Shown: positions 1 through 64,000 of the stretch, piece after piece
How the letters are laid out: the number at the start of each line of letters is the position of its first letter
Numbering within the stretch: the stretch's first letter is position 1
Assembly (NCBI GenBank): GCA_001790815.1
Contig: MGDU01000018.1
Span: forward strand, 788 to 64,787
Direction of reading: 5' to 3'
Length of the DNA stretch: 64,000 nucleotides
Source: Candidatus Uhrbacteria bacterium RIFCSPHIGHO2_02_FULL_46_47
Lineage (GTDB): Bacteria > Patescibacteriota > Patescibacteriia > GWA2-47-26
The notes under the pieces: model-generated
Seen by the model: only the letters and a program-made list of their open reading frames with translations
Told to the model about the DNA's origin: nothing
Databases searched by the model: none
Program-made: the position numbers and the translations under genes

Positions 1-24
1 GGCGTGATTAAAAGTATGGTTTTA

Positions 25-55
25 CACCCTGTGTCGCTATGGTATACTGTATTTG
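25..55 (+). promoter_or_regulatory. candidate sigma70-like promoter (TTTACA-16/17-tgGTATACT extended -10) upstream of a small three-gene operon
   Basis: 'ggttttacaccctgtgtcgctatggtatact' read directly; extended -10 TG present. Confidence 0.3.
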
Positions 56-96
56 TGGTGAGAACTCTTTCAATGTATAGCGAATATAGGGTGATA

Positions 97-276
97 TGAA
101 AGATCAATTTTTCAAAATCTACGCGAATCTACCCCTCAATCTCCGCTCTGAGATTGTTTTAGTTTTGTCTGACAGGGGCCCCATTACATGGAATGTGGCA
201 TACACTGAAATTAATAATGATACTAAGCTCGGGGAACTTATACTACAAAAATTACAAGAATTAAAGATTATCTGAA
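97..276 (+). CDS. small hypothetical protein (59 aa, MKDQFFKIYANLPLNLRSEIVLVLSDRGPITWNVAYTEINNDTKLGELILQKLQELKII); below the ORF-track length cutoff
   Basis: Open frame ATG97..TGA276, translated by hand; immediately precedes 282..497 with a 5-nt gap. Confidence 0.4.
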
Positions 277-281
277 CCTGT

Positions 282-497
282 ATGGAAGACGAAATCAAAG
301 AACTTGTTATCGCTCGCCTACAAACATTGCCTGACGATATTTCTGTTTCGGTGGGAGCCGATGGGGAATATTCGAGAGATCAGATCATTCAACATGTCGA
401 AGAAGGGGATGAAGTTGGGAAAAAAATGGTTGAGATTGAAATGAATTTTTTGCGCAGCCTTAAAGAGGGAAAACTTTACGAAACATATGGGGAGTAG
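282..497 (+). CDS. small acidic hypothetical protein (71 aa)
   Basis: ORF track; overlaps the next gene by 11 nt, indicating an operon. Confidence 0.45.
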   Translation: MEDEIKELVIARLQTLPDDISVSVGADGEYSRDQIIQHVEEGDEVGKKMVEIEMNFLRSLKEGKLYETYGE

Positions 498-1146
498 TGT
501 TCTTTTTACGCGTCCCCGGCATGATTATCCAACTCGATATCTTGCAACATGGAATGATGAAATAATTGAGCGTGCAAAAGAAAAGCGGATGGATGTGTTC
601 GATTTAGAGGGAAAGAGGGCGAAGCGTAAAAATGTAGAGAGTTTTTTGCAACATAAGCAACCGAATCTTGTTTTATTCAATGGCCATGGGGGCCCTGATT
701 TGATCATGGGTCATGAAAATGAGATTATCATGCGGGTGCGGAACAATGAGAGTATGCTTGCCAAAACTATCGTGTATGCGCTTGCATGCGCTTCTGGGGC
801 GATACTTGGTCCTGCATGTGTAAAGGCCGGTGCTCGAGCATATATTGGTTATGACGCTGATTTTACATTTATGCGTTTGAATAATTTTCGTACCCATCCT
901 CAGGATGACTCTCTCGCCAAGCTTTTCTCTGGGCCATCAAATTTAATAGGTACTACCTTAATCAAAGGTCATACAGCGGGAGATGCATATAAGCGTTCTC
1001 AAAAGGCTTTTCGCCGAAATATCAACCGCTTGATTTCAAGCGAGACGAGGCCGGAGGAAAGTGCAACACTGCGATATCTTCTGTGGGATATGCAGCATCA
1101 AGTTTGCCTTGGCAATAAAGAAGCAAAGATAGTATCGGATATTTGA
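487..1146 (+). CDS. hypothetical protein with candidate clan-CD (caspase/CHAT/legumain-like) His-Cys dyad: hydrophobic strand+HG ('LVLFNGHGG') and hydrophobic strand+C-x-S-G ('IVYALACASG') about 45 aa apart
   Basis: Motif spacing and context read from the translation; no alignment possible here. Confidence 0.4.
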   Translation: MGSSVLFTRPRHDYPTRYLATWNDEIIERAKEKRMDVFDLEGKRAKRKNVESFLQHKQPNLVLFNGHGGPDLIMGHENEIIMRVRNNESMLAKTIVYALACASGAILGPACVKAGARAYIGYDADFTFMRLNNFRTHPQDDSLAKLFSGPSNLIGTTLIKGHTAGDAYKRSQKAFRRNINRLISSETRPEESATLRYLLWDMQHQVCLGNKEAKIVSDI

Positions 1147-1261
1147 TATTACGCTGAAATATAGGCGCGATTCTCCCTAAACCACGTTCCCACTTCGTTC
1201 ACTAGCGCCCGCCAGAAAAAAATAAAAATCCCCGCTTAAGCGGGGATTTTTCATTACAGAT

Positions 1262-1606
1262 TTATTTAACACTCATCACAATCTTTGAAAAGACCTGAGG
1301 GTATTCAATGGCCAGGGTGGACAGCACTTTGCGATCAAGGGCAATGCCTTTTTTATGAAGTGCCGCAATTAGAGTGGAGTACTTCATCCCTTCTTCACGC
1401 GCCGCGGCATTGACCCGGATATTCCAAAGCGCGCGAAATTCACGCTTTTTGCGGCGACGATCAACATAGGCGTGCGCGCCGGCTTTGAGCACAGCCGGAA
1501 TCATCAGGGTAATCTTGGACTTGCGTCCCCACATGTACCCTTTGGTAGCTTGTAAATATTTTTTGCGCCGCTTTACGCGGTGTGTTCCTCGTTTGACTCG
1601 TGGCAT
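1262..1606 (-). CDS. rplT: 50S ribosomal protein L20
   Basis: N-terminus MPRVKRG...; conserved infC-rpmI-rplT operon. Confidence 0.95.
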   Translation of the reverse strand: MPRVKRGTHRVKRRKKYLQATKGYMWGRKSKITLMIPAVLKAGAHAYVDRRRKKREFRALWNIRVNAAAREEGMKYSTLIAALHKKGIALDRKVLSTLAIEYPQVFSKIVMSVK

Positions 1607-1613
1607 AGTGTCT

Positions 1614-1672
1614 GGGTTATGAGTTACGGGTTATGAGTATAATACACTCTTAACTCATCAACTCTTAACTTA
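1614..1672. repeat. intergenic hairpin of tandem 'gttatgagt'-type units (gggttatgagttacgggttatgagtat ... actcttaactcatcaactcttaactta)
   Basis: Inverted arrangement read in sequence between rplT and rpmI. Confidence 0.7.
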
Positions 1673-1678
1673 ATTCCT

Positions 1679-1873
1679 TTAATTCCATGGCATTAATTTC
1701 TTAACATTAGGAGCATGGTGCTCAGAAAACGTAATATCGCGCCGTTTGGTGCGCGTTACATTTCCTGATTCCCGCGCGTTAAAGTGATCTTGCCCACCTT
1801 TGCGGATCAAAACCTTTCCCTTTTTGGTAACTTTAAATCTCTTGGAGAGTGATTTTGGAGTTTTTAATTTCAT
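1679..1873 (-). CDS. rpmI: 50S ribosomal protein L35 (start at internal Met MKLKTPKSLSKRFKVTKKGKV...)
   Basis: L35 signature KRFKVT.KGK; the track ORF is extended at its N-terminus. Confidence 0.9.
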   Translation of the reverse strand: MKLKTPKSLSKRFKVTKKGKVLIRKGGQDHFNARESGNVTRTKRRDITFSEHHAPNVKKLMPWN

Positions 1874-1959
1874 ACATGTGTACGAACCTACGAAAGGGGA
1901 CAAAACTACGAACAATTAAATTTCGTGATTTCGTTATAGTTCGTTGGTTCGTATACGAA

Positions 1960-2496
1960 TTATTTCTTAGCTACTACCATAGAGAGTATTCCTCCTTGAC
2001 GCTCAAATGGTTGATCTATCCTTATATTTGGCAAGGAGGCAACAAAATTCTCAAGAATCTTGCGCGCGAGATCTGCGTGCTCACGCTCACGGCCCTTGAG
2101 AATAATTTCAACACGCACTCGATTCCCCTCTGACATAAAACGCTCCGCCTGATCGCGCCGCACCTGAAGATCATGCTCACCAATACGCAGTGAAAGACGG
2201 ATTCCTTTTACCTCCACGGTCTTGGCGTGTACTTTTTGCTTGCGAATCTCCTTCTCCTTTTGATATTTAAACTGGCCATAGCCGATAATCTTTGCAACCG
2301 GCGGATTGGCTCCGGGATTTAATTCCACCAAATCCATTCCTCGCTCGCGCGCAAGCGCAAGCGCCTTGGAAGTATCCATAACATCCAGGTGTTCGCCATG
2401 CTCGTCAATCACGCGTACTTGCGGTACGCGAATCCACTCGTTGTAGCGAACGAGCGTGGCTTGAACTGGCTTTGGTCTGTGTCGTGATATTCGCAT
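1960..2496 (-). CDS. infC: translation initiation factor IF-3
   Basis: IF-3 N and C domains (…VRVIDEHGEHLDVMDT…GMDLVELNPGANPPVAKIIGYGQFKY…); the true start may be an atypical codon inside the listed ORF. Confidence 0.85.
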   Translation of the reverse strand: MRISRHRPKPVQATLVRYNEWIRVPQVRVIDEHGEHLDVMDTSKALALARERGMDLVELNPGANPPVAKIIGYGQFKYQKEKEIRKQKVHAKTVEVKGIRLSLRIGEHDLQVRRDQAERFMSEGNRVRVEIILKGREREHADLARKILENFVASLPNIRIDQPFERQGGILSMVVAKK

Positions 2497-2502
2497 TTTT
2501 AG

Positions 2503-2881
2503 TGGTGGAGATGAGGGGTATCGAACCCCTGTCTGGAAATAGTGAACTCTTGATGCACTACAAGGTTAGTACTCTTTTGGTTTTAAGCAGAAATCGAAGT
2601 GTACAAACAATATTCTGCCGAGTACCTGCCAAGATTCGGAAATCACATCGTGGCACATAATGTGATACCTATCCTCTTATTACACCAGCAACCCTTTAGA
2701 GGAGTCAAGGACTGATGTGCCCAGCGTTATTAGGCGCGGGCAAAAGCAGGAGCGCGAAACGCGCTCGCTACTGTTGAGAATACGTTTTTGGCATGTATCT
2801 CTTTGCGCGAAGATTTTAGAGCGTACGCGCGTGCTCTCCTTGCACACCTTGAGAATCTTCTCCATCAAAGCCGTTCATCCC
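2503..2881 (-). ncRNA. ssrA: tmRNA (ssrA), about 379 nt. 5' GGGGATG pairs with 3' CATCTCC-A-CCA including a G3:U70 pair. T-arm is GGTTCGATACC. Candidate tag frame ends ...APAFARA with a TAA TAA double stop
   Basis: Reverse complement read directly: 5'-ggggatgaacggctttgatgg...gacaggggttcgatacccctcatctccacca-3'; adjacent to smpB. Confidence 0.85.
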
Positions 2882-2888
2882 CAAATTT

Positions 2889-3374
2889 TCAAGCTTTCCG
2901 TTTTAACTTCTCTCGGATTTCTCGATCAACCGCGCGTTTCTTAATTACCTCGCGTTTTTCGTATTTTTTGCGGCCGCGACCAAGCCCAAGTTCAACTTTC
3001 AAACGGCGTCCCCTAGTATACACGGATAACGGTACAAGTGTCAAGCGCTCGGCCTCAAGCTTACCCATAAGCTCTTTAATTTCCCGGGCGCGCAATAAAA
3101 GCTTGCGGCTACGGGTCGGATCATAACTGGGAAGCGCTCCGGCCTTTTTATACGGGCTGATATGCGCGTTTAACAGCCAGACCTCGCCGGCTTTGAGCGT
3201 GGCATAAGCGCCTTTAAGCGAAACATTACCGCCACGCACGGATTTCACCTCTTGTCCGGAAAGCACAATGCCGGCCTCATAGATTTTAAGGATATCATAA
3301 TCAAATTTTGCTCTAGAATTAGTGGCAAGGGTGGACATAGATAAGTGTAACGTGAAACGTGTAGCGTGTAACAC
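2889..3374 (-). CDS. smpB: SsrA-binding protein SmpB
   Basis: KFDYDIL..YEAGIVLSGQEVKSVR... signature. Confidence 0.95.
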   Translation of the reverse strand: MLHATRFTLHLSMSTLATNSRAKFDYDILKIYEAGIVLSGQEVKSVRGGNVSLKGAYATLKAGEVWLLNAHISPYKKAGALPSYDPTRSRKLLLRAREIKELMGKLEAERLTLVPLSVYTRGRRLKVELGLGRGRKKYEKREVIKKRAVDREIREKLKRKA

Positions 3375-3455
3375 TAGTATAGCATATTTTAAATAAGAAG
3401 ACGGCGCCGAGGTTGAACCAAGGCGCCGAGGAACGGAAACGGGCGGGGAGGGACA

Positions 3456-3638
3456 TCAGGAGTCGATGTCCTTGATGATGGCGTGGCAGGCAACCACGCC
3501 GGAAAGGACGAACATCGTGAGCGCGGCCGCCACAGCGTGCATCGGGATCTTCACGCCCTGGCAGTAGCCATAGGCCATGCCCGTTAGCGTGAATCCCATG
3601 GCAACAGCCAGCGGACCGCCAACCATCACCCGCAACAT
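3456..3638 (-). CDS. small membrane protein (60 aa, MLRVMVGGPLAVAMGFTLTGMAYGYCQG...) in a GC-rich islet
   Basis: Internal Met of ORF 3456..3914; its start overlaps the stop of the upstream ORF (TGATG coupling). Confidence 0.45.
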   Translation of the reverse strand: MLRVMVGGPLAVAMGFTLTGMAYGYCQGVKIPMHAVAAALTMFVLSGVVACHAIIKDIDS

Positions 3639-3844
3639 CAGCGCACCACCACGACGTGGCGGGGCGAGCGGATGCGGCGCAGGCGGGCGATCAGACAGCG
3701 CGGCTCGATGGTGAACCGGGCGAGTTGTCGGCCGCGCCAGCCAAGCTCGCGCCAGCCCTGCTGGCGCATGTACTCGCGCACCACGATGGACACGAGCGTG
3801 AGGATCAACCCCGCGACGAACAGCTGTCCGATGATCTCTCGCAT
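3638..3844 (-). CDS. small membrane protein (68 aa) in a GC-rich islet, translationally coupled to the downstream small ORF
   Basis: Hydrophobic N-terminus; SD-like 'gaaaggggg' upstream; local GC well above background. Confidence 0.45.
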   Translation of the reverse strand: MREIIGQLFVAGLILTLVSIVVREYMRQQGWRELGWRGRQLARFTIEPRCLIARLRRIRSPRHVVVVR

Positions 3845-4074
3845 GGTAAGAACCCCCTTTCAAGGGTGATGACCGCGCGACATGCGCGGTCTCAAGCTTG
3901 CCTTTTAAAAACAAAAAGCATCCTTGAAACCACGATGCTACATAATATCACGAAGTTGCGACTTTGTCAACCCCTAAAGGGCAAAGAGAATCGTATTCAG
4001 CGCTCAGTTTACAAATGAGAGCCAGCACCCGGCTCAATGGGTGGGCGGGGTTACGCAATGAACAAATATGATCC

Positions 4075-4254
4075 CTAACTGGGAAGCCGGCTCGCGTGCA
4101 TGATGGTAAGACCCACGATGCGCTCGCCACGCCGACGCACGAGTATATTATTTTCAAGCAGTTCACTATCGGTGGCCTGTTGCGGACGCTCAAACGAAAC
4201 ATACAGGACATCTGCTTCTTTATCATAATCAAACCACGCATGAGGATATTGCAT
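4075..4254 (-). CDS. DUF2283-like protein (candidate antitoxin); start at internal Met MQYPHAWFDYDKEADVLYVSF...
   Basis: DUF2283-type motif 'YDKEAD.LY' and C-terminal 'GERIVGLTIMHAS'. Confidence 0.55.
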   Translation of the reverse strand: MQYPHAWFDYDKEADVLYVSFERPQQATDSELLENNILVRRRGERIVGLTIMHASRLPS

Positions 4255-4277
4255 GCGCAAAAAAATGGGAACTGCTT

Positions 4278-4601
4278 TTAATGTTTCTTGGATTGCGATT
4301 TGCGCCATATAGTTGAACGATGTTTGGTAAGTTGGTCAGATTTTGAAGTTTGAAAGGCGGTAATAATAAATCCATTCTTTGGCGGCATTTCTCGATAGAC
4401 CACGACAAGTGCAAGCGGTATAAGTTCGCGCACGGCAAGCAATTCACCTTCCTCTCCTTGCACAATATAATCCGGTTCAGCCACTGCTTCGAGTACCTCG
4501 TGAAATTGTCCTGCCAGATCATCGTGGTTTTCAACAATATGCACCCACCGCTCACTGGTAAGCCGAATCGGCACGGAATTTATTGAGAGCACCATCTCCA
4601 T
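4278..4601 (-). CDS. DUF4258/RelE-fold toxin-like protein (…VHIVENH…L.VVY.E…FIITAF)
   Basis: Pattern similarity to DUF4258/BrnT-type toxins; paired with a DUF2283 gene. Confidence 0.5.
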   Translation of the reverse strand: MEMVLSINSVPIRLTSERWVHIVENHDDLAGQFHEVLEAVAEPDYIVQGEEGELLAVRELIPLALVVVYREMPPKNGFIITAFQTSKSDQLTKHRSTIWRKSQSKKH

Positions 4602-4664
4602 AGTGATTTACAAGTGTGGGTAGTTTCACTATACCATAACGATCTGATGTGTCAAATCCTACCA

Positions 4665-6110
4665 CTAAAGCGTTTTTACCACGGCAAAACTTTGCGCGTG
4701 CGGGGCAGGGTGATCACTACTGACTATCACGATTTTACTTCCCTTTTTAAACCCACTGGCGTGCGCTTGAGCAATCAGTTTTTCTTCCAATTCTTTGCGT
4801 GTCGCAACTTCAGGAAGCAAAAATGGCCGTACTCCCCAGGAAAGATTTATTTGGCGCAAAACTCGCGTGAAAGGCGTTCCAATAATCAATTCCACCTCAC
4901 TGCGATAGCGGGAAAGCAAGCGCGCGGTGTGCCCGGTAACCGTGCCGGCCACAATGGCCTTGGCCTCTTCAGTGCGCGCCTGCATGGCGGCCAAAAGCGC
5001 CGTCTCTTCTTCGGGATTTCCATGATGGATTTCTCCGCCAATGGAAAGATCATCAAAGCGGGATTTTTCTGTTTTCTGAATAATGGCGGACATGATGCGC
5101 ACTGTCTCAATAGGATACGCGCCGGTTGCGCTTTCTCCGGAAAGCATGACCGCGTCTGTATGATCAATCACCGCGTTGGCCACATCTGAGGCCTCGGCGC
5201 GGGTTGGCCGCGGCGCGCGCTCCATAGAAGCCAGCATTTCAGTTGCCACAATAACCGGCACAGCCCTCCGGCGGCATTTTTCAATCAGTTCTTTTTGAAT
5301 AAGAGGCACTTCTTCAGGGCTGGTGGCAAGCGCCAAATCACCGCGGGCAATCATCACTCCGTCACAGACGCGCAAAATTTCTTCAAAATTATGTACGGCC
5401 TCGCGGGTTTCTATTTTGACGATAATTTTAATACCCGGAAGCTCAGCTTCCGTACGGAAGCTGAGCTTCCTCAACATCAATTTTCGTAATGCCAGCACAT
5501 CCTCAGCTTTTTTCACAAACGACAACGCCACAAAATCAATGTCTTGGGTTTTACTCCAGGCAATGTCTTTCCTGTCTTTTGATGTTATGGACGGCAACGG
5601 AAGCGAACCGCCGGCAATCGCGATGCCTTTGTGCGACTTAAGCTCTCCGCCAAGTATTACCCGCGCATGAATATCCTTTCCTGTAACACGTTCAACCACG
5701 CACTCAATTGTGCCGTCCGCAATTAGCAAGTGTGCGCCTTTTTTCACATATTTATGAAAATTAGGCACGGCAATAGGAATTTTGAAGTTATGAGTTATTG
5801 AGTTATGGGTTATGAGTATTGAGTTGCCTGTTGTAAAAATAATCTTTTGTCCTACTCTTAACTCATAACTCCTAACTCCTAACTCTCCAATCCTCGCCTT
5901 TGATCCTTGCAAATCAACTATTATTGCAATTGGCTTGCCGGTTTTTTTCTCTATGGCGCGCAAATTGGAAATAACGCGGCTATTCCAATTATAATCTCCA
6001 TGCGACATATTCAACCGCGCCACATTCATCCCTGCGCTTATCATTTTCTCAAGCGTGGCTGGTTTTTCTGATGCAGGACCTATTGTGCAGACAATTTTGG
6101 TTCGTTTCAT
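4665..6110 (-). CDS. pyk: pyruvate kinase carrying two in-frame palindromic-element insertions
   Basis: MKRTKIVCTIGPAS...NVARLNMSHG...; full-length PK. Confidence 0.95.
   Translation of the reverse strand: MKRTKIVCTIGPASEKPATLEKMISAGMNVARLNMSHGDYNWNSRVISNLRAIEKKTGKPIAIIVDLQGSKARIGELGVRSYELRVGQKIIFTTGNSILITHNSITHNFKIPIAVPNFHKYVKKGAHLLIADGTIECVVERVTGKDIHARVILGGELKSHKGIAIAGGSLPLPSITSKDRKDIAWSKTQDIDFVALSFVKKAEDVLALRKLMLRKLSFRTEAELPGIKIIVKIETREAVHNFEEILRVCDGVMIARGDLALATSPEEVPLIQKELIEKCRRRAVPVIVATEMLASMERAPRPTRAEASDVANAVIDHTDAVMLSGESATGAYPIETVRIMSAIIQKTEKSRFDDLSIGGEIHHGNPEEETALLAAMQARTEEAKAIVAGTVTGHTARLLSRYRSEVELIIGTPFTRVLRQINLSWGVRPFLLPEVATRKELEEKLIAQAHASGFKKGSKIVIVSSDHPAPHAQSFAVVKTL
5437..5470. 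repeat. perfect 15-bp inverted repeat ggaagctcagcttcc-gtac-ggaagctgagcttcc inside pyk (encodes …LSFRTEAELP…)
   Basis: Read directly; same family as two copies in der. Confidence 0.8.
5786..5888. repeat. hairpin of tandem 'gttatgagt' units inserted in-frame in the pyk B-domain (encodes …TGNSILITHNSITHNFKIP…)
   Basis: Arms agttatgagttattgagttatgggttatgagtattgagtt / aactcataactcctaactcctaactc. Confidence 0.75.
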
Positions 6111-6117
6111 AGATATG

Positions 6118-6200
6118 CAATGCGGATGACGCGGATTACCATGCGGATCTACAGATGTCGCGGATGAATTATCCGTAGATCAGCATGAATCCGTAGATCG
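6118..6200. repeat. intergenic hairpin of 'gcggatctac'/'gtagatccg' tandem units between pyk and htrA
   Basis: Read directly. Confidence 0.6.
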
Positions 6201-6212
6201 GCGTTGCGATTA

Positions 6213-7523
6213 TTATTTTAACTCCTCCAACACCACTTTTATTTCTTTTTCCTTTCCTTGGCTTAACACTTTGAGCACCAGCGTATCTCCAACTTTATGC
6301 TTTTGAATCTGTGATGCAAGCGATGTTTCCTCGGTAATCTTGACCTTGTCAATCTCTAAAATAATATCATTTTCACGCAGACTGGCTTTGTCCGCAGGAG
6401 AGCCGGGTACAACTGCAAGATCCGTTCGGCGATCTCCGCGCACAATAAGCGCGCCGTAGTCCACTGGCAATTTATTTTCCTGCGCAAGCTCTGGGTTGAT
6501 AATAATATAGCGCACGCCAAGCCATGGTCGTACAATCCTTCCTACGCTTCTTATACTCTCAATAGCCAGTTTGGCTGGATTTATAGGAATCGCAAAGCCA
6601 ACGTTCTGTCCTGCTGAAGATACGGCGGTATTAATGCCAACTACTTCCCCGCGCAAATTCACCAACGGCCCCCCAGAATTTCCCGGATTAATTGCCGCGT
6701 CGGTCTGTATCGCCTCCTCTATAACTTCAGAGCCAATGCCCGGACCACCGGCAGTAACTCTGCGCTTAATGCCAGAAACAACACCTTTGGTAATAGTGTT
6801 GGAAAATTCTGAAAGAGCGTTTCCGATTGCAATGACTGTTTCGCCGATTTGCAGCTTATCTGAATTGCCAAGCTTTGCTGTTGGAAGATTCTTTGCCTCA
6901 ATCTTAAGAAATCCTAAATCAATGAAGGGATCGCGAGCAAGAACCTTTGCCTCGTAGCGTTTGCCATCTGCGGTCACCACAGTATAGCTTGCCTGATCAT
7001 CAAATATAACGTGCTTGTTCGTAGCAATAAGACCGTCGGAGGCAATAATAAATCCTGTGCCTCCACCAACCTGCCTCCTTTGCGGCGGGCTTTGCGGTTG
7101 CTGCTGCTCCGGCATTTCAATTTCAAATCCAAACTCCCGAAAAAGATCCTCGGGGAAAATAGGGCCGGTTGAGCGCGCAGAGATTTCTTTGGAGATGACA
7201 ATGGAAACCACCGCGGGAGATACTCGCCGCACTACTTCTTCAGTGCTAAGCTCAACTATCGCATTTTTACCCTCACCCTCCCCTCTCCCTAAGGGAGAGG
7301 AATCTACTTTTACTCCCTCTCCCCGTGTGGGAGAGGGTTGGGGTAAGGGGAAGTTACGCGGCACGATCCATTGTAACGACGACGGCAATGACGTACGCAA
7401 ACTCTGTCCCAAATTCCCCGCGGCAATCTGGGTCACCACAATACCGCCGGCAAGTCCTGAAGCGCCACCTACCACAAGACTAATGGCAACTGAAATAATA
7501 ATGGTTTTTCTGAATTCGGACAT
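6213..7523 (-). CDS. HtrA/DegP-family serine protease (trypsin-like domain plus PDZ), membrane anchored, with an in-frame GEGEG-element insertion
   Basis: GNSGGPLVNLRGEVVGINTA; PDZ-like segment; N-terminal TM. Confidence 0.9.
   Translation of the reverse strand: MSEFRKTIIISVAISLVVGGASGLAGGIVVTQIAAGNLGQSLRTSLPSSLQWIVPRNFPLPQPSPTRGEGVKVDSSPLGRGEGEGKNAIVELSTEEVVRRVSPAVVSIVISKEISARSTGPIFPEDLFREFGFEIEMPEQQQPQSPPQRRQVGGGTGFIIASDGLIATNKHVIFDDQASYTVVTADGKRYEAKVLARDPFIDLGFLKIEAKNLPTAKLGNSDKLQIGETVIAIGNALSEFSNTITKGVVSGIKRRVTAGGPGIGSEVIEEAIQTDAAINPGNSGGPLVNLRGEVVGINTAVSSAGQNVGFAIPINPAKLAIESIRSVGRIVRPWLGVRYIIINPELAQENKLPVDYGALIVRGDRRTDLAVVPGSPADKASLRENDIILEIDKVKITEETSLASQIQKHKVGDTLVLKVLSQGKEKEIKVVLEELK
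7279..7362. repeat. GEGEG palindromic element copy (ccctcaccctcccctctccctaagggagagg … ccctctccccgtgtgggagagggttggggtaagggg) inside htrA
   Basis: Read directly; encodes …SPLGRGEGEGK…. Confidence 0.8.
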
Positions 7524-7711
7524 GGGGTAGGGATTAGGTTTTAGGTTTTAGGGGTTAGTAAATTATTTTACCACGCGATGGCAAGGGATTTCAATGGGGT
7601 GTGGATCGCATACGAGAAATGGCTCGTACCATTGTGCGTCAGGCGGAGGAAATGCCTACACCAGAACTTCCAACGCTGTATGTCCACCTCGGACCTACGG
7701 CACTTTTTTAA

Positions 7712-7747
7712 TCACAAAAGCCCCATAAAGGGGCTTCCATGCGGGAT
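7712..7747 (-). terminator. rho-independent terminator candidate (gcccctttatggggc followed by a U-run) downstream of tRNA-Asp
   Basis: Hairpin plus T-run on the minus strand. Confidence 0.45.
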
Positions 7748-7839
7748 CCTAGTCCCGATGACTTAGAAATCGTTGTCAGCATTTTAAATATAACATATTC
7801 TCAAGATATTGTCAAGTGTTCTTATCCACACCTAACCGG

Positions 7840-7912
7840 TGGTGGACCGTAGGGGAATTGAACCCCTCTGGAATCGCTGACAACGATTCCTGGTCACCAG
7901 ACACAACGGCCC
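7840..7912 (-). tRNA. tRNA-Asp (anticodon GTC) with encoded CCA. The D-arm is atypical and short
   Basis: Reverse complement GGGCCGT…GGAATCG-TTGTCAG-CGATTCC…AGGGGTTCAATTCCCCTACGGTCCACCA. Acceptor, anticodon and T arms are canonical; the D-arm is uncertain. Confidence 0.55.
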
Positions 7913-7952
7913 GACCCACCGGGTCTGATATTTTATCACATTATTTACTACT

Positions 7953-8588
7953 CTAAAAGTCAATCCCTTTTTGCGCCTTTATCCCTTTATCATACGGGTG
8001 TTTTACTTTTTGCATTTTTGTTACAAGGTCAGCCAGTTCGGCAAGCTCCGGGTATTCTTTATGTCCGGTCATGATTAAATATACCTCGGGCGGTTTAGCA
8101 CGGATCAACGCTTTGATATCTTCCACACTCAAAAGCGCGCTATCTACCGCTGATAAAATTTCATCTAAAATCACTACATCAAATTCCCATTGCGAAGCAC
8201 TGGGCGACCCAGTGCTTCGCAATATTTTCATCACAAATTCCAATCCTTCGCGCGCGGCTTCTTCATGCTCTTCAATTGGCTTTTTGTCTCCCATGATACG
8301 CACCCATCCTTTTCCAACGATGTGAAATTCCAATTTCCCCTCACCCTCCCCTCTCCCTAAGGGAGAGGGTGGCCGTAGGCCGGGTGAGGGCAACTGCTCC
8401 AACCACTTAAACATCTTTCCCTCCCCGGTTTCCCATCCCGCGTCTTTCCCGCCTTTCATAAATTGCATAAACAGCACGCGCTTGCCTTGCCCCAAGGCGC
8501 GCACCGCCAGTCCCACCGCGGCGGTGCTTTTCCCCTTCCCATATCCCCAATAAATCATCACCAAACCTTTTTGTATATTGATATTCAT
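7953..8588 (-). CDS. cobO: cob(I)yrinic acid a,c-diamide / ATP:corrinoid adenosyltransferase (BtuR/CobO family) with an in-frame GEGEG insertion
   Basis: YWGYGKGKSTAAVGLAVRALGQGKRV..QFMKG … GIKAQKGIDF matches BtuR end to end. Confidence 0.85.
   Translation of the reverse strand: MNINIQKGLVMIYWGYGKGKSTAAVGLAVRALGQGKRVLFMQFMKGGKDAGWETGEGKMFKWLEQLPSPGLRPPSPLGRGEGEGKLEFHIVGKGWVRIMGDKKPIEEHEEAAREGLEFVMKILRSTGSPSASQWEFDVVILDEILSAVDSALLSVEDIKALIRAKPPEVYLIMTGHKEYPELAELADLVTKMQKVKHPYDKGIKAQKGIDF
8337..8390. repeat. GEGEG palindromic element copy inside cobO
   Basis: cccctcaccctcccctctccctaagggagagggtggccgtaggccgggtgaggg. Confidence 0.8.
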
Positions 8589-9385
8589 AATTCCATACCG
8601 GCAGCTTTCCATGCTAATTCAAAAATACTCCGATGCGTATCCGCAATTACCGCGCTTTCAATAATAACACCAACCAATTCTTCTTCTTTTAAGGACATAA
8701 TGGCCACCTTATTACCGTATATATTGATCTCCGTTTTAAAAATGAATTCATCCGGGGGTAAAAATCGCGTTTGCGGAATGGCCACTGGGTTAGCTCCGGT
8801 ATAATATCGCGCGTTAAATTTACGAGCAAGCGGCGTATCAGCAGTGATACCGCGCAGTGGAATCCCCAGTTCTGCCCGGCGTTTAGTATAGCTTTTCATA
8901 TAATCTCCAAACACATTTACTAAATCATCAAGAGAAGTAAAATCTAAAATTTCTTTAGGACGACTTGTCAGTGTGTCTTCAAAAATTGTTTTGATCCCTT
9001 CCACTCCTTCATAAAAACGAACGCGGGGCTTGGCCGGTGTTGCACTATATAATAAATTCAATTCCGGAAGCAATAATTCCAGCGCGGTTTTCTTGCTTTC
9101 CAGTTGAGACATTATCGTAGAGGGATTTTCCGCAATAAAAATTTGCTTTTTACCTTCAATAGCGCGACTCACCAGTCCGTCCGCTTCCAGGCCTTGTAGC
9201 ACACTGTACACCGTAGTGCGCTTGATCCTTGCCGCTTTGGCAACCATCTGCACCGGCGCTTTTCCCATTTGCAAAAGTGCGACATATACCGCCGCGCGCT
9301 TTTTATCAAAGCCAAACTGAAGCAAATCCCGCTCTAGTCCTAATTTTGTGGAGTGCTTAAGCATAGTGAGTGTCCAAGTTTCCAA
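8585..9385 (-). CDS. TrmB-family transcriptional regulator
   Basis: N-terminal wHTH (…AAVYVALLQMGKAPVQMVAKAARIKRTTVYSVLQGLEADGLV…). Confidence 0.7.
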   Translation of the reverse strand: METWTLTMLKHSTKLGLERDLLQFGFDKKRAAVYVALLQMGKAPVQMVAKAARIKRTTVYSVLQGLEADGLVSRAIEGKKQIFIAENPSTIMSQLESKKTALELLLPELNLLYSATPAKPRVRFYEGVEGIKTIFEDTLTSRPKEILDFTSLDDLVNVFGDYMKSYTKRRAELGIPLRGITADTPLARKFNARYYTGANPVAIPQTRFLPPDEFIFKTEINIYGNKVAIMSLKEEELVGVIIESAVIADTHRSIFELAWKAAGMEL

Positions 9386-9450
9386 ACATATACATGATAC
9401 TATGCTAAAAATATGTTGTCAAATTTGGTCAAAAAAATGACGAAAACTAT

Positions 9451-9480
9451 TGACAATACTTATATATGCGGGGTATGATT
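9451..9480 (+). promoter_or_regulatory. sigma70-type promoter TTGACA-18-TATGAT for the small membrane-protein pair, divergent from the TrmB regulator
   Basis: 'ttgacaatacttatatatgcggggtatgat'. Confidence 0.45.
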
Positions 9481-9531
9481 TTCTATAGAAAGAGTTGCTC
9501 CTTGACAACAACAAACAAGGAGGAGGAGAAA

Positions 9532-9738
9532 ATGAAACATCTCACTGTGGCATTCTACGGCATTGCTCCTCTGCTACTTCAGGGCTGCTACGCCATGGAC
9601 AACGACGGCATGAAATTTGATGATGATTTTGCCGAATTATGCGGATGGCTGGGGATCATCATGTTCTGTATCGCCGTGTTCGGAAAAAGCAAAAGCGGCG
9701 GACTTGCATTCGCAGGGGTGATTCTCATCCTGGCCTAG
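9532..9738 (+). CDS. small lipoprotein-like protein (68 aa; signal peptide with LLQGC lipobox) with a strong SD, GC-rich
   Basis: SD 'aaggaggaggag' 6 nt upstream of the ATG; start at an internal Met of the track ORF. Confidence 0.5.
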   Translation: MKHLTVAFYGIAPLLLQGCYAMDNDGMKFDDDFAELCGWLGIIMFCIAVFGKSKSGGLAFAGVILILA

Positions 9739-9781
9739 GTTCCCGCCGCAAACAACCTACTCCACACCAAAGGAGGACTCC

Positions 9782-10063
9782 GTGCCGACGAAACACGAAC
9801 TGAACTATGTCGGAGCTGTAACGGCCTTGATCGGCAGCCACGCCGGAATGTTCATCGGGATGGTGGCGCTATTCGATGCCGCCAGGAAAATCGCTCGCGG
9901 AGCACCTGCCGCCGCAACTCTGGATGATATGGCTTGGCCATTCATCTACATGGGATTCATGCTCAGCGCAGTATGCGTGGGCTACCTGGGACTGACCATT
10001 GGCAAAATCATCTGCCACCTCGACTCGTGTCACCTCGACACGCTCCCTCACGACGAAAGATGA
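9782..10063 (+). CDS. small membrane protein (93 aa), GTG start with SD 'aaaggagga'; GC-rich
   Basis: Two hydrophobic helices; SD present. Confidence 0.5.
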   Translation: MPTKHELNYVGAVTALIGSHAGMFIGMVALFDAARKIARGAPAAATLDDMAWPFIYMGFMLSAVCVGYLGLTIGKIICHLDSCHLDTLPHDER

Positions 10064-10278
10064 TCTGCTTCTACTCGTACACCCCATTACGAGGAGGTTC
10101 GCAATCAGTGGACGGCTGAAGCGGAAGCAAAAAACCTATGCGAACGCGATGAGCCGGGGGCTACTTGCAGGCAGTGCGACTGCGCGAGATAGTCCCCGCA
10201 CTCCGTTCCACCGCGTCCGTGCGCGCATCCCTCGCCTTCCGCTCCAGCGAGATTCGCGCCACGGCGCTTTTTTTATTT

Positions 10279-10390
10279 ACTCCCTCACCCTACCCTCTCC
10301 CGCGGGGAGAGGAAAAATCAGGAAAATCCATTTATATACCCTCTACCTCTGGGAGAGGGTGCTCCGACCGCGGTCGGAGCGGGTGAGGGT
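10279..10390. repeat. composite GEGEG palindromic element (two modules, including 'gtgctccgaccgcggtcggagcgggtgaggg') flanking the DUF559 gene
   Basis: Read directly. Confidence 0.8.
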
Positions 10391-10392
10391 TA

Positions 10393-10737
10393 CTATTTAC
10401 GAAGTTCCGTAAGTATAGTCTCGAGCACAACTTCCGTTTCTCGTACCGCAGTATCTGCACCAAATCGGATGACTCTATACCCATGATTTTCTAAATATCG
10501 CGTTCGTGTAGCATCTTTTTTAACCCTGGCTCCATGTTGACTCCCATCGATCTCAACAATCATACACATTTCTTCACAACAAAAATCCGTAGTATATGGT
10601 CCTACTGGATGCTGGCGCCTAAACTTATAACCGCCTAGTTGTCTATTGCGAATAAAATACCATAACTTATTTTCAGCATCCGTCGCATTATGGCGAAGCG
10701 TGCGAGCGCGTTTGATGGTTTCCATATACCCCCTCAC
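10393..10737 (-). CDS. DUF559 endonuclease-domain protein (Vsr-like fold)
   Basis: …ENKLWYFIRNRQLGGYKFRRQHPVGPYTTDFCCEEMCMIVEIDGSQH… typical of DUF559. Confidence 0.8.
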   Translation of the reverse strand: MRGYMETIKRARTLRHNATDAENKLWYFIRNRQLGGYKFRRQHPVGPYTTDFCCEEMCMIVEIDGSQHGARVKKDATRTRYLENHGYRVIRFGADTAVRETEVVLETILTELRK

Positions 10738-10778
10738 CTATCCTTCGGCCATCCTCTCCCGCGGGGAGAGGAACTAAA
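10733..10778. repeat. GEGEG element copy (intergenic, other flank of the DUF559 gene)
   Basis: ccccctcacctatccttcggccatcctctcccgcggggagagg. Confidence 0.75.
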
Positions 10779-10787
10779 ATAGTGAAT

Positions 10788-10958
10788 TTATTTGATAAAT
10801 TGTTTCCTCTTCAAAATCTTTAAAATACCACTACCGCACTTTTCACATAGCAACAAATCTTTGAGTAATCCCCATTTTCCACTACCAATACTCACTGCCT
10901 TTTCTTTTGCATTCTGATCTAATTCCTTCTTACAGCTATCGCACTTATACACAAACAT
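10788..10958 (-). CDS. small zinc-ribbon protein (CxxC…CxxC; MFVYKCDSCKKEL…CEKCGSG…)
   Basis: Internal Met of ORF 10788..11141; the upstream part of that ORF is repeat-derived. Confidence 0.4.
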   Translation of the reverse strand: MFVYKCDSCKKELDQNAKEKAVSIGSGKWGLLKDLLLCEKCGSGILKILKRKQFIK

Positions 10959-10998
10959 ATATGGCAGAACTTTAAGCGGGGCGTAAAGCCCCGCATGT

Positions 10999-11032
10999 AC
11001 CCTCACCCTACCCTCTCCCATGGGGAGAGGAA
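10999..11032. repeat. GEGEG element copy between the zinc-ribbon gene and the end of nrdJ
   Basis: ccctcaccctaccctctcccatggggagagg. Confidence 0.75.
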
Positions 11033-11043
11033 TTGGAAAGGGT

Positions 11044-13551
11044 TTACCCGCATCTTGAAAACCCGCAGGCGCCGCATTTGGCGCAACCCTCCTGAAAGGC
11101 CAGCACGCCTCCGCAATCCGGGCAGGCCGGCGCAAAACCATTATCCAGCATGCTCTCGGTTCCTTTTTCCAGTGTAAGTTTTACCGGCTGGGCAAGTTTT
11201 TCATCCGAAACCCCCCATTGCAAATCCAATCTGCTTTGCGAGGATTTCATATGCTTTTCCAAAATCTGCGCAATGGCATCTGGCAACGACAGAATCATCT
11301 CGCCCTTGTACCAAATTGGCTGTGGATCGCGAATGCCTTTAATCTGGCGAATTACTGAATCAATATGCACGCCGCTTCTCAAGGAAAGCGAAATCATGCG
11401 GCAGATTGCCTCAAGATTGGCGGCAAAAAATCCACCGGCCTTGCCCATTTGCGAAAATACTTCAAAAGGACCTTGGTCATCTTCATTTATCGTAATATAA
11501 AGATTACCATAGGCGGTCTTGAGCTTATAGGTCGTACCGCGCAGGATTTCCGGACGCGGACGCGGCTCCAAAACATTTATCGTCTGCGCCGTGGCCGTAG
11601 CGCCATCTGTGGCCTGGCCACTATTGACCGTGGCCTGGCCACGATTAGTTTCTGTTTTCTGATCTTTTCTATTATTCAAATTCAAAACCTGCTCCTCGCG
11701 GCTTCCGTCACGATAAACTGTGCCTCCTTTGCATCCAAGCTCCCAAGCCAACATATAACCGGCCCGCACATCTTCACGCGTCGCGCTATTAGGAAAATTA
11801 ATTGTCTTTGAAATTGAATTGTCCGTATGTTTTTGAAACGCGGCTTGCATTAGAATATGATCTTGGGCCGAGATATCCATGGCGGTCACAAAAGTTTTCC
11901 GCAAATCCTCTGGCAATTCAGTGCGGTGCGCAATGGTGCCGGTTGCTGTCACATCCTCAACAAGCTCATCCGAGTATACTCCGCGCTCACGCAAAGCATT
12001 AACCAAATAAGGATTTACATAATTCAAACTATCCCCTCCCATGATATTTTCTTTTTTGTAAGCCAGAGCAAAGAATGGTTCAACACCTGAAGAACACTCA
12101 AAAAACATAGAGATGGAACCAGTGGGAGCAACGGTCGTGAGCGCGGCATTACGTTGAAGTCTATTTTGACCCTGCGGTCCAAAAATACTCTTTTCCCAAT
12201 TGGGAAACACACTTTTTGTACGCGCCAAATCCTCTGAAGTATCATGCGCCGCGTCATTAACAACCTTCATAACACGCTGTGCGGTTGTCAATCCTGCTTC
12301 GCTATTGTAGGGCACATTCATCTGATAAAGCAGGTCGGCAAAACCCATAATACCAAGACCCACCCGGCGATTGTCGCGAAAACGCGAATTGACTTTTTCA
12401 ACCGGAAAGTCAGAAATATCAATTACATTGTCCAGCATGCGCGTGGCAATCGCGGTCGTGTAGCGCAAATGTTCCTCGTCAATTTTTCCGTCTTTTATAA
12501 ATTTTGCAAGATTGATTGATCCTAAATTGCACACATCGCCATCATGTAAAAACTGTTCACCGCATGGATTTGTCGCTTCCAGCCGTCCCAAATGCGGCAC
12601 GGGATTAGTGCGGTTTGCCGCGTCCGGAAACAGCACGCCCGGCTCGCCGTTTTGCCAAGCTGATTCCACTATTTTATCCATAAGCTCGCGCGCGGTAAGC
12701 GTTACGTCCTCATGCCCCGCATAAGCGCCCCGACTATTTCTCTGAATACGTCGCGGTTTCATTTTCTTTCCTTTCCACTCGCACAGCCACGGCTCTTTGG
12801 AATCCGCGCGCACCTGCTTCATAAATTCGTCTGTCATTCCCACGGATACATTAAAATTCACAATCGTGCCTTCTTTGCGTTTGCAATCTATAAATTCCAA
12901 AATATCCGGATGATCAACGCGCATAACGCCCATATTCGCGCCGTGTCTATTTTGTTGCTTAATCACTCCAAAGGCGGTATTGTAGGCATGCAAAAATGAA
13001 ACTGGTCCGGAGGCTTGCCCGCGGGAAGCCACGGTCATGGTTCCGGCTGGACGAAGCAAATGCCAAGCAAATCCCAGACCTGATCCGGCTTGTTGTAAAA
13101 GCGAGGCATCGCGAAGCGTTGAAAAAATTCCATCCATGCTGTCGTCAAAATGAAGCACGATGCAATTAGCTACCACGCGCGTTGGACCGCCGGCATTGGT
13201 AATTGTGCGTCCAGCTGGCGTAAATTCAAATCGGCTAAGTACTCCGTAAAATTCATTTTCCCAAAATTTCACTTCTTCTTCTGTCGCGCCGTAAGCGCGT
13301 TCCACCTCCGCAAGCGCCCGGGCAATGCGAGAAAACATGCCTTTTGGCGTCTCCACCACTTCCCCCTGCTCATTGCGTACAAGATAACGTTTCTCAATAA
13401 CGCGAATGGCGTTATCGGTAAAACCCAGCTCGCGCCCATCGCGCCAGATCTCCTCTTTGGTTACTGGCTTGGCATTTTGCACTAAATTAACAATGTTTTG
13501 TTTGGAAACTGACGCGGAAACGGATGGCGACATAAAGTGAAAAAAATACAC
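11044..13551 (-). CDS. nrdJ: adenosylcobalamin-dependent (class II) ribonucleotide reductase, with a C-terminal Cys cluster and an in-frame tandem-repeat insertion (QATVNSGQATDGATATAQ)
   Basis: …ATNPCGEQ…, …TYKLKTAYGNLYITINEDDQGPFEVFSQMGKAGG…; 835 aa. Confidence 0.9.
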   Translation of the reverse strand: MYFFHFMSPSVSASVSKQNIVNLVQNAKPVTKEEIWRDGRELGFTDNAIRVIEKRYLVRNEQGEVVETPKGMFSRIARALAEVERAYGATEEEVKFWENEFYGVLSRFEFTPAGRTITNAGGPTRVVANCIVLHFDDSMDGIFSTLRDASLLQQAGSGLGFAWHLLRPAGTMTVASRGQASGPVSFLHAYNTAFGVIKQQNRHGANMGVMRVDHPDILEFIDCKRKEGTIVNFNVSVGMTDEFMKQVRADSKEPWLCEWKGKKMKPRRIQRNSRGAYAGHEDVTLTARELMDKIVESAWQNGEPGVLFPDAANRTNPVPHLGRLEATNPCGEQFLHDGDVCNLGSINLAKFIKDGKIDEEHLRYTTAIATRMLDNVIDISDFPVEKVNSRFRDNRRVGLGIMGFADLLYQMNVPYNSEAGLTTAQRVMKVVNDAAHDTSEDLARTKSVFPNWEKSIFGPQGQNRLQRNAALTTVAPTGSISMFFECSSGVEPFFALAYKKENIMGGDSLNYVNPYLVNALRERGVYSDELVEDVTATGTIAHRTELPEDLRKTFVTAMDISAQDHILMQAAFQKHTDNSISKTINFPNSATREDVRAGYMLAWELGCKGGTVYRDGSREEQVLNLNNRKDQKTETNRGQATVNSGQATDGATATAQTINVLEPRPRPEILRGTTYKLKTAYGNLYITINEDDQGPFEVFSQMGKAGGFFAANLEAICRMISLSLRSGVHIDSVIRQIKGIRDPQPIWYKGEMILSLPDAIAQILEKHMKSSQSRLDLQWGVSDEKLAQPVKLTLEKGTESMLDNGFAPACPDCGGVLAFQEGCAKCGACGFSRCG

Positions 13552-13639
13552 CCCCTTGGAGAGTTAATTAGTACTTCGTTTACTCATTGTACGCCACCCC
13601 CTCCATAGTGTGTCAAATATCAAAAAATCCCCTGCAAAT

Positions 13640-13675
13640 GCGGGGGATTTTTCACAAAGTGTCGCAAAAATTTTC
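13640..13675. terminator. bidirectional rho-independent terminator (aaaaaatcccctgcaaatgcgggggatttttc)
   Basis: GC stem flanked by A-run and T-run. Confidence 0.55.
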
Positions 13676-13709
13676 TGCGCTGTGGATAACGTCATGTGCA
13701 AAACTACTC

Positions 13710-13940
13710 TCACACTCCAGGACGGATCTGATCCTTAAATTCATCCCACCGATTTTGAAGTTCTTCGCGAAGTAAATCCCAATCCTCATCATCATGCAGC
13801 TCGCCAAACGGCTTTTTCTCTTCCAGAACTTGTTCAACCAAATCATCCCATGCTTCTTCACCATACGCGCCCTCGGCCTCGGCCCTTGCGCGTACTTCGT
13901 TATAAAGTTGCTCTGGATTAAATGCTGTGTACTCTACCAT
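13710..13940 (-). CDS. small acidic hypothetical protein downstream of ftsZ
   Basis: ORF track; gene spacing consistent with the ftsAZ operon. Confidence 0.45.
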   Translation of the reverse strand: MVEYTAFNPEQLYNEVRARAEAEGAYGEEAWDDLVEQVLEEKKPFGELHDDEDWDLLREELQNRWDEFKDQIRPGV

Positions 13941-13945
13941 ATTTT

Positions 13946-15136
13946 TTATGATCCGAGTTTGCGGCGAATAAAGGCGGGAATTTCCAAGTCTTCGTCATCG
14001 GTTGGCGCGGCGGCTTTAACTGGCGCGGCTTTGGCTTCTTCGCGCTTGAGCGGTTTTACCTCAAAAGTTTTTGCGGCTTGTTTTTCTTCTTTACGAAACG
14101 GCTTTGGGGAGGGAGGCGTATAGCGAGAAGGTGGCGGGGCAGCGGAGACCGAGCGCATGCCTACAAATGGCGAGGGCTGATTGCTTGGCATAAATCCGGT
14201 GGCTATAACCGTAACCTTCATCTCATCCTTAAGTCCTTCATCTAAGACCGCGCCAAAAATCACTTTTGCGGACGGATCAGCATTGCCGGTAATAAGTTTT
14301 GCGGCCTCATTAACTTCATGCATACTCATTGAGGTTCCGCCAGAGACGGTAAAGAGCACGCCTTTCGCGCCGTCAATTGATATATCAAGAAGCGGAGAGG
14401 CCACCGCGGCTTTCGCGGCCTCGGAGGCACGATTCTCGCCTTGCGCCCGCCCAATACCCATCAGCGCTGAACCGGAGTGCGACATAATGGCTTTTACATC
14501 AGCAAAGTCCACATTAATCAGCCCGGGAATGGTAATCAATTCGGAAATTCCCTGCACGCCTTGGCGAAGCACGTCATCAACCGTATCAAATGCCTCCAGC
14601 AAAGATGTTTTTTTATCAACAATTTGCAAAACTCGATCATTGGGAATTGTAATAATAGTATCCACTTTATCAATAAGTTCGTCATGCGCGCGCTCGGCAA
14701 TTTCACGACGCCCCGCACCCTCAAAGGTAAACGGTTTTGTAACAACCGCAACCGTAAGCGCTCCGGCGTCGCGGGCAAGCTCAGCAACCACCGGAGCCGC
14801 TCCGCTTCCTGTGCCGCCCCCCAGTCCGCAAGTAATAAAAATCATATCCGCGCCTTTAAGAGCGTCGCGAATTTCATTTTGCGATTCTTCAGCCGCGCGC
14901 CGCCCAATTTCCGGATCCATACCGGCACCCAGTCCCCGCGTTACGGTCTTGCCCAATTGCATCTTGGTGGCGGCAAGGCAATAATGCAGGGCCTGCAAAT
15001 CCGTGTTCATGGCAATAAATTCCACGCCGCGAATTTTGGATTGAATCATGCGATTTAGCGCGCTCCCCCCTGATCCTCCAACACCAACTACTTTGATTTT
15101 TGCAAACGTCTCAATTTCTGGTTTGACTTCTGGCAT
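13946..15136 (-). CDS. ftsZ: cell division GTPase FtsZ
   Basis: GVGGSGGSALNRM…, GGGTGSGAAP tubulin signature. Confidence 0.97.
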   Translation of the reverse strand: MPEVKPEIETFAKIKVVGVGGSGGSALNRMIQSKIRGVEFIAMNTDLQALHYCLAATKMQLGKTVTRGLGAGMDPEIGRRAAEESQNEIRDALKGADMIFITCGLGGGTGSGAAPVVAELARDAGALTVAVVTKPFTFEGAGRREIAERAHDELIDKVDTIITIPNDRVLQIVDKKTSLLEAFDTVDDVLRQGVQGISELITIPGLINVDFADVKAIMSHSGSALMGIGRAQGENRASEAAKAAVASPLLDISIDGAKGVLFTVSGGTSMSMHEVNEAAKLITGNADPSAKVIFGAVLDEGLKDEMKVTVIATGFMPSNQPSPFVGMRSVSAAPPPSRYTPPSPKPFRKEEKQAAKTFEVKPLKREEAKAAPVKAAAPTDDEDLEIPAFIRRKLGS

Positions 15137-15137
15137 A

Positions 15138-16391
15138 TTAAGGAATTAAAGACTTAAATAATTTTCTAAGTCCTCCTGTTACGCGGCTAAGACCTTTTAA
15201 ATTGATCATTCGAGAAAGTTTTCCACCGCCGCCTTTGCGCTCCATTTCCGCTCCCCAAACAGTCAGTCCTACCGCGGTTGCAAAAGAAAGGTCGCTTACA
15301 CGGTCAAGAGTTGACGATACTCCGCCCGGATAACCCAAAGAAGCCGGCAAGCGCAATTTTTCTTTGGCCAGCTCAATAAGCCCGGAAAGTTTCGCGCCGC
15401 CTCCGGTAAATACAACGCCGGAGGGAAGCATTCCGGAGCGTCCGATTTTTTTAAGCTCACGGTCAAGTTTTTCAAAAACCTCTTCCATCCGCGCCTGAAT
15501 AATTTCTGCCACGTATTTTCGCGACACAGTTTCCTGCTCGCCCCCGATTTCCTCAAGATTAATCTCTTCTTTCTTGTTAAGTTCTTTGGGAATCGCGGTT
15601 CCATACTCGATCTTCACTCTCTCCGCCACGTCAATTGAGGTTCTAAGTCCAATCGCGATATCCGCGGTTACATGATCTCCTCCAATCGGAATAATGCCGG
15701 TGGTAAGCAGATCTCCTTCTTCAAATACCGCGTAACCTGTTGTTGAACCTCCAATATTTACAACCGCGACTCCCAATTCTTTTTGGCGCGCGGAAGTTAC
15801 CGTCTCCGCGGTTGCCAGAACCGAAAGTACTAGATCTTCAATGTCAAATCCTGTGCGATAGATGCACTTTGTCAAATTCTTGATCTGTGAGGAAAGTCCT
15901 TGAATAATCTGCGCGTCAACCTCCAAACGAATGCCGGTCATACCAACAGGATCTTTAATTCCCGATTGTCCGTCAACCGTAAAACTTTTTGGAATCACAT
16001 GCAAAATTTCGTAGTTCAAAGGAGTGGCCACCGTGCGCGCGGCTTCAATGGCGCGTTCCACATCTTCCTCGGTAATTTCTCCATTTGGTTTTCCCACTGC
16101 CACAACTCCCCGCGATTCCTCAGTCAAAATATGGAGTCCGGAAATGCCTACCCAAGCCCGCTCAAGCGGCGCTCCCAGCATGCGCTCCGCCTTCTCCACG
16201 CAGGAAGACACTGCCGCGGTTGCATCTTCAATTGAAGAAATAACCCCTTTTGAAATACCCGAGGCCGGAACTTCGGAGACGCCGACGATTTGCAGCTCCG
16301 TCTCAGCTCCTGTGGGAACAATTTGTCCCACAGCAAGACGTACTGCAGTTGATCCGATATCAAGTCCGACAACGAAAGGCTCTTGAGGCAT
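15138..16391 (-). CDS. ftsA: cell division protein FtsA
   Basis: Actin-fold motifs; adjacent to ftsZ. Confidence 0.93.
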   Translation of the reverse strand: MPQEPFVVGLDIGSTAVRLAVGQIVPTGAETELQIVGVSEVPASGISKGVISSIEDATAAVSSCVEKAERMLGAPLERAWVGISGLHILTEESRGVVAVGKPNGEITEEDVERAIEAARTVATPLNYEILHVIPKSFTVDGQSGIKDPVGMTGIRLEVDAQIIQGLSSQIKNLTKCIYRTGFDIEDLVLSVLATAETVTSARQKELGVAVVNIGGSTTGYAVFEEGDLLTTGIIPIGGDHVTADIAIGLRTSIDVAERVKIEYGTAIPKELNKKEEINLEEIGGEQETVSRKYVAEIIQARMEEVFEKLDRELKKIGRSGMLPSGVVFTGGGAKLSGLIELAKEKLRLPASLGYPGGVSSTLDRVSDLSFATAVGLTVWGAEMERKGGGGKLSRMINLKGLSRVTGGLRKLFKSLIP

Positions 16392-16456
16392 ACAATTTTC
16401 ACTTTTGGTTTAGTCATCCATCATAAAACAAAAAAACCACTTTGACAAAGCGTCAA

Positions 16457-16477
16457 TGTGGATATATTGAACACAAT
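16457..16477. promoter_or_regulatory. perfect palindrome TTGAACACAAtTTGTGTTCAA upstream of ftsA (candidate operator); a TTGTCA-17-TATGAT promoter candidate lies just downstream on the minus strand
   Basis: Read directly. Confidence 0.35.
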
Positions 16478-16487
16478 TTGTGTTCAA

Positions 16488-16577
16488 CCATGATACGAAT
16501 CTACAAATATTTGCGAATCTACGAATATACTAATTCGCATATTTGTTGATTCGTCATTGATTCGCTGATTCGTATCA
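16488..16577. repeat. long imperfect hairpin 'atgatacgaatc…gattcgtatcat' built from tandem 'attcg' units. Same family as the copy at 49670..49783
   Basis: Ends are exact reverse complements. Confidence 0.7.
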
Positions 16578-16931
16578 TAAAAAATACGGCACGAAGATAA
16601 GCAATCCCACAATCAGCGCACCAAGCGATGCGATGAGCACCGCGCCGGCCATCAAGTCTTTAATCTCCTGCACCATAGGATGAATACGCGGTTTAAATAC
16701 ATCCACAAACCGCTCTAAAATGCTATTTATCAACTCCAAAGTAAGCACTAAAATTATCAGCAGTAAAAGGGCAATCGCTTGCCACAAAGGAAGTTGAAAC
16801 CAAAATATCAACGCGACAATTACAAGCGCCGCCGCAACTTGAATGCGAAAACTTTGCTCGTATTTCCAGGCAATGACAATACCACGGGCGGCATAACGGA
16901 AACTTTGAAATAGACGACGTAGACTTAACAT
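16575..16931 (-). CDS. dgkA: diacylglycerol kinase / undecaprenol kinase (DgkA family)
   Basis: 118-aa three-TM protein with the DgkA pattern. Confidence 0.8.
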   Translation of the reverse strand: MLSLRRLFQSFRYAARGIVIAWKYEQSFRIQVAAALVIVALIFWFQLPLWQAIALLLLIILVLTLELINSILERFVDVFKPRIHPMVQEIKDLMAGAVLIASLGALIVGLLIFVPYFL

Positions 16932-17438
16932 AAATTCACCTAATTCATCTAATTCCTAATTCACCTAATAAAAATTAAAAGGAAAAATTCATAAATTATT
17001 GTTGAATACCCTTCCTGTTTTCCGTTTCTTTCGCTCGTTTAATGATAGTCATAAATATAAGATTAAGCTCGTGTGCTTCTTTCCAGAGTCTTCTCGCTTC
17101 AGAGGTGAATTCCGGACATGCTTTGGATACCATGCGCAGAAAATGCTTTGATTCTTTTGCTTCTTTATTGGCAATAGCCATTTTGTGGATGAAATCTTTA
17201 TTGCTTTCTGCACAATCCGCCTCACAGTAGTTTGCACCTATTGCCGTCGTACATCCTATCAACTGGGGGATAATACGTTTTGTAATCTCATCTTTGGGCA
17301 ATTGCCTGCAAAATACAATCGCATCTTCACCGAATTTAGCCGTTCTTTCTTCTAAATCATAGTGCTTTTTACTTTCCTCCTTTGGCATTTGGTATTTTAT
17401 TAGGTGAATTAGGTGAATTGTAATTTAGGTGAATTTTC
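16926..17438. mobile_element. hairpin-flanked cassette carrying a four-helix-bundle (23S rRNA IVS-type) protein gene. Inverted repeats aattcacctaattcatctaattcctaattcacctaat / ttaggtgaattaggtgaattgtaatttaggtgaatt
   Basis: IRs read directly; inserted between ybeY and dgkA. Confidence 0.6.
16996..17388 (-). CDS. four-helix-bundle protein (TIGR02436, 23S rRNA intervening-sequence protein family)
   Basis: …ERTAKFGEDAIVFCRQLPK…IGANYCEADCAESNKDFIHKMAIANKEAKESKHFL…. Confidence 0.85.
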   Translation of the reverse strand: MPKEESKKHYDLEERTAKFGEDAIVFCRQLPKDEITKRIIPQLIGCTTAIGANYCEADCAESNKDFIHKMAIANKEAKESKHFLRMVSKACPEFTSEARRLWKEAHELNLIFMTIIKRAKETENRKGIQQ

Positions 17439-17871
17439 TAAGCACTTTCTCTTCTACCTTTTCCATCTGCTTCGCTTCCTTCTCCTCCTCATGATCATAT
17501 CCTAGCAGATGCAAAAATCCGTGCAAGACAAGACGCGCGATTTCGTAGCGCATAATCCAGCCGTATTTTTTTGCCTCGCGTCTGGCCTCGGGGAAAGAAA
17601 TAAATATATCACCCAGATCCCCCCTCACCCTGCCCTCTCCCCCAGGGAGAGGGGTTGGGGTGAGGGTAGAAAACGACAACACATTCGTCGTCTTGTCTTT
17701 TCCTCTATACTTTTTATTTATTGCGCGCATTTTTTTATCGCCAATAAAACTAATGGATATGGCTACATTGCGCGGACATTGTATTATTTTTACGGCTTGA
17801 TTGACAATCTGTTTCACCGCGCTTTCATATCGCCTTGCCGCTGATACTTCATATCTAACAATGATTTTCAT
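17425..17871 (-). CDS. ybeY: rRNA maturation RNase YbeY with an in-frame GEGEG insertion
   Basis: HGFLHLLGYDHEEE metal motif. Confidence 0.9.
   Translation of the reverse strand: MKIIVRYEVSAARRYESAVKQIVNQAVKIIQCPRNVAISISFIGDKKMRAINKKYRGKDKTTNVLSFSTLTPTPLPGGEGRVRGDLGDIFISFPEARREAKKYGWIMRYEIARLVLHGFLHLLGYDHEEEKEAKQMEKVEEKVLRKFT
17619..17668. repeat. GEGEG element copy inside ybeY (encodes …PTPLPGGEGRVRG…)
   Basis: cccccctcaccctgccctctcccccagggagaggggttggggtgaggg. Confidence 0.8.
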
Positions 17872-17883
17872 GATTCATGATTC

Positions 17884-18798
17884 CTAATTCATAATTCTCA
17901 CACTATTGAGCATCATTTCAAATGTTCTCTTATACGCGCCCTCCACTGCTGTTCCATATAAAACTACGTAGATAAAGCCTTGTCCCGCAAACACACCTCT
18001 TAGCGTCGCGCCCTCTTTTGCGAAAATACCCGGCAGTCCGGCTTTATTGGTTGTCCAATCGGAAATTTCCGCGCTTTGAAAATTGGAAGCGGCATAAGCG
18101 CGAGCAGTGGTATTTTCCGGATTGTCAATAACGCTTACCAAAATAGATTCGCCCGTGGCGCTTTGAAAGATAACTTCACGGGAAGCTATATCGCCTGCGA
18201 TTGTCCAGGGTTTTGGATACAGAATTTCATAACGGTACGTTGAACTTATAAATCGCACAGCAAACCCAGCGGCTTCTAGACGCTCCGGCGCAATGCCTGA
18301 CGGATTATACAGGTTAAACACTTCATGGCCGTCCAAAAAACCATCGTTGTCAGTATCCGGAACTGAGGATTGGCTTCCGTACAAATTTTCTTCTAAATCC
18401 GAAAGGCCATCGCTGTCAGTATCTTGCGTAGCAGTTGGTTGCGCGGGCAGGGTTGGCGGTGCAACAGGGGGCAAAGCCGGAGGAAGTTCAGGAATTTCAG
18501 GAGCGGGCGGTGGCACTTCAACCGCAGGAGGCGTGGGAGTTACTTCTGGGGCAGGAGTAGGCACAGCGGGCGCTTCCCGCAGGCCGCGCGTAAAATACCA
18601 GACCGATCCGCCAACCACTGCCACAAATAAAATACTAACCGCGCTTATAAAAAGCACTTTCGGCGATATTTTGCGCGGCGTTTTTGTTGGTTTTCCCGGA
18701 ATCAAACCAATCTCAGGCGCCTCTTTGTGGGGCACCTTCTTTGGCACTGCCCCGCCATAGTAGGCATCGGGAATAGTGTGGATGATAGTATCCGGCAT
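17884..18798 (-). CDS. membrane-anchored, Pro-rich secreted protein with thrombospondin type-3-like Ca-binding repeats (DSDGLSD…DTDNDGFLDGHE)
   Basis: N-terminal TM; D-x-D-x-D-G repeats. Confidence 0.65.
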   Translation of the reverse strand: MPDTIIHTIPDAYYGGAVPKKVPHKEAPEIGLIPGKPTKTPRKISPKVLFISAVSILFVAVVGGSVWYFTRGLREAPAVPTPAPEVTPTPPAVEVPPPAPEIPELPPALPPVAPPTLPAQPTATQDTDSDGLSDLEENLYGSQSSVPDTDNDGFLDGHEVFNLYNPSGIAPERLEAAGFAVRFISSTYRYEILYPKPWTIAGDIASREVIFQSATGESILVSVIDNPENTTARAYAASNFQSAEISDWTTNKAGLPGIFAKEGATLRGVFAGQGFIYVVLYGTAVEGAYKRTFEMMLNSVRIMN

Positions 18799-18890
18799 AA
18801 TGACGAATGACTAAACCAGAATAACGAATGAATTTCCAATGACTAAATACCAAAATAACTCGTCATTAGTCATTCAGATTTCGGATTTCT

Positions 18891-19529
18891 TTACTGTCCC
18901 GCAGGGACAGTAAAGAGCTTCCCTTCTCCTTTCGGATTATATCCATTTCTTACTTCTTGCCCGTCAAGAAAATTATCTCCATCAGTATCTGCGTCTAAAG
19001 GATCCGTCTGATAGGTATTTACCTCTTCCCCATCCAAAAGACCATCATTGTCTGAATCCGGATTTTGCGGGTCAGTTCCGCGTGAAGTTTCATCTTCATC
19101 TGAAAGCCCGTCATTATCCGAATCTGCCGGCGGAGCAGGCGGTACTTCTTCCACAATAGTTTCTTCAGTTGGCGCAGTAGTAGCTTCGGGCAAAGTAGGA
19201 ATTTCCGGAGGAACTGGCTGTGATACTTCTGCTTGAGGCGGCGCTGGCGGCGCAGCACTGCGGCGCGCAAAACGAAGCACTGCCACTGCTATTCCGGCAA
19301 CAACAAGTATGCCAAGCACAATACCGCCAATTAAAATTGTTTTGCGCGAAGCAATAAGCGGCTGTTTTACTTCTGCCGGTGTTCCCTCACCCTCCCCGCG
19401 CCCTTTGGGAGAGGGTGCTCCGCCCGCAGGAGGAGCGGGTGAGGGAGCTGGCTCCACTTTTTCAAAAATATCTTCTGGCGCAGGGCCTGTGGGTAAATTA
19501 GGAGGCGTTTGTTCTTCAAACATTGGCAT
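18891..19529 (-). CDS. membrane-anchored protein with TSP3-like repeats and an in-frame GEGEG insertion
   Basis: DSDNDGLSDEDE…DSDNDGLLDGEE…DTDGDNFLDGQE. Confidence 0.65.
   Translation of the reverse strand: MPMFEEQTPPNLPTGPAPEDIFEKVEPAPSPAPPAGGAPSPKGRGEGEGTPAEVKQPLIASRKTILIGGIVLGILVVAGIAVAVLRFARRSAAPPAPPQAEVSQPVPPEIPTLPEATTAPTEETIVEEVPPAPPADSDNDGLSDEDETSRGTDPQNPDSDNDGLLDGEEVNTYQTDPLDADTDGDNFLDGQEVRNGYNPKGEGKLFTVPAGQ
19403..19465. repeat. GEGEG element copy inside the TSP3-repeat gene
   Basis: ccctcaccctccccgcgccctttgggagagggtgctccgcccgcaggaggagcgggtgaggg. Confidence 0.8.
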
Positions 19530-19697
19530 AAAGGTTATGAGTTATGAGTTATTGGTTATTAGCCATGTGTATAACAAAGTATACCATATTTATTGATATT
19601 GACACAATGTAAAATCGGCGCTATGGTGTAAAAGTGGTTCGGAAACCAAATCCCCCACCAGCCTAATGGCTTTCCTCTCCCTTAGGGAGGGGGTAGG

Positions 19698-21071
19698 GTG
19701 AGGGTCAACAAGGAGGAAGAGATGAAGACGTTCCTTTTCACGCTAGTGCTGGCATTCACGCTTGGCCTGACCATGTTCTCCTGCGGAAGCGGGGGCGGCA
19801 ACGGTAACGAAGGCGAGTCCGAAGCAGAAGCCGAAGCGGAAGGCGAAGAGGCCGAGGCTGAGTCTGAGTCCGAATCCGAGTGCGAACCTGAATCCTGCGA
19901 CGACGGCGTGGACTGCACAGATGATACCCTTGACGAAAAGGTGTGTGCCTGCGCATTCCAACCTCTCCACGGCCGTTGCGATCTCGGCATGATCTGCGAT
20001 CCTGCGGAAGGCGGCTGTGTCAGCCCGCCTCCCTGCGCCGTGGCGAGCGACTGTCCGGATCGCGATGGCGCTTGTTTGCAGGAATCCTGCAACACAGCCA
20101 CGGCGACCTGCGCATACTTGCCGCTGGACAGTGACGAGGACGGCCATTCGCCCCAAATCTGCACCTCGGTTGGCGGCGACGACTGCTACGATGATGCCAG
20201 CGAGATCTACCCCGGCGCTCCGGAGTTCTGCGACGGGCTGGACAACGACTGCGATGGAGAGGTGGACAGCTTCAGCCGTTCCTGCGGCTCCGACACCGGC
20301 GAGTGCGTTGCCGGGGAGCAGACCTGCGCAGACGGCGAGTGGTCGCAGTGCGATGATGTCGGCCCGGCCACCGAAGTCTGTGATGGGTTGGACAACGACT
20401 GCGATGGAGAAGTGGATGAGTTTCTCATCAACGATTGCAACGAATGCGGGCCGCTTCCGGAAGAAGTCTGCGACGGGGAGGACAATGATTGCGATGGAAC
20501 AACTGATGAAGGCCTGTTGAACGCGTGTGGGCAGTGCGGGCCTCTTCCGGAAGAAGTCTGCGACGGGGAGGACAATGACTGTGATGGAGAAGTAGACAAT
20601 GGTCTTCCAGAAATTGCTTGCGATGGGGAAGACGGCGATGAGTGTGAGGAAGGGTTTTGGCAGTGCGAAGATGGTGTGAGTTTCTGTGATGACCAAACCG
20701 GAAATACAATCGAATGGTGCAACAATAGTGTAGACAACGATTGTGATGGAGAAGTAGACGAGGGATGCGGTGATGCGTGTATCATGCCGCCATCCGCGTG
20801 TCCTTATGGCGGTTGGTGCGTCCCGGAGCCCGGGTGCCCCTACTGCGTCTGGACCTGCGCTACAGTTTCTGACTGTCCCGGAGGCGCCGCCTGCTATACT
20901 TGCGATTACTTTGGTGACGGGCTTTACCTCTGCAATCCCAAGTGGGACCCGGAGGCGAGTTGTCCCGCCGGTGAGATCGGGTACCCGCTTGGCGCGAGTT
21001 CGGAGTGCGATGGCGGCTTTGATCTATCCTTTTCAAGTGCACCTCTATGCACCATTGAGTGCACTCCGTAA
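19698..21071 (+). CDS. secreted/lipoprotein-like Cys-rich protein with MopE-type 'putative metal-binding motif' repeats (CDGxDNDCDGxxDE); GC-rich with a strong SD
   Basis: Signal peptide; at least 6 CDG.DNDCDG repeats; SD aaggagga. Confidence 0.75.
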   Translation: MRVNKEEEMKTFLFTLVLAFTLGLTMFSCGSGGGNGNEGESEAEAEAEGEEAEAESESESECEPESCDDGVDCTDDTLDEKVCACAFQPLHGRCDLGMICDPAEGGCVSPPPCAVASDCPDRDGACLQESCNTATATCAYLPLDSDEDGHSPQICTSVGGDDCYDDASEIYPGAPEFCDGLDNDCDGEVDSFSRSCGSDTGECVAGEQTCADGEWSQCDDVGPATEVCDGLDNDCDGEVDEFLINDCNECGPLPEEVCDGEDNDCDGTTDEGLLNACGQCGPLPEEVCDGEDNDCDGEVDNGLPEIACDGEDGDECEEGFWQCEDGVSFCDDQTGNTIEWCNNSVDNDCDGEVDEGCGDACIMPPSACPYGGWCVPEPGCPYCVWTCATVSDCPGGAACYTCDYFGDGLYLCNPKWDPEASCPAGEIGYPLGASSECDGGFDLSFSSAPLCTIECTP

Positions 21072-21096
21072 ATTAGAAGAAAATACAACGGCCGAG

Positions 21097-21140
21097 TCTG
21101 CCCCGCGCAGGCCCGGCCTCTTTTAATTGCCACGGATGAA
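21097..21140 (+). terminator. GC-rich hairpin followed by tctttta (terminator candidate for the MopE-like gene)
   Basis: ggccgagtctgccccgcgcaggcccggcc…tctttta. Confidence 0.4.
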
Positions 21141-21245
21141 CCCGCTCTTATTTTCACCCTCATCTAGCATTGCAAAACTTGACGTATTATACTCGCCACG
21201 CTCGTGAAGCACTTCAACTCGGAACAAATACAAGCAAGCTTGTGC

Positions 21246-21312
21246 TTGATTCCTCGTTTTGTGCTATAATATCTATGCGGTCAAAAGTATACGATCGTAT
21301 ACTTTTGACCGC
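21246..21312 (+). promoter_or_regulatory. extended -10 promoter (TGcTATAAT) immediately followed by a perfect 36-bp palindrome GCGGTCAAAAGTATACGATCGTATACTTTTGACCGC (21277..21312)
   Basis: Read directly; no downstream plus-strand CDS. Confidence 0.4.
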
Positions 21313-21440
21313 AGTTGATTAATAACGCAGCTAAAGTGATTTTTTCCTAGTTACTGAAGCGGCGCAAATTTATAGAAACAAATTACAAAACTCACTACCC
21401 GCCTAGATGCGGGAATTACCGCATACCGCGCAAACAATAC

Positions 21441-21478
21441 TACGGTCAAAAACCTACGATCGTATAGAATTGACCGCA
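21441..21478. repeat. degenerate second copy of the 36-bp palindrome (ctacggtcaaaaacctacgatcgtatagaattgaccgc)
   Basis: Read directly. Confidence 0.5.
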
Positions 21479-21575
21479 ACCAAAGTGCGGGGTAATGGTA
21501 AGCGAGTCACTTATTTAAAAAGGGAAGAAAAAGAAACCGCGGCCTATTTTAATTGACAAAATAATTTTGACATCA

Positions 21576-24500
21576 TTAAGGAGTTACATTAATCTTATAC
21601 GTTACTGAGCCGGCATCATCTAGTCCCTTATAAATTGTTCCATTGGAATCAGAGCACACAGCTGTTTTAGAACCGGTTTCAACTGCATCGGCTTTTCGTG
21701 CCTCGTCATGTAAAGTTCCAGTATGTACATTATTTGCTGCTGTTCCAGTTTGTGTTGATAAAGAACTACCAGAGGAACGGTGTAAAATCCAATTAGGTGA
21801 AACAAAACTTATATTTGAACTTTTTTGAAATCTATATGTTCCTGAATGATCACCATTGGGGGAATGCTGGTGAGGTATAGAAACAACCAATCCTCCTGCA
21901 AGCGTGGTAGTATGCGTATGAATAAAACCATCACTATGATGGAAAAGAATTTCAAGATCATACTGTCCAGGTAATAAAGAAGTAACACTGGTCTGTTTTG
22001 CATTTCCGCCATATGCAAAATCAATTAGCTGATCATCAAGATATACACAGAAGGTATCATTTGAATCACTATAGTCACTTACCTGTAAAGTTACCGCCAC
22101 ACAGTCAGTTGCCGAATTACAATCTTCATCAACCGCATTGTTGCATAGCTCAGTTGCATCAGGATTTACCTTGGCATTGTTATCATTGCAATCCGTTGAA
22201 GCAGGATAGTTGTCATTGTCTTGATCATTGTCACAGGTATCAGAAACACGATCCCCTGCGTATTGCCCACTTGAAAGATTAGTGACTGCAGATGTTGGTT
22301 GTGATTTATAACTAACAGAGCCTTGTAAGATATTTTCCCTATCAAAATTATTTTCCGTACAAGTGCCTCCAGTACAAACCGTACTGGGTTCCGTGCAATT
22401 TGCTGTAGGATTATTACCGCCACTACACTGCTTTAATTTATTTTGGCAAAACGATCCGCCGCGGCATGCTTGCGTACAATTATTGGCGGTACAAGTCGGC
22501 GGCCCCGGCCGCAGGCGAACTTGGTCTACATGAATATCATCATCATAGTTTTCCACACGAATACGCAACCACCCATCATAAGCACGATTAGGACCAGCAT
22601 CATAAGCCGCGGTAAGCTCAATATATTGCCAAGTATTGGGATCGTGGTCTAATTGGAAATAGGAGTTTGGCGAGGAGTCTGGCGGATATTTATATTCCGT
22701 ATCATTTGGAGCGCCTTCCCGATCCATAATTAATCTCACCCCTTGCGATCCGGTAGTTTGATCAGTATTGACCCAAGCAGATGCGACATACGTTTTTCCA
22801 TCAGTATCAGGAAATCGATATCGAACTTCGCCTGCATTTGCAGATGGATCAATTCGCATTGTGTAAGTACTGTTGTATCCTGGAGTATGGCGTACAGCAA
22901 CTGCATTGCCCTCTACCCATGCATCAACATCAGCAACGGTAGCAAAATTCCCAAAATACTCATTTGTGCCAACTGTTCCTTTGCATACATATTTGGGCGC
23001 GCCGACAATGCCAGCGGTATAACTCAACCCTTGCGTGCCTTCGCACTGTTCAGAGGGCGGTTCATAAATTGTGTTGCCGCAAAAACCGCCGGTGCGCGTA
23101 ATAGCATTGCATTGGTTGTCGCAATAGGTACAGTTTCCTCCATATTGCGGTGTGCAAGGAACGCCGTTTTGCGCGCCTAAATCACAATCTTCAGGATCTT
23201 GGCAAACTCCACCGGTTCCGCATTGTTCGTTAGTCGTGCATGGTCTGCCTTTTTGCGCGTCAGTTCCCGTGGTACAAACTTTGATTTGATTCTTGCCATC
23301 ACCACACTGCGCGCGCGTGCAATTGTTAAGACATCCGTCTTCGTCGCCGTCCGGAGTGCTGTTATTATTCGCATCCGCGGTATTTTGCTGCCCATCATCA
23401 CACTGCTCCGTGCCATTTGTTGTTCCGTCGCCACAGCGCTCGCCGGTTTGCACACACGAGGAAGACCAACCTCCCGAAGCTCCCCAAGTGCATCCGCTTG
23501 TACAAGTACGTTCAAACGCTGTGCTATATCCTCCGATAAAGGTTGGTGCCGAGGTTGTGCTTACTGAAATATCATATTGAATGTAGCCGGGGTCTGTGGA
23601 ATGAGTCCGCGCGCACCATGCAGTTGTACCATTATCACCATTAGGCAATTGGCAACCATTTGTAGCGCTGCGTCCTGTGCATGTTTCTCCTGCTAAAGGA
23701 CAATCCGCATCGCGTGCACAGAGCGTTGTACTTATAGAACAATGTCCAAAAAGTATCGTTCCCACCGGAAGCGCTTGGGGCATATGCAAACGGCCAACTG
23801 TGTAATCATCTGCAGTACCAGCAGCAGGACCATATAGAGAGCTGCCACCTGTTGCTCCGGCAGAAGTGTGTATGATTGGCGTCCTTCTGAAACTTACTCC
23901 TGATCCCCAAACAAGCTGATAATGACCTTGATTATATCCGTTTTTATATTTTATTATTACGGAGTGAGTTCCGAGTGGCAGAGTGAATGTTTTGGGTTCA
24001 TCTTGATACCCGGCAGTGCCAATACCAATACTGGATCCATCCAAAAATATTTCAAAAGTATCCAAGGCCACATCCTCTTCTGGTTGTTTTTGTTGAATCG
24101 TCAAAGTTGTAGTTAATCCTCCAAGCGTGCCTGCAGGTCCGCAAATTGCGCAGGTTTGTCCGGGGTCGCACTGCGCATTGCTTGTGCAGGGCGTTGCAGT
24201 AAGAGCTCCGCTGGAAACAATTCTACACCTGCCTGCTGAGCGGCCAGTATTGCCTAGTTCGCACTGCTCAGTGCCGTTCACGAAAGTATCTCCGCAGTGT
24301 TGCGCAGGGCCGCCGCAATCAAATTTGCAACAGCCATAATCTCCATTTACGCAGGCAGTTGATGGTGCAGCCGCTGTTCCGGCAGTTGAAAAGGTTTCGG
24401 TTGCAAAGTTATAAGTTTGCCGATCACAAACCTCTGCTCCGGTTTTAATGCCATCTCCGCAGTGCGCGGCAAGGCCTGTACAGGTCGCGTTGCACTTTCC

Positions 24501-27500
24501 ATAATTTCCGTTCAATAATCCATCGTCGCAGACTTCATGTTCTCCTGAATCATTAGTATCACCGTCATTATTCAAATCAATATCTTCACGAAGGCCATTG
24601 CCGCAAAAAGTACCGCCTGGAGAGCAATCCGCCGCATCAACCGTACCGCCAGGCCAATCATTCCAATTAGAACAATCACTCTTGCACTCTCGCCGCGCCG
24701 TGCAAGAAGTTAATTTTTGACAAAGGCCTTGCGAGTTACCATCGCCGTCAAGCGGGCAAGGTGTATTTTCCGCAAGTGTTGGGCAAGTTACAGATGGATT
24801 GCCGGTACAGCGTTTTTCGCCTCCAGGAGCAAAATTTACCACCGCAGTATTTTCAGTTCCTAATTCACAAATCTCTGGAGGTTCAATAATAAGATTTCCG
24901 CTTTCTGGAAGTTCAATAATACGATTTCCGCATACCGCAGTCGCATTGCTCCAAGTAGTTCCCGCGGCCTCAACTTCGCATCCGCCGCTGGTATCAACTT
25001 CTTGCTCGCCTGTTGAAGGATCCCAACCATAAACATCCCAAGCCATAGTTTCATTCTCCACCTTTTCCACAAGCTCAAACGCGGAGGATAATTTATAGCC
25101 AACCCCGCCCAAGGATTGATATTGATAAATATGGCTTCCTTTTGGACAAATATACTTTTGCATTTGCTCATTCCAGCAAGTTGCCGGGTTATATGTTCCT
25201 TTCTCTGTCGGGCCTGAAACACATGGCGCGCCAAACCGATCTATCGGATCTTGCGGCAAAGGCGCACCAAGAGCGGAGCCAAACGTAGCATTCCAAGAAG
25301 GCCATTTTGAAGTGGAAAGCGAACGGATAAAGGTGCCGGCTTCTAAAGTGGGATAGCGGCCGGTGCGCGCCTTATATCCGGCAAGGGCGGCCTGCATTGC
25401 GGTTACCTGTTGTATGCGGATAATATCGCGGGCAAGTTTTTCTCTGTCGGAGCGGCACACTACGGTTTCACCGGTTGCGCAATCAAGATCCTTAACGCAT
25501 GATTTTTGCACGCATAAACCATCCACACCATCTGTTTCGCAATCATCATCATTATTGTCCTCGCAATCCTGAGTTGGATTATTGGCGCAGAAATTTTTCT
25601 CGCAGGTTTTCAGATTTTCAAGATTTACGTTGAATTTAAGATTTTCAATCAACTCATCAAACACTACTTTAAGATTTGCTGGCGCGCCTTCAGAAAGAGA
25701 GATCAAATACACATTATCAAATACCTTCTTTGTCGGAGGGCTTGTTGTTGTATCAGTTGTGGCATTTGTCGCGGCAATGTAAATAGTATTGCCTTCCTGA
25801 AGCGCTTGATAGCCGTCAATGGGCGCCGGCGTTGGCGAAGGCGTACCGCCAAAACCCATGCGGTTGTACCAAGCAGCTAAGGGCAAACGCTCCGGATTGG
25901 AAAGCACGCGTATACCAATGGCATCATCTTTAACCCGTCCGCGGCGCAAAGTTACTTTATGAATTTTCAGATTCGGATCCCAAATAGAACCTTCAGCATA
26001 AGTTGTCCCGTCAACGATAAGCTGAGCGCTTGGTAATTTATCTTCATTAGTCCAAGTTTCATCTTCATTGGTCCAAGTAAGTTTGACGGCGTGATCGCCT
26101 TTGGAAACGCCGCGCAAAATTAAACGACCGTCGTTACGCTTGGTTTCAGATCCGGCTTGATTAACAACAAAACCTTTAACAGCGCCATCGAGGCTAATTT
26201 GAATACGGTGATAGTATGCGCCAGTCAGTTCTTTAACATCATCGGACCGATTGCGAAGCGCGGCTCGCACAGCATCAGGAATATTCTTTGCCTCCAGCAC
26301 CGCGGCAAGATTGGAAAGATCATCATCTTTAGGATCATTATTATGATCGTAATTGGAAGTTTCAACCGCGATTTCATAATCGCCCGGCTCAGGGAAATTA
26401 AATGTATAGTCAGGAAACGAACCATTGTTCTCTCTTATGTCATTAGCTGGTTGACGCACGCCATTGGGCACAGAAACACCTTGAGTAAATGATTTGGCAG
26501 TAAGCAAGATTTCCTTAAGCGTCTGCGGCGCTGGATTATCATGCGAGCTTGCAATATAATAAGCATTTTTTGGTTTTGGGAAAAGTCCGGTAATAAGCGG
26601 GATGAGCACTGGCGGCGGATAAGAAAGCTCAGGCAAAAGCGTTGCGCCATCGCGGCAATAGTGCGTTCTAAAATTCAACGGCCGCTCAGTCCCTAAAATA
26701 TGCGCGTCTATGACGGGTGCTGTACCATACTCCTCATTATCAATCAAATAATACGTGGTTGTCGCATCAGCCGGCCACGGGTTGTCACAGCGGAATAAAC
26801 TAAATTCCGCAAAACCCACGCGCGTTTGTCCGGCTTGTTCGCCGCAATCCTGATCAGTTACGCAGGTACGACTGCTATTGTTGGCGCACTTCAGCGCGCC
26901 TGAAATTTCACGGCAAATCCCCGGTTGAATAATGGATTCTGGACGCACAAAATCTTCGGTAATCGTGGCGGTGGCATTAACTTGCGCTGTGCCGTCTTTA
27001 GTGCCGGCTGTTACGGTTTGTTCAGGAAGCGTTACTGGACTAAGAGGATTTGTTGCGGAACAACCAGTTGTGGCCCCATACGGTTTTCCTCCACACCTCT
27101 GTTCAGTTCTATTTGTTGCGGTTACGGTTTCCAGCTCAGAGGATCCCCAAGACCAAGCCCAGCTATAACCCGGCACCGGATAAATCGGTTGTCGTTCGTG
27201 ACTTTGTGTAGCAGTCCTTGTGGCAGAAGTATAAGCAGTTGCCTCAACATCCGCGGTCTGCGCTGTTGCGGTAAGGGCCGCAGTATCCGGCGGTACCACG
27301 ATTACCTCCACCTCATCAAGGGTGCAAATATCCTTGCCGGTTGTAAATTCCCAGCTCATGTCCAGACCAAAGGCCCCGCCATTAAATCCGACCCCAGCTT
27401 GGGAGCGCAGGCCGCCTTTTACCACTTCCCCGGTTGCGGTAAATTTATCGCCGGCAATGCCAACGCGATATGTTACAGGGTCGTCTTTATCGCCAAGCAT

Positions 27501-30500
27501 TTTTGAGGGCTGTAAAATAACCGCTTGTCCGTTTTGCGCCGCCGTAGTCGTAAGCTCAATGTCAGATTCAACACACCAAACCGGATTTTGCGCGCGCGCA
27601 GATGGCGTTAAACGCTTGAATAATTCCACAATCCAGCGCCAAGCGCGCGCGAAAATATGGGTTGACTTTGCTTGCGTGATAACAACTTTGCGCAATTCCA
27701 CCTGATCAAAAAGCGCTTCGGTTTCTCCGCCAACAATGGCGACAAAAACCACGTATTCTCCGGCCTCAACTGTGGTAAAAGTTCCGCTGACATTTACCCA
27801 GCCGGATGTTTGTGTCAAAGGTCCGCGCGCAAATCTCAAGTAGGGATCCGCGCCGGTTCTTTCTTTATATAATCCAATTCCAATCGGGCTTTCCGTAACT
27901 GTTCCCATGCTGATTACGCGCACTTTTGCGGAAAGAGTGTAGGAGGTATTGGCCGGAAGAGTTACGGTTTGCGTGGCAGTTACTGATGGGCCGTCAGGAG
28001 GCGCTTTATCCTGTTCAATGGCGAGCACGTCGGTTTCCACCATTTCTGCACTTATTGCGTAAGTGCCGGCAATTTGATCAGCAGAAGACAGTTCACGGCG
28101 AGAAATATTATCGGCGGCATTGGCAGTTTGGTCTTTCTCCAGTGTCCACGCCAGAGGCGTTTCTTGCTCAAAACTACTATTGCGCAAAATGTTTGGAGAG
28201 ATAATTTGCCCGTTGTCGCGAACTTCAGCCGTGCCTGCCGGACATTTATCCTCATATTGCCGCGCTAAAATGAAATTACCTGATAAGCTTTCTTGATCCA
28301 TGGGCTGGCTAAAAGTGGCGCGAATAAGCGCGTTGCGGCACACTTCGCCAATGGTCGGCGTGCGCGCGGTAACCGTCGGACGATTGTAACAGCAATTGTC
28401 GCTTCCGCGACCGATTGTTGGACTGGCAGAGCCATTTGGCACTGGACAATCTTTATCAGTTTTTGCCACGCAATAAACCGTAAGCGGAGAAGCGCCGGTT
28501 TTTCCACCCGCGGTTGCTTGCACATCAGTGGTGGACCAGGGATTGGTTGGCGCGCAAATGCCAAAACCTGCGGTGGTGCAGTTAGTATTTGAAGTGCATG
28601 ATACCAATTGACCTCCCACAGTTTCTTGAAAATCCGGCGTGGTATCGGAGCGGCAGAATTTTTTAATTCCTTCCGCGCGCGCTTGCTGAAATGGATCGCG
28701 GCGCGGCGGAGTTTCAGGTAAGGTTGCCGGCGACACTGGTCCGGCTTCTGCTTTCGTTCCTTCATTCAAACACGCGCTGGAACAGCTATCGCCAGATGCG
28801 GCATTGCCATCATCGCAGTCTTCTCCCTTGTCAAGTTTTCCATTGCCGCAAGTGCGGGGCGATCCTTCATGCAAACAGTCTGCGGAACAGCCGTCGCCAA
28901 CATTTCCTATTGCGCATGGTTGTCTTACAGGATGACCTCCGCAATCTTTGCTGGCCTCATCACATTCCTCGCCGGTTTCAATAATTCCATTCCCGCATTT
29001 CGGTTGCGGTAAAGTCCCGCGCAAAAGACAAGTTTCCGGATTGCAAAAATATTTGCGTATGCCGGTTGTTTCGTTTGGATCGCATTCTTCTCCGCCAAGT
29101 TCCGGATTATTTTGCGGATGATCAACTGTGCCATTTCCGCACTGCCCAGTTGCGCGGCTTGTGCCTTCATTTAAACAAATCGGAGAACATCCATCACTGG
29201 CGAGATTATTGCCATCATCACAATCTTCGCCGGATTCCACAATTTCATTGCCGCAACAATTAGTTGTTGCTCCAAGCGGACATGGCGTACTGCCGCGATG
29301 CAAACAATTGTTAGAACACCAAGGCGTTTCATACTCGAGGGAGGTTTTTTCACATTCCTCTACAACATCAGGATCGTCACCTTCTCCACAGGCAAACTCA
29401 AAATCTGACCCTTCATTGAGACAAAACTCGTCACAACCATCGTCGGCAAAGGTATTTCCATCATCGCAATCTTCTCCTTGCTCGGAAATTCCATCACCGC
29501 AAGAAGGAATAGTATTGACTCCGGGCTGGTTTACAATTGTGGCAATAACCTGATCTTGCGTGTCCCAGCTCCAATTATAAATAAACTGATTTAATTTTTG
29601 TCCTTGCGGAGAGCAAGAATCCGGCGGGCCATAGGGCTGGGAACTGTACGGCTGACGCGCGCCAATCACATATAAAGAGGCCTGCGCCGGATTTACTTCA
29701 ACGCGGTCAACGCCGCAAGGCAAATCTTTAGTTTTGAAAGTCCAGGAAAAGGTATTGCACCGCTCGTCTACCGGAGCGCTTGGCAAAAGACTGCATCGTA
29801 CACCCTCTTCGTGCGGAGCGCCTGACACTTCCCAGTTATATATAAAATTCAAATTGCTTAAAGTTTTTCCAAGCGCGCCGCCGCTGGCCAGGCCATGCAG
29901 GCCTTCCACTTGTACAGTTGTTGCCGGATTGTCCGCGCCGCGCAAAAGTACGCGATAATTAGTATTGGGGTTAAGCATGCCTGCATCTATAGACACTGCG
30001 TTGGTATTTGTATCCCAAGTTAATATCAGATCATTGCTATTAACCGACTCCGCCGGGCGGCCTTCATTTTTGCATACGTTGGAACAACCGTCGCCATTTG
30101 CAACATTTTTATCATCACAATCTTCGCCATTGTCCAGCGCGCCATTGCCGCAAACAGGCGCCGCAGTGCCTTCATTTGCGCATATTGATGAACAACCATC
30201 ATTATTGGTCGTGTTGCGGTCATCGCAATCCTCCCCGATTTCCGGCTTTCCGCCATTGCCACAGGTTGCGCTGGGCCGGCCTTCATTTAAACATTTGCTG
30301 GAACAGCCGTCGCCGGAAACTGTGTTGCCATCGTCACAGTCCTCGCCGGCGTCAGCCGTGCCGCCATTGCCACAGGCCGGAATCGTACCGGGTGATGATC
30401 CTTCATTGCGGCATGCTCCATCACAGCCGTCCCCCGGCTGAAGATTTCCATCATCACAATCTTCGCCAATTTCAATTTTACGATTGCCGCACCCTTGCCC

Positions 30501-33500
30501 AACCGGGGAGGCCGGCCGAAGCGTGCCAGTCCACTGGCAAGGATATTGCGTGCCCGCGTCAGCGCAAAGCGCTTTTTTTGCCACGCTGTCCAAAAGCGGC
30601 ATATTGTCATCGCATTCTTCCCCGGCATCAACCCGGCCGTTTCCGCAAAGCGCGGCTGGTTGAGGCCCTTGACGCAAGCAAGTTGTGGAGCTGCACCACG
30701 GCGCGAAAGTTTCATCGGCTTGCTTTTCACATTCTTCTCCGCGATCCAACCGTTTATTTCCGCAAATCGGAATATCCGAGCGCGTACCTTCATGCAAGCA
30801 TTTGGAAGAACAGCCGTCCCCATCTTGCCGATTGCCATCATCACAGTCTTCGCCAATCCCTACTGTGCTGTTACCGCATATAGGAGTATTTGTCCCCTCA
30901 TTTAAACACTTGTCTGAACAGCCATCTCCATTTGTAAGATTGTTATCATCACAATCTTCAAACAAATCAATATTCCCATCACCACAGCGCAATGCAAAGT
31001 TTGATCCTTCATGCACACATGCGCTTGAACAGCCATCGCCGCTTATTATATTTCCATCATCACAATCTTCGCCCGGGTCAAGGGCGCCATTGCCGCAAGG
31101 CACGGACCAAACTTGCACATTGGCCTTATTGGTAACGGCCGCGGTATTGCCGCTATTGTTTACCATGGCTTTGCTAAATTGCGCGCCCATGCCGGCGTTT
31201 GTACAAACTCCGTCCGCGCAACTTGGCCAGTATGAAATAACGCGCGGCGGCTCAAATTCAACAGTCAAATCGCCTTGTCCGGTTTTATTTTCAGTCGTGG
31301 CTTGGATATGAACCGGGATTGGTTTTCCGGTTTGCTGATCTAGCTCAGTTTCCGCAATCGCGGTTGCGGTGGTGGTCCAGCCCATTTGCGTGCAATATCC
31401 GGAAACGCAAGCCGGAAGCGCGCCAATTGAGCAGTCCGCGTCAGTTGCACAAGCATGTCCAATATGAGGCGGACTTGCTCCCGGATTATAACTCACGGTG
31501 GCCTTGGCAGTATCAGTGCTTTGCCAGGCCCAAGCATAACTTCCGGGTTTTGGAATAACGCAAGGATCTCCGGCGGCAACCGGTACTGCCGAGTACTCAA
31601 TCATTTCATTTTCCGCGCGCGCGGTATATTTTTTCGGCACAACCGCAATGCCACCCACTTTGCAAAGATTGTCTTGCGCATTTGGCTCATTTTTAGTTTT
31701 GAACCTGAAACAGTAGGCCGCGCTGGCATCCCCACAACGCGCTGGCGCGTCTTTTAACACTTCCATGCCTTGCCCTTGACGGACTCCAATATCTTGCGCT
31801 TTAATGCCGCTTGCTCCGCCAATCAATGTTACGCGATACCAGGTATTGGGATCGAAATCAGAAGATGAATAATAGCGGAAGCCGATGTCGCCGGGATATT
31901 CATCAATAAGATTCGCATCTACCGTATTGGCTTCAACCGCGGTGCAAGGATCACCAGTGACTTGCACATCATCAACATACATAGCAAACAATTGCGCTGG
32001 ATCAGAATATTGCGCAATGGTAGCCGCGTCATTGGCTTGCGTCTTAGTTCCTTCGCGCAGATCATACGGCGCGCCTTCCATAAATACGCGCACAAATCCG
32101 GGGGCGGTATGCGCGTCAAAGGTAAGCGATACAGAAACCTGTCGCCAACTTTCTGTAAGCATGGTTTCTTGCGACGCTTTTTGCCACGCATTTGGCGTAT
32201 TTGCCGCAAGTGCAGAACCGTCCCGCTGAATCAAAATTCCGGCGCGCTTGCCAAATGCGGCCGCGTTTCCCGCGCGCACCCAAGCCGTGGCAGTATAGGT
32301 TTTGCCATTGGTGTTTTCAATTGCATTGGCTTGATATCCAAACCAGTGCTCATAATTTTGTTGAATACCAGTCTCATTTGCCCAGCCCGGTCCGGTATCA
32401 TCATCAAGCTTGGTCAGATGCAAAGCATACGTGTCAGTATCATTTGGATTGCGTCCTTCCCCTGGCGCGAGCACTGCGTCAAGCACTTGATTTTCCAATT
32501 GCGCGACAACATCAGTCGGATGCGGCGGATGCGCCCATTTTGCCGTTGTCCCGGCAAACGAAGAATCATTGCCCGTAAGCAGTTCTTGCGTACCAGTGCA
32601 CTTTTGCAATTTGATATTGGTAGCGTTAAGCGTGGCCGGCAAAACCGGCGTGTTAAAGGTTACTGCCACTGCGGCGTTGACGCAGACATTAACATCTTTA
32701 TTGCGTCCGGACTGCGCGGCCGGGCTGGGCGAAGGCGGAAATTCCGGATGATCTATGCCTCCGTCTTCAAATGTATCGCACTGCGCAATAACTTCCGGCA
32801 CAAGCGGCTTGGGAGAAGTGGAAAATTGCCAGCCATAGGCCGAAACAGGCGTTACAAAAGTTGGACACGGGCTGTTGCAACTGCCATCTAAACAGCATAT
32901 CAGCGAAGAGCCGCAATTAAGATACAAGGGGCCAACCGGCGCGCGGCAAGAGCCCACGGTAAATAAGAGCGGATTGGAATAGCGCGTAACGTCGTCAATA
33001 TCCTGCTCCACTATCACCGCTCCGGTGCGCGCCACATTTGGCGGGGTTGCGCTTGGATCATTAGGCAAAGCGGCGCAAGCTTTATTTCCGGACCAGCCGC
33101 TTAAGGGACAAGTATCATTCGGAACCCCGCCAATGTTGGTCGGAGTGGCGCGAGCGGAAACCCAAGATGCACTGCGTGCTCCAGTTACTGGATCAAATGC
33201 CACAGGAGGATCTGGTGAATCTTTGCGCGTAAAGAATAGCCCGCGATCCGCTATAACGCTATTTCCAAAATTCTCGCCATATACGCTTACACGACTCGTA
33301 AGCGGTCCGCCTGTGGGACGAATGCAAGCCAAAAACGGCCCGGGCGTGGTATTGGTAACTTCAAAGTCCTTTCCAGCGGATTGCTGGTCATAACGATAAA
33401 CTTGTACATTATATATTGTACCAATGCTAAGTCCTTGCGGCACTTTGACAGTAATAACATGCGGCGTCCACCAGGTCGTGCCGCATTGAGACGGAAAATT

Positions 33501-35603
33501 AACATCGGCCAATACTGCAACTCCACTGGTGGGATGCACAAAATAAACACTGCCGCACGGGGCACCGTTTGGCGCGCAAAGATCACCAAAATTATTTCCT
33601 AAAATTGAGATTCCCGTACCTACTCCTCCGGAAGGCGGGGTAATGCTTAAAATTTCCGGAAGTGTTCCTTTAAGCGGGGAAAGAACTTCATAAGGCAGGG
33701 CGTTTGAAGCAATGCCTTCCGTGTTCAACACCTGCACTCCAAAAGTTTCATAGTCAATCGGGATAACCGCGGTTTGCGCGCTAGTATCAGTCCAGTTGGC
33801 AACCCCTGCTCCGCCAAGTCCGCCAAACAAAACTGCACCAGGAGTTGCCCCAAACTGCGCGCCTCTAAGGGCAACCGCAGTTCCCCATCCGCCCCTGGCT
33901 TGATCCGCCGGAGGAGATTTTACTGAACACAGACCCGGACGCGCCGTATTATTTACCTCAAACGAGCCGTCTGCGACAATTGATCCTTGCGGAGGCGGAT
34001 GAAGCGGCACCACAGGTCCGCGCGTGTCATCTGTGGAGTCGCGGCAAAGTGAATCGTTTGCCGCGCACCCGGCAGTGGCAAGAGTAATTGGCCCGGTTAC
34101 CGCGCTCTCAGGCAAGCCAGGCAAGCCAACCAGCACAGAATTATCTGTCCAGGTATTTTCTCCAGCGCAGGCCTGTGGAGCAGAAGCCACCTTATCATCT
34201 TCCGGCGCGGAAGTGCCTTTAAATACCACGGTTCCGGCTTGGGATCCAAAACTATATCCGGCCAGCGCCACAAATGTGCCTGGCCGTCCATCACCCGGGG
34301 ACACGCCGGTAATTTTGGTGGGTTCAGCGCATATGCCATTGATGCAAGCTCCGCCGGAGCACTGAATATTTTGAGTGCAGGACGCTCCATTGCAAAGCCC
34401 GCATCCTGAAGGACCATTCACTTGACTGTCGCAATCCACCTGATCTTCATCATCATCTTTAATATCATTGAAACAGTGCAAAGGCCGCACCATTACCGCC
34501 ACTGGTGCTGACAGCGTATTATTATCATCCACATCATACGCCCTGGCCGTGAGCCGACGCGCTTTGGGAGCTGGAGGCGGCGGATACCAGCAAGGAATTT
34601 CCAGCACAGTATCAGTAGGGGTTGTGTCATTGGAAGGCATGATGCTCCCACCCGTTATCAATTGTCCATCCATGTAAAATTTGACCAACGAAACTCCGCC
34701 ATCATCAGTCACTTTTGCCTGCACTCGCACACACGTACCAACTGCCACTGGCTCGCCTTCATCCGGATATTCCAGGGTTACAGTTGGTGGCGCTACATCA
34801 ACCAAAGATCCGCTATGAAAAGCGCCAGTGCATGAGGGCGCGAGCCCGCCGCAAATCAGTTTTTTGCCGTCAGCGCTTAACAGTTTTTCTTTGGCTTCTA
34901 CAGTAAAGTCAGTTTCGGCGTCAAAACACTTGCGATCAGTGTTTGGCGCCGGACATGCCGTGCGCGGCCGCAGTTCAATAGTATAGTCATTTACAATTGG
35001 ATCCGTTTCCACCAGCACTCCTTCATCTCCATCACTTGCTTTGCGGCGCACTTCTATAGTTGAACGTATATTTTCAAGGTCGCCAGTTGGTTTTTTGCTC
35101 AAAGTTACGCGCACTACAATATTGCGTATCGTGCTTGCGCCGCGCGGCGTAATTCCTTTGACAATAAAAGCGTCTTTTGGCAAACCTTCGGGACAATCCG
35201 GGCCAAGACAAGGAGTAGCAATTATGACTTCCCTCGGACCGCGCGTTGCTTCAATCAGTTTATTGATAACAAATTGTGTAATGGCAAATGAGGTTAAGAT
35301 AATAATCAACCCGATAATGGCATTGCGCAGAACTTTTTTTGCTTTTTCAATTGTTTCTTCATTGCCAGCCGCGGTCATCCACAAAAATCCACCGTAGATA
35401 ATTAGCGTTAGCACGACAATGCCAAGAAAACCGAGCGCCACTCGAATAATCCGCGCCGCAATCAGACGCGGGTCAGCCGCCGTCAAAGCCAGCCCCTCCA
35501 CTTCGGCAGAAACCTGAGCAAAACTTGTATATGCTAAAAGCAAGCCCAGTAGTGTAGCTGCGCTTATTATCCAACCTCTCAATTTTTTCATGAGTTTTGC
35601 CAT
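21576..35603 (-). CDS. giant (4675 aa) cell-surface protein. Signal peptide plus TrbC/VirB2-like two-helix N-terminal anchor, IPT/TIG-like domains, and at least 15 'Myxococcus cysteine-rich repeat' units (CGNG..E.GEECDDGN…DGCS..C)
   Basis: Single 14-kb ORF; repeats read from the translation. Confidence 0.9.
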   Translation of the reverse strand: MAKLMKKLRGWIISAATLLGLLLAYTSFAQVSAEVEGLALTAADPRLIAARIIRVALGFLGIVVLTLIIYGGFLWMTAAGNEETIEKAKKVLRNAIIGLIIILTSFAITQFVINKLIEATRGPREVIIATPCLGPDCPEGLPKDAFIVKGITPRGASTIRNIVVRVTLSKKPTGDLENIRSTIEVRRKASDGDEGVLVETDPIVNDYTIELRPRTACPAPNTDRKCFDAETDFTVEAKEKLLSADGKKLICGGLAPSCTGAFHSGSLVDVAPPTVTLEYPDEGEPVAVGTCVRVQAKVTDDGGVSLVKFYMDGQLITGGSIMPSNDTTPTDTVLEIPCWYPPPPAPKARRLTARAYDVDDNNTLSAPVAVMVRPLHCFNDIKDDDEDQVDCDSQVNGPSGCGLCNGASCTQNIQCSGGACINGICAEPTKITGVSPGDGRPGTFVALAGYSFGSQAGTVVFKGTSAPEDDKVASAPQACAGENTWTDNSVLVGLPGLPESAVTGPITLATAGCAANDSLCRDSTDDTRGPVVPLHPPPQGSIVADGSFEVNNTARPGLCSVKSPPADQARGGWGTAVALRGAQFGATPGAVLFGGLGGAGVANWTDTSAQTAVIPIDYETFGVQVLNTEGIASNALPYEVLSPLKGTLPEILSITPPSGGVGTGISILGNNFGDLCAPNGAPCGSVYFVHPTSGVAVLADVNFPSQCGTTWWTPHVITVKVPQGLSIGTIYNVQVYRYDQQSAGKDFEVTNTTPGPFLACIRPTGGPLTSRVSVYGENFGNSVIADRGLFFTRKDSPDPPVAFDPVTGARSASWVSARATPTNIGGVPNDTCPLSGWSGNKACAALPNDPSATPPNVARTGAVIVEQDIDDVTRYSNPLLFTVGSCRAPVGPLYLNCGSSLICCLDGSCNSPCPTFVTPVSAYGWQFSTSPKPLVPEVIAQCDTFEDGGIDHPEFPPSPSPAAQSGRNKDVNVCVNAAVAVTFNTPVLPATLNATNIKLQKCTGTQELLTGNDSSFAGTTAKWAHPPHPTDVVAQLENQVLDAVLAPGEGRNPNDTDTYALHLTKLDDDTGPGWANETGIQQNYEHWFGYQANAIENTNGKTYTATAWVRAGNAAAFGKRAGILIQRDGSALAANTPNAWQKASQETMLTESWRQVSVSLTFDAHTAPGFVRVFMEGAPYDLREGTKTQANDAATIAQYSDPAQLFAMYVDDVQVTGDPCTAVEANTVDANLIDEYPGDIGFRYYSSSDFDPNTWYRVTLIGGASGIKAQDIGVRQGQGMEVLKDAPARCGDASAAYCFRFKTKNEPNAQDNLCKVGGIAVVPKKYTARAENEMIEYSAVPVAAGDPCVIPKPGSYAWAWQSTDTAKATVSYNPGASPPHIGHACATDADCSIGALPACVSGYCTQMGWTTTATAIAETELDQQTGKPIPVHIQATTENKTGQGDLTVEFEPPRVISYWPSCADGVCTNAGMGAQFSKAMVNNSGNTAAVTNKANVQVWSVPCGNGALDPGEDCDDGNIISGDGCSSACVHEGSNFALRCGDGNIDLFEDCDDNNLTNGDGCSDKCLNEGTNTPICGNSTVGIGEDCDDGNRQDGDGCSSKCLHEGTRSDIPICGNKRLDRGEECEKQADETFAPWCSSTTCLRQGPQPAALCGNGRVDAGEECDDNMPLLDSVAKKALCADAGTQYPCQWTGTLRPASPVGQGCGNRKIEIGEDCDDGNLQPGDGCDGACRNEGSSPGTIPACGNGGTADAGEDCDDGNTVSGDGCSSKCLNEGRPSATCGNGGKPEIGEDCDDRNTTNNDGCSSICANEGTAAPVCGNGALDNGEDCDDKNVANGDGCSNVCKNEGRPAESVNSNDLILTWDTNTNAVSIDAGMLNPNTNYRVLLRGADNPATTVQVEGLHGLASGGALGKTLSNLNFIYNWEVSGAPHEEGVRCSLLPSAPVDERCNTFSWTFKTKDLPCGVDRVEVNPAQASLYVIGARQPYSSQPYGPPDSCSPQGQKLNQFIYNWSWDTQDQVIATIVNQPGVNTIPSCGDGISEQGEDCDDGNTFADDGCDEFCLNEGSDFEFACGEGDDPDVVEECEKTSLEYETPWCSNNCLHRGSTPCPLGATTNCCGNEIVESGEDCDDGNNLASDGCSPICLNEGTSRATGQCGNGTVDHPQNNPELGGEECDPNETTGIRKYFCNPETCLLRGTLPQPKCGNGIIETGEECDEASKDCGGHPVRQPCAIGNVGDGCSADCLHEGSPRTCGNGKLDKGEDCDDGNAASGDSCSSACLNEGTKAEAGPVSPATLPETPPRRDPFQQARAEGIKKFCRSDTTPDFQETVGGQLVSCTSNTNCTTAGFGICAPTNPWSTTDVQATAGGKTGASPLTVYCVAKTDKDCPVPNGSASPTIGRGSDNCCYNRPTVTARTPTIGEVCRNALIRATFSQPMDQESLSGNFILARQYEDKCPAGTAEVRDNGQIISPNILRNSSFEQETPLAWTLEKDQTANAADNISRRELSSADQIAGTYAISAEMVETDVLAIEQDKAPPDGPSVTATQTVTLPANTSYTLSAKVRVISMGTVTESPIGIGLYKERTGADPYLRFARGPLTQTSGWVNVSGTFTTVEAGEYVVFVAIVGGETEALFDQVELRKVVITQAKSTHIFARAWRWIVELFKRLTPSARAQNPVWCVESDIELTTTAAQNGQAVILQPSKMLGDKDDPVTYRVGIAGDKFTATGEVVKGGLRSQAGVGFNGGAFGLDMSWEFTTGKDICTLDEVEVIVVPPDTAALTATAQTADVEATAYTSATRTATQSHERQPIYPVPGYSWAWSWGSSELETVTATNRTEQRCGGKPYGATTGCSATNPLSPVTLPEQTVTAGTKDGTAQVNATATITEDFVRPESIIQPGICREISGALKCANNSSRTCVTDQDCGEQAGQTRVGFAEFSLFRCDNPWPADATTTYYLIDNEEYGTAPVIDAHILGTERPLNFRTHYCRDGATLLPELSYPPPVLIPLITGLFPKPKNAYYIASSHDNPAPQTLKEILLTAKSFTQGVSVPNGVRQPANDIRENNGSFPDYTFNFPEPGDYEIAVETSNYDHNNDPKDDDLSNLAAVLEAKNIPDAVRAALRNRSDDVKELTGAYYHRIQISLDGAVKGFVVNQAGSETKRNDGRLILRGVSKGDHAVKLTWTNEDETWTNEDKLPSAQLIVDGTTYAEGSIWDPNLKIHKVTLRRGRVKDDAIGIRVLSNPERLPLAAWYNRMGFGGTPSPTPAPIDGYQALQEGNTIYIAATNATTDTTTSPPTKKVFDNVYLISLSEGAPANLKVVFDELIENLKFNVNLENLKTCEKNFCANNPTQDCEDNNDDDCETDGVDGLCVQKSCVKDLDCATGETVVCRSDREKLARDIIRIQQVTAMQAALAGYKARTGRYPTLEAGTFIRSLSTSKWPSWNATFGSALGAPLPQDPIDRFGAPCVSGPTEKGTYNPATCWNEQMQKYICPKGSHIYQYQSLGGVGYKLSSAFELVEKVENETMAWDVYGWDPSTGEQEVDTSGGCEVEAAGTTWSNATAVCGNRIIELPESGNLIIEPPEICELGTENTAVVNFAPGGEKRCTGNPSVTCPTLAENTPCPLDGDGNSQGLCQKLTSCTARRECKSDCSNWNDWPGGTVDAADCSPGGTFCGNGLREDIDLNNDGDTNDSGEHEVCDDGLLNGNYGKCNATCTGLAAHCGDGIKTGAEVCDRQTYNFATETFSTAGTAAAPSTACVNGDYGCCKFDCGGPAQHCGDTFVNGTEQCELGNTGRSAGRCRIVSSGALTATPCTSNAQCDPGQTCAICGPAGTLGGLTTTLTIQQKQPEEDVALDTFEIFLDGSSIGIGTAGYQDEPKTFTLPLGTHSVIIKYKNGYNQGHYQLVWGSGVSFRRTPIIHTSAGATGGSSLYGPAAGTADDYTVGRLHMPQALPVGTILFGHCSISTTLCARDADCPLAGETCTGRSATNGCQLPNGDNGTTAWCARTHSTDPGYIQYDISVSTTSAPTFIGGYSTAFERTCTSGCTWGASGGWSSSCVQTGERCGDGTTNGTEQCDDGQQNTADANNNSTPDGDEDGCLNNCTRAQCGDGKNQIKVCTTGTDAQKGRPCTTNEQCGTGGVCQDPEDCDLGAQNGVPCTPQYGGNCTYCDNQCNAITRTGGFCGNTIYEPPSEQCEGTQGLSYTAGIVGAPKYVCKGTVGTNEYFGNFATVADVDAWVEGNAVAVRHTPGYNSTYTMRIDPSANAGEVRYRFPDTDGKTYVASAWVNTDQTTGSQGVRLIMDREGAPNDTEYKYPPDSSPNSYFQLDHDPNTWQYIELTAAYDAGPNRAYDGWLRIRVENYDDDIHVDQVRLRPGPPTCTANNCTQACRGGSFCQNKLKQCSGGNNPTANCTEPSTVCTGGTCTENNFDRENILQGSVSYKSQPTSAVTNLSSGQYAGDRVSDTCDNDQDNDNYPASTDCNDNNAKVNPDATELCNNAVDEDCNSATDCVAVTLQVSDYSDSNDTFCVYLDDQLIDFAYGGNAKQTSVTSLLPGQYDLEILFHHSDGFIHTHTTTLAGGLVVSIPHQHSPNGDHSGTYRFQKSSNISFVSPNWILHRSSGSSLSTQTGTAANNVHTGTLHDEARKADAVETGSKTAVCSDSNGTIYKGLDDAGSVTYKINVTP

Positions 35604-35605
35604 TG

Positions 35606-35685
35606 CTATATTGCTATATTGCTATATTGTTTCCGTACCTTCCATATAACAATATAACAGTATAACAATTTAACAATATCTCTAG
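35606..35685. repeat. intergenic hairpin of tandem 'gctatatt' units (gctatattgctatattgctatattg … caatataacagtataacaatttaacaatat)
   Basis: Read directly. Confidence 0.65.
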
Positions 35686-37808
35686 AATCCACACGCTGCC
35701 CCTTGCGCCACGCCATTGCAACAATATGGAAGCGCAACTGTAGTTGCGCAGGAAACTGTAGCGCTTCCCGACACTATTCCATCCGCGCCGGCTGGATAAT
35801 AACAATTTTGATATAAGTCCCGCACTCTGGAAGTTGCTTCATTTGCGTAAGCGGTTTTTTCCCAAAGCCCGCCATGGACAATTCGCGCTAAAGTCCAGCC
35901 ATCCGGATGCGGATGAGCCGCATCTGCTTGCAGATTTTCACCTTGGAGTGTCCACCAACTGTCCCAAAATCCGCCGGTTATCTCATCAGTGCCGGAAAGC
36001 AAGATATTCGCGCTTGAAAAAGTTGTCATGGCCATGAAACGGTCAAAAGTCATTTCAATGGGATTGACAAGCGAGGCGCCGGAGGTCGCGTCGGAATAAG
36101 TAGTAACTGGGGCGGTTTGCTCAATAATCGCTGAACCCAAAAGAATCGTATTGCTGGTAGAAAACGCAAAACGCGCGTTATCGCCGGGCGGCACTACTGC
36201 GGGAGCATATACAATATTCATGTCATAATATGCGGCCGGCCCTTGCGCTGTCCCATTGCTATTTCCATCTAAAGAATTGCCGGCAATATCTTCAATGCCA
36301 TCAAACCGTCCAGCGGACGCGGGGTCGTTCCCGCCCGGTTGAGCCAAAGTAGCGGCCAGCACTCGCGTTTCAATCCTACTGCTTGCCGGCAAACAAAATA
36401 CGTCTTCTCCGCAAGAATTTTGTCCGCAAAGATCAGCACTTATAAACTCAGAGGTGCGATATTGATTGCCCAACCGCCAAGCGCCGGCAAGAAATTCGGA
36501 GGTGTCCGCGCTAAAGACCTGCATCACCCTATAGGAACCAGGCTGAATGCTCAGCCCTGCGGTGGGCCGCGTTCCTGAAACCACCGTGGTGCTACCGGAG
36601 GCCACGGTCGGAAGCACGCCCTCATTAAAATTCACTTGCAACATGGAATTGCGCGGACGGTTTTCCGCGCCCGGAGTTGGAATCACGCTTTGAATGCGTG
36701 GCGGCGTTACATCTAAAAATGTTCCGGTGGTAAATGGCCACTGATAATCCTTAAAGCGCCCTTGAAACGCGGAGGTCTGAGTGGATAAAAGCTTAATGCC
36801 ATTACTTGCGCAATTGCCGCGGCTTGGAAAGGTGCCGCAAAGATATACTTGATATAAAACATCGTCTTTGGGATCGCCAAACAGCGCGCGATGCGTCCGA
36901 TTTGCCCGTTCAACCGGAGCTAGTACAAACGTGCGCAAATCTTGAGTAAAGCTAACCAGCACATCTATATTGCTGGCGTTGCTTCCCAGATATTTTGTCC
37001 CATCGCTTGCGCGCACAGTGCTGGCATTCATGTCCGTGGATTTGATAATCTGAATCGCGCTGGGTATTCCGTCGTTTCCTTCTCGTTTAAGGCGCAGAGC
37101 CGACACTGGGATTCCGCCGATATCCAGAGTGGGAAAATGATAAGCGCCATCTTCGCTTTGCGTAAAAATTTCGGTTCCCTCCGTCGCCTCTGGCACAAGT
37201 TCTGCCAAACTTTCCGGATCAATCTTTTCTTTGAATGTAATAATGATACGCGTGTTGCGCGCGACATTTTCAGCGCCGCGAGGCGGGTAATGACTTTCAA
37301 TTATTCCAGAGCCCAACGCTCCTCCGCCCAGCCGCGGCGGAGCCGCGGAAGGAGAAGGAAGCGGTGGCACTCCCTGATCAGCCAAAAGTTTATTTATTAT
37401 GAATTGAGTAATGGCAAAAGCAGAAAGAATAATCGCCAAACCAATCGTGGCATTAATAAGTACTTTTTTGGCTTTGGCAATGGTTTCTTCATTTCCCGCG
37501 GAAGTCATCCAAAGATATCCGCCGTATAGAATAAGCACAAGCGCCACCATGCCTAAAAATCCTAAGGCAACGCGAATAATTTTTGCCACAATAATGCGCG
37601 GATCAGTTGTAGGCAAGGCCAGCCCGGCAAGGCCTGGAACCTCGGCAATTTGTGTTATCGGAACTGCGCCCGGCGCAGGAAGAGCTTGCGGGGCAGGAGG
37701 CGGCGGCGGAGGGGCAATCTGTTGTGCAAAAACAAAAATTGGGACAACCAAAAATATGGCAAGTCCCAATATGATGAAAAAATACCTTTTTTTAGCTAAG
37801 CTTCGCAT
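35682..37808 (-). CDS. 708-aa surface protein paralogous at its N-terminus (about 85% identity over 80 aa) to the giant protein; C-terminal Cys cluster
   Basis: DPRIIVAKIIRVALGFLGMVALVLILYGGYLWMTSAGNEETIAKAKKVL… versus the giant protein N-terminus. Confidence 0.85.
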   Translation of the reverse strand: MRSLAKKRYFFIILGLAIFLVVPIFVFAQQIAPPPPPPAPQALPAPGAVPITQIAEVPGLAGLALPTTDPRIIVAKIIRVALGFLGMVALVLILYGGYLWMTSAGNEETIAKAKKVLINATIGLAIILSAFAITQFIINKLLADQGVPPLPSPSAAPPRLGGGALGSGIIESHYPPRGAENVARNTRIIITFKEKIDPESLAELVPEATEGTEIFTQSEDGAYHFPTLDIGGIPVSALRLKREGNDGIPSAIQIIKSTDMNASTVRASDGTKYLGSNASNIDVLVSFTQDLRTFVLAPVERANRTHRALFGDPKDDVLYQVYLCGTFPSRGNCASNGIKLLSTQTSAFQGRFKDYQWPFTTGTFLDVTPPRIQSVIPTPGAENRPRNSMLQVNFNEGVLPTVASGSTTVVSGTRPTAGLSIQPGSYRVMQVFSADTSEFLAGAWRLGNQYRTSEFISADLCGQNSCGEDVFCLPASSRIETRVLAATLAQPGGNDPASAGRFDGIEDIAGNSLDGNSNGTAQGPAAYYDMNIVYAPAVVPPGDNARFAFSTSNTILLGSAIIEQTAPVTTYSDATSGASLVNPIEMTFDRFMAMTTFSSANILLSGTDEITGGFWDSWWTLQGENLQADAAHPHPDGWTLARIVHGGLWEKTAYANEATSRVRDLYQNCYYPAGADGIVSGSATVSCATTVALPYCCNGVAQGAACGF

Positions 37809-37876
37809 GGGGAAGGGTTACTGCATCTATCATACACCACCTTGGTTGTGGGTTTCAAGAGTGCTTGCAAAAAAAA

Positions 37877-37906
37877 CCACCCTTTTAGGGTGATTTTGTC
37901 TTTACC
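37877..37906 (-). terminator. rho-independent terminator after yqeY (caccctaaaagggtg followed by a U8 run on the minus strand)
   Basis: Read directly. Confidence 0.55.
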
Positions 37907-37918
37907 ACTTTTATATAA

Positions 37919-38401
37919 CTAGCCCAATAGCTCTTTTACGATCTTGCTCACTACCGTCCCATCGGCTTGGCCTTTGGTTTCTTTCATGACCGCGCCCATT
38001 ACTTTGCCGAAGTCAGACGGCGCCACCTTTCCCATTTTGGCAATCACGCCCTTGGCTATTTCGCGCACTTTTCCCTCTTCCATTTGCGCCGGCAGATATT
38101 TTTTCAACACCACAAGCTCGGCCTGATTTTGCGCGACTAGATCCTCCCGTCCACCTTGCTTAAACAATTCTCCTGCTTCTTCAGTTTGTTTCACTTGTCT
38201 TTTTACAATGGCCAGCGCCTCATCATCAGTCAGTTTTGCCTCGCGATTACTGGTTTTCGCGCGCTTTTCAATTTCCGCATTTTGCACCGCGGTCTTTACC
38301 CCACGCAAAACCTCAATCGTAATTTTATCTCCACCCCGAAAAGCCTTCTTGTAATCTTCGTCTATTGTTTGCATCAATCCCATATTTTTATTTTCCCTCA
38401 C
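37919..38401 (-). CDS. yqeY: GatB/YqeY-domain protein
   Basis: YqeY pattern; conserved rpsU-yqeY neighbourhood. Confidence 0.8.
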   Translation of the reverse strand: MRENKNMGLMQTIDEDYKKAFRGGDKITIEVLRGVKTAVQNAEIEKRAKTSNREAKLTDDEALAIVKRQVKQTEEAGELFKQGGREDLVAQNQAELVVLKKYLPAQMEEGKVREIAKGVIAKMGKVAPSDFGKVMGAVMKETKGQADGTVVSKIVKELLG

Positions 38402-38409
38402 GAAGGCGC

Positions 38410-38638
38410 GGGCATATTACTAACACCGAATTCAGACCACCGAAGGGCATGCCCGCAAAGAAAACCCTGGCGTAGCCGAGCATTGCATTATTGATTTCTG
38501 TTTAAGTGGTGTTGCGAGGCGAGCCGGAGCGCGGCGGAAATAATTTTGCCCAACCTTGCGGTAGCGCCGACGCGAGTTTTCGTGCGGGCTGCCCGAGGTG
38601 GTCGCATATCGTGAAATGCCGTATGCCGACGCCAACAC
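38410..38638 (-). ncRNA. candidate structured RNA / GC-rich conserved leader between rpsU and yqeY (about 60% GC; terminal pairing GGTGTTGGCG…CGCAACACC)
   Basis: Compositional and secondary-structure impression only. Confidence 0.2.
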
Positions 38639-38639
38639 C

Positions 38640-38882
38640 TTACCTCCGCCCTCTCTTCATCGTCTCCTCCGGCAATTTTCCAAGCTTTTTTAATTTATCG
38701 TACTCGCGCTGAAGTTCCACGCGCCTAAGCGCTGATTTTTTAAGTTCAGTCTCGTTTTTCTTTCCGGCATGAAACCGAATTTTCTTGGCATGACGGATTT
38801 TTCCGGAAAGCTGAAGCCGACGGCTAAAACGCCTAAGCATGCTTTCAAATGATTCTCCGCGTCTTCGTTTTACTTCTACCAT
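38640..38882 (-). CDS. rpsU: 30S ribosomal protein S21
   Basis: MVEVKRRRGESFESMLRRFSRR…. Confidence 0.9.
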   Translation of the reverse strand: MVEVKRRRGESFESMLRRFSRRLQLSGKIRHAKKIRFHAGKKNETELKKSALRRVELQREYDKLKKLGKLPEETMKRGRR

Positions 38883-38925
38883 ATTCCACACTCCTTTCTA
38901 TAATATTATAGTTATAATACCGCAT

Positions 38926-40431
38926 TTAAGCATCACCGGCAAGTTTTTTCTTAATCTCGCCGACAATCTTATTGTAATCCACAACCTCTTGTATCCCCGC
39001 TTCCATATCCCGAATAATCGCGGTTTTATCAAGGATTTCTTTTTGCCCAATAATGATGGCGTAACGCACTTGCAGACGATTTGCGATTTCAAGTTGCGCC
39101 TTCAGTCCATCTTTAGAAAGCGAGGCAACAGCAGGTACTTCTTTACGCAACTCATGCCAAAGCAATAAGGCTTTGCGGCGCGCGGCATCTCCAAGCTGGG
39201 CAATAAATATGCGCGGCAGACGCCCGGAAACAGGTGAAAACCCGCGGGAGCGCATATATGAAATAATTCGCTCCAGTCCTAGAGAAAATCCTACCGCAGG
39301 CGTTGACCGTCCGCCCAATTGCTCAATCAGACCGTCATACCTTCCCCCTCCTCCCAGCGCGCTTTGCGCTCCGGAAGACAGAAGATTGAGGACGGGAGAC
39401 GGATTTTCCTCATCCTCATTCAGCTCTGCTTCTTTTTTCTCTCCCCCATGCTCTCCTTCAGTTCTGTCTTCTGTTTTCTGTTTTCCGTCATCTGAGGCAA
39501 CTGGAAATATCTCAAACACCGTGCGATTATAATAATCAAGTCCGCGCACAATATAAGGATTCAAATTGTACGAGACTCCAGCTTCATCAAGATATTCAAG
39601 CACATGCATAAAGTGATCGCGGCAGGCCTCGCAGAGAAAATCAGTAATTTGCGGCGCGCCCTCGCGCAAAAGTTCACACTGCGCTTCTTTGCAATCCAAA
39701 AGTCGAAGCGGATTGATTTGCAGTCGCATCTTGCAGGCATCACATAACAATTCTTGTTTAGGAGTGTAAAATTTTACAAGCTCATTTTTATAAGAGGCGC
39801 GGCACTGGCTGCAGCCGATACTGTTTATTTCCAGTTTCACCGGCAATTCAAGATCGCGAAAAAACGCCAGCGCGATTGAAATCGTTTCCGCGTCTAAAAC
39901 TGGGTGACTGTCGCCAAGCGCCTCAAGCCCCCACTGATGAAATTGTCTGAATCGTCCGGCTTGCGGCCGCTCGCGACGGAAAAACGGTCCAAGATACCAG
40001 AGTTTAACCGGCTGAGGAAGATTGAGCATCCCATGATTTACATAGGCCCGCGCTACTGCGGCAGTGGCTTCTGGCCGCAAGCACAATTCATCTCCTCCTT
40101 GATCCTTAAAACAATACATTTCTTTTTGCACAATATCCGTCACTGTGCCAACAGCGCGCGCAAAAAGCGCTTTATGCTCCAAAATAGGAGTTTCAATAAA
40201 TCCATACCCAAACCCATTTGAAAGCTCCTCGGCTTCTTTTTTTACTGCATGCCACAAATGCTCGTCGGCCGGCAATATATCACGCATGCCGCGGGGCGCT
40301 TGCGGAACCTCCGGAGGCTTGGGTGGAATTGCCGGAGCAAGCGGCAGAACTGCCTGTTTGACCGTCTTCGCGCGCGCGCCCATTTTCTTTGTCTTGATAA
40401 TTTTCTTTTTTGTTATTTTCTTTTTCGGCAT
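38926..40431 (-). CDS. hisS: histidyl-tRNA synthetase with a Lys-rich N-terminal extension and an acidic internal insertion
   Basis: …APRGMRDILP…; class II motifs; C-terminal anticodon-binding domain. Confidence 0.9.
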   Translation of the reverse strand: MPKKKITKKKIIKTKKMGARAKTVKQAVLPLAPAIPPKPPEVPQAPRGMRDILPADEHLWHAVKKEAEELSNGFGYGFIETPILEHKALFARAVGTVTDIVQKEMYCFKDQGGDELCLRPEATAAVARAYVNHGMLNLPQPVKLWYLGPFFRRERPQAGRFRQFHQWGLEALGDSHPVLDAETISIALAFFRDLELPVKLEINSIGCSQCRASYKNELVKFYTPKQELLCDACKMRLQINPLRLLDCKEAQCELLREGAPQITDFLCEACRDHFMHVLEYLDEAGVSYNLNPYIVRGLDYYNRTVFEIFPVASDDGKQKTEDRTEGEHGGEKKEAELNEDEENPSPVLNLLSSGAQSALGGGGRYDGLIEQLGGRSTPAVGFSLGLERIISYMRSRGFSPVSGRLPRIFIAQLGDAARRKALLLWHELRKEVPAVASLSKDGLKAQLEIANRLQVRYAIIIGQKEILDKTAIIRDMEAGIQEVVDYNKIVGEIKKKLAGDA

Positions 40432-40465
40432 ACTCGATTCTCATTCATAATTCATAATTCTTAAT

Positions 40466-41101
40466 TCATAATTCGCCCGTATTAATCTCATAGTTCGGTG
40501 TTAAAAATCTTGTAACGCGATCAAGCGGCCAGCCGCGAATCCAGGCACGGCCAACGATGTAGTCGCGCAATACTGGTCCGAATACTCGAGAATCAAGCGA
40601 AGAGGTGCGATTGTCTCCTATCACAAAATATTCTTCTGCTCCAAGACTGACTTCTTTGTCTCCAATCGTCACAGCTGACCGGCTCAAATATGGCTCTTCA
40701 AGGGTGGCCCATGTTTTGGAATCCTTGGACTTTATCAGCACACGGCTGCTTTGAATGCGCAATGTCTCACCGGGCAAACCAATCACGCGCTTAATAAAAA
40801 ATTGCGATGGATCGTTTGGATATCTAAATACTACAATCTCGCCGCGCTTAGGATCGCGAAATCTGAAACTTGCCTCATCAATAATCAAATATTCATGATC
40901 ATAGAAATTTGGTTCCATGGATGCGCCTTTCACATAAAAAGGCTGCACCAAAAAATAGCGAATCGGGAGAATGATTGCCAGTGAAATAACAATCACGCGT
41001 ATGAGTTCTCCGACGTAGGCTAGCCCATCCCGCAGCAATTTGCGCAATCCTTGAATATCTTGAATATTTTGTGATGGCATAAATAAAAATTCTATCCACA
41101 T
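40466..41101 (-). CDS. lepB: signal peptidase I
   Basis: GASMEPNF…, VIGLPGETL S26 motifs. Confidence 0.9.
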   Translation of the reverse strand: MWIEFLFMPSQNIQDIQGLRKLLRDGLAYVGELIRVIVISLAIILPIRYFLVQPFYVKGASMEPNFYDHEYLIIDEASFRFRDPKRGEIVVFRYPNDPSQFFIKRVIGLPGETLRIQSSRVLIKSKDSKTWATLEEPYLSRSAVTIGDKEVSLGAEEYFVIGDNRTSSLDSRVFGPVLRDYIVGRAWIRGWPLDRVTRFLTPNYEINTGEL

Positions 41102-41159
41102 TCTAACATATAATCAAGATCCTTGCAACTCAAATCAAAAGATGATAGTATAAGAAACG

Positions 41160-41260
41160 TTTCGGACGATTAGCCCGCCTAAATTTTGGGCGATTAGCCC
41201 CGACGCGCTTCGCGGTCGGGGAGCCGACCGAAGCGTCGGCTCTCAGTGTATCTAAAATGC
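41160..41260. repeat. two partial copies of the tRNA-Val 5' end ('ggacgattagc', three occurrences in total) plus a 44-nt GC palindrome (ccccgacgcgcttcgcggtcggggagccgaccgaagcgtcgg) upstream of tRNA-Val
   Basis: Read directly. Confidence 0.6.
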
Positions 41261-41337
41261 GGACGATTAGCTCAGCTGGTTAGAGCGTACGGTTCACATC
41301 CGTAAGGTCGGAGGTTCGAGTCCTCCATCGTCCACCA
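41261..41337 (+). tRNA. tRNA-Val (anticodon CAC) with encoded CCA
   Basis: GGACGATTAGCTCAGCTGGTTAGAGCGTACGGTTCACATCCGTAAGGTCGGAGGTTCGAGTCCTCCATCGTCCACCA folds as a canonical cloverleaf. Confidence 0.9.
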
Positions 41338-41348
41338 GCTTTCATAAT

Positions 41349-42797
41349 ATGGATCAACTCTCATCCAATTTTTTAAAAGAATCCTCACCAGAACCGAAAG
41401 AAAATCGGCGTGTAATTTTTCTTCTCCTTGGAGCACTGATTTTTCTTATCGTCAGTGCCTCAATTGGAGGAATGCTTTTTGCGTCCTCAGCGGGTTTTAC
41501 TCCTGCAAAGATTTTTGCGAAATTGCGTTCACTTACTCTTTCAAAAGAGAAAATGCTCAAAGGTGAAAAAGACGATCGGGTAAATATCCTCCTTCTGGGC
41601 ATGGGAGGAGTTGGTCATGATGGAGCACTCCTGACTGATACAATGATCTTTACAAGCCTGCGGCCATCTGATGGCACCGTCGCCATGCTTTCTATTCCAC
41701 GGGATCTGCAGGTTGAAATTCCCAGTTATGGATATCGCAGGATAAACAGCGTTAACTCCTATGCGGAACTTGAAAATAGTGGAAGCGGCGGGATGGCAAC
41801 GGCAAATCTTGTATCTAATATCTTAACTCAACCAATTCATTATTATTTGCGCGTTGATTTTGAAGCATTCAAAGAAATTGTTGATACCATTGATGGAATC
41901 GAGGTGAATGTAGGGCGCGCGTTCTATGATCCATTCTATCCTGACGAAAACTTCGGTTATGAACCCGTCTCCTTTGAAGCCGGGCCTCAAACTATGAACG
42001 GTAAACGCGCGCTCCAATTTGTACGCAGCCGCCATGGCACAAACGGAGAGGGCAACGATTTTGCACGCGCGCGACGTCAACAGCAAGTCCTTTTTGCGCT
42101 AAAAGAACGACTGCTCTCTTTTGACGTATTGCTTCGTCCAAAACGAATTCAGAGCATTCTTGAGTCTTTGCAAGATCATATCCAAACCGATATCGCGTTT
42201 TGGGAAGGAATGCGGCTTGCAAAACTTCTGCGCCATATTGATGGAAGCAAAATTGTAAGCCGCGTTCTTGACGCATCTGATGAAGGAGTACTTCAAGAGC
42301 GAAACTACAACGGCGCGTTTGTATTGGAGCCAAAAGGCGGAAATTGGGATGAAATTCGCGCGATTGCCGCGAATGTATTTTCACCCGCAACCCCCTCACC
42401 CCAACCCTCTCCCCAAGGGGGCGAGGGGGTGACGCTAAAATCCCCTCTCCCTAAGGGAGAGGGTGCTCCGACCGCGGTCGGAGCAGGTGAGGGAACACAA
42501 AAAGCATCCGCGCCTATTGTGGAAATCCAAAACGGCACTTTTACGCTTGGGCTTGCCTCAAAAATCGCGACTATTCTTGAGGCGCAAGGATTTAATCCGG
42601 CTAGCATCGGCAATGCGACACTGCGCGATGTGGATGAGACCATTGTCTATGACCTAACTGGCGGACAAAAGAAAGAAGAATTTGCAAAACTGCGGGAAAT
42701 TCTCAAAGCGCGCGATGGCGAAGGCGAGCCACTTCATCTTTTAAGTCAGGGTAAACTGGATTTCCTCGTCATCTTAGGGGCAAATTCAGTTAAGTGA
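41349..42797 (+). CDS. LytR-CpsA-Psr (LCP) family cell-wall glycopolymer transferase with an in-frame GEGEG insertion
   Basis: …NILLLGMGG.GHDGALLTDTMIFTSL…MLSIPRDL…. Confidence 0.85.
   Translation: MDQLSSNFLKESSPEPKENRRVIFLLLGALIFLIVSASIGGMLFASSAGFTPAKIFAKLRSLTLSKEKMLKGEKDDRVNILLLGMGGVGHDGALLTDTMIFTSLRPSDGTVAMLSIPRDLQVEIPSYGYRRINSVNSYAELENSGSGGMATANLVSNILTQPIHYYLRVDFEAFKEIVDTIDGIEVNVGRAFYDPFYPDENFGYEPVSFEAGPQTMNGKRALQFVRSRHGTNGEGNDFARARRQQQVLFALKERLLSFDVLLRPKRIQSILESLQDHIQTDIAFWEGMRLAKLLRHIDGSKIVSRVLDASDEGVLQERNYNGAFVLEPKGGNWDEIRAIAANVFSPATPSPQPSPQGGEGVTLKSPLPKGEGAPTAVGAGEGTQKASAPIVEIQNGTFTLGLASKIATILEAQGFNPASIGNATLRDVDETIVYDLTGGQKKEEFAKLREILKARDGEGEPLHLLSQGKLDFLVILGANSVK
42390..42492. repeat. 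composite GEGEG element inside the LCP gene (encodes …PSPQPSPQGGEGVTLKSPLPKGEGAPTAVGAGEG…)
   Basis: Read directly. Confidence 0.8.
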
Positions 42798-42892
42798 GTG
42801 ATGGGTTATTGAGTTATGAGGCAAGAATTAAGAGTTGATGGATTAAGGGTTAATTGCAATACTCATAACACATAACTTAATAACATAATAAC
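42797..42892. repeat. intergenic 'gttatgagt'-family hairpin between LCP and der
   Basis: gggttattgagttatgag … actcataacacataacttaataac. Confidence 0.6.
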
Positions 42893-42893
42893 T

Positions 42894-44345
42894 ATGTCCA
42901 CCCTCCCAACAATAGTCATCATCGGCCGACGCAATGTTGGCAAATCCGCCCTGTTTAATCGCTTGATTGAGGAACAAAAAGCGATTGTTTCTGAAATTCC
43001 CGGAACCACCCGCGATCGCACTGAAGGAATTTGCCGCTGGCGCGGAGTTGATCTGCGCATTGTAGATACTGGCGGGCTGGATGTTGGCGAGGAAAATACT
43101 ATTGATCGCGAAGTGCGCAAGCAAGCAAAGTTCGCTATTAAGCAAGCAGATCTTATTTTATTTATGGTGGACGCGCGAGTGGGTGTTTTGCCTGCCGAGC
43201 AAAAGTTAGCCAGGGAATTGAAGCTGAGCTTTGAGCGTGAAAAAGCTCAGCTTCGGATTCCATCTGTTCTCCTTGTTGCCAACAAAGCTGAAACGCCAAA
43301 GTTGCGCGAGGCCGCGCAAGATCCTACATGGAAACGACTGCGTCTGGGCACGCCATTTCCCATTTCCGCCATTACCGGCCAAGGCGTTGGTGATTTGCTA
43401 GATGAAATCTTCAAAACACTGAAGCTGAGCTTTGAGCGTGAAAAAGCTCAGCTTCGAACAACAAAACCTGACCTTCGCGTCGCGATCATTGGCAAACCAA
43501 ATGTTGGCAAATCTTCTTTGCTTAATAAAATTCTAGGTGAAGAGCGCGTTATTGTTTCTCCTATCCCCCACACTACTCGCGAACCGCAAGACACACTATT
43601 CACTTATTCTTTAAGTGGAATTGAGAAGAATATTCTCCTTGTTGACACTGCCGGCATTCGCAAAAAAGCCAGAAGAAAACCCGGACTTGAGCAAATGGGC
43701 GTTTACAAAACCTTAGCCGCAATCGGCCGCTCTGATGTGGTAATTTTTGTGCTGGACGCCAATGAACTTTTGGATAGCCAAGATAAACAACTGGCCGATA
43801 TGATTGAGGAAAAAGGGGTGGGGGTTGTGATTGCAGTTAATAAATGGGACTTGCTAGGCCAAGAACCTGTAGCCGCAGGTCTTCAGCCTGCGCGCAACCT
43901 AAAGGTTGCGACTACCATATCCAAGCGCACCACCCACGAAGGCGACCTCTTAATGAAAACCATTCACTTTGGCCTTCCCGGACTTACCTTCGCGCCGGTG
44001 GTCTTTATCTCGGCAAACACCGGGCACGGCGTGCAAAAACTTTTGCCTCTGGCTCTTGAAGCCCATGAAAATCGCAAACGCGTCATCCCCGATGAAGAAC
44101 TGGAACGCATTTTGCCAAAACTTATTTTGCGCCATCGTCCGGCGCGCTCCAAAGCCGGCAGCCGCCATCCCATTATCCGCGCGATTGTTCAAACCGGAAC
44201 CGAACCGCCAACCTTTGTCATTATCATTGGCCCAAAACAATCTTTGCACGAAACTTATTTGCGTTATCTTGAAAACCGCCTGCGCGAATTTTTTGACTTC
44301 GAAGGCACGCCGATAAAGATTTGGGTAAAACAGGAGCGAGGGTAG
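42894..44345 (+). CDS. der: ribosome-biogenesis GTPase Der/EngA (tandem GTPase domains plus KH-like) with two in-frame palindromic insertions
   Basis: Two G1-G4 motif sets (GRRNVGKSALFN…, GKPNVGKSSLLN…). Confidence 0.95.
   Translation: MSTLPTIVIIGRRNVGKSALFNRLIEEQKAIVSEIPGTTRDRTEGICRWRGVDLRIVDTGGLDVGEENTIDREVRKQAKFAIKQADLILFMVDARVGVLPAEQKLARELKLSFEREKAQLRIPSVLLVANKAETPKLREAAQDPTWKRLRLGTPFPISAITGQGVGDLLDEIFKTLKLSFEREKAQLRTTKPDLRVAIIGKPNVGKSSLLNKILGEERVIVSPIPHTTREPQDTLFTYSLSGIEKNILLVDTAGIRKKARRKPGLEQMGVYKTLAAIGRSDVVIFVLDANELLDSQDKQLADMIEEKGVGVVIAVNKWDLLGQEPVAAGLQPARNLKVATTISKRTTHEGDLLMKTIHFGLPGLTFAPVVFISANTGHGVQKLLPLALEAHENRKRVIPDEELERILPKLILRHRPARSKAGSRHPIIRAIVQTGTEPPTFVIIIGPKQSLHETYLRYLENRLREFFDFEGTPIKIWVKQERG
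43221..43255. repeat. palindromic element gaagctgagctt-tgagcgtgaaaa-agctcagcttc in der, copy 1 (encodes LKLSFEREKAQLR)
   Basis: Read directly. Confidence 0.8.
43421..43455. repeat. identical palindromic element in der, copy 2 (encodes LKLSFEREKAQLR again)
   Basis: Read directly. Confidence 0.8.
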
Positions 44346-44375
44346 TATGTAGTAAGTAGTGGGGTAGTATGTAGC

Positions 44376-44490
44376 CGCCGGTCTTTAGCCGGCGTCTCCC
44401 TCTCTTAAGTCCGACGCTTCAGTCGGACTCCGACCCCACAGGGCGTCGGAGATAAGAGAGGGTGGGGTGAGTTATGACAAACTCGTAGCG
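44376..44490. repeat. cluster of nested palindromes downstream of der. It contains hairpin cgccggtctttagccggcg and a 'ccctctcttaag…gataagagagggtggggtgagttatga' element with another palindrome nested inside it
   Basis: Read directly; the same element without the nested insert sits at 47606..47650. Confidence 0.65.
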
Positions 44491-44726
44491 CGACACTTTA
44501 CCTGCCTGCCGGCCCGCTTCGCCGGAGCGTCAGCGAGGCGAGCAGGCAGGTGTGCCGTTTTTTTCATTTTTCCTTTGTTGTCAGTTTAGCGCGATCGTGA
44601 TAAACTGACAACACATTGAATTACACTTTTCTTGATTAAAAAACACGGCGCCCCCTTTCGACAGGCGCCGTTTGTTCTCTCCTTTTTGTTGTCATTCCCG
44701 CGAAAGCGGAAATCCACGCATTTGGC

Positions 44727-45473
44727 CTACTTGGCTTTGTAGTCCGGCAACTCCAGCGGCGCGACAAGCATGCGCCATCCCGGCATACTACTCAGCTCGG
44801 GCCAGGCCGCAAACACACGCCGCGACCCGTCATCCTTGATCAGGGACAAGACGAAGCGCCCGCCTCCTCCGTGTCCTTCTTTGTGTGGATGGTTAAAAGA
44901 AGTGCCATCCGCAGAGATGGAGAACAGCAATGGCATCTCCCGTGTCGCCTTTTCAAACCCATTAAAGTCCTCCGCGCTTGCGCAACGCCGACCGGCTTTG
45001 TACAACGCCGCCTCCTGGTCCCTACCCTGACGCGTTGTCGATCCGAAATTCACTACCTCGAGCGGAACGACATGCGTACCTACGGGAATTCGCAAATAAT
45101 GATCCTTACGTTCGATACCAACCTCGGTGTTAACTAGTACCTGAGGCAGTTCGTACTTCTGATCGTAGTTCACGAGTACCGGGATGATCATCTCCACCGT
45201 GAAGGGCAACTGCGGCACAGGCCGATGGTTGATCAAGTCGATGATCGCCTGCACCATTGTGTCATCGGCACAATTGTTCTGCAGCGCGCTTGAGATGTTT
45301 GCCAGCGCTTCGCTGTATCTATCAAAACCGTGCAGGGCTAGTCCCCTTTCCCATCCACCTGCCCTCATTCTCTGCATGAGCCACTCCACCTGCCCTAGTA
45401 CTGCTTTGAAGTTGTCCTCCTGCTTCCTTACCCTTTCGCCCTTCGGGCCACTGTCGTCATCAGCATTTGACAT
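44727..45473 (-). CDS. hypothetical protein (248 aa from MSNADDDSGPKG…) on a GC-rich island; strong SD GGAGGAGG
   Basis: Long ORF plus SD plus ATG; GC about 58%. Confidence 0.5.
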   Translation of the reverse strand: MSNADDDSGPKGERVRKQEDNFKAVLGQVEWLMQRMRAGGWERGLALHGFDRYSEALANISSALQNNCADDTMVQAIIDLINHRPVPQLPFTVEMIIPVLVNYDQKYELPQVLVNTEVGIERKDHYLRIPVGTHVVPLEVVNFGSTTRQGRDQEAALYKAGRRCASAEDFNGFEKATREMPLLFSISADGTSFNHPHKEGHGGGGRFVLSLIKDDGSRRVFAAWPELSSMPGWRMLVAPLELPDYKAK

Positions 45474-45727
45474 GATCTTCCTCCTCCCATGCGGGCAGTG
45501 GCGGTACCACGGCGGCTTGAAACTATGCCGCCCCAATACCGGTAAACCCGCACACGAGTTTTCAATGTGCCGCGCAGATGATGGCGGATTGCCTTCACCC
45601 GAGCACATCTTTACCCTACTGCCTGTTTTACACAATGTCAATGGTACGCCAGTCGGTCTTTAGCCGGAGATTATTTTATGATACAATCCTTTACCCGGAG
45701 GGTCGGGTCGTTGTGTCCGGTGACCAA

Positions 45728-45850
45728 GGATAGCTATCACCTATCCTAGAGGGGTCCGACTCCCCTACGATCCACCTCCGGTTATGTGGATAAACCAATC
45801 TTGACAATTCTTATTTAATTTGTTACCTTATAATCAGGTGATAGCTATCC
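45728..45850. promoter_or_regulatory. 14-bp inverted repeats GGATAGCTATCACC (45728..45741) / GGTGATAGCTATCC (45837..45850) bracketing a TTGACA…TATAAT promoter-like region
   Basis: Read directly; the -35/-10 spacer is 22 nt, which is suboptimal. Confidence 0.35.
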
Positions 45851-45873
45851 AAAGTCACTGGGATCTCGGATCC

Positions 45874-45905
45874 CAAACAGGAGCCCTTCCGGGCTTCTTT
45901 GTTTA
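45874..45905 (+). terminator. hairpin agccc-ttcc-gggct followed by a tctttgtttatatttt U-tract
   Basis: Read directly. Confidence 0.45.
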
Positions 45906-45921
45906 TATTTTGAAAATTAAA

Positions 45922-45950
45922 AGAGCCCCGCCAGCTGTGAAAGCCGGCGG
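45922..45950 (-). terminator. terminator for the coiled-coil gene (ccccgccggctttcacagctggcgggg followed by ctcttttaatttt on the minus strand)
   Basis: Read directly. Confidence 0.5.
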
Positions 45951-45964
45951 GGCAGGTACATCTC

Positions 45965-46772
45965 TTGATCAGGTCCAGCGGAGCGCCTGGACCTCGCGGC
46001 GCCACGTGCGCCGCTTGTCGCGGTCGATCGTCTTGCCGCGGCGTAGCCACGAGTAGGTGCCGTAGGTTCTGTGGAGGCGCTTGTCCTCGCGCAGCTTCAC
46101 GCCGCCGCGCTCGGAGACCGTGTCGGCCCAGTCCGCGTACTCCTCCAGCAGGTCTTCGAAGCGCCGCTCCTCACGCGCGTACATGCACACGCGGCTCTGG
46201 AGCACGAGGAAGTCCGCCTGCGGCAGCATCCCGAGCTCCACGAGCTCGTTCGCCTCCGCCACGAGCCCCTCGTCCGCCTCGCGCTTGCTGCTCTTGAGGA
46301 AGACGCGCACGTCCTCCAGCGCGCCGACCATCCTCTGCTTGTAGAACTTCCGCTCCTGCACCCTGCGCTCGTGCTCCTCCTGCGCCTGCCGCTGCAGTTC
46401 GGCCTTGGCCTCCTTGCGGAGAACCTCAGCCTGCTCGATCCAGTGCGTGAGCTCTTCCACGCTCTGGGGCAGACGCGCATCGCCTGCCTTGATGAGGAGC
46501 TTGCCGACCTGGCGCAGGCCACAGTCGTACCCCGCACCGTAGTAGCGGTCCTGCCCGGCGAGACGGCGCAGCTCCTGCTGGAGCTTGCTGGCCATGGCTT
46601 GCAGCCGCTGCCTCTCCGCCTCGCCCGAGCGCTCACGCTCGAGCTGCTCCTCCTTGTGCCGGCGCGCTTCTTCAGCGTGCCGGTCGCGCATGGTGTAGGT
46701 GGCCGGACGGAAGTTGCGGCCCTGGTACCACGCGCGCGGAACCACGACCTCGATCTTATTCGTAGTCATCAT
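45965..46772 (-). CDS. hypothetical E/R/K-rich coiled-coil protein (about 65% GC) with a strong SD (aaggaggg) before MMTTNK…
   Basis: SD plus ATG. The plus-strand Leu/Arg-rich overlapping ORFs are antisense artefacts. Confidence 0.5.
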
Positions 46773-46977
46773 CGGACCCTCCTTGGGGTTGCGGTTGTGC
46801 CGCACCCTTGGAAGGTTCCCGCTGATGCTACTTCACCTCATGCGAGTGCGACGGTTTCTTCGCAAATAAACCGTCACTTCTGACTCTTCATGTTGTCCCT
46901 CCTTTCTTAGGACTAATGTGGATAGTAACACAAAATCGACGCTTTGTCAATAGTTTGGTAAAATACTCAATATCACA

Positions 46978-47012
46978 TTCGCAATTTGTAGATTGGCATT
47001 AAATTCGTAGAT
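46978..47012. repeat. tandem 17-nt direct repeat (ttgtagattggcatt / ttcgtagattggcatc) immediately upstream of the pth start
   Basis: Read directly. Confidence 0.55.
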
Positions 47013-47025
47013 TGGCATCATATTT

Positions 47026-47616
47026 ATGAAACTCATCATCGGCCTGGGCAACCCGGGAAAAGAATATGAAAAAACCCGACATAATGTTGGGTTTCTTGCG
47101 GTTGAAAAAATCGCGCAGGATTTACAATTTTCTAAATGGAAAATGGAGAAAAAATTGGAAGCCGAGGTGTGCCGCGGTTTTATTGCATCTTGCTGTGAAG
47201 ATGTAATCCTTGCCAAACCCCAAACCTTCATGAACCTCTCCGGCCGCGCAGTCCAACTACTTACTACGTACTACAAACTACATACGAATGACGTGCTCAT
47301 CGTCCACGACGATTTGGATTTAGAGCTTGGCACGCTTAAACTATCCTACGGTTCAGGTAGCGCAGGACATAACGGTGTGCAATCAATTATTGATACGCTA
47401 GGCACTAAAGATTTCTGGCGCCTGCGCATGGGCATTGGCCGCCCACCACAAGTTCGGGAGGGTTATGATGACGCGGCAAAATTTGTCCTGCACAATTTCT
47501 CCCGCACCGAAAACCCCAAACTCAAAAAATCCCTTGACCTTGCCGCGCAAGCCGTTCAAAAAATGTTTACCCTCGGCCCGGCCAAAGCCCAGACGGAAAT
47601 TAATTCCCTCTCTTAA
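47026..47616 (+). CDS. pth: peptidyl-tRNA hydrolase
   Basis: MKLIIGLGNPGKEYEKTRHNVGF…. Confidence 0.95.
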   Translation: MKLIIGLGNPGKEYEKTRHNVGFLAVEKIAQDLQFSKWKMEKKLEAEVCRGFIASCCEDVILAKPQTFMNLSGRAVQLLTTYYKLHTNDVLIVHDDLDLELGTLKLSYGSGSAGHNGVQSIIDTLGTKDFWRLRMGIGRPPQVREGYDDAAKFVLHNFSRTENPKLKKSLDLAAQAVQKMFTLGPAKAQTEINSLS

Positions 47617-47700
47617 GATAAGAGAGGGCGGGGTGAGTTATGAACGGTTCATAACCCCTCCTCCCTCCCCTTATCTTAAGGGGAGGAAATTGTGCTATAA
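47606..47700. repeat. three consecutive palindromes downstream of pth: ccctctcttaagataagagaggg, gggtgagttatgaacggttcataacccc, and ccccttatcttaagggg
   Basis: Read directly; related to the element at 44396..44490. Confidence 0.7.
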
Positions 47701-47925
47701 TGAATATTTCTTGACGAGCCTGGTCCCTGCATTTGCAGGATCTATCAAAAATCCGCCTCGCGGGGGCGGATTTTTGTTTGAAATTACATACTAACCAAAC
47801 GGCTCAATATTTTGCGATCGCAAATAGTTGAGTCGTGGGGATTTAGGTTTTATAAAATAAAAAAAGAGCGGCGCCAGGGGGTTTCCAGCGCCGGCCCCGC
47901 ACCATGATGCGGGGACTTTTGTACA

Positions 47926-48143
47926 TCAGTTGGAGGGTTTGTCGCCCTCCGTCTCCGTCCCCTGCTCCGAGGGGTCGCCGTCCGCCTCGGCCTCTGCCAC
48001 ATCGTGCTCCTCGAGCACTCTGTGTAGGAGCCACGCGGCCTGCCGATCGGCCTCCCGCGCCTCTTCGATCTGCCTCGGGTTGAGGCCGCGAGCCTGAGAG
48101 CGTCGGATCTTGTCCTTGGAAAAGGTTCTGCGTCCCATTTGGA
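47926..48143 (-). CDS. small hypothetical protein (72 aa, MGRRTFSKDKIRRSQARGLNPRQIEEAREADRQAAWLL…) with a perfect SD AAAGGAGGTGATCC; GC-rich
   Basis: SD is complementary to the canonical anti-SD; internal Met of the listed ORF. Confidence 0.45.
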
Positions 48144-48307
48144 TCACCTCCTTTCGTGGTGGATTCTTCCTTGCCGACCACGCAGGAAAGTTGACCCAAA
48201 GCAGGGATGGAGACATTTTGTTTGTACCATGTTTTTGGCAATTTGTCAAGGGGTGGGGTATAATGGCCCAAAGTTGCGCAAGGCGATAATTTATTTTGCG
48301 TAGCGCG

Positions 48308-48425
48308 GCACTTTATGTGCCGCTTAAGCGGGAGATAAACTCCCGCGCTACATTGCGCAGGCTAAAGACCTGCGACTACCTTCAAGCTACATTGCGCAGG
48401 CTAAAGACCTGCGACTACCTTCAAG
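48308..48425. repeat. dprA leader with two hairpins followed by a perfect tandem duplication of a 39-nt unit (gctacattgcgcaggctaaagacctgcgactaccttcaa x2), each unit containing a hairpin
   Basis: Read directly. Confidence 0.7.
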
Positions 48426-48434
48426 TAGAAAAAT

Positions 48435-49667
48435 ATGGAAAACGAAAAAATTTACTACCAAGCGCTGGCGAGGTTTGATAAAATCGGGCCGTTGCGGTTG
48501 CGGACGCTTTTGAAAAGTTTCACATCCGTGGAGCAGATTTGGCACGCCTCGGCCCAAGACCTTACCCGCTCTGGATTGGATGAAAATGTTGCGACGGAAT
48601 TTGTGTCCTGGCGCAAAGACCAGGATATTGAAAAGCAGTGGGAAGAGTTGCAGAAAGAAGGGATACAGGTGGTGACGTGGGGGGATGCTCCCCCTCACCT
48701 GGCCTCCGGCCATCCTCTCCCTCAGGGAGAGGGACGGGGTGAGGGAAAATATCCATCACTCCTTGCTGAGATTCATGATCCGCCGCATACATTGTTTGTG
48801 AGAACAGCACACCCCCTCCTAACCTCCCCCATCAAGAGGGAGGGACAAATTGGTAGTTCCCCTCCCCTGGTGGGAGGGGTTAGGGGAGGGGAAATTTTTG
48901 ACAACACCTTCACCCTTGCGGTGGTGGGGACGCGCATGGCTACTACTTATGGCCGACAAATTGTAGAGCAGATTGTTGGGCCGCTGGCGCGCTCAGGACT
49001 AACTATTGTTTCCGGACTGGCCCTGGGAGTTGACGCGCTGGCACATGATGTAACTGTACGCGAAGGTGGAACTACCATTGCCGTGCTTGGCGGCGGGTGC
49101 GATCGCGCTTCAATTTATCCTACGAGCAACCGCGCCTTAGCCGAGAGGATCATTGAAAAAGGTGGCGCAGTAATTTCTGAATATCCGCCAGGTACTTTAG
49201 CCATGCCATTTCATTTCCCGCATCGCAATCGCATTATCTCCGGCATGAGCCGCGGTACTTTTGTTATTGAGGCCACTGAAGATTCTGGTTCGCTCATTAC
49301 CGCAAAGCACGCGCTTGAGCAAAACCGCGAAGTGTTTACAGTGCCCGGCGATATTACCCGCGATACATCGCGCGGGCCAAACAATCTTTTGAAAATGGGC
49401 GCGCACCCGGTACTTTGCGCTGATGATATTTTGGACGCGCTGAATTTGCAAGATTTAAAAGCCACAATTGAAGCGCGAAAAATCATGCCGGATGATCCAA
49501 CTGAAGAGAAGATTTTGGCGCACTTGGGAGATGAGCCAGTGCACATTGACGAGCTTGTGGAAAAGACACAAATGCAAGCTGGCGAAACTGCTTCATGCTT
49601 GACACTTATGGAAATGAAAGGTAAAGTCCGGCATATTGGAGGAATGAACTATGTGCTCGCGCACTGA
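48435..49667 (+). CDS. dprA: DNA processing protein DprA (Rossmann-like plus C-terminal wHTH) with two in-frame GEGEG-family insertions
   Basis: …LTIVSGLALGVDALAHD…GGGTIAVLGGG…. Confidence 0.9.
   Translation: MENEKIYYQALARFDKIGPLRLRTLLKSFTSVEQIWHASAQDLTRSGLDENVATEFVSWRKDQDIEKQWEELQKEGIQVVTWGDAPPHLASGHPLPQGEGRGEGKYPSLLAEIHDPPHTLFVRTAHPLLTSPIKREGQIGSSPPLVGGVRGGEIFDNTFTLAVVGTRMATTYGRQIVEQIVGPLARSGLTIVSGLALGVDALAHDVTVREGGTTIAVLGGGCDRASIYPTSNRALAERIIEKGGAVISEYPPGTLAMPFHFPHRNRIISGMSRGTFVIEATEDSGSLITAKHALEQNREVFTVPGDITRDTSRGPNNLLKMGAHPVLCADDILDALNLQDLKATIEARKIMPDDPTEEKILAHLGDEPVHIDELVEKTQMQAGETASCLTLMEMKGKVRHIGGMNYVLAH
48691..48894. repeat. two GEGEG-family element copies inside dprA (48691..48747 and the variant 48812..48894)
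   Basis: cctccggccatcctctccctcagggagagggacggggtgaggg; cccctcctaacctccccc…gggaggggttaggggagggg. Confidence 0.8.
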
Positions 49668-49669
49668 TA

Positions 49670-49783
49670 TGATACGAATCAGCGAATATCTGACGAATCT
49701 ACCAATATACGAATTGAGTAAGGATTTCGTAGATTCGCATATTCGTTGATTCGCTATAAGATTTGTAGATTCGTATCATAATA
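49670..49783. repeat. long hairpin 'atgatacgaatc…gattcgtatcat' abutting the topA start codon
   Basis: Same family as 16488..16577. Confidence 0.7.
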
Positions 49784-51969
49784 TGAAGCTCATCATTGTT
49801 GAATCCCCTACTAAAGCCAAGACGCTCTCCAAATTCCTCGGGAGTGATTTTGTTGTTAAATCCTCCTTTGGCCATATTCGTGATTTGCCTAAAAGCAATA
49901 AAGACGCGGTGGATATTGCCGGCGGTTTTGTGCCGCGCTATCAGATCTTGAAAGAGAAACAAAAAGTCATTGCGGAATTACGCGAAGCCGCGGAAAAGGC
50001 GGACGAAGTCATTTTGTCCCCTGATCCTGATCGCGAAGGTGAAGCAATTGCCTGGCATTTGGCGCAGGTCATTGGCCTTAAAAACCCCAAGCGCAGTGTT
50101 TTCCATGAAATAACGCAGCGTGCTGTGGCGGAGGCGCTGGCGCATCCGCGCGAGATTGATAATCAACTGGTGCGCGCTCAAGAAGCCCGCCGGGTTTTGG
50201 ATCGCCTGTTTGGCTATGATCTTTCCGGTTTAATTTGGAAAAAAGTTCGCTATGGCTTGTCAGCTGGACGCGTGCAATCCCCAGCACTGCGCATACTTAT
50301 GGAGCGCGAGCGCGAAATTCGAGCGTTTGTGCCGGAAAAATTCTGGGTCATAAGCGCGAACCTTAAAACAAAGTCTGGCGGAGCCTTTACCGCCACTTGC
50401 GTAGAAGAACCAAAAACCGAACCAGAAGCCAAAAAGATATTAACGGCGGCGCAAACCGGAACATGGTTTGTCAAAGATATTGAAGAATCAGAGCAGTCCC
50501 GCGCGGCGCGTCCACCCTTTACCACCTCTACTTTACAACAAACTGCCAGCACCCGTTTGGGATTTTCTCCATCACGCACCATGCGTATAGCGCAAAAACT
50601 GTACGAAGCCGGACACATTACCTACATGCGCACCGACAGCGTACATCTGGCGCAGGAAGCACAAGCGAATTTTATCGCGGTGATTAAAAAAGAGTTTGGT
50701 GAAAATTACGCCGAGCCGCGTGAGTACAAAACCAAAAGCAAATCCGCGCAAGAAGCGCACGAGGCAATTCGACCAACTGACGCAGCTGTGCGCGCCTGCG
50801 GCGCGAATGAAGAAGAGAAAAAATTATACGTGCTTATTCGTGCGCGGGCGCTGGCCAGTCAAATGTCTGACGCGCGCATTGCCCGCACCAAAATCATTGC
50901 TAACATCTCCAACAGTTCCCTTCCTGATTTTGCCGTAAATGGTTCGCGCGTGGTGTTTGAAGGATGGCTTAAGGCTGACCCGTCTGCCCGCGGTGAAGAT
51001 GTTGAACTTCCCAAAACCGCAAAGAACGATCCGCTCACACTTATGGAGGCGGCCTTTGAAGGCAAGGAAACCCAACCGCCCGGACGCTATAGTGAAGCCG
51101 GATTGGTTAAGGAGCTGGAGAAGCGTGATATTGGACGGCCGTCTACCTATGCCTCCATTATCAAAACCCTGGAGGACCGCGGCTATGTGGAAAAACAAAA
51201 TCGCACACTCATGCCCACTGCGACCGGAGACGTGGTCAGCTCATTTATTGAAGAAAATTTTGGCGACTACATTTCCGATACTTTTACCGCGGAAATGGAA
51301 AATGAGCTGGACGAAATTGCCGAGGGTAAACGCACCTATGAAGGGACGCTCACGGAATTTTACGAGCCCTTTCACAAAGCTGTCAAAGGGAAAAGCGGAG
51401 TAGCCAAAATTACCGAAATGGGAGCGGCGCCAAAAGAATTTCCCTGCCCGATTTGCGGCAAGGCCATGGTGTATAAACTTTCGCGCACCGGCCGTTTTAT
51501 GAGTTGCGTTGATTTTCCAAAATGCCTTGGCGCGCGCAAAGAAGACGGCAGTGTTATCGCGCCACCCAAAGAAATTGGAGAAACCTGCCCGGAATGTAGC
51601 CGCCTGCCTGCCGGTAGGCAGGGCCAATTGATTGAACGTGAAGGACGGTTCGGCCGATTTATCGCGTGCAGTAATTATCCAAAATGCAAATTTATTAAAA
51701 AAGGTGAGGCGGAGGAAGCCAAAGGAAAAACCGGCGTGCAATGCCCGATATGCAAGAAGGGAGAGATGGTTGAGCGGCGCGGCAAATTCGGCGTTTTTTA
51801 TTCCTGCTCCAATTATCCAGATTGCAAAAATGCTATCAAAGCGCGGCCGACCGGACGACTTTGTAATTTGTGCGGCGCCCTATATATGCTCGGTACCAAA
51901 ACAATTCCGGAGCGCTGTTCAAACAAAGACTGCCCAAATCACAATCCGCATAAATTGAAAGCGAATTAG
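49783..51969 (+). CDS. topA: DNA topoisomerase I with C-terminal zinc ribbons
   Basis: TOPRIM MKLIIVESPTKAK…, multiple CxxC ribbons. Confidence 0.97.
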   Translation: MKLIIVESPTKAKTLSKFLGSDFVVKSSFGHIRDLPKSNKDAVDIAGGFVPRYQILKEKQKVIAELREAAEKADEVILSPDPDREGEAIAWHLAQVIGLKNPKRSVFHEITQRAVAEALAHPREIDNQLVRAQEARRVLDRLFGYDLSGLIWKKVRYGLSAGRVQSPALRILMEREREIRAFVPEKFWVISANLKTKSGGAFTATCVEEPKTEPEAKKILTAAQTGTWFVKDIEESEQSRAARPPFTTSTLQQTASTRLGFSPSRTMRIAQKLYEAGHITYMRTDSVHLAQEAQANFIAVIKKEFGENYAEPREYKTKSKSAQEAHEAIRPTDAAVRACGANEEEKKLYVLIRARALASQMSDARIARTKIIANISNSSLPDFAVNGSRVVFEGWLKADPSARGEDVELPKTAKNDPLTLMEAAFEGKETQPPGRYSEAGLVKELEKRDIGRPSTYASIIKTLEDRGYVEKQNRTLMPTATGDVVSSFIEENFGDYISDTFTAEMENELDEIAEGKRTYEGTLTEFYEPFHKAVKGKSGVAKITEMGAAPKEFPCPICGKAMVYKLSRTGRFMSCVDFPKCLGARKEDGSVIAPPKEIGETCPECSRLPAGRQGQLIEREGRFGRFIACSNYPKCKFIKKGEAEEAKGKTGVQCPICKKGEMVERRGKFGVFYSCSNYPDCKNAIKARPTGRLCNLCGALYMLGTKTIPERCSNKDCPNHNPHKLKAN

Positions 51970-52391
51970 CGGATTAGAGATTAGCGAATTAGCTTATGGC
52001 TCACACATTTTATGAACTTAACATTTGGAAAAAGGGGCATGAACTTCTTATAGAAGTATACAAAGTAACGGCCAAATATCCACCTACTGAAAAGTACGGC
52101 CTTAGTAATGATACTAGGCGTTCTGGCAACTCTATCATTGCAAATATCGCGGAAGCGCACGGTAGATATTTTTTTGCCGATAAAGTGCGCGTCCTTTATA
52201 TTGCCCGCGGGGAAGTGGAAGAAATACGGAGTCATTTGAGAGTTGCGGAAAGTCTTAGTTATATTTCAAATGAAAAATTCCAGTGGTTTGATCAAGAATA
52301 TGAGGGTCTCGCAAAAGGCATAAGTAGCTACATTGCTAGCCTGGAACAACAATCCCAAAATCAACACGACTAATTCGCTCAATTCGCTAAT
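51961..52391. mobile_element. second hairpin-flanked cassette carrying a four-helix-bundle protein gene (IRs gcgaattagcggattagagattagcgaattagc / taattcgctcaattcgctaattagc); the left IR overlaps the last codons of topA
   Basis: Read directly. Confidence 0.6.
51996..52373 (+). CDS. four-helix-bundle protein (23S rRNA IVS protein family)
   Basis: …GHELLIEVYKVTAKYPPTEKYGLSNDTRRSGNSIIANIAEAHGRYFFADKVRVLYIARGEVEE…. Confidence 0.85.
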   Translation: MAHTFYELNIWKKGHELLIEVYKVTAKYPPTEKYGLSNDTRRSGNSIIANIAEAHGRYFFADKVRVLYIARGEVEEIRSHLRVAESLSYISNEKFQWFDQEYEGLAKGISSYIASLEQQSQNQHD

Positions 52392-52570
52392 TAGCTAATC
52401 CTCTCTTAAATACAAAGACAGCCGGACAGGCTAACCCCTAAAACCAAAGTAATAAGAGGGCGCGCTGCCGGCCGTCACCGATTAGTATATCCACACGCGT
52501 TCCCCTTGACAATACCCGTGTCAAGCGATAACATAAGACTGTAATAAGAGGAATCCCAAAAACCAGGAAA

Positions 52571-52607
52571 TGCCCGATGTGCAAACACTGGGCATTTTCT
52601 TTTATCA
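52571..52607 (+). terminator. rho-independent terminator (aaatgcccgatgtgcaaacactgggcattt followed by tcttttat)
   Basis: Read directly. Confidence 0.5.
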
Positions 52608-52713
52608 TCTTGACAGGAATCTGCTTTTACTCTATTCTGAACACAGAAGTTGACGCATGATCTGCAATAATGTAGATGATGTAAGTTCAACTGCACCTTA
52701 ACAAGGAACAAAC

Positions 52714-54015
52714 ATGCCAGTCACTGAGCTGCTTGCGCTCGTAGATCCTGATCTACCGCGCACCAGTTCAGGGTTGCGCGGTCTATATAAAATCAATTGC
52801 GGCAAGGCCACAAGAATGCGGGAACTTACAAATCTTGTGAGATCACTAGAATCCGCAGGAGGCATCACTGCCCAACGGTACATCATCTGGGCATACTTCC
52901 AAAGGCTCGTGCTTGGGCCGCAAAACGTGTCAGACTCGCAACTCCCGCTTCCACTTCTTGGGGATCCAAACGAACTTTACCAGGCACTTTGCGAACGACT
53001 CATGATCGTGCGCAAAGCGTTACGTAAGTTCCTTCGTCCTTACATCCCAGAACATCTTATACGCGCGCTTTTTTCACGCCATGCTGAAGAAGAGCCACTC
53101 CAAGACATCACGGCAATCGTGATACCGAGTTTCGGGATCATGCCGAAGGAATGGAACCCTTCTTCAGAAGAGCGAAGACTTTCCTTTGAATTACAGCGCG
53201 ACTGTATACTTACGTTCATCAATTACGACCTGCTCAAGCGTGGCAAATGGATCGGTTATAAACGAAGTCACGAGGATTTTCAAGATGTGGCGGAATTCCT
53301 CGTATCGCAAGGGCTACTGGATTCAATACCCGAGCATAAAATAGTGGCTTCGCTGCACGATCCGGGAAACGCGCTACGAACCGTGTGGATTCATGGCATC
53401 GACGGCTTTGCGCCGCCTTATCAGAATCATCTGACGCATCGCACTACAAAACTTGCTTTCACGCATCTGCGCATGGAAGATCACGCTATCCCGGTAATAA
53501 TGCAAGTGCGCAGAAAAGGATTTCTGCAAACGCTCGGAAAATGGCGTGCGGTATATACAGAAAAGCAACAGAAAACGCTTGACCTGGTGCATGACCGGAG
53601 AGGCATTTGTTTTGCCTATAAGTCAATGGAAGAACTTGAGGAGGGAGCGGCTTTCTTGCGTAAACGCCTTCCCTTTAATCAAATTCTTGGAAACGTATGG
53701 GAGCAGTACCATGAATCGCCGGGAGACAACCCCCATAGTGCTTCCAACTTCAGAGCGATTGCCTACTACCGACTGCTTTGCAAATCACCCGGGCGGCGGT
53801 ATCAACTCCAACATCGCCTGATGTCGCAACACATTGGTCTTGTGCATTGCCGGGGAGCAGAAAATCATACTCTTTACCATCTGCGGCAATATACTACCAA
53901 ACCTAATGGCCTGCTTTACTGGCTATTTCCCAAAAGTATCTATGGGATTGATTGGGGAGATGCAACAGTCTTTGAGGAGCTCCTTCATCACGCACTCGCG
54001 TCGCTTCCCGCTTAG
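52714..54015 (+). CDS. hypothetical protein (433 aa), co-oriented with and 71 nt upstream of rel
   Basis: ORF track; no motif recognised. Confidence 0.55.
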   Translation: MPVTELLALVDPDLPRTSSGLRGLYKINCGKATRMRELTNLVRSLESAGGITAQRYIIWAYFQRLVLGPQNVSDSQLPLPLLGDPNELYQALCERLMIVRKALRKFLRPYIPEHLIRALFSRHAEEEPLQDITAIVIPSFGIMPKEWNPSSEERRLSFELQRDCILTFINYDLLKRGKWIGYKRSHEDFQDVAEFLVSQGLLDSIPEHKIVASLHDPGNALRTVWIHGIDGFAPPYQNHLTHRTTKLAFTHLRMEDHAIPVIMQVRRKGFLQTLGKWRAVYTEKQQKTLDLVHDRRGICFAYKSMEELEEGAAFLRKRLPFNQILGNVWEQYHESPGDNPHSASNFRAIAYYRLLCKSPGRRYQLQHRLMSQHIGLVHCRGAENHTLYHLRQYTTKPNGLLYWLFPKSIYGIDWGDATVFEELLHHALASLPA

Positions 54016-54086
54016 CGCTACTTCCGAGAGGTGGCGCTCTTTTTTATCTTGACGCACGCGATGTAAAACGCTATACTGCACAATAT

Positions 54087-55580
54087 ATGGATGAACTTCT
54101 GCAGTCACTTCTTTCCGCAGTTACAGGAACTTTTTCTTCCGCGGATATTCAACTTGTAGAGCGTGCGTATAATTTTGCATTTAAAGCACACACAAACCAA
54201 ACGCGATTAAATGGCATGCCTTTTATTACGCATTCCGTCGGCACGGCAGAATTGCTTGCACAATGGAAATTACCTCCTCTTCTTGTAGTTGCCGGACTTT
54301 TGCATGATGTACCGGAGGATACTCCTCTTACTATCAGTGATATTGAAAAAGAATTCGGCAAAGAAATTGCGAACATTGTTGAAGGAGAGACGAAGCTCGA
54401 TCATCTTAAATATCAGGGAGTTGAACGTTACGCCGAAAATCTTCGCAAAATGTTCCTTGCAATAGCAAGCGATATACGGGTTATTTTTGTAAAATTCGCG
54501 GATAGAATTCATAATCTACAAACGCTTGAAGGCATTCCGGAATATAAACAACAACGCATTGCGCTTGAAAGCCTTGAAATCTACGCGCCGATTGCCAATC
54601 GTTTGGGAATGGGCGCGATTCGCGGTGAACTAGAAGATCTTTCTTTCAAATATGTGCATCCTGCAGAATATGCATGGGTCACCTCGCTTGTTCAAGATCG
54701 TCTTAAATATAAAGAAGGGTACCTTGAAACAATCAAAACAATTATTGAGAAAGATCTTAAACAAGGCGGGATTATTCCGATTTCCATTCACGGCCGCACA
54801 AAACACCTTTACAGTTTGTACAAAAAACTTCTTGAAAAAGATCGCGATATTTCTAAAGTATACGATATTGTGGCCGAGCGTATTATTGTGCCAACTGTTC
54901 AAGATTGTTATGCGACGCTTGGCATTCTACACCAACGTTGGAAGCCATTAAAAGGACGCATTAAAGATTACATTGCTCAGCCAAAACCCAATGGCTATCA
55001 ATCTATACACACGACTATTTTTTGCGACGATGGCGAGATTGTAGAGTTCCAAATCCGCACCCCGCAGATGCATGAGGAGGCAGAGTACGGTATCGCGGCA
55101 CATTGGTTTTATGTGGACAAAGGCAAAAAAATCGTGGTAATGGATCACCACTTAAGCTGGCTTAAAGATCTGGTCAAGATTCAAAAAAATATCAATGACC
55201 GCACGAAATTTCTTGAAGCTCTTGAATCTCTCAAAATTGATTTTTTCAATAATCGTATTTTTGTCTTTACTCCCAATGGCGATGTTATTGATCTTCCGGA
55301 AGGAGCCACGCCGGTTGATTTTGCTTATGCCATTCATACTGAAATTGGCAATCATTGCACCTCCGCGCGCGTCAATGATAAAATGACCCAACTGAATGTA
55401 CCTCTACAATCTGGCGATGTAGTTAAAATTACTACTGATAAAAATCGCAAAGGTCCCTCGCCGGATTGGCTCGATTCTGTAAAAACAAATCATGCCCGCG
55501 CAAAGATTAAAGAAGCCGTAAAAAAAACAAAATTCTCGGGCTGGCTCCGAGAGCTCGTGCACCATCGGAAATCAAACTGA
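54087..55580 (+). CDS. rel: RelA/SpoT-family (p)ppGpp synthetase/hydrolase (HD plus synthetase plus TGS, no ACT)
   Basis: HD motif LLHDVPEDT; synthetase EFQIRTPQMHEEAEYGIAAHW; TGS FVFTPNGDVIDLPEGATPVDFAYAIHTEIG. Confidence 0.92.
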   Translation: MDELLQSLLSAVTGTFSSADIQLVERAYNFAFKAHTNQTRLNGMPFITHSVGTAELLAQWKLPPLLVVAGLLHDVPEDTPLTISDIEKEFGKEIANIVEGETKLDHLKYQGVERYAENLRKMFLAIASDIRVIFVKFADRIHNLQTLEGIPEYKQQRIALESLEIYAPIANRLGMGAIRGELEDLSFKYVHPAEYAWVTSLVQDRLKYKEGYLETIKTIIEKDLKQGGIIPISIHGRTKHLYSLYKKLLEKDRDISKVYDIVAERIIVPTVQDCYATLGILHQRWKPLKGRIKDYIAQPKPNGYQSIHTTIFCDDGEIVEFQIRTPQMHEEAEYGIAAHWFYVDKGKKIVVMDHHLSWLKDLVKIQKNINDRTKFLEALESLKIDFFNNRIFVFTPNGDVIDLPEGATPVDFAYAIHTEIGNHCTSARVNDKMTQLNVPLQSGDVVKITTDKNRKGPSPDWLDSVKTNHARAKIKEAVKKTKFSGWLRELVHHRKSN

Positions 55581-56498
55581 CTATTCTGCTGAACCAGAGA
55601 TTTTACCGATAATTTCACTATAATCCTGATCTGAATAAAACTGGATCACAATCTTGCCGCGCTCGCCACTTTTTTCTATTTGTACTTTTGTATTAAGCGT
55701 CTCGCGCAACCGCATCTCATCCGCAAGAAGTGCTGGATCTTTGGTACTGGTACGTTTTCTTCGAATTTTAGGCGCGGCAAGATCCTGCGCCTCGCGCACT
55801 GTTAGACCTTCCCCGACCATGCGGTCAAACACTTCCTTGCGCGCGCGCGGATTATCAATGGATAGAAGGATACGCGCGTGTGCCGGACTGATTTTGCCTG
55901 AAGCAACTGATGTCTGCATCTCAGTTGGAAGCTCTAAAAGCCGCAAGGCGTTAGAAATTGATTCTCGGCTTTTACCAGCTTTCTTTGCGGCTTCTTCCTG
56001 CGTCAAACCAAATGTCTCAACTAGTTCGCGATATGCTTCTGCTTCCTCTATAGGATTGAGATCTTGCCGCTGTATATTTTCAATAAGCGATAGTTCCAAT
56101 TTTTCAAGATCGTCCGCATGGCGCACTACCACTGGCACAGTTTTCAATTTCAGCATTTTGACTGCCCGCAAACGCCGCTCGCCAGCAATAAGCTCAAAAC
56201 GCCCATCGTTTTTTTCAGTAACAATGAGCGGTTCCAAAATCCCGTACTCTTTAATTGAAGCTTTCAGCTCCTGGAGTTTTTCCTCATTAAAAATCGTGCG
56301 CGGCTGGCGCGGATTAGGATCAATGCGATCAGGCGCAACCTGAAGCACGCTCATCACCTCCCCCTCATCAGGATCGTGGGGCGGAAGCACCCTCACCCTA
56401 TCCTCTCCCTGGGGGAGAGGGTGGCCGGAGGTCGGGTGAGGGGTGGGGGCAATGACTCCCGGAATAAGCGAACTTAAACCCTTGCCAAAAGTATCCAT
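55581..56498 (-). CDS. parB: chromosome partitioning protein ParB with an in-frame GEGEG insertion near the N-terminus
   Basis: …KGLSSLIPG…; HTH …GLTQEEAAKKAGKSRESISNALRLL…. Confidence 0.92.
   Translation of the reverse strand: MDTFGKGLSSLIPGVIAPTPHPTSGHPLPQGEDRVRVLPPHDPDEGEVMSVLQVAPDRIDPNPRQPRTIFNEEKLQELKASIKEYGILEPLIVTEKNDGRFELIAGERRLRAVKMLKLKTVPVVVRHADDLEKLELSLIENIQRQDLNPIEEAEAYRELVETFGLTQEEAAKKAGKSRESISNALRLLELPTEMQTSVASGKISPAHARILLSIDNPRARKEVFDRMVGEGLTVREAQDLAAPKIRRKRTSTKDPALLADEMRLRETLNTKVQIEKSGERGKIVIQFYSDQDYSEIIGKISGSAE
56388..56452. repeat. GEGEG element copy inside parB
   Basis: ccctcaccctatcctctccctgggggagagggtggccggaggtcgggtgaggggtggggg. Confidence 0.8.
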
Positions 56499-56501
56499 AC
56501 T

Positions 56502-57704
56502 TTATTTGAAATTTGAAAAAGCTAATTTCTGCTGATTAATGAACGCTAAATTTCGGATATCAATTTTTTTAACTTTAATTTCGGATATTGCTTCTGTTTT
56601 TCCGGTTTTATGAATTACAAATAGATATTCTTTATTAGACCCATTTTTTTCGTTAATCCATTCGTTCGTTGTTCGGGTAATTGTTGACATCACATTCTTT
56701 TTATAATCCATCTCAATAATAGAAACTTTTTTCTTTAAATCTTTGAGAATTTCTTTTATTGCTTGTAAAGTAGCCCTACCATTATTGTTATATGATAAAA
56801 CCACATATTTAGCCGGTGCATTTTTTATCAATTTTTCTATAGCATCAATAACTATATATTGACCTTTATCATTTTTTCTAAACTCTTCAAAAACAGAGCC
56901 TGAGATCATATCGCCCACATCTTCCCGTCTGTTTGCTACTCCAACCAATTTTGGTTGATCATTCAAACAAATTGTTTTCCAAATATGATAATACGAGGCA
57001 TATCGCACCCGAGAGGGTGGCATTAACTCGTTTGAAGAACCATAAGGCGGATCATAATACGCCAAATCAACTTCAATATCATTTACTAAATCAAAAATAT
57101 CTTTTTGATAAACTTTGTGTGGCTTTTCATCAATAATCAAACGAGGCACCTCCATTTTCATTATATTGTAGGCGCGAGGAGCCCATTTTTTCAAATACGA
57201 AACTTGATGACCAACAGAACTATCAACTTTATCCATCGCTATAATTAAACTGGTAAGTAGTACTGATTTTTCAATTTCTTCATTCGCGATTTTATCAATT
57301 TCTTCTCTTATTGCGTCCAATTTTTTAGTATTGTGTATTTGCCAAATTCTTTTTCTGCCGTCTTCTTGTATAGCCGAGCCGCCGTTCGGCTTGCCGCCAT
57401 AATTTTCAGAAAACCAGCCGTATTTCCCGGGAAGTTTATTAAGATGCTCTATCATCGGCAAATAATAACTTACTGGTCTTCTATTTAGAAGATAGCATTC
57501 ACCAAAAACTTTGGACCAATCCGCGATATCGTTGGCATAAACGGTATAGCCGGCTTGCTTTAATGCTTGGGAAACTCTTGTTGTCCCGGAAAAACCATCT
57601 AAAACCGTTTTAACATTCATTGGCCTTATCAATTCTAACAAAGCAGGAAGTATTTCCCTTTTAGAACCGGTGTATTTTACTCCTTGTGTTTTAAGATCAA
57701 ACAT
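56502..57704 (-). CDS. Dam/DpnM-family N6-adenine DNA methyltransferase (type II); AT-rich
   Basis: N-terminal KYTGSKREILPALLELI; DPPY motif (LAYYDPPYG); GC about 38%. Confidence 0.85.
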   Translation of the reverse strand: MFDLKTQGVKYTGSKREILPALLELIRPMNVKTVLDGFSGTTRVSQALKQAGYTVYANDIADWSKVFGECYLLNRRPVSYYLPMIEHLNKLPGKYGWFSENYGGKPNGGSAIQEDGRKRIWQIHNTKKLDAIREEIDKIANEEIEKSVLLTSLIIAMDKVDSSVGHQVSYLKKWAPRAYNIMKMEVPRLIIDEKPHKVYQKDIFDLVNDIEVDLAYYDPPYGSSNELMPPSRVRYASYYHIWKTICLNDQPKLVGVANRREDVGDMISGSVFEEFRKNDKGQYIVIDAIEKLIKNAPAKYVVLSYNNNGRATLQAIKEILKDLKKKVSIIEMDYKKNVMSTITRTTNEWINEKNGSNKEYLFVIHKTGKTEAISEIKVKKIDIRNLAFINQQKLAFSNFK

Positions 57705-57705
57705 A

Positions 57706-58584
57706 CTAAATAGTCATTGATTGCGTCCTTTTTAATTTATCAATGTCTTTCTGCAAAATTTGATTTGCTAGTTTATGGCCATCTTCAGTGCTATTTAACG
57801 CAAGGCCGAATAATTTCACTAATGTATGGTTGTGTGAATAATCTATCCAACCACTGGTTAACGATTCAAAATACGGCAAAGCATTTTTAGTGTGTGTCCA
57901 TAATCCTCTTTGCAATGCGTTCGCTGATGCTCCTCCATATCTTACTTCACATATGTACCCGCCATTATCATTTACGAACATAAAGATAGGGTGTGATCTA
58001 CCTTTACCGGATACCACTTTTTGAGTTTCGAAATTAAATCTTTTATTGACTCCAATATAGACAATTCTTTTTGTCTCGTTAATTGCTTTATTATGATCAA
58101 AAATCATGATATTGCATCGCTGGTTTGTCTCATTATATATAAGAGGTAGTATATTAATGGCACCAAAATTCGCAAATGCCACCGAACTGAAAATAGATTT
58201 TATAATCTTTAAATCGGAAGTGTCTTTCCCCTGTTTTTCAAGAAAGGGGAACATTTTTTGATCGCTATCCGTTGATAATTGAAGTGGGCCGTCACCATAC
58301 GTTTTCAAACTGACAGGAAATTTTTCTTTTGTTATTTCATTGATGATCATTATATCCTCCTCATGTTCTTTTGCGCGAAATAAATCTTTACCTACATGAA
58401 TACTTTTAAAGTCGTACATGAATTGATTAACAAACTCAACCATTCCAATTTCCGCTAAATCACCGTGTGTTTTATTGCCAATAAGGCGCATTGTGAAAAT
58501 ATTGGACAGAGTATTAACAATGAGGGATTTGTTTTTACTGGCCAATAACTTAAATCTTTTTTTAAAATTTTCGAATTGAGTCAT
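57706..58584 (-). CDS. candidate type II restriction endonuclease partner of the Dam-family MTase (DpnII/MboI-like is plausible)
   Basis: Adjacent, co-oriented, same AT-rich composition, 1-nt gap to the MTase; family not verifiable here. Confidence 0.55.
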   Translation of the reverse strand: MTQFENFKKRFKLLASKNKSLIVNTLSNIFTMRLIGNKTHGDLAEIGMVEFVNQFMYDFKSIHVGKDLFRAKEHEEDIMIINEITKEKFPVSLKTYGDGPLQLSTDSDQKMFPFLEKQGKDTSDLKIIKSIFSSVAFANFGAINILPLIYNETNQRCNIMIFDHNKAINETKRIVYIGVNKRFNFETQKVVSGKGRSHPIFMFVNDNGGYICEVRYGGASANALQRGLWTHTKNALPYFESLTSGWIDYSHNHTLVKLFGLALNSTEDGHKLANQILQKDIDKLKRTQSMTI

Positions 58585-58589
58585 AGCTA

Positions 58590-59360
58590 CTAGGTAAGAT
58601 TGAGTATTTTGCTAATTTCGTGCGTTAAATAAATATAGGCCTTGGCGCCTTTACTTTTGGAGGCGTGTTCAAAAATAGTCTTGCCTTGCGCCGGAGCTTC
58701 GGCCAGTTTTACCGTGCGCGGTACCACCACCCGAAAAATTTTGCGCGGAAAGTACCGATACAGTTCAGAAAGAACTTCAGCAGAAAGTTTTTGATTGCCA
58801 GCGTACATGGTAATTAGCGCACCTAACACCATAAGGTTTGGATTCAAATTTTGCTGAACAAGTTGAATCACTGAAATGAGCTGGCCAACGCCTTCAAGCG
58901 CAAAATATTCTGCCTGCACTGGAATCAGCACAGAATCTGCGGCCACAAGCGCGTTTATCACAAAAAGGCCAAGCGAGGGCGGACAATCAATTAAAATATA
59001 ATCATATGAATTGCGAACTTGTGCCAATGCTTCTTTAAGTTTGAACTCACGCCTCTCTGCAGTGACCAATTCCACAGTTGCCCCTGCCAAATCCATAGTG
59101 GCCGGCGCGAGCGAAAGCCGATTAATGCGCGTTGGCACCACAATTGCGGCAAATGGCGCGCGACCAACCAGCGCGTCATACACGCTGGTTTTTAAAATCG
59201 CGCGATTAATTCCTAATCCAGCAGTCGCATTGGCTTGCGGATCAAAATCAACAATTAGCACTGATGATCCCAGCACAGCCAATTGTGCGCCAAGATTAAT
59301 TGTAGTCGTGGTTTTTCCCACGCCACCTTTTTGATTGACAATAGCGATCACTTGTGCCAT
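58590..59360 (-). CDS. parA: ParA/Soj partition ATPase (start at internal Met MAQVIAIVNQKGGVGKTT…)
   Basis: Deviant Walker A KGGVGKTT. Confidence 0.92.
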   Translation of the reverse strand: MAQVIAIVNQKGGVGKTTTTINLGAQLAVLGSSVLIVDFDPQANATAGLGINRAILKTSVYDALVGRAPFAAIVVPTRINRLSLAPATMDLAGATVELVTAERREFKLKEALAQVRNSYDYILIDCPPSLGLFVINALVAADSVLIPVQAEYFALEGVGQLISVIQLVQQNLNPNLMVLGALITMYAGNQKLSAEVLSELYRYFPRKIFRVVVPRTVKLAEAPAQGKTIFEHASKSKGAKAYIYLTHEISKILNLT

Positions 59361-59465
59361 AATAGTATTCAAGTGTATCACGAAATGCAACAAAGCACAA
59401 CGTGCCGGGATGGTGGAACTGCTAGACACACAGGACTCACCTTGCACCACGTTGGGTGCATGGTG

Positions 59466-59500
59466 CCCTGCACTCCACGTAGTGCAGGGCAAAATCGTAT
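59466..59500. repeat. palindrome-containing element copy 1 (ccctgcactccacgtagtgcagggcaaaatcgtatg)
   Basis: Near-identical copy at 59893..59930. Confidence 0.7.
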
Positions 59501-59517
59501 GCCACAAAAATAAATAT

Positions 59518-59766
59518 ATGCACTACGTTTATATCTTGCTCCTATCAAACAAACAGCTCTATACGGGGCGAACAGATGACCTGCGTCGCCGGTTTCAAGA
59601 ACATAAGGATGGCAAAGTTGCGGCGACCAGATACAGACGCCCACTTAAACTTGTATTCTACGAAACGTTCCTCTCAAAAGAAGATGCTATACGAAGGGAG
59701 CGATACTTGAAAACGAGCAAAGGTAAGAGTACACTCAAAATGATGTTAAGAGATTCATTGAAATAA
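59518..59766 (+). CDS. small GIY-YIG nuclease-family protein (UPF0213-like, 82 aa)
   Basis: MHYVYILLLSNKQLYTGRTDDLRRRFQEH…ETFLSKEDAIRRERYLKTSKGK…; internal Met of the track ORF. Confidence 0.8.
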   Translation: MHYVYILLLSNKQLYTGRTDDLRRRFQEHKDGKVAATRYRRPLKLVFYETFLSKEDAIRRERYLKTSKGKSTLKMMLRDSLK

Positions 59767-59771
59767 TATAC

Positions 59772-59855
59772 GCCGGCGTGGCGGAATTGGCAGACGCGCT
59801 GGACTCAAAATCCAGTGGTAGCAATACCGTATCGGTTCGACTCCGATCGCCGGCA
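59772..59855 (+). tRNA. tRNA-Leu (anticodon CAA), long variable arm, no encoded CCA
   Basis: GCCGGCGTGGCGGAATTGGCAGACGCGCTGGACTCAAAATCCAG…GGTTCGACTCCGATCGCCGGCA. Confidence 0.85.
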
Positions 59856-59892
59856 TTAAGACTCACCCTAAACCACGTAGGGTTTAGGGTAC

Positions 59893-59930
59893 CCTGCACT
59901 CTACGTAGTGCAGGGCAAAATCGTATGACC
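59893..59930. repeat. palindrome-containing element copy 2 (ccctgcactctacgtagtgcagggcaaaatcgtatg)
   Basis: Read directly. Confidence 0.7.
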
Positions 59931-59975
59931 GCAAGGTCGTGAGAGTTCGAATCTCTCCCCGGGCATTGACATTAT
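59931..59975 (+). other. orphan tRNA-like 3' half (GAGAG-TTCGAAT-CTCTC T-arm plus CCCGGGC-A acceptor strand) with no matching 5' half
   Basis: Read directly; no GCCCGGG 5' strand found nearby. Confidence 0.25.
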
Positions 59976-60004
59976 TTGCGTAAGAGCGCATAATTAAGGC
60001 TCAT

Positions 60005-60081
60005 AGCGGGGTGGAGCAGCCTGGAAGCTCGCCGGGCCCATAACCCGGAGGTCACTGGTTCAAATCCAGTCCCCGCAACCA
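60005..60081 (+). tRNA. initiator tRNA-fMet (anticodon CAT). It has a 1:72 mismatch, A11:U24, three G:C pairs at the base of the anticodon stem, and an encoded CCA
   Basis: AGCGGGGTGGAGCAGCCTGGAAGCTCGCCGGGCCCATAACCCGGAGGTCACTGGTTCAAATCCAGTCCCCGCAACCA. Confidence 0.85.
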
Positions 60082-60097
60082 TCAGAGCTCCACGAAA

Positions 60098-61168
60098 GTG
60101 GAGTTTTGTTGTAAACTATATCTCATGAATCTATTTTTTGACTCAATCATTATTTTATATCTTATCGCCGCGCTTACCTTTGCCGTAGCGATTTTTTGTG
60201 ACCGCAAAGTGCCTAATAAATGGGAATACAAGCATCCTCGCATTACTCTCGCTGTTTTCATATTTTTATGTTCTAGTGCTCTCGTGGTCTTCTGGGGCTC
60301 ATTTATTGAACCGCGAATTATTACAATCAATCGCGTTTCCATTGACTTGCCCAATTTTGAGCCAACCCAACCGGTTCGCGTCGCGCTTATTTCCGATGTC
60401 CATGTTGGCACTTATAAAAAAGACGGCTGGGTGCGCCGCGTGTCCAACCGCATCATAACCGAACATCCTGACCTTGTACTTATGGCCGGGGATATGATTG
60501 TGGACAAACCTGAACATGCGCAATATCTTTCTGGCTTCCGACTACTGACTACTGACTACCCCGTCTATGCCGTACTTGGCGATCATGATTATCATGTTAG
60601 AAAAAACCCCCGTTTCTCAATTGAAGAATCCACTGCGCAAGTCGTGAATGATACGCTTACCTCCGCCGGCATGCACGTACTGCGCAATGAAGCAAGAGAA
60701 ATAAACATTGGTTGTACAGGGCTTAGCCCTGGGCGTGAAAGGACTAAGCCCTGCAACTTTTGGCTTGTCGGTCTTGATGATTGGCTTGCCGGAAAAACTG
60801 ACTTTGCAACTGCCGTTTCGGTGACTAAACCACCAATCAATGGTAACTTAGTCACCACACCCTTTATCATTCTTGTGCACAATCCCGATTTTATTCTTGA
60901 TCCGCAATCAAAAAATGCCGATCTCATCTTAAGCGGCAATACTCACGGCGGACAAATTCGTATTCCACTGCTTGGACCTGCTCCGCGCCTTCCCTCAGAA
61001 CTTCCTCGAAGCTTTGACGAGGGATTATTTAATTTGCAATATACGGAGGCCTTGCCTCCGGAAAATCGGAGGCAAGGCCTCTTATTTATCACCTCCGGCA
61101 TTTCCGAGTCCGGCCCGCGCGCGCGCCTTTTCAATCCTCCCGAAATCGTTCTTTTAGAACTCCGCTAA
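60098..61168 (+). CDS. membrane-anchored metallophosphoesterase (calcineurin-like)
   Basis: …RVALISDVHVG…LVLMAGDMI…GNTHGG…. Confidence 0.85.
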   Translation: MEFCCKLYLMNLFFDSIIILYLIAALTFAVAIFCDRKVPNKWEYKHPRITLAVFIFLCSSALVVFWGSFIEPRIITINRVSIDLPNFEPTQPVRVALISDVHVGTYKKDGWVRRVSNRIITEHPDLVLMAGDMIVDKPEHAQYLSGFRLLTTDYPVYAVLGDHDYHVRKNPRFSIEESTAQVVNDTLTSAGMHVLRNEAREINIGCTGLSPGRERTKPCNFWLVGLDDWLAGKTDFATAVSVTKPPINGNLVTTPFIILVHNPDFILDPQSKNADLILSGNTHGGQIRIPLLGPAPRLPSELPRSFDEGLFNLQYTEALPPENRRQGLLFITSGISESGPRARLFNPPEIVLLELR

Positions 61169-61443
61169 TATTTTATCTTCCCCTCCCTATCCCCAATTTT
61201 TTGCCCGCATTGCTGACGGACGGGCACAAATCTTTTTGGGGCGGCTCTCTTTACAAAATCCACCACAAATGCTAAGGTATTGTATTCCTTGGAAAATCTC
61301 AAGGAGTGTGAAAAATAGTTTTTTGACAACCTGAAAGCACGGTGGCTCGGTGTAATGTGCAGGGATTACCCTGATCTATGCCGCGCTTACCCACAGCATT
61401 CTCTGTCACGTTCCAAGGAACACAACGAGGAAGGAAGAGACCG

Positions 61444-62766
61444 ATGAAAAAAGTGTATGCAGTTGATTTGCTCAACCGCACTTCAAGTGGTATGCGGGTT
61501 GAGCTTTACGGCTGGGTGAAAACTCGCCGCAGACATAATCACGTCGTCTTCTTGGACATCTGCGATTCCACAGGGACGGTTCAAAGCGTGGTTGATGAGA
61601 CCAATAAAGAACTGTTCGAACTGGCAAAGCGGATCAATCAGGAAACGGCAGTAAAGGTTGCTGGAATCCTCACGGAGACCGGGCGACCGAATCCGCCAAA
61701 GGAAATCCGTGTTCGGGAGATCAAAATCGTCGGCGTTGCCACAATCAATGTCTCACCGTATCCGCGATCGGACATTGATATCTTGGACCCAAAACTCCAA
61801 AAGCAACTCCTGGACAAACGGCACTTCTACCTTCGAAATGAAAAGATCGCAGCGATTCTGAAGTTCCGTCATGTCCTCACGCGTATTGTGCATCAGTGGT
61901 TCCATGAAAATGGGTTCATTGAGATTCATGCTCCCGTGCTCACACCGACGCCGCTCTACGATGACCGTTCGGCGATGGCGCTCAAAGTGCATGGGCAAGA
62001 TGTATTCCTAACACAATGTGTCGGGTTCTATCTCGAACAGGCAGTCCATGCCTTCGAGAAGATCTACAATATCGGTCCCAGCTTTCGAGCCGAAGAAAGT
62101 CGCTCCAAGAGACACCTCATGGAATACTGGCACATCAAAGCCGAATTGGCGTTCGTGGATTTCGAGGACATGGTCGCAACGGTAGAGCGGTTCATCCAAG
62201 ATGTAAGCAAGCAAAGCATCCATGAAGGACGTGAGCTTGCACATATCATCGGCACCGAAATGTGCGACGACGGGCTGAAAATTCCGTTTCTGCGCATTGG
62301 CTACGACGAAGCAGTTGAGTGGCTGAAGGCGCAGGGTTCCGACATGGAATTCGGCAAGAGCTTGGGTTCCAATGACGAATCTTTGCTCAGTAGCCGGTTC
62401 GGCAATACCCCATTCTGGGTCGTTGGCATTCCGCGATCCATCGAACCCTTTCCGTACGTGATTGATTCAGCTGATCCGCGTCGCACAAAGACAGCTGATT
62501 TGATTGCAAGCCGAGGGTTCGGCGAACTTCTCGGTATCGCTGAGAAGATTCACGTTCTGTCAATGCTCGATGAGAGATTGACGGAGAAAGGCAAAGCCGG
62601 TGATACCCGCTACGAATGGGTGCGGGAGCTTCGTCAGTACGGCTGTGTGCCGCACGGAGGGTTCGGCATGGGGCTGGAGCGGTTCATCCGTTGGCTCCTG
62701 CAGATTCCGCATGTGCGGGACACCATTCCCTTCCACCGAGCGTTCGGTAGGAGGATCGATCCATGA
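61444..62766 (+). CDS. asnS: asparaginyl-tRNA synthetase (class IIb)
   Basis: FRAEESRSKRHLMEYWHIKAELAF; HGGFGMGLERF…IRDTIPFHR; start at internal Met with an AGGAAG SD. Confidence 0.85.
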   Translation: MKKVYAVDLLNRTSSGMRVELYGWVKTRRRHNHVVFLDICDSTGTVQSVVDETNKELFELAKRINQETAVKVAGILTETGRPNPPKEIRVREIKIVGVATINVSPYPRSDIDILDPKLQKQLLDKRHFYLRNEKIAAILKFRHVLTRIVHQWFHENGFIEIHAPVLTPTPLYDDRSAMALKVHGQDVFLTQCVGFYLEQAVHAFEKIYNIGPSFRAEESRSKRHLMEYWHIKAELAFVDFEDMVATVERFIQDVSKQSIHEGRELAHIIGTEMCDDGLKIPFLRIGYDEAVEWLKAQGSDMEFGKSLGSNDESLLSSRFGNTPFWVVGIPRSIEPFPYVIDSADPRRTKTADLIASRGFGELLGIAEKIHVLSMLDERLTEKGKAGDTRYEWVRELRQYGCVPHGGFGMGLERFIRWLLQIPHVRDTIPFHRAFGRRIDP

Positions 62767-62821
62767 ATGCCACATACACCAAGCCAATCAGGCAAGGCAC
62801 CACCACTGAAAGGAGAAGGAA

Positions 62822-64000
62822 ATGGAACGATCGTTGATCAAAGAACTCGGGTCCAAGAACGGCGAAACCGTTCGGATCTGCGGATGGCTCGAAACGCTTC
62901 GCGATCAAAAAAAGGTACAATTCGTCATCGTGCGCGACCACACCGGCAGAGTCCAGGTCGTGCGCGAGAAGAAGCAAGACTCACTCAGCGCCCTCATCTC
63001 CACGCTCACGGCGGAATCCGCCGTGGAGGTGACCGGCACGGTCGTCGCCAACGAGAAGGTCAAGCTCGGCGGCATCGAGATCGTACTCGATGATCTCAAA
63101 GTCAGCAACGCGGCTCCTCCGATGCTCCCCATCACGGAGGAATCCGGCCTCGACCTGCGACTCGACTGGCGCTTCCTAGACCTGCGCCGTCCTGCCAACC
63201 ATCTGATCTTCCAGGTACAGACGGCAGCGGAGCATGCCATGCGCGAGTACTGGATTAAGGAGGGGTTCATCGAGATCCACTCGCCGAAGTTCATGGGCAG
63301 TGCCAGTGAGTCCGGCGCGGAGCTCTTCCGCGTCGAGTACTTCGGTGGCCACGCCTACCTCGCTCAGTCGCCGCAGTTCTACAAGCAGATGGCGATGGCA
63401 GCGGGCTTCGATCGCGTGTTCGAGATCGGACCGGTGTTCCGTGCAAATCCGTCGTTCACATCCCGCCACGACACGGAGTTCACCAGCGTGGACGTGGAGA
63501 TCTCGTGGGTCGAGTCGCACGACGATGTCATGAAGTTCGAGGAGCGGTGGCTGCAGTACGTGCTCCAGTCCCTCCGGGACAAGCTCGGCGAGGTCATCAC
63601 CAAGCACTTCGGTGTCGAGGTGACTATTCCCACGGTGCCGTTCCCGCGAATCAGCATGACCGAGGCCTATGCGATCCTCGCGCAACGCGGTCACGTCCTC
63701 TCCGCCGAGACCAAGGGCGACCTTGACCCGGAGGGAGAGCGTCAGCTCTGCGCTCACATCAAGGAGCAGACGGGTCACGACTTCGTGTTCGTGACGGACT
63801 ATCCCATCTCCGTGCGTCCTTTCTACCACATGCGCCACGCGGACAATCCCGCCATCACCAAGAGCTTCGACCTTCTCTGGAAGGGGCTCGAAGTAACGAC
63901 GGGTGCTCAGCGCGAGCATCGGTACGACATCCTCACGCAGCAGGCGAAGGAGAAAGGACTCACTCCCGAGCCGATCAAGCACTACCTGGACTGCTTCCGC
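62822..64000 (+). CDS. aspS: aspartyl-tRNA synthetase, archaeal/non-discriminating type (5' partial at the window end); GC-rich (about 62%) with an SD
   Basis: MERSLIKELG…RFLDLRRP…GPVFRANPSFTSRHDTEFTSVD…HYLDCFR; not in the ORF track because it has no stop codon. Confidence 0.85.
   Translation, partial: MERSLIKELGSKNGETVRICGWLETLRDQKKVQFVIVRDHTGRVQVVREKKQDSLSALISTLTAESAVEVTGTVVANEKVKLGGIEIVLDDLKVSNAAPPMLPITEESGLDLRLDWRFLDLRRPANHLIFQVQTAAEHAMREYWIKEGFIEIHSPKFMGSASESGAELFRVEYFGGHAYLAQSPQFYKQMAMAAGFDRVFEIGPVFRANPSFTSRHDTEFTSVDVEISWVESHDDVMKFEERWLQYVLQSLRDKLGEVITKHFGVEVTIPTVPFPRISMTEAYAILAQRGHVLSAETKGDLDPEGERQLCAHIKEQTGHDFVFVTDYPISVRPFYHMRHADNPAITKSFDLLWKGLEVTTGAQREHRYDILTQQAKEKGLTPEPIKHYLDCFR

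Follow-up and report, generated by a model that had tools for sequence, protein, structure and literature searches.

At the start of the window, a 64,000-nt stretch of contig MGDU01000018.1 from Candidatus Uhrbacteria bacterium RIFCSPHIGHO2_02_FULL_46_47, we identified a cassette of two small genes, S1 and S2, followed by a gene, L, whose product is predicted to be among the smallest cysteine proteases of the caspase/CHAT fold. The enzyme fold of L is already known. What is new is the L family itself, its two partners, the modelled fold of S1, the distribution of the cassette across CPR bacteria and DPANN archaea and the swap of one protease for another beside S1. In the literature, we found no description of a minimal caspase-like cassette from CPR or DPANN organisms, of an SDH-S1 pair or of a role for the SDH protease. 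We tentatively favour a protease-partner module in which L would act as an endopeptidase, S2 as an accessory specific to L and S1 as a core component controlled by proteolysis, the whole serving in conflict or stress.

The three open reading frames lie on the same strand between positions 96 and 1146 (within positions 1-1300 of the window). They are tightly packed, with a gap of 6 nt between S1 and S2 and an overlap of 11 nt between S2 and L (Table 1). An earlier note on this DNA had described an operon of three packed genes of 59, 71 and 219 aa, the second of them acidic; this description stands, except that the first gene starts at position 96 and not 97. All three are real genes and not chance open reading frames, since each has hundreds of homologues and S1 has a dN/dS of ~0.05. 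A promoter-like sequence had also been reported ahead of the genes, and a sigma-70-like site with a TG-extended -10 is indeed found there. The region contains 4 such sites against 3.8 expected from shuffled sequences, which is no excess. Support for the site at 21-48 comes from the homologous loci, since similar elements precede S1 in most of them: most bacterial loci carry extended -10-like elements 20-50 nt ahead of S1, and the archaeal ones have A/T-rich TATA-like stretches upstream of it. Downstream, a hairpin sits between the end of L and the convergent rplT-rpmI-infC genes and, judging from its sequence, is likely a terminator shared by L and rplT. An autonomous unit with its own promoter is the best explanation of this layout, within a reading that we hold, as a whole, with somewhat less than even confidence.

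Table 1. Features of the S1-S2-L cassette and its flanks, in positions of the window
Feature	Position	Strand	Description	Source or remark
Promoter-like site, sigma-70-like	21..48	+	TTTACA-16 nt-TATACT, TG-extended -10	10/12 matches, best of the region
S1	96..275	+	59 aa, pI 6.1	ORF list
S2	282..497	+	71 aa, pI 4.4, 18 D/E vs 8 K/R	ORF list
L	487..1146	+	219 aa, pI 9.5	ORF list
Candidate catalytic His67 codon	685..687	+	N65-G66-H67-G68 directly after strand 61-65	DSSP of model
Candidate catalytic Cys101 codon	787..789	+	(A/S)-C-x-(S/A), A100-C101 after strand 95-99	DSSP of model
Hairpin, G+C-rich, palindromic, with T-runs	1224..1251	.	12-pair stem	Scored on the - strand

The structure of L was predicted with AlphaFold2 from 29 homologues (pLDDT 94.2, pTM 0.91). 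The elements of the model follow the order beta-alpha-beta-alpha-beta-(H)-hairpin-beta-(C)-alpha-beta-three helices-beta, where H and C mark the candidate catalytic residues. A Foldseek search of the PDB returned the SAVED-CHAT protein 8tl0 as best neighbour (E 1e-6, TM 0.64 on the query), the other top neighbours being caspase-4 (7wr0), separase (5u1t), caspase-11 and two C11 enzymes; gingipain R (1cvr/4ief) gave a TM of 0.60. All significant matches (8tl0, 7wr0, 1cvr, 4ief, 5u1t, 6ns7, 6mzo and 6nag) belong to clan CD, and other folds appeared only at E>=4e-3, mostly with a Foldseek probability below ~0.6 and with lower TM-scores. Structure prediction thus returned the caspase-like fold proposed from the sequence, more precisely a caspase-hemoglobinase fold whose top matches are clan-CD enzymes. 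In the comparison of L with CHAT proteases, sequence identity is 12-16%.

The motifs LVLFNGHGG and IVYALACASG begin at residues 61 and 95, respectively, which puts His67 and Cys101 34 residues apart. The proposed dyad layout, HG and then ACxSG, each after a hydrophobic strand, is therefore found in L, but not with the spacing of about 45 residues first given for it. In the model, H-G stands at the end of strand 3 and the Cys at the end of strand 4, as in clan CD, this correspondence being read from the model without residue-level superposition on a known enzyme. Conservation of the two motifs among homologues had been chosen beforehand, along with the predicted fold, as a point on which the proposal would stand or fall, and both turned out in its favour. 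In 162 diverse full-length homologues, down to ~33% identity, G66 and Cys101 are present in all 162 and His67 and G68 in 161 each. Two acidic residues are near-invariant in the same set, namely D141 (159/162) and D13, which directly follows strand 1 and is D or E in 161/162. As modelled, L is shown to have a clan-CD (caspase/CHAT/gingipain) fold with an intact His-Cys dyad.

When 1.84 billion representatives were scanned exhaustively with HMMER, 1341 representative clusters fell in the L family at E<1e-3, 164 of them at E<1e-30. Nearly all members are single-domain proteins of ~215 aa, and the lack of a recognisable sensor domain, remarked on earlier for this one protein, extends across the family. 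Signal peptide, sensor domain and prodomain are all absent from L, a candidate cytoplasmic protease. L has no match in Pfam-A at E<=10 and hence none to CHAT (PF12770), C14, C25, C11 or C13, nor, at the same threshold, did it match NCBIfam, PADLOC, PHROGs or PDB sequences, and its profile found no clan-CD match among PDB sequences. Because it matches none of the CHAT, C14, C25, C11 and C13 HMMs, we consider L a separate minimal family within clan CD.

The S1 family comprises 1296 homologue clusters of 59-90 aa, all of them standalone proteins, and a copy 100% identical to S1 is present in a Candidatus Uhrbacteria genome. The AlphaFold2 model of S1 (pLDDT 97) has an alpha-alpha'-beta-beta-alpha-alpha fold without structural neighbours in the PDB or BFVD by Foldseek, and sequence searches of Pfam, NCBIfam, PADLOC (E<=10), PHROGs and the PDB gave no family assignment; the fold, as predicted, is novel. 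Residues F5, L12, P13, R17, P29, W32, E38, T43, I49 and L53 are invariant, and the invariant polar positions include R17, E19, E38, N41, T43 and K52. Moreover, the C-terminus L-K-I-I is near-invariant (I58, I59) and lies free, outside the helices of the model. The pattern LP..R.E...G..W..A..E...T had suggested a sigma-70 region-4 or LuxR-type HTH, an identity that was rejected because the model has a beta-hairpin and no HTH neighbour. Only 1 of 30 S1 members matched an HTH family of Pfam (MerR_2, E 0.045).

For S2, 940 homologue clusters of 69-91 aa were found, all standalone and none with a Pfam domain; searches of Pfam, NCBIfam, PADLOC (E<=10), PHROGs and PDB sequences gave no match for S2 itself. 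S1 and S2 were also considered as paralogues, and this was rejected (hhalign probability 2-3% with 30 or 150 sequences). A low-stringency alignment of the two keeps an LP...G...G register, which is suggestive only. Likewise, the cassette was considered as a RiPP precursor with its leader peptidase, a reading rejected on the ground that both small proteins are folded domains of high conservation, unlike hypervariable core peptides.

The conservation of the triad in other genomes, to which the earlier note had looked for support, was confirmed: the order S1-S2-L is kept in almost every locus examined. When loci were sampled from the L side, among GTDB species genomes and contigs carrying homologues, homologues of S1 and S2 preceded L wherever there was enough upstream DNA, with S2 always between S1 and L. 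For sampling from the S1 side, 80 were retained out of 502 stretches of metagenome contig that encode S1; both S2 and L were present in 56 of the 61 loci with >=950 nt downstream. The three genes are thus inherited as a unit and often overlap. In the loci sampled from the L side, the spacing between them lies between -41 and +15 nt; three S1-S2 overlaps are larger (-47, -71 and -88 nt), which we attribute to over-long start calls. Mean pairwise identity is 50.9% for S1, 48.3% for S2 and 45.3% for L, S1 exceeding L in 312 of 406 pairs, and the divergence of S1 and S2 correlates with that of L (r 0.60 and 0.72). The contrast in charge is also a family trait, the median pI across loci being 5.8 for S1, 5.2 for S2 and 8.8 for L.

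With one stringent pattern, 34 loci were found among 185,579 species genomes. According to the record labels, the bacterial carriers belong to many CPR/Patescibacteria phyla and to Omnitrophota, with one Latescibacter single-cell genome and a few MAGs labelled Gammaproteobacteria, and the archaeal carriers are DPANN, including the complete genome GW2011_AR20, Nanoarchaeota and Woesearchaeota. For S1, S2 and L, identity between archaeal and bacterial members is about the same as that between bacterial members, which points to horizontal transfer across the two domains. The G+C content of the cassette is ~39-43%, against 47-50% in its neighbours. An origin in phages or plasmids was rejected, since collections of both yielded no relatives: the cassette proteins had no PHROG match, no relatives were detected in IMG/VR by pattern and tblastn, and tblastn against INPHARED phages and PLSDB plasmids gave no match. 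A tRNA gene lies within 700 nt upstream in 4 of the 34 loci, against ~1.2 expected (p ~0.03), which gives a weak hint only that the cassette integrates beside tRNA genes.

The flanks of the cassette are variable, and among the 116 nearest neighbours Pfam identified mostly unrelated housekeeping genes. Some neighbours are of defence or toxin-antitoxin (TA) type (AbiE, TumE, DUF3800, RM); a PADLOC match to DUF3800_VII concerned a neighbour at one SDH-S1 locus only. RpoD adjoins the cassette in 3 loci, too few to interpret. Clustering of the flanking open reading frames revealed no fourth conserved gene or sensor. L itself has been repeatedly lost or pseudogenised (L031, L036-L038, L052 and L074-L079).

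In one S1 clade, a gene for a 341-aa ClpP-like serine proteinase of the SDH type ends ~26-34 nt upstream of S1. Its product matches PF01972 with 44.2 bits, against a curated cut-off of 31.3 (L082:1941-2963), and the precomputed annotation of the gene upstream of P0407 is also PF01972. Three states of these loci can be recognised. In the first, RadC-SDH-S1-S2-L, L is intact (L047, L045 and L060), the SDH protease of L045 being only 57% identical. In the second, SDH-S1-S2, L is reduced to fragments (L074-L079). In the third, SDH and S1 stand alone, in three different downstream contexts (L073/L122; L058/L059; L082/L095/L099). S2 vanishes only where L is gone. The S1-only loci are most closely related to full loci, implying at least two independent losses. 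In loci without S2 and L, S1 has a dN/dS of 0.04-0.08 at a dS of 0.4-1.4, an estimate that pools, inseparably, divergence that preceded the loss of S2-L with divergence that followed it. An S1 ~88% identical to the SDH-linked ones occurs in a plain triad of a Nealsonbacteria genome (P0355). The arrangement RadC | S1-S2-L also exists without SDH, and the SDH gene may therefore be an insertion beside an existing cassette. Going by these gene arrangements, S1 can outlive L and S2 while another protease adjoins it, in a linkage confined to one S1 clade that was sampled repeatedly from related metagenomes. The survival of S1 after the loss of S2-L could also be due merely to its shortness.

These observations are best accommodated, in our tentative judgement, by the protease-partner module. 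L would be an endopeptidase active in the cytoplasm and may prefer a basic residue at P1, as the conservation of D13 and D141 together with the dyad suggests. S1 and S2, which are acidic, would assemble with the basic L into a stoichiometric complex. S2 may be a pseudosubstrate-type inhibitor or an adaptor, its assignment as an accessory specific to L being suggested by its loss only where L is lost. S1 would be the core component, with its activity or abundance under the control of proteolysis; this is proposed because S1 remains intact and under strong purifying selection beside the unrelated SDH protease after L and S2 have been deleted. Taken together, the cassette probably serves as an accessory module in conflict or stress, TA-like or defence-like, and not in housekeeping, given its variable insertion sites, a G+C lower than in its surroundings, cross-domain transfer and the AbiE, TumE, DUF3800 and RM genes among its neighbours. 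Counting against a conflict role, most flanking genes are housekeeping genes, and there were no PADLOC, phage or plasmid matches.

Several known systems resemble this module in part. CHAT proteases (SAVED-CHAT 8tl0; TPR-CHAT/Csx29 of Craspase) are the best structural match, with the same His-Cys topology in bacterial cytoplasmic enzymes. They act on small dedicated partners encoded nearby, such as Csx30, or in the PCaspase system (bioRxiv 10.1101/2023.06.23.546230; PMC11089037). However, L, at 219 aa, lacks SAVED, TPR and other sensor domains and is not linked to CRISPR or CBASS. Nor are its partners S1 and S2 related to Csx30, Csx31 or sigma factors. Gingipain R (C25), C11 enzymes, caspases (C14) and separase (C50) share with L the clan-CD fold, the H-G after strand 3 and the (A/S)-C after strand 4. 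The His-Cys spacing in gingipain R (RgpB) is 33, near the 34 of L, and the conserved acidic residues of L could form a pocket for basic P1 residues as in gingipain R, C11 and separase. Unlike these enzymes, L is devoid of prodomain, Ig-like domain, secretion signal and linker between large and small subunits, and it is much smaller than the C14, C25, C11 and C50 proteins. The pairing of a clan-CD protease with a small acidic partner recalls separase and securin, which could serve as a model for S2, and possibly for S1, as pseudosubstrate inhibitor and chaperone. However, the separase-securin pair is found in eukaryotes, and securin is an intrinsically disordered protein, in contrast to the compact fold modelled for S1; the partners share no sequence or structural similarity.

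Toxin-antitoxin systems offer a further comparison. The layout of a small protein, a small acidic one and a larger basic enzyme in an accessory, mobile unit is like that of omega-epsilon-zeta, and proteolysis as the control step is like that of SocAB (type VI TA). In contrast to TA systems, the cassette has no recognisable DNA-binding regulator in S1, and its partners evolve more slowly than the enzyme. To our knowledge, no TA toxin has a caspase fold, and our literature searches for one found none. The defence models of PADLOC-DB 2.0 gave no match to S1, S2 or L at E<=10.

These comparisons bear on a first alternative, a classical tripartite TA of the omega-epsilon-zeta or paaR-paaA-parE kind, in which S1 would be a DNA-binding autorepressor, S2 an acidic, labile antitoxin blocking the active site and L a toxin degrading essential proteins when S2 is gone. 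The gene order small-small (acidic)-large, the overlaps and the cassette's own promoter would fit such a system, as would its mobility, its variable context, the proximity of other TA genes and its behaviour as a single-copy accessory unit transferred across domains. However, S1 is neutral to acidic, without an HTH, RHH or other DNA-binding structural neighbour, and the putative toxin evolves faster than S1 and S2, whereas in typical type II pairs the antitoxin is the faster-evolving member. Moreover, S1 is kept under purifying selection without L, which would not be expected of the autorepressor of a lost toxin, and no PADLOC or TA family was matched. We therefore regard a tripartite TA as unlikely.

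A second alternative makes S1 the effector or toxin and the protease (L with S2, or SDH) either its antidote, in the manner of SocAB and type VI systems, whose toxin is removed by proteolysis, or its activator, in the manner of gasdermins and Csx30, whose activity is released by cleavage. S1 is the most conserved part of the cassette and has many invariant polar residues, which suggests a conserved target of its own, and where S2-L has been lost, it is retained beside another protease. Swapping of proteases around a constant substrate is the pattern of bacterial gasdermins, CalpL and Craspase, and the exchange of SDH and L around S1 resembles it: in CalpL-CalpT-CalpS, in Craspase-Csx30-RpoE and in gasdermins with their proteases, the small partner stays the same while its proteases differ in fold, just as S1 occurs here with L or SDH. 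However, those protease-gated modules have a defined sensor input (cOA, target RNA or a phage cue) and output (a sigma factor or a pore), neither of which is recognisable here. At the loci, we found no sensor domain or linked signal-generating genes such as accompany Craspase, CalpL, SAVED-CHAT and the type IV Thoeris caspase. S1 is an acidic globular mini-domain of 59 aa with no resemblance to known toxins, no cleavage site was identified and there is no sensor to trigger activation. This alternative also overlaps with the protease-partner module, from which it differs only in the toxic or effector role given to S1. That S1 is the effector in this sense is a minority view for us. In its fuller form, S1 would be a new small effector or regulator gated by interchangeable proteases (L with S2, or SDH) in a proteolysis-switched conflict module, for which the chances also seem low. 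Such a module might, for instance, be a TA with the protease as antidote or trigger, exchanged among CPR, DPANN and Omnitrophota, and this too we think rather doubtful.

A third possibility is a housekeeping proteolytic complex of ultra-small cells, with S1 and S2 as securin-like structural or chaperone subunits and the substrate encoded elsewhere. All three proteins are strongly conserved with correlated divergence, the neighbours are mostly housekeeping genes, with RpoD adjoining in 3 loci, and the cassette is limited to CPR, DPANN and Omnitrophota lineages that share a lifestyle. Its sporadic occurrence, in the 34 species-genome loci found with the one stringent pattern, argues against such a complex, as do the variable insertion sites, the repeated loss or pseudogenisation of L and a G+C below that of the neighbours, and we consider it improbable. 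Finally, clan CD includes several transamidases, and L could be a transpeptidase or ligase (as are legumain/butelase, GPI8 and PorU) that joins or tags proteins via the C-terminus ...L-K-I-I of S1, whose near-invariant last residues (I58, I59) lie outside the helices of the model; this is very improbable, as there are no conjugation-type partners, the S1 C-terminus is hydrophobic and not a Gly-Gly or Asn/Asp-type ligation motif, and no ligase role is known for the SDH protease that takes the place of L.

[quoted passage not shown] The present analysis defines three unannotated families, each with hundreds to more than 1000 sequence clusters, and the cassette they form is a clear case of gene exchange between bacteria and archaea among nano-organisms. 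The stripped-down L would be a useful minimal model for the control in trans of clan-CD proteases by small proteins. If S1 were a proteolysis-gated effector, the cassette would represent a new logic for prokaryotic TA and immune systems and would provide a simple protease/substrate pair for biotechnology.

The cassette (the genes of S1 and S2, two small partner proteins, and of L, a clan-CD-fold cysteine protease candidate) belongs to a stretch of 8.5 kb between two tRNA-Asp(GTC) genes. This stretch also holds rplT-infC, the tmRNA gene, whose tag peptide is AKNVFSTVASAFRAPAFARA, and an smpB-like ORF of 161 aa. One of these tRNA genes lies in L042, a cassette locus of the same organism, and the interval of ∼570 nt between it and S1 contains short ORFs only. 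The gene of LemA is located farther upstream than this tRNA gene. All features with their coordinates are listed in the table; loci named L plus a number are homologous cassette or S1 loci, each in its own coordinates.

Features in and around the cassette and its homologous loci
Feature	Locus	Position	Strand	Remark
tRNA-Asp(GTC)	L042	2256-2333		same organism, outside window; 668 nt upstream of S1
tRNA-Asp(GTC)	window	7840-7912	-	
rplT, rpmI, infC	window	1262-2496	-	
tmRNA	window	2503-2882	-	Rfam RF00023, 122 bits
smpB-like 161-aa ORF	window	2889-3374	-	immediate neighbour of tmRNA
152-aa ORF (putative gene)	window	3456-3914	-	Arg/Ala/His-rich; inside G+C-rich patch
two small overlapping genes (77 aa + 107 aa)	window	4075-4601	-	DUF2283; weak PBECR2 match
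AbiEi/AbiEii	L052	3541-4898		directly 3' of S1-S2, L absent
AbiEi/AbiEii	L082	108-1210		5' of RadC
TumE toxin pair	L098	3311-3965		3' of orphan S1
RpoD	L011	1087-2394		
RpoD	L040	3128-4552		
RpoD	L041	2553-3770		

Known toxin-antitoxin modules adjoin the cassette, or stand in place of its parts, at three loci (L052, L098 and L082). In the window, a pair of small genes 3 kb away from the cassette is probably also a toxin-antitoxin pair; its 77-aa product matches DUF2283 (E 1e-10), and its 107-aa product gives a weak, below-threshold match to PBECR2 (RelE/barnase-like nuclease). A sharp G+C-rich patch was found at window positions 3400-3900 (67% G+C versus ∼45% in the surroundings), and the ORF inside it, which may be a gene or non-coding DNA, has no Pfam match. 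RpoD, the primary sigma factor, adjoins the cassette downstream in one locus and upstream in two, a number too small to interpret.

One clade, made up of L073, L082, L047, L075, L122 and loci related to them, encodes a serine protease of the ClpP-like SDH type (PF01972) directly 5' of S1. In L122, the gene of this protease has the defence candidate DUF3800_VII on one side and a restriction-modification gene of the MmeI type on the other. Part of the loci of this clade also carry a gene for a 203-212-aa protein 3' of S1.

The cassette genes themselves vary. In the L004/L012/L013 subgroup, S1 lacks the usual ...ELKII end and extends 25 nt into S2 (e.g. L004 3709-3733) through an A-rich, Lys-coding stretch, the junction reading …IWGKRKRK / MGKKKKKIKK…; this is either an overlap or, possibly, a slippery site. 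The L gene appears to be interrupted or truncated in several genomes: L038 has two ORF pieces, the ORF of L037 is short, and an intact one is missing from L031 and L036. These copies suggest that the protease gene decays frequently.

What the first reader, a model, noticed from the sequence alone, without database searches (positions are those of the whole stretch)
5437..43455. Second in-frame palindrome family (gaagctgagctt / aagctcagcttc) in pyk and twice in der
A perfect 11-15-bp inverted repeat built from the unit gaagctgagc occurs inside pyruvate kinase (…RKLSFRTEAELPG…) and in two identical copies inside der (LKLSFEREKAQLR both times). All are in frame. The two der copies are 200 nt apart and identical over 35 nt, so at least one is a recent insertion or duplication. 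This is an independent family with the same read-through-compatible behaviour as the GEGEG elements.
Basis: seen in the sequence. Interest (0 to 1): 0.7.

Follow-up and report, generated by a model that had tools for sequence, protein, structure and literature searches.

The report
Short in-frame palindromic repeats in CPR genes
Three copies of a 34-37-base hairpin-forming DNA palindrome sit in frame inside two essential genes (pyruvate kinase and the GTPase Der) of a groundwater Uhrbacteria genome, and they belong to a wider, apparently undescribed family of tiny translated palindromic insertions found in housekeeping genes of many CPR (Patescibacteria) bacteria.

Summary
All three share one codon phase (KLSF…[E/K]A[E/Q]L). 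They are real: at least 24 contigs encode the exact Der protein, and six loci read from separate assemblies have an identical der. They are insertions: absent from the closest Der and Pyk orthologs and from solved structures, and lying in low-confidence loops or linkers. Arms of the form GAAGCT-N-AGCTTC define a broader family. A 34-bp form occurs in frame in UvrB, GatA, RsmA, MiaA, LigA, aminoacyl-tRNA synthetases and other proteins, mostly in MAGs labelled Patescibacteria. The central and outermost bases of the two arms covary, no target-site duplication is seen, and the reading frames in use are those without stop codons, so the elements are translated. Best reading: a REP/RPE-like selfish coding palindrome filtered by selection to permissive loops. 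No mobilising enzyme was identified. Two results fit plain junk poorly: synonymous sites inside the elements are frozen in one ortholog pair, and different palindromes occupy the same codon position in close relatives. Verdict: new member of a known kind, moderate interest.

The parts
5437..5470 (-). Perfect 34-bp palindrome GGAAGCTCAGCTTCC-GTAC-GGAAGCTGAGCTTCC inside pyk ('C..G' subtype). It is translated as (R)KLSFRTEAELP(G), Pyk residues about 213-225.
   Evidence: RNA fold -32 kcal/mol, z = -7.1. The segment is absent from the closest ortholog P0122. pLDDT is below 50 at residues 216-222, between helix 202-212 and strand 228-233.
43219..43255 (+). der copy 1: 13-bp arms GAAGCTGAGCTTT / AAAGCTCAGCTTC with the 9-nt loop GAGCGTGAA ('G..C' subtype, T/A closing pair). 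It is translated as (L)KLSFEREKAQLR, Der residues 108-120, between the helix after G3 and the strand that leads to the G4 NKxD motif of GTPase domain 1.
   Evidence: D18; I21. RNA fold -27.9 kcal/mol, z = -5.5. Absent from 13 aligned orthologs, although P0001 has a different insert at this site. The AF2 helix 100-116 runs into the insert, and mean pLDDT of residues 111-120 is 67.
43420..43456 (+). der copy 2: identical 37 nt, translated as (L)KLSFEREKAQLR, Der residues 175-187, in the linker between GTPase domains 1 and 2.
   Evidence: D18; I22. RNA fold -21.8 kcal/mol, z = -5.0. pLDDT is below 50 at residues 179-188. The linker varies in length among orthologs.
4665..6110 (-). Host gene pyk (pyruvate kinase, 481 aa). 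Identical to OGL68074.1 and related accessions of Candidatus Uhrbacteria bacterium RIFCSPLOWO2_01_FULL_47_24.
42894..44345 (+). Host gene der (engA, ribosome-biogenesis GTPase, 483 aa).
   Evidence: At least 24 contigs encode the exact protein. Six loci read from NCBI, ENA and JGI assemblies show 0 nt differences over der.

Best explanation
The three elements belong to a family of very short (32-44 bp), hairpin-forming, REP/RPE-like palindromic repeats that is widespread in Patescibacteria (CPR). A copy consists of two inverted arms, GAAGCT-N-AGCTTC, around a short variable loop. Each arm is itself a palindrome. Copies arise by insertion or copying into new places, including essential genes. 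Only copies that add a multiple of three bases, have no stop codon in the host frame and land in a surface loop or inter-domain linker survive. They are then transcribed and translated as a 10-13-residue loop that the protein tolerates. In this window, one copy sits in a Pyk loop on the side of the barrel away from the active site. Two identical copies sit in Der, so one was copied from the other, or from the same source, recently.

Shown here:
- The repeats are real.
- They are insertions relative to orthologs.
- They lie in low-confidence loops or linkers.
- The two arms covary.
- Frame usage follows stop-codon content and the nature of the encoded peptide.

Inferred: mobility itself, since no transposase was found; how a 34-bp unit gives an in-frame gain; and that the insertions are neutral or nearly so for the proteins.
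For: Reality. The der sequence is identical in six loci read from NCBI, ENA and JGI assemblies, and at least 24 contigs encode the exact protein.

Insertion. The segments are absent from the closest orthologs of Der (A1) and Pyk (A2), and solved structures have gaps there. For UvrB, an 84%-identical ortholog gives an empty site, and the net gain is 12 codons.

Permissive sites. pLDDT is below 50 or reduced exactly at the inserts. The same Pyk and Der loops carry unrelated in-frame repeat families in relatives (P0127, P0128, P0001).

Family. There are 34 distinct copies of [A/G]GAAGCT-S-AGCTTCC-N(2-6)-GGAAGCT-S'-AGCTTC[T/C], most often with a 4-nt loop. They come mostly from MAGs labelled Patescibacteria, and 23 lie inside long ORFs (UvrB, GatA, RsmA, MiaA, LigA, GltX, ArgS, IscS, TrmD, a PBP).

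Hairpin constraint, or copying of one arm from the other. The central bases are complementary in 33 of 34 copies although the search pattern left them free (Fisher p = 5e-6). The outermost pair is Watson-Crick in 32 of 34 (18.4 expected), and the next position out is at chance, so the boundary is sharp at 34 bp. G..C, C..G, T..A and A..T versions all exist. The window's pyk element differs from the same-site element of L138 by two compensatory pairs and nothing else in the arms.

Translation filter. The G..C type has TGA in one frame, and among its coding copies 19 read EAELPxGSSAS against 2 that start KLSF. The C..G type has TGA in that favoured frame, and 5 of 6 copies lie in short ORFs.

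Other points. There is no T-run, so these are not terminators, and no Rfam family matches.
Against: - No transposase, RAYT or recombinase was found among 28 long window ORFs scanned against Pfam or in the gene tables of fetched loci.
- There is no target-site duplication. 34 bp is not a multiple of three, so the insertion chemistry is unexplained.
- Loops differ between copies of one genome (the three copies in L138; pyk versus der here). A simple copy-and-paste element would keep its loop.
- In one ortholog pair (L136/L138) the elements, loops included, differ at 2/44 and 1/40 nt while the flanks differ at 28-34%. That points to constraint on the nucleotide sequence, which a junk element should not show.
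- Copy number in this genome is low: 3 in 73.5 kb read, all intragenic.
- At the UvrB site, relatives about 84% identical carry two quite different palindromes at the same codon position. Random insertion does not predict this.
Confidence: 0.6

Rival explanations
1. The hairpins are functional cis-elements kept by selection. They could be RNA structures inside the mRNA (processing, stability, or a translational pause at a domain boundary) or DNA sites bound by a dimeric protein. The encoded peptide would then be only the price paid.
For: Synonymous sites in arms and loops are frozen between L136 and L138 (2/44 and 1/40 mismatches against 28-34% in the flanks; P = 7.5e-5 and 1.6e-6). Arm sequences are identical across several CPR lineages. 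The paired positions covary. Both levels of symmetry are kept in the variant L148 element. The hairpins are very stable (-22 to -32 kcal/mol). der copy 2 lies exactly at the GD1-GD2 boundary.
Against: The closest orthologs of the same genes lack them. Host genes and positions within them are unrelated. Copies also occur in short-ORF or non-coding DNA. Perfect Watson-Crick symmetry on both strands, with no G-U pairs, is not what RNA-level selection alone would give. The conservation test rests on one pair of genomes, and arm identity across lineages is partly forced by the search pattern. No binding protein or Rfam family is known.
Confidence: 0.2
2. The palindromes arise on the spot through template-switch or fold-back replication errors and local duplication. 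There is no mobile family.
For: The window also holds unique in-gene palindromes that are not repeated elsewhere in it: 8189-8223 in cobO and 61046-61081 in a phosphoesterase. The two der copies are only 201 nt apart. There is no TSD.
Against: The same 13-15-nt arms occur in dozens of unrelated genes and in many genomes. The arms are unrelated to the local flanking sequence. Chance expectation for the 12-mer in the window is 0.01.
Confidence: 0.05
3. They are core sites or scars of a site-specific tyrosine recombinase, with a lox/FRT-like 13-8-13 layout, left in frame by integration and excision of another element.
For: The common form is 34 bp and can be read as 13-bp inverted arms around an 8-bp spacer. 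The element boundary is sharp and there is no TSD. Different elements recur at the same site.
Against: The distance between the arms ranges from 0 to 18 nt among related copies. The spacer is usually itself palindromic (TATA, AATT), which would give no directionality. No recombinase gene is next to any copy examined. No contig shows a cargo element bounded by two copies, apart from two intergenic copies 2.3 kb apart in a toxin-antitoxin region (L129).
Confidence: 0.05
4. The repeated unit is selected as a peptide motif, and the DNA palindrome is incidental.
For: The same peptide, LKLSFEREKAQLR, occurs twice in Der. AF2 models part of it as a helix.
Against: Family members are read in different frames, giving unrelated peptides (EAELPxGSSAS against KLSF..EAQL). 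The identity is at DNA level, including synonymous positions. The palindrome boundary is defined in nucleotides, not codons. pLDDT at the inserts is low.
Confidence: 0.03
5. Assembly or sequencing artefact, such as a collapsed repeat, a chimeric junction or an adapter.
For: Perfect palindromes can arise as library artefacts. Two identical 37-mers 201 nt apart could confuse an assembler.
Against: The der sequence is identical in six loci read from different samples, assemblers and archives, and at least 24 contigs encode the exact protein. The reading frames are intact. Orthologous copies occur in other genomes with variant loops.
Confidence: 0.01

Closest known systems
Rickettsia palindromic elements (RPE; Ogata et al. 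2000 and 2002, as summarised in PMC10969869 and PMC3733652)
   Same: Palindromic repeats inserted in frame into unrelated housekeeping genes of a small-genome bacterium. They are translated with the host protein, sit at positions compatible with the fold, have no associated transposase, and form several families in one genome.
   Different: RPEs are about 100-150 bp and encode about 30-50 residues. These elements are 32-44 bp and encode 10-13 residues. The sequences are unrelated and the host phylum differs (Patescibacteria). The arms here are perfect and each is itself a palindrome. The same arms recur across several candidate CPR phyla.
Intragenic REPs (20-40 bp repetitive extragenic palindromes found inside ORFs; Di Nocera et al. 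2013, PMC3733652)
   Same: The same size class, a single stem-loop and no TSD. That paper reports REPs inside uvrA, ligase, tRNA synthetase and polymerase genes, located in linkers or loops. The range of host genes is strikingly similar here (UvrB, LigA, aaRS).
   Different: Those REPs carry a GTAG or CGTC tag at one end and go with RAYT/REPtron genes, and most copies are extragenic and numerous. Here there is no tag, no RAYT was seen, copy number is low, and all three copies in this window are intragenic.
Bacterial MITEs that make in-frame fusions (for example Coxiella QMITE1/2, PMC5896051; Nezha, ERIC)
   Same: Non-autonomous repeats with terminal inverted repeats that can lie in frame in ORFs.
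   Different: MITEs are 70-400 bp, have TSDs and derive from an IS with the same TIRs. Here the whole element is little more than the two 'TIRs', there is no TSD, and no parent IS is known.
Coding palindromes in Nematomorpha mitochondrial genes (PMC6649704)
   Same: Perfect inverted repeats embedded in functional protein-coding genes, with both arms translated.
   Different: Those are long (up to 284 bp), unique to each gene, and encode conserved parts of the protein. They are not a dispersed repeat family inserted into loops.
[quoted passage not shown]
   Same: Coding DNA with dyad symmetry that is spread horizontally among microbes.
   Different: PARCELs are 75-nt units in long tandem arrays within surface proteins of unknown function. 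They are not single short inserts in housekeeping enzymes.

Membership tests
Rickettsia palindromic elements (RPE) | Palindromic repeat inserted in frame in unrelated functional ORFs and translated with them | tested here: met
   in frame, no stop codon, housekeeping hosts.
Rickettsia palindromic elements (RPE) | Length about 100-150 bp, with a conserved peptide of about 30-50 aa | tested here: not met
   The elements are 34-37 bp here and 32-44 bp in relatives.
Rickettsia palindromic elements (RPE) | Sequence similarity to an RPE family consensus; host in Rickettsiales | not tested
   No RPE consensus was compared. The host is Candidatus Uhrbacteria.
REP (GTAG/CGTC-tagged, RAYT-associated) | Single imperfect palindrome of 20-40 bp forming a stem-loop | tested here: met
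   Here the palindrome is perfect.
REP (GTAG/CGTC-tagged, RAYT-associated) | Conserved GTAG or CGTC tetranucleotide at one terminus | tested here: not met
   Neither tetranucleotide is present in the three window elements or in the fixed arms of the 34-bp consensus.
REP (GTAG/CGTC-tagged, RAYT-associated) | Cognate RAYT (Y1 transposase) gene flanked by REPs in the same genome | not testable with these tools
   28 long window ORFs scanned against Pfam gave no Y1_Tnp hit. The rest of the genome could not be scanned.
REP (GTAG/CGTC-tagged, RAYT-associated) | High copy number, mostly extragenic | tested here: not met
   3 copies in 73.5 kb, all intragenic. In the wider family, 23 of 34 copies lie in long ORFs.
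MITE | Terminal inverted repeats | tested here: met
   13-17-bp perfect arms.
MITE | Target-site duplication flanking the element | tested here: not met
   2-bp direct repeats in 6 of 34 copies, against 2.1 expected for equal base frequencies (my estimate for the AT-rich flanks is about 3). Longer repeats are rare: 2 of 34 for 3- or 4-nt repeats under that same boundary, none for 5 nt.
MITE | Size about 70-400 bp and a parent IS with the same TIRs | tested here: not met
   Size is 32-44 bp. No IS was seen, and a parent IS elsewhere in the genome cannot be excluded.
PARCEL | Tandem arrays of 75-nt (25-aa) amphipathic repeats | tested here: not met
   Single dispersed copies.
Tyrosine-recombinase core site (lox/FRT/dif type) | Two inverted arms around a spacer of fixed 6-8 bp, asymmetric in sequence | tested here: not met
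   The unpaired loop ranges from 0 to 18 nt, and the centre is often palindromic.
Intrinsic terminator | GC-rich hairpin followed by a T-run, downstream of a gene | tested here: not met
   The elements lie inside ORFs, and the terminator scan flags none of them. The loose-pattern hits in Clostridia, Bacteroidota and similar genomes do look like terminators and are not the same thing.

The most novel reading that the evidence does not exclude
The GAAGCT-N-AGCTTC double-symmetric hairpins are not passive junk. They would be the substrate of a CPR-specific sequence- and structure-recognising system, such as a hairpin-binding transposase or nuclease, or an RNA- or DNA-level control element. That system would keep arms and loops under nucleotide-level constraint inside essential genes and repeatedly target the same codon positions in related lineages. 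This would be a phylum-wide class of 'domesticated' coding palindromes.
Probability: 0.2. Interest if true: 0.8.

Novelty: new member of a known kind. Interest (0 to 1): 0.5.

Why it matters
CPR bacteria have tiny genomes and were not known, as far as five full-text searches show, to carry in-frame palindromic repeats in essential genes. This family shows that even ribosome-biogenesis, glycolysis, DNA-repair and tRNA-charging proteins of these organisms are peppered with 10-13-residue passengers of nucleic-acid origin.

- **Annotation and phylogeny.** The inserts are lineage-specific indels that are not homologous characters.
- **Structure prediction.** They give low-confidence loops.
- **Strain typing.** Presence or absence of a copy could serve as a marker.
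- **Mobile-element biology.** This is a 34-bp unit with no TSD and no known enzyme, whose arms are the same across several candidate phyla.

If the nucleotide-level conservation seen in one genome pair is general, the elements would be functional hairpins inside coding regions, which would be much more surprising.

Tried and rejected
- **Looser copies in the window.** The 13-mer with up to 3 mismatches and the 9-mer AGCTSAGCT with up to 1 mismatch gave nothing convincing beyond the three elements. The only other exact AGCTCAGCT is the D-arm of tRNA-Val.
- **Collection scan for der-type arms.** The metagenome-contig scan returned 0 hits. This negative is unreliable: a JGI contig fetched later (L144), from a metagenome that the scan did reach (L133), contains both copies.
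- **Viral-contig scans.** Both arm types gave 0 hits, with the same caveat.
- **Genome-contig scan.** They share the arm by chance or are terminators, and I excluded them from the family.
- **PARCELs.** Considered and rejected.
- **Rfam.** No family matches at the elements.
- **Transposase or RAYT.** Pfam on 28 long window ORFs found none.
- **Extending the genome beyond the window.** Only 9.5 kb upstream could be added, and it holds no copy. The look-up for the last ORF failed, and proteins of fetched loci may not be looked up.
- **TSD search.** All boundary and length combinations gave nothing convincingly above chance.
- **'GAAG-N5-CTTC' superfamily.** A search of all held loci found only the L148 variant.
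- **DNA for the third UvrB variant (P0247).** Not on record.
- **Two copies 2.3 kb apart in L129.** Examined as a possible cassette. The region is only toxin-antitoxin genes, with no recombinase.
Full report
**Observation**

There are six exact matches against 0.01 expected, and none of 100 dinucleotide-preserving shuffles reaches that count.

The first place is a perfect 34-bp palindrome, GGAAGCTCAGCTTCCGT/ACGGAAGCTGAGCTTCC (5437-5470). It lies inside a 481-aa ORF on the minus strand that is an ordinary pyruvate kinase (E = 5e-92 to a solved PK).

The other two are 100% identical over 37 nt: TGAAGCTGAGCTTTGAGCGTGAAAAAGCTCAGCTTCG at 43219-43255 and 43420-43456. They are 201 nt apart (family D18) and lie inside a 483-aa Der/EngA GTPase.

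All three are read in the same phase. Arm 1 is AAG CTS AGC TTY (KLSF) and arm 2 is RAA GCT SAG CTT ([E/K]A[E/Q]L).

Each 13-nt arm, GAAGCT-S-AGCTTC, is itself a palindrome about its central base. The central bases of the two arms are complementary: G..C in der and C..G in pyk.

As RNA the elements fold to -22 to -32 kcal/mol (z = -5 to -9). As DNA they fold to -16 to -18 kcal/mol. None is followed by a T-run or flagged as terminator-like, and no Rfam family matches them.

**Source and reality**

The Pyk protein is identical to accessions of Candidatus Uhrbacteria bacterium RIFCSPLOWO2_01_FULL_47_24 and sibling Rifle-aquifer MAGs. The window corresponds to GCA_001791415.1 contig MGEO01000006.1.

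At least 24 contigs encode the exact Der protein with both copies. Six loci read from NCBI, ENA and JGI assemblies have zero nucleotide differences across der. An assembly artefact is excluded.

**Are they insertions?**

- *der site 1.* Eleven of the thirteen aligned orthologs, including eight of the nine closest (64-74% identity), read EL[RK]xxxxP/K-ILL. The window has ELKLSFEREKAQLRIPSVLL. Bacillus subtilis Der has a gap there.
- *pyk site.* The closest ortholog (72%) reads LRRLL-KKPELHIIVKIE where the window has LRKLMLRKLSFRTEAELPGIKIIVKIE. Solved PKs have a 7-residue gap.
- *der site 2.* This is the GD1-GD2 linker, whose length varies. The window is only about 3-5 residues longer than its relatives, so the insertion is less cleanly defined there.

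AlphaFold models place the inserts in weakly predicted peripheral segments. For Der, mean pLDDT of residues 111-120 is 67 and residues 179-188 are below 50. For Pyk, residues 216-222 are below 50, between helix 202-212 and strand 228-233.

From what is known of these folds (my inference), both intradomain sites lie at the N-terminal end of a beta-strand whose C-terminal end carries catalytic or nucleotide-binding residues (KIE in PK, NKxD in Der). That puts them on the side away from the active site.

The same loops are hit by other in-frame repeat families in relatives. P0127 and P0128 carry unrelated inserts at the Pyk site, and P0001 carries a GEGEG-like insert at der site 1 and another at a third der site. 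These loops are therefore permissive hot spots.

**A wider family**

Two relatives, P0131 (Magasanikbacteria GW2011_GWA2_50_22) and P0123, carry KKLSFRPRRNTKAKLW at the same Pyk loop. The DNA is AAAGCTTAGCTTT-18 nt-AAAGCTAAGCTTT, so the arms are the same but the central bases are T..A (L136, L138). L138 has two more copies, a second in pyk and one in cobO, each with a different loop.

Scans of public genomes and metagenomes with patterns that left the central bases free found a tight family. It has 34 distinct copies of [A/G]GAAGCT-S-AGCTTCC-N(2-6)-GGAAGCT-S'-AGCTTC[T/C], most often with a 4-nt loop.

In the genome collection the copies come from:
- Giovannonibacteria, Falkowbacteria, Paceibacterota, Parcubacteria and 'Patescibacteria group' MAGs;
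- an unclassified MAG with at least six copies (CSMAG_1921);
- one MAG labelled Gammaproteobacteria.

Twenty-three of the 34 copies lie inside long ORFs. By their sequence context (my reading of the flanking peptides, and for UvrB) the hosts are UvrB, GatA, RsmA (two different sites), MiaA, LigA, GltX, ArgS, IscS, TrmD, a PBP and several giant proteins.

The loose pattern also hit many unrelated hairpins, A/T-flanked terminator-like stems and tandem coding repeats in other phyla. I do not count these as family members.

**Anatomy of the family**

- The central bases are complementary in 33 of 34 copies (27 G..C, 6 C..G, 1 G..G; Fisher p = 5e-6).
- The outermost pair is Watson-Crick in 32 of 34 copies (18.4 expected).
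- The next position outwards is at chance (10 of 34 against 10.1). With the common 4-nt loop the unit is therefore 34 bp with a sharp edge.
- No target-site duplication of any length or boundary rises convincingly above chance.
- With the T..A and A..T copies of L136/L138, all four complementary central pairs are seen.
- The window's pyk element aligns codon for codon with the L138 element. In the arms it differs only by two compensatory pairs (central C..G against T..A, closing C..G against T..A), plus a 12-nt loop deletion.

Pairing between the arms is therefore maintained, either by selection or by one arm being copied from the other.

**Evidence that the elements are translated**

The G..C form has a TGA in one of its three frames, and because it is a palindrome the same holds on both strands. 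With a TATA centre it also has a TAG in a second frame.

Among coding copies of the G..C form, 19 are read as EAELPxGSSAS and 2 start with KLSF. By my count from the table, the split is 14 to 2 among copies whose loop leaves both frames open.

The C..G form has TGA in the EAxLP...GSSAS frame, and 5 of its 6 copies lie in short ORFs.

This is what a survival filter acting on the encoded peptide would give. It argues against removal of the hairpin from the mRNA. The window's three copies use the rarer KLSF-first frame, as do the copies in L136 and L138.

**Mechanism**

The best-supported reading is a REP/RPE-like selfish coding palindrome. Short hairpin repeats get copied into new sites. Only in-frame, stop-free copies in permissive loops of essential genes persist, and they are carried along as 10-13-residue loops. 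The two der copies, identical including the loop, are a recent local copy.

The closest precedents are:
- Rickettsia palindromic elements, which are in frame in housekeeping genes but are 100-150 bp (PMC10969869);
- 20-40-bp REPs found inside uvrA, ligase, polymerase and tRNA-synthetase genes of several bacteria, in linkers or loops (PMC3733652).

This family fails the defining tests of the tagged REP superfamilies (no GTAG or CGTC tag, no RAYT seen), of MITEs (no TSD, too short) and of RPEs (size). It therefore works like them without being a member of any.

What is not shown is the mobility step. No transposase or recombinase is present among 28 long window ORFs scanned against Pfam. It is also unclear how a 34-bp unit produces a gain that is a multiple of three. 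The one clean filled/empty comparison, UvrB L031 against L149, gives +12 codons.

**Observations that do not fit plain junk**

First, between L136 and L138 the flanking coding DNA differs at 28-34%. The two orthologous elements, loops included, differ at only 2/44 and 1/40 nt (P = 7.5e-5 and 1.6e-6). Synonymous sites inside the elements are frozen.

Second, UvrB of three Giovannonibacteria about 84% identical shows three different states at the same codon position:
- an empty site (L149);
- the canonical 34-bp element (L031);
- a different perfect palindrome, ACCGAAGTTCGACTTC-10 nt-GAAGTCGAACTTCGGT (L148). Its arm, GAAGT-TCG-ACTTC, again keeps both symmetries.

A fourth protein (P0247), 92% identical to the L031 UvrB over its 84% coverage, has yet another variant at this site.

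Third, the window's cobO carries a unique 35-bp palindrome (8189-8223) exactly where cobO of L136 and L138 carries a family element.

These results could mean site-targeted turnover, or constraint on structure. They keep a functional cis-element reading alive at about 0.2.

**Limits**

- Only 73.5 kb of the source genome could be read, so its copy number is unknown.
- One negative collection scan is unreliable, so absence from viral contigs carries little weight.
- Arm identity across lineages is partly imposed by the search patterns. The covariation tests used only positions the patterns left free.
- The conservation test rests on one genome pair.
- Five full-text literature searches found no description of such elements in CPR bacteria. 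That is absence of evidence only.

**Verdict**

The elements are a new family of a known kind of object, in-frame coding palindromes of the REP/RPE type. It is notable for its very small size, its doubly symmetric arms, its presence in essential genes of several candidate CPR phyla, and hints of nucleotide-level constraint. Interest 0.5.

Noticed in passing
window 8189-8223 (inside cobO, 7953-8612, minus strand): Unique perfect palindrome ATTGCGAAGCACTGGG-AGA-CCCAGTGCTTCGCAAT, read in frame as LRSTGSPSASQ. It sits at the same position of CobO where relatives L136 and L138 carry an AAGCTAAGCTT-type element. It is not repeated elsewhere in the window.
   Followed up: partly
window 43869-43922 (der residues about 324-344): Third in-frame insert in der: GTAGCCGCAGGTCTTCAGCCTGCGCGCAACCTAAAGGTTGCGACTAC, a compound hairpin. 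It is absent from most orthologs and pLDDT is below 50. It resembles the 39-nt unit repeated twice in tandem at 48347-48424, upstream of dprA. P0001 has a different insert at the same der site.
   Followed up: partly
window 5786-5826 (pyk residues about 96-108): Heptamer-type repeats (GTTATGA-like) lie in frame in pyk and are read as NSILITHNSITHN. Related heptamer tracts occur at 1607, 19511, 42797, 17867 and 40430. pLDDT is below 50 at Pyk residues 101-107. Relatives have various inserts at this B-domain loop.
   Followed up: partly
window 7270, 8338, 10282, 10741, 11000, 17622, 19384, 42432, 48702, 56390 and others: The 'GEGEG' family (CCCTCACCCT..CCTCTCCC-NNN-GGGAGAGG..) has at least 10 copies, several of them in frame in HtrA (6213-7523), cobO and LytR (41349-42797).
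   Followed up: no
window 61046-61081 (inside the metallophosphoesterase ORF 60098-61168): 15-bp perfect inverted repeat GAGGCCTTGCCTCCG...CGGAGGCAAGGCCTC with a 6-nt loop, read in frame as EALPPENRRQGL. It is a singleton in the window.
   Followed up: partly
window 21276-21313 and 21443-21478: Perfect 38-bp palindrome TGCGGTCAAAAGTATACGA/TCGTATACTTTTGACCGCA, with an 83%-identical second copy 165 nt away. Both lie between the MopE-repeat ORF and the giant ORF.
   Followed up: no
window 21576-35603 (minus strand): Giant 4675-aa ORF with many diverged 93-nt Cys/Asp-rich repeats (family D1). The neighbouring ORF 19698-21071 has MopE-type metal-binding repeats.
   Followed up: no
L148 1743-1784; L031 2223-2256; L149: UvrB of three Giovannonibacteria about 84% identical shows three states at one codon position: an empty site, the canonical 34-bp element, and a different doubly symmetric palindrome (arms GAAGTTCGACTTC). 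A fourth protein (P0247) has yet another variant.
   Followed up: partly
window 41261-41337 (tRNA-Val) and 45705-45776: The only other exact AGCTCAGCT in the window is the D-arm of tRNA-Val, so the arm core resembles the tRNA box A sequence. This is probably coincidence. ARAGORN also calls a tRNA-Asp with anticodon ATC at 45705-45776, which Rfam does not confirm.
   Followed up: no
Metagenome-contig scan against L144: The pattern scan returned no hit, although a JGI contig (C687J35504_10000798) fetched later contains two exact matches. Another contig of the same metagenome was reached by the scan (L133). Negative collection scans should not be trusted.
   Followed up: yes

Follow-up and report, generated by a model that had tools for sequence, protein, structure and literature searches.

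How does a long inverted repeat, built of short tandem units, come to lie within the reading frame of an essential enzyme, and was it inserted there as one element? This question is raised by the pyk gene (pyruvate kinase) in a 64-kb stretch of DNA, referred to here as the window. The source organism is an uncultured groundwater bacterium belonging to Candidatus Uhrbacteria, within the candidate phyla radiation (CPR), as indicated by named homologs. A sequence-only reading of the window had described an inverted repeat at 5786..5888 within pyk, translated as ...ELGVRSYELRVGQKIIFTTGNSILITHNSITHNFKIP..., and both the repeat and its translation were verified. The same reading took the repeat to be an element that was inserted in frame within the B domain and reused at gene boundaries. 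We consider it probable that two short-period arrays of different age, rather than a single inserted element, make up the pyk hairpin.

The pyk gene and its hairpin

The gene, the inverted repeat, and the three parts of the repeat are given below, with the arms named in the sense of the mRNA.

4665..6110, minus strand: pyk, pyruvate kinase, intact, 481 aa (PF00224 and PF02887; PDB 2e28; AF2 model)
5786..5888, within pyk: inverted repeat, present, folded as RNA and as DNA for comparison with shuffles
5851..5888, minus strand: 5' arm, five 7-nt units (GAGTTAG GAGTTAG GAGTTAT GAGTTAA GAGTAGG)
5826..5849, minus strand: hairpin loop, QKIIFTTG (Q88-G95), native B-domain strand, 24 nt
5784..5825, minus strand: 3' arm, inserted array in which units of 8 and 7 nt alternate, AACTCAAT/AACTCAT type

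The Pyk product matched the Pfam families PF00224 (PK barrel; E 6e-104) and PF02887 (PK C-terminal domain), with 2e28 as its closest solved structure (E 5e-92), and it keeps all of the columns that are invariant among 24 aligned orthologs. A model obtained with AlphaFold2 (AF2) from a shallow alignment was confident overall, with a mean pLDDT of 88.2. The sequence-only reading had named a frameshift or stop created by the repeat as evidence against it; none was found in the 12 contigs that encode an identical Pyk protein nor in any ortholog examined, and the gene is intact. Over 3.1-7.4 kb, four contigs from four other assemblies matched the window with 0 mismatches, both arms included, indicating that the hairpin is not an assembly artefact.

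The arms had been described as tandem copies of a short unit, and this was borne out by TRF, which reported 7-nt arrays in both arms (5.6 copies at 5786-5825 and 5.3 copies at 5850-5885). The folding energy of the hairpin as RNA was -35.3 kcal/mol (z -5.3), a value matched by 0 of 200 dinucleotide shuffles, and a similar comparison for the DNA gave a z of -4.8. A phase-variable locus was ruled out by the imperfect units, the fixed frame, and the identity of the protein in all 12 contigs.

The 5' arm is an array that lies on native codons

The 5' arm encodes approximately G75/E76-G87 (ELGVRSYELRVG), and the length of the protein in this region is unchanged relative to the orthologs. The period-7 match of the arm is 0.82, compared with a background of 0.25 +/- 0.12 for the pyk gene. 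These residues were modelled by AF2 as structured strands of the B domain (pLDDT 84-90, with a strand at 81-84). In the more distant ortholog L116, the same 12 codons are non-repetitive; they read NLPKEGVKLEAG and give a period-7 match of 0.32.

Additional sequences were sought with the Pyk alignment. The matches listed from a profile search of genome contigs were distant pyruvate kinases (35-44% identity), and a search of metagenome contigs gave three close relatives. For comparison of the 5' array, DNA was fetched for 13 close pyk orthologs. Five tandem 7-nt units, always spanning 35 nt, were found at exactly the codons of the 5' arm in 11 of the 13, with period-7 matches of 0.68-0.89 against the same background of 0.25 +/- 0.12 in the rest of pyk. 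The unit itself differs by species, being GAGTTAG in the window and TAATTAG, GAATTAG, GAAATTC, GAATTAA, GAATTAT, AAGTTAC, AGTTCAC, AAGTTGA or AAATGTA elsewhere. The units AGTTCAC and GAAATTC are each present in four perfect copies in their respective species. Mean unit identity was 0.77 within an array, compared with 0.60 between species at the same positions. No 5' array was found in P0010, for which the best period-7 window was 0.43.

A 7-nt unit is read in three frames, so perfect repetition at the nucleotide level cannot be explained by selection upon the protein. In every array built of units that end in TAG or TAA, one copy would place that stop in frame, and this copy has TAT or TTG instead. 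The sequences point to a process that homogenises the array at the level of the DNA, under selection that eliminates stops and keeps the length constant. All of the 5' units have a TT core, which results in a hydrophobic residue at every other position (L, V, Y, L, V); this alternation matches that of the native strand and plausibly explains why an array is tolerated at this site.

No partner array complementary to the 5' array was found in the fetched DNA of nine other array-bearing orthologs, indicating that the 5' array is independent of the hairpin. At this site P0004, P0006, P0012, P0008, P0009, P0025 and P0016 have a heptamer array with no 3' arm at all. The 5' array may have had a single ancient origin followed by concerted evolution, or it may have originated repeatedly at a predisposed site; the ortholog tree is star-like, and the two histories are inseparable for this reason.

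Only the 3' arm adds residues to the protein

Two of the checks proposed along with the sequence-only reading were an alignment of Pyk with its orthologs and a model of the B-domain loop, and these were performed. The alignment with 24 orthologs demonstrated that the description of the hairpin as inserted holds for the 3' arm, which is the only extra sequence, and fails for the 5' arm, which adds no residues, and for the loop, which is native. The loop corresponds to a GxxVVFTTG strand that is conserved in all 24 aligned orthologs and that appears in the model as a strand at 89-93. The 3' arm encodes N96-F109 (NSILITHNSITHNF), which extends about 10 residues beyond the shortest orthologs (14 residues at this site in the window Pyk, compared with 4 in P0004 and P0006). 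The residues of the 3' arm were modelled as coil with a pLDDT of about 58, a low-confidence surface loop of the B domain. This loop is an insertion hot spot, with orthologs holding from 0 to 37 extra residues that are contributed by unrelated elements (P0009, P0011).

The units of the 3' arm alternate between 8 and 7 nt, producing a period of 15 nt that is also reported by TRF and that reads as the pentapeptide NSITH. A pure 7-nt array of ATAACTC would place TAA in frame, a stop that the alternating array avoids. The 3' arm was limited to the window, P0002 (L005) and P0003 (L130), and the three sequences are clearly homologous (…AACTCAATAACTCATAACCCAATAACT…). The arm in P0002 is 11 residues long compared with 14 in the window, a difference of 3. 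The unit family of the 3' arm is the dominant one both in the window (GTTATGA) and in the genome that encodes P0002 (AGTTATTA / AATAACTC). The two pyk arrays of P0002 are non-complementary and the region folds no better than its shuffles (z -0.5), which indicates that the hairpin is specific to the lineage of the window. As to the order of events, convergence of the 5' units on a sequence complementary to the 3' arm is one possibility, and the other is that the 3' arm began as an inverted copy of 5' units of the GAGTTAT type. Both AGTT and AATT cores are present among the relatives, which, together with the star-like tree, is compatible with either direction of unit change.

The unit family of pyk is found at other loci

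Three additional loci in the window contain the unit family found in pyk.

1614..1672, minus strand: intergenic hairpin in the rpmI/rplT spacer, z -3.9, ending 7 nt before the rplT start
19534..19560, no strand assigned: lone direct array, GTTATGA in about 4 copies, 4 nt upstream of the start of gene 18891-19529
42797..42892, plus strand: intergenic hairpin with a long loop in the spacer between the LCP-family gene and der, z -2.6

The sequence-only reading had listed hairpins at all three loci. Its gene labels (rplT, rpmI, LCP and der) were correct and the hairpins at 1614..1672 and 42797..42892 are real, but the one placed at 19533..19563 proved to be the lone direct array, with no complementary arm and a z of +0.15. 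It had also been concluded that one type of element serves both as an intergenic hairpin and as a coding insertion. The unit family does occur in both settings; the hairpin, however, was not inserted as a unit. Overall, 9 period-7 arrays were found in the window compared with 0.0 in shuffles, and the GTTATGAGTTATGA family gave 23 matches compared with an expectation of 4.68 +/- 2.05 (maximum 10). The copies at other loci have the unit in common with pyk but not the loops or the flanks, and in this respect they are unlike copies of one master element.

Contigs of the Uhrbacteria relatives are full of 7-9-nt arrays, mostly arranged as opposed pairs in intergenic spacers. Orthologous spacers retain a repeat-built hairpin even though the units are unrelated. 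The rpmI-rplT spacer, for example, has a period-7 hairpin in the window and a TAAATCAAG hairpin of period 9 in L005 (z -6.0), and the htrA-pyk spacer has three different hairpins in three genomes. In the genome of P0002, hairpins of the AGTTATTA / AATAACTC family are found in the ftsA-ftsZ spacer, in the htrA-pyk spacer, and after smpB, and the same family forms arrays around a four-helix-bundle gene. At the gathering threshold, Rfam identified only tmRNA and three tRNAs in the window, with no hairpin matching a described RNA family. A terminator scan indicated that the array hairpins are not canonical intrinsic terminators, the stems being A+T-rich and followed by no T tail.

Other in-frame repeats in coding genes

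Repeats are also present within the coding sequences of additional genes. Peptidyl-tRNA hydrolase (Pth) contains an in-place array at 47256-47285 that results in no change in length relative to PDB structures, and HisRS contains a 40-aa insertion that holds an array of the GACAGAA type together with its complement. In the YbeY protein of L007, an entire array hairpin is inserted in frame, and the YbeY of the window has a different, G+C-rich palindrome in the same loop. Within the pyk gene of the window there is a second in-frame insertion, a perfect 17+17 palindrome at 5437-5470 (z -7.3), whose product was modelled with a pLDDT below 50 at residues 216-221; the pyk gene of P0003 contains two copies of a related palindrome. 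Based on these cases, the housekeeping proteins of this Uhrbacteria clade commonly contain small palindromes in their permissive loops, a situation that resembles the Rickettsia palindromic elements (RPEs). We found no description in the literature of in-frame repeat arrays or palindromes in proteins of candidate phyla.

Short-period arrays bracket four-helix-bundle genes

Arrays of other unit families in the window are found on both sides of two genes for four-helix-bundle proteins.

16933..17435, minus strand: four-helix-bundle gene 16996-17388 (TIGR02436 / PF05635) with its brackets, inverted 9-nt arrays AATTCACCT / AGGTGAATT
51960..52399, plus strand: second four-helix-bundle gene, 51996-52373, with its brackets, inverted 8-nt arrays AGCGAATT / CTAATTCG

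When pairing between the upstream and downstream flanks was ranked for 52 window genes, gene 16996-17388 was first (z -7.2) and gene 51996-52373 was third (z -4.15). Inverted short-period arrays surround both TIGR02436 genes in the window (2/2) and both in L005 (2/2). The cassette between ybeY and dagK (16933..17435) has in L005 a swap of C/G to G/C, relative to the window, that is found in both arms. A search of all fetched loci for further TIGR02436 genes with an ad hoc HMM recovered only the four seed genes. One of the two window copies weakly matched the DGR Avd model (E 6e-8, below the cutoff of that model).

By tblastn, the TIGR02436 family on plasmids was found almost solely in Cyanobacteria, and short-period arrays flank the gene in 11 of the 12 plasmid regions that were fetched, examples being (GGAGTCA)n / (TGACTCC)n in Nostoc and (AAGGGAA)n / (TTCCCTT)n in Geminocystis. 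The copy on an Azospirillum plasmid, with the arrays GAGGACG / GTCTTCT, lies inside a 23S rRNA gene and is thus a true intervening sequence (IVS). Arrays consequently bracket 15 of the 16 TIGR02436 genes examined, from three phyla (4/4 in Uhrbacteria and 11/12 on plasmids). A matching arrangement has been described for the IVS of Coxiella burnetii, in which GACAGAT is present in 2-3 tandem copies, a number that varies by strain, directly upstream of the S23p ORF; within the stem of this IVS, the cleavage site of RNase III is at the first repeat (PMC4990558). Coxiella was the one matching case in the literature; a general connection of S23p genes with heptamer arrays was not found there, and S23p is not mentioned in the supplements of a paper on Geobacter arrays (PMC2700814).

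These observations raise the prospect that arrays of 7-9 nt and the TIGR02436/S23p (Avd-like) proteins form one system that crosses phyla (CPR, Cyanobacteria and Proteobacteria), of which the rRNA IVS would be the best-known form. The protein would recognise the arrays or help to propagate them, the arrays would overwrite codons, and the pyk array would be a footprint of this activity. We regard such a system as rather improbable. If it did exist, it would give a function to the S23p family and to the heptamer repeats of Cyanobacteria, which have been unexplained for about 30 years.

Origin of the pyk hairpin

The composite origin that we favor would involve three steps. In an ancestor of this Uhrbacteria subclade, an older array of five 7-nt units would have overwritten 12 native codons where the B domain begins. 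This step would involve no change in length, and the array would persist as its TT-core unit, read in three frames, mimics the native hydrophobic alternation, with selection purging the stops that the 5' unit would otherwise make. At a later time an array of the GTTAT(N)AG family, common in the genome, would have been added 24 nt downstream in the permissive surface loop, where the 7+8 period of 15 nt would preserve the frame and avoid TAA. As the two arrays are complementary in this lineage, native codons could then be enclosed by a stem of about 35 bp, imperfectly paired, both in the mRNA and in single-stranded DNA.

Slipped or transiently misaligned replication, together with copying between the arms, is the most likely way in which the arrays originate and are kept homogeneous. 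Slippage as their origin is suggested by the pattern of the repeats only, and no variation in copy number was found among five assemblies, all of which are identical in every base. The unit family is common to two genomes whose Pyk proteins are 70% identical, and it also extends across genera; purely local slippage would not be sufficient to account for a family shared at this level of identity. For the intergenic copies, a role as double-stranded RNA sites for processing or stability is most likely, an interpretation based on the cleavage of the similar Coxiella stem by RNase III. The copy in pyk is most likely a tolerated by-product, which may lower the stability of the pyk mRNA or slow its translation.

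A potential concern with treating the pyk hairpin as a by-product is that its strong fold (z -5.3) could instead reflect selection for structure, such that the hairpin would be an adaptive regulatory feature of the mRNA in this lineage, for instance as a point of RNase III cleavage or of pausing in translation. Consistent with such a role, all five 5' units have a G that pairs with a C of the 3' units, unlike relatives of the GAATTAG type, stems of the same architecture are RNase III substrates in Coxiella, and orthologous spacers retain repeat-built hairpins despite the turnover of their sequences. The structure is not conserved, however, in the two orthologs that have a 3' array (in P0002 the z is -0.5), and most orthologs are without any partner array. 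We consider an adaptive origin unlikely on balance. The replacement of DNA in place with unchanged length, which is observed in both pyk and Pth, would also be expected if a dedicated templated system, tied to the four-helix-bundle (Avd-like) proteins, made and spread the arrays and left the 5' array of pyk as its footprint. The tight linkage of arrays to TIGR02436 genes in three phyla, the weak resemblance of one window copy to the DGR Avd model, and the presence of the unit family in different genera all fit with this proposal. Against it, a scan of 20 window ORFs revealed no reverse transcriptase, the arrays that flank TIGR02436 genes in the window belong to unit families other than those of the pyk arrays, and the literature provided no biochemical precedent, so that the involvement of a templated system here appears improbable.

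The insertion of a single mobile palindromic element, similar to an RPE or a MITE and also found between genes, would account for the presence of the unit family at four loci, and whole small palindromes do insert in frame in this group, as demonstrated by the palindrome at 5437-5470 in pyk, its two relatives in P0003 pyk, and the hairpin in the YbeY of L007. It is highly unlikely, however, that the hairpin at 5786..5888 originated in this manner, given that its loop is native and conserved, that its 5' arm adds zero residues, and that seven orthologs contain the 5' array without any 3' arm. The copies also have no common loop or flank, and an element of the MITE or REP type was rejected on finding no target-site duplication at the ends of the arms and no cognate transposase among the 20 window ORFs scanned in the 64 kb. 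Chance, selection for a repeat in the protein, an assembly artefact, or a pseudogene are scarcely credible. The native sequence does contain a weak quasi-repeat of 7 residues (xLxxxG / xLxxG), but the nucleotide repeats are perfect and are read in three frames, shuffles yield zero period-7 arrays, the DNA is identical in five assemblies, and the ORF is intact with a confident model. Of these explanations, we continue to favor the composite origin, with two arrays of different age.

Significance

The pyk array suggests that a repeat process operating on DNA can hold codons of an essential enzyme over long evolutionary time, reshaping them species by species, with selection trimming the stops and keeping the length. 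It provides an unusual view of how mutation and selection oppose each other where genomes are very small. This analysis brings into a single testable picture the heptamer arrays, the intergenic hairpins built of repeats, and the IVS protein family, to which no function has been assigned. There is also a practical consequence, in that translated repeat segments inflate the apparent novelty of proteins in genomes of candidate phyla, and alignments and structure models can be misled by them. The most interesting of the observations are the position-conserved, species-specific array within an essential enzyme and the arrays around the genes for IVS proteins in different phyla.

Comparison with known repeat systems

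The Rickettsia palindromic elements (RPEs) resemble the pyk hairpin in that a palindromic repeat is translated in frame within housekeeping proteins, at permissive sites exposed on the surface, with the protein left intact; in pyk likewise the host ORF is intact and the repeat is in frame. An RPE is a consensus copy of 100-150 nt that is inserted as a unit, whereas the pyk hairpin shares only a 7-nt unit with its other copies, its loop is native, and one of its arms replaces codons and adds none. The pyk hairpin is in these respects neither a one-unit insertion nor a copy of a full-length consensus.

The IVSs of 23S rRNA that contain an S23p ORF (Coxiella burnetii, Leptospira, and some Alphaproteobacteria) have inverted repeats built of heptamers and form long imperfect stems. 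The window's two TIGR02436 genes are bracketed in the same way, with the ORF in the loop of each cassette (16933-17435 and 51960-52399), and terminal inverted repeats that form a long stem are also found in the pyk hairpin (RNA z -5.3). The window contains no rRNA, so the tip of a 23S or 16S helix, where an IVS is located, is not the setting of the pyk hairpin. The pyk stem differs from an IVS in that it lies in a protein-coding mRNA, is composed of two arrays of different age, and encloses 24 nt of native codons rather than an S23p/TIGR02436 ORF, which is an optional feature of an IVS.

The closest likeness for the arms themselves is found in the heptanucleotide arrays of other bacteria, these being the STRR sequences of Cyanobacteria, the TAACTGA repeats of Beggiatoaceae, and the GGACCGG repeats of Geobacter metallireducens, all of which consist of 7-nt units in head-to-tail orientation, in 3-6 copies, at many loci per genome. 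In prokaryotes, long repeats are reported to have a period of seven nucleotides more often than any other, with slippage of the polymerase as a proposed explanation (PMC4679880), and the arrays of G. metallireducens are found both within and between genes and as opposed pairs (PMC2700814). The pyk arms likewise have at least 3 head-to-tail units of 7 nt, above the level expected by chance. Nothing like a position-conserved array in pyk was found described in the literature on heptanucleotide arrays. What sets the pyk array apart from these is that it occupies one set of codons in an essential enzyme across a clade, that its unit is specific to the species, that its length is fixed, and that its sequence avoids stops.

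Four-helix-bundle genes bracketed by inverted arrays

Inverted tandem arrays of 7–9 nt flank genes of the four-helix-bundle (23S rRNA intervening-sequence) protein family TIGR02436/PF05635 on both sides in 4/4 Uhrbacteria copies, two of which lie in the window and two in L005, the locus of Pyk ortholog P0002.

TIGR02436/PF05635 genes with their inverted arrays in Uhrbacteria
Window 16933-17435
Window 51960-52399
L005 182-634
L005 12446-12896

The same type of bracket was found around 11 of 12 copies on plasmids of Cyanobacteria and Azospirillum (loci L117-L127), and the Azospirillum plasmid copy is contained within a 23S rRNA gene. In two of the cyanobacterial plasmid regions, L121 and L123, the genes and their arrays are found within CRISPR-cas operons, in one case between cas6 and cas4, in the other between cas10 and cmr3, and look like inserted cassettes.

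Arrays and hairpins at gene boundaries

The orthologous htrA-pyk and rpmI-rplT spacers carry a repeat-built hairpin in every genome compared, including L007, the locus of a related Uhrbacterium.

Spacer hairpins
htrA-pyk: window 6111-6212; L005 9912-9995; L007 9914-9989
rpmI-rplT: window 1614-1672; L005 13731-13814

The repeat units, with periods of 7, 8, and 9 nt, are unrelated between genomes; what is conserved is position and architecture, not sequence. Elsewhere in the window, TTCATAA/ATTCATA arrays run across gene boundaries at 17867-17897 and 40438-40474, where the upstream gene appears to take its stop codon, and the downstream gene its start codon, from the array. At 35602-35679, the 8-nt arrays ATTGCTAT / ATATAACA form a strong hairpin (z = -7.1 against shuffles) that adjoins the start of a 4675-residue ORF (21576-35603); this ORF contains a 30-nt repeat present in 1.9 copies (24874-24931). 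Immediately upstream of dprA is a perfect tandem duplication of 39 nt x 2 (48347-48425).

Palindromes in pyk, YbeY, and other genes

A second in-frame insertion of pyk is a perfect 17+17-nt palindrome, GGAAGCTCAGCTTCCGT / ACGGAAGCTGAGCTTCC (window 5437-5470; folding z = -7.3), which is translated as KLSFRTEAEL; the residues encoded have a pLDDT below 50 in the predicted structure. The site holds different elements in orthologs, and a related palindrome, AAGCTTAGCTTT, is present in two copies in the pyk of ortholog P0003 (L130, about 2620-2670 and 3090-3140).

Palindromes of the type CCCTCTCCC...GGGAGAGGG make up a G+C-rich family whose copies are read in-frame as PLxxGEGxxxG-type segments in an HtrA-like protease, a CobA-like protein, YbeY, and others.

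Copies of the G+C-rich family (window)
7270-7342
8336-8358
10292-10360
10998-11019
17620-17666
19683-19705
42381-42464
44398-44462
47604-47688

One YbeY loop holds the palindrome 17620-17666 in the window and a full in-frame heptamer-array hairpin in L007 (1269-1337; AGAAACT/AGTTTCC, z = -4.0), which makes the loop a shared insertion hot spot. A small ORF (window 10393-10737), similar at its N-terminus to the DUF559 endonuclease-domain gene of L005, has the second-best flank pairing among 52 genes (z = -4.4) and lies close to inverted repeats that belong to the G+C-rich GGGAGAGGG family, suggesting another small gene between palindromic repeats.

Other arrays within coding sequence

An internal ACTACNN heptamer array of peptidyl-tRNA hydrolase (window 47256-47285) encodes LLTTYYKLHT with the length of the protein unchanged relative to solved structures; it is a second in-place coding array. 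Compared with the E. coli enzyme, HisRS carries an insertion of about 40 residues (window 39379-39510), which includes a GACAGAA/AACAGAA array and its downstream complement, UUCUGUCUUCC. In the literature, the sole case found of an array-bracketed intervening-sequence-protein gene was that of Coxiella; the heptamer of the Coxiella intervening sequence, GACAGAT, is similar to the HisRS array unit.
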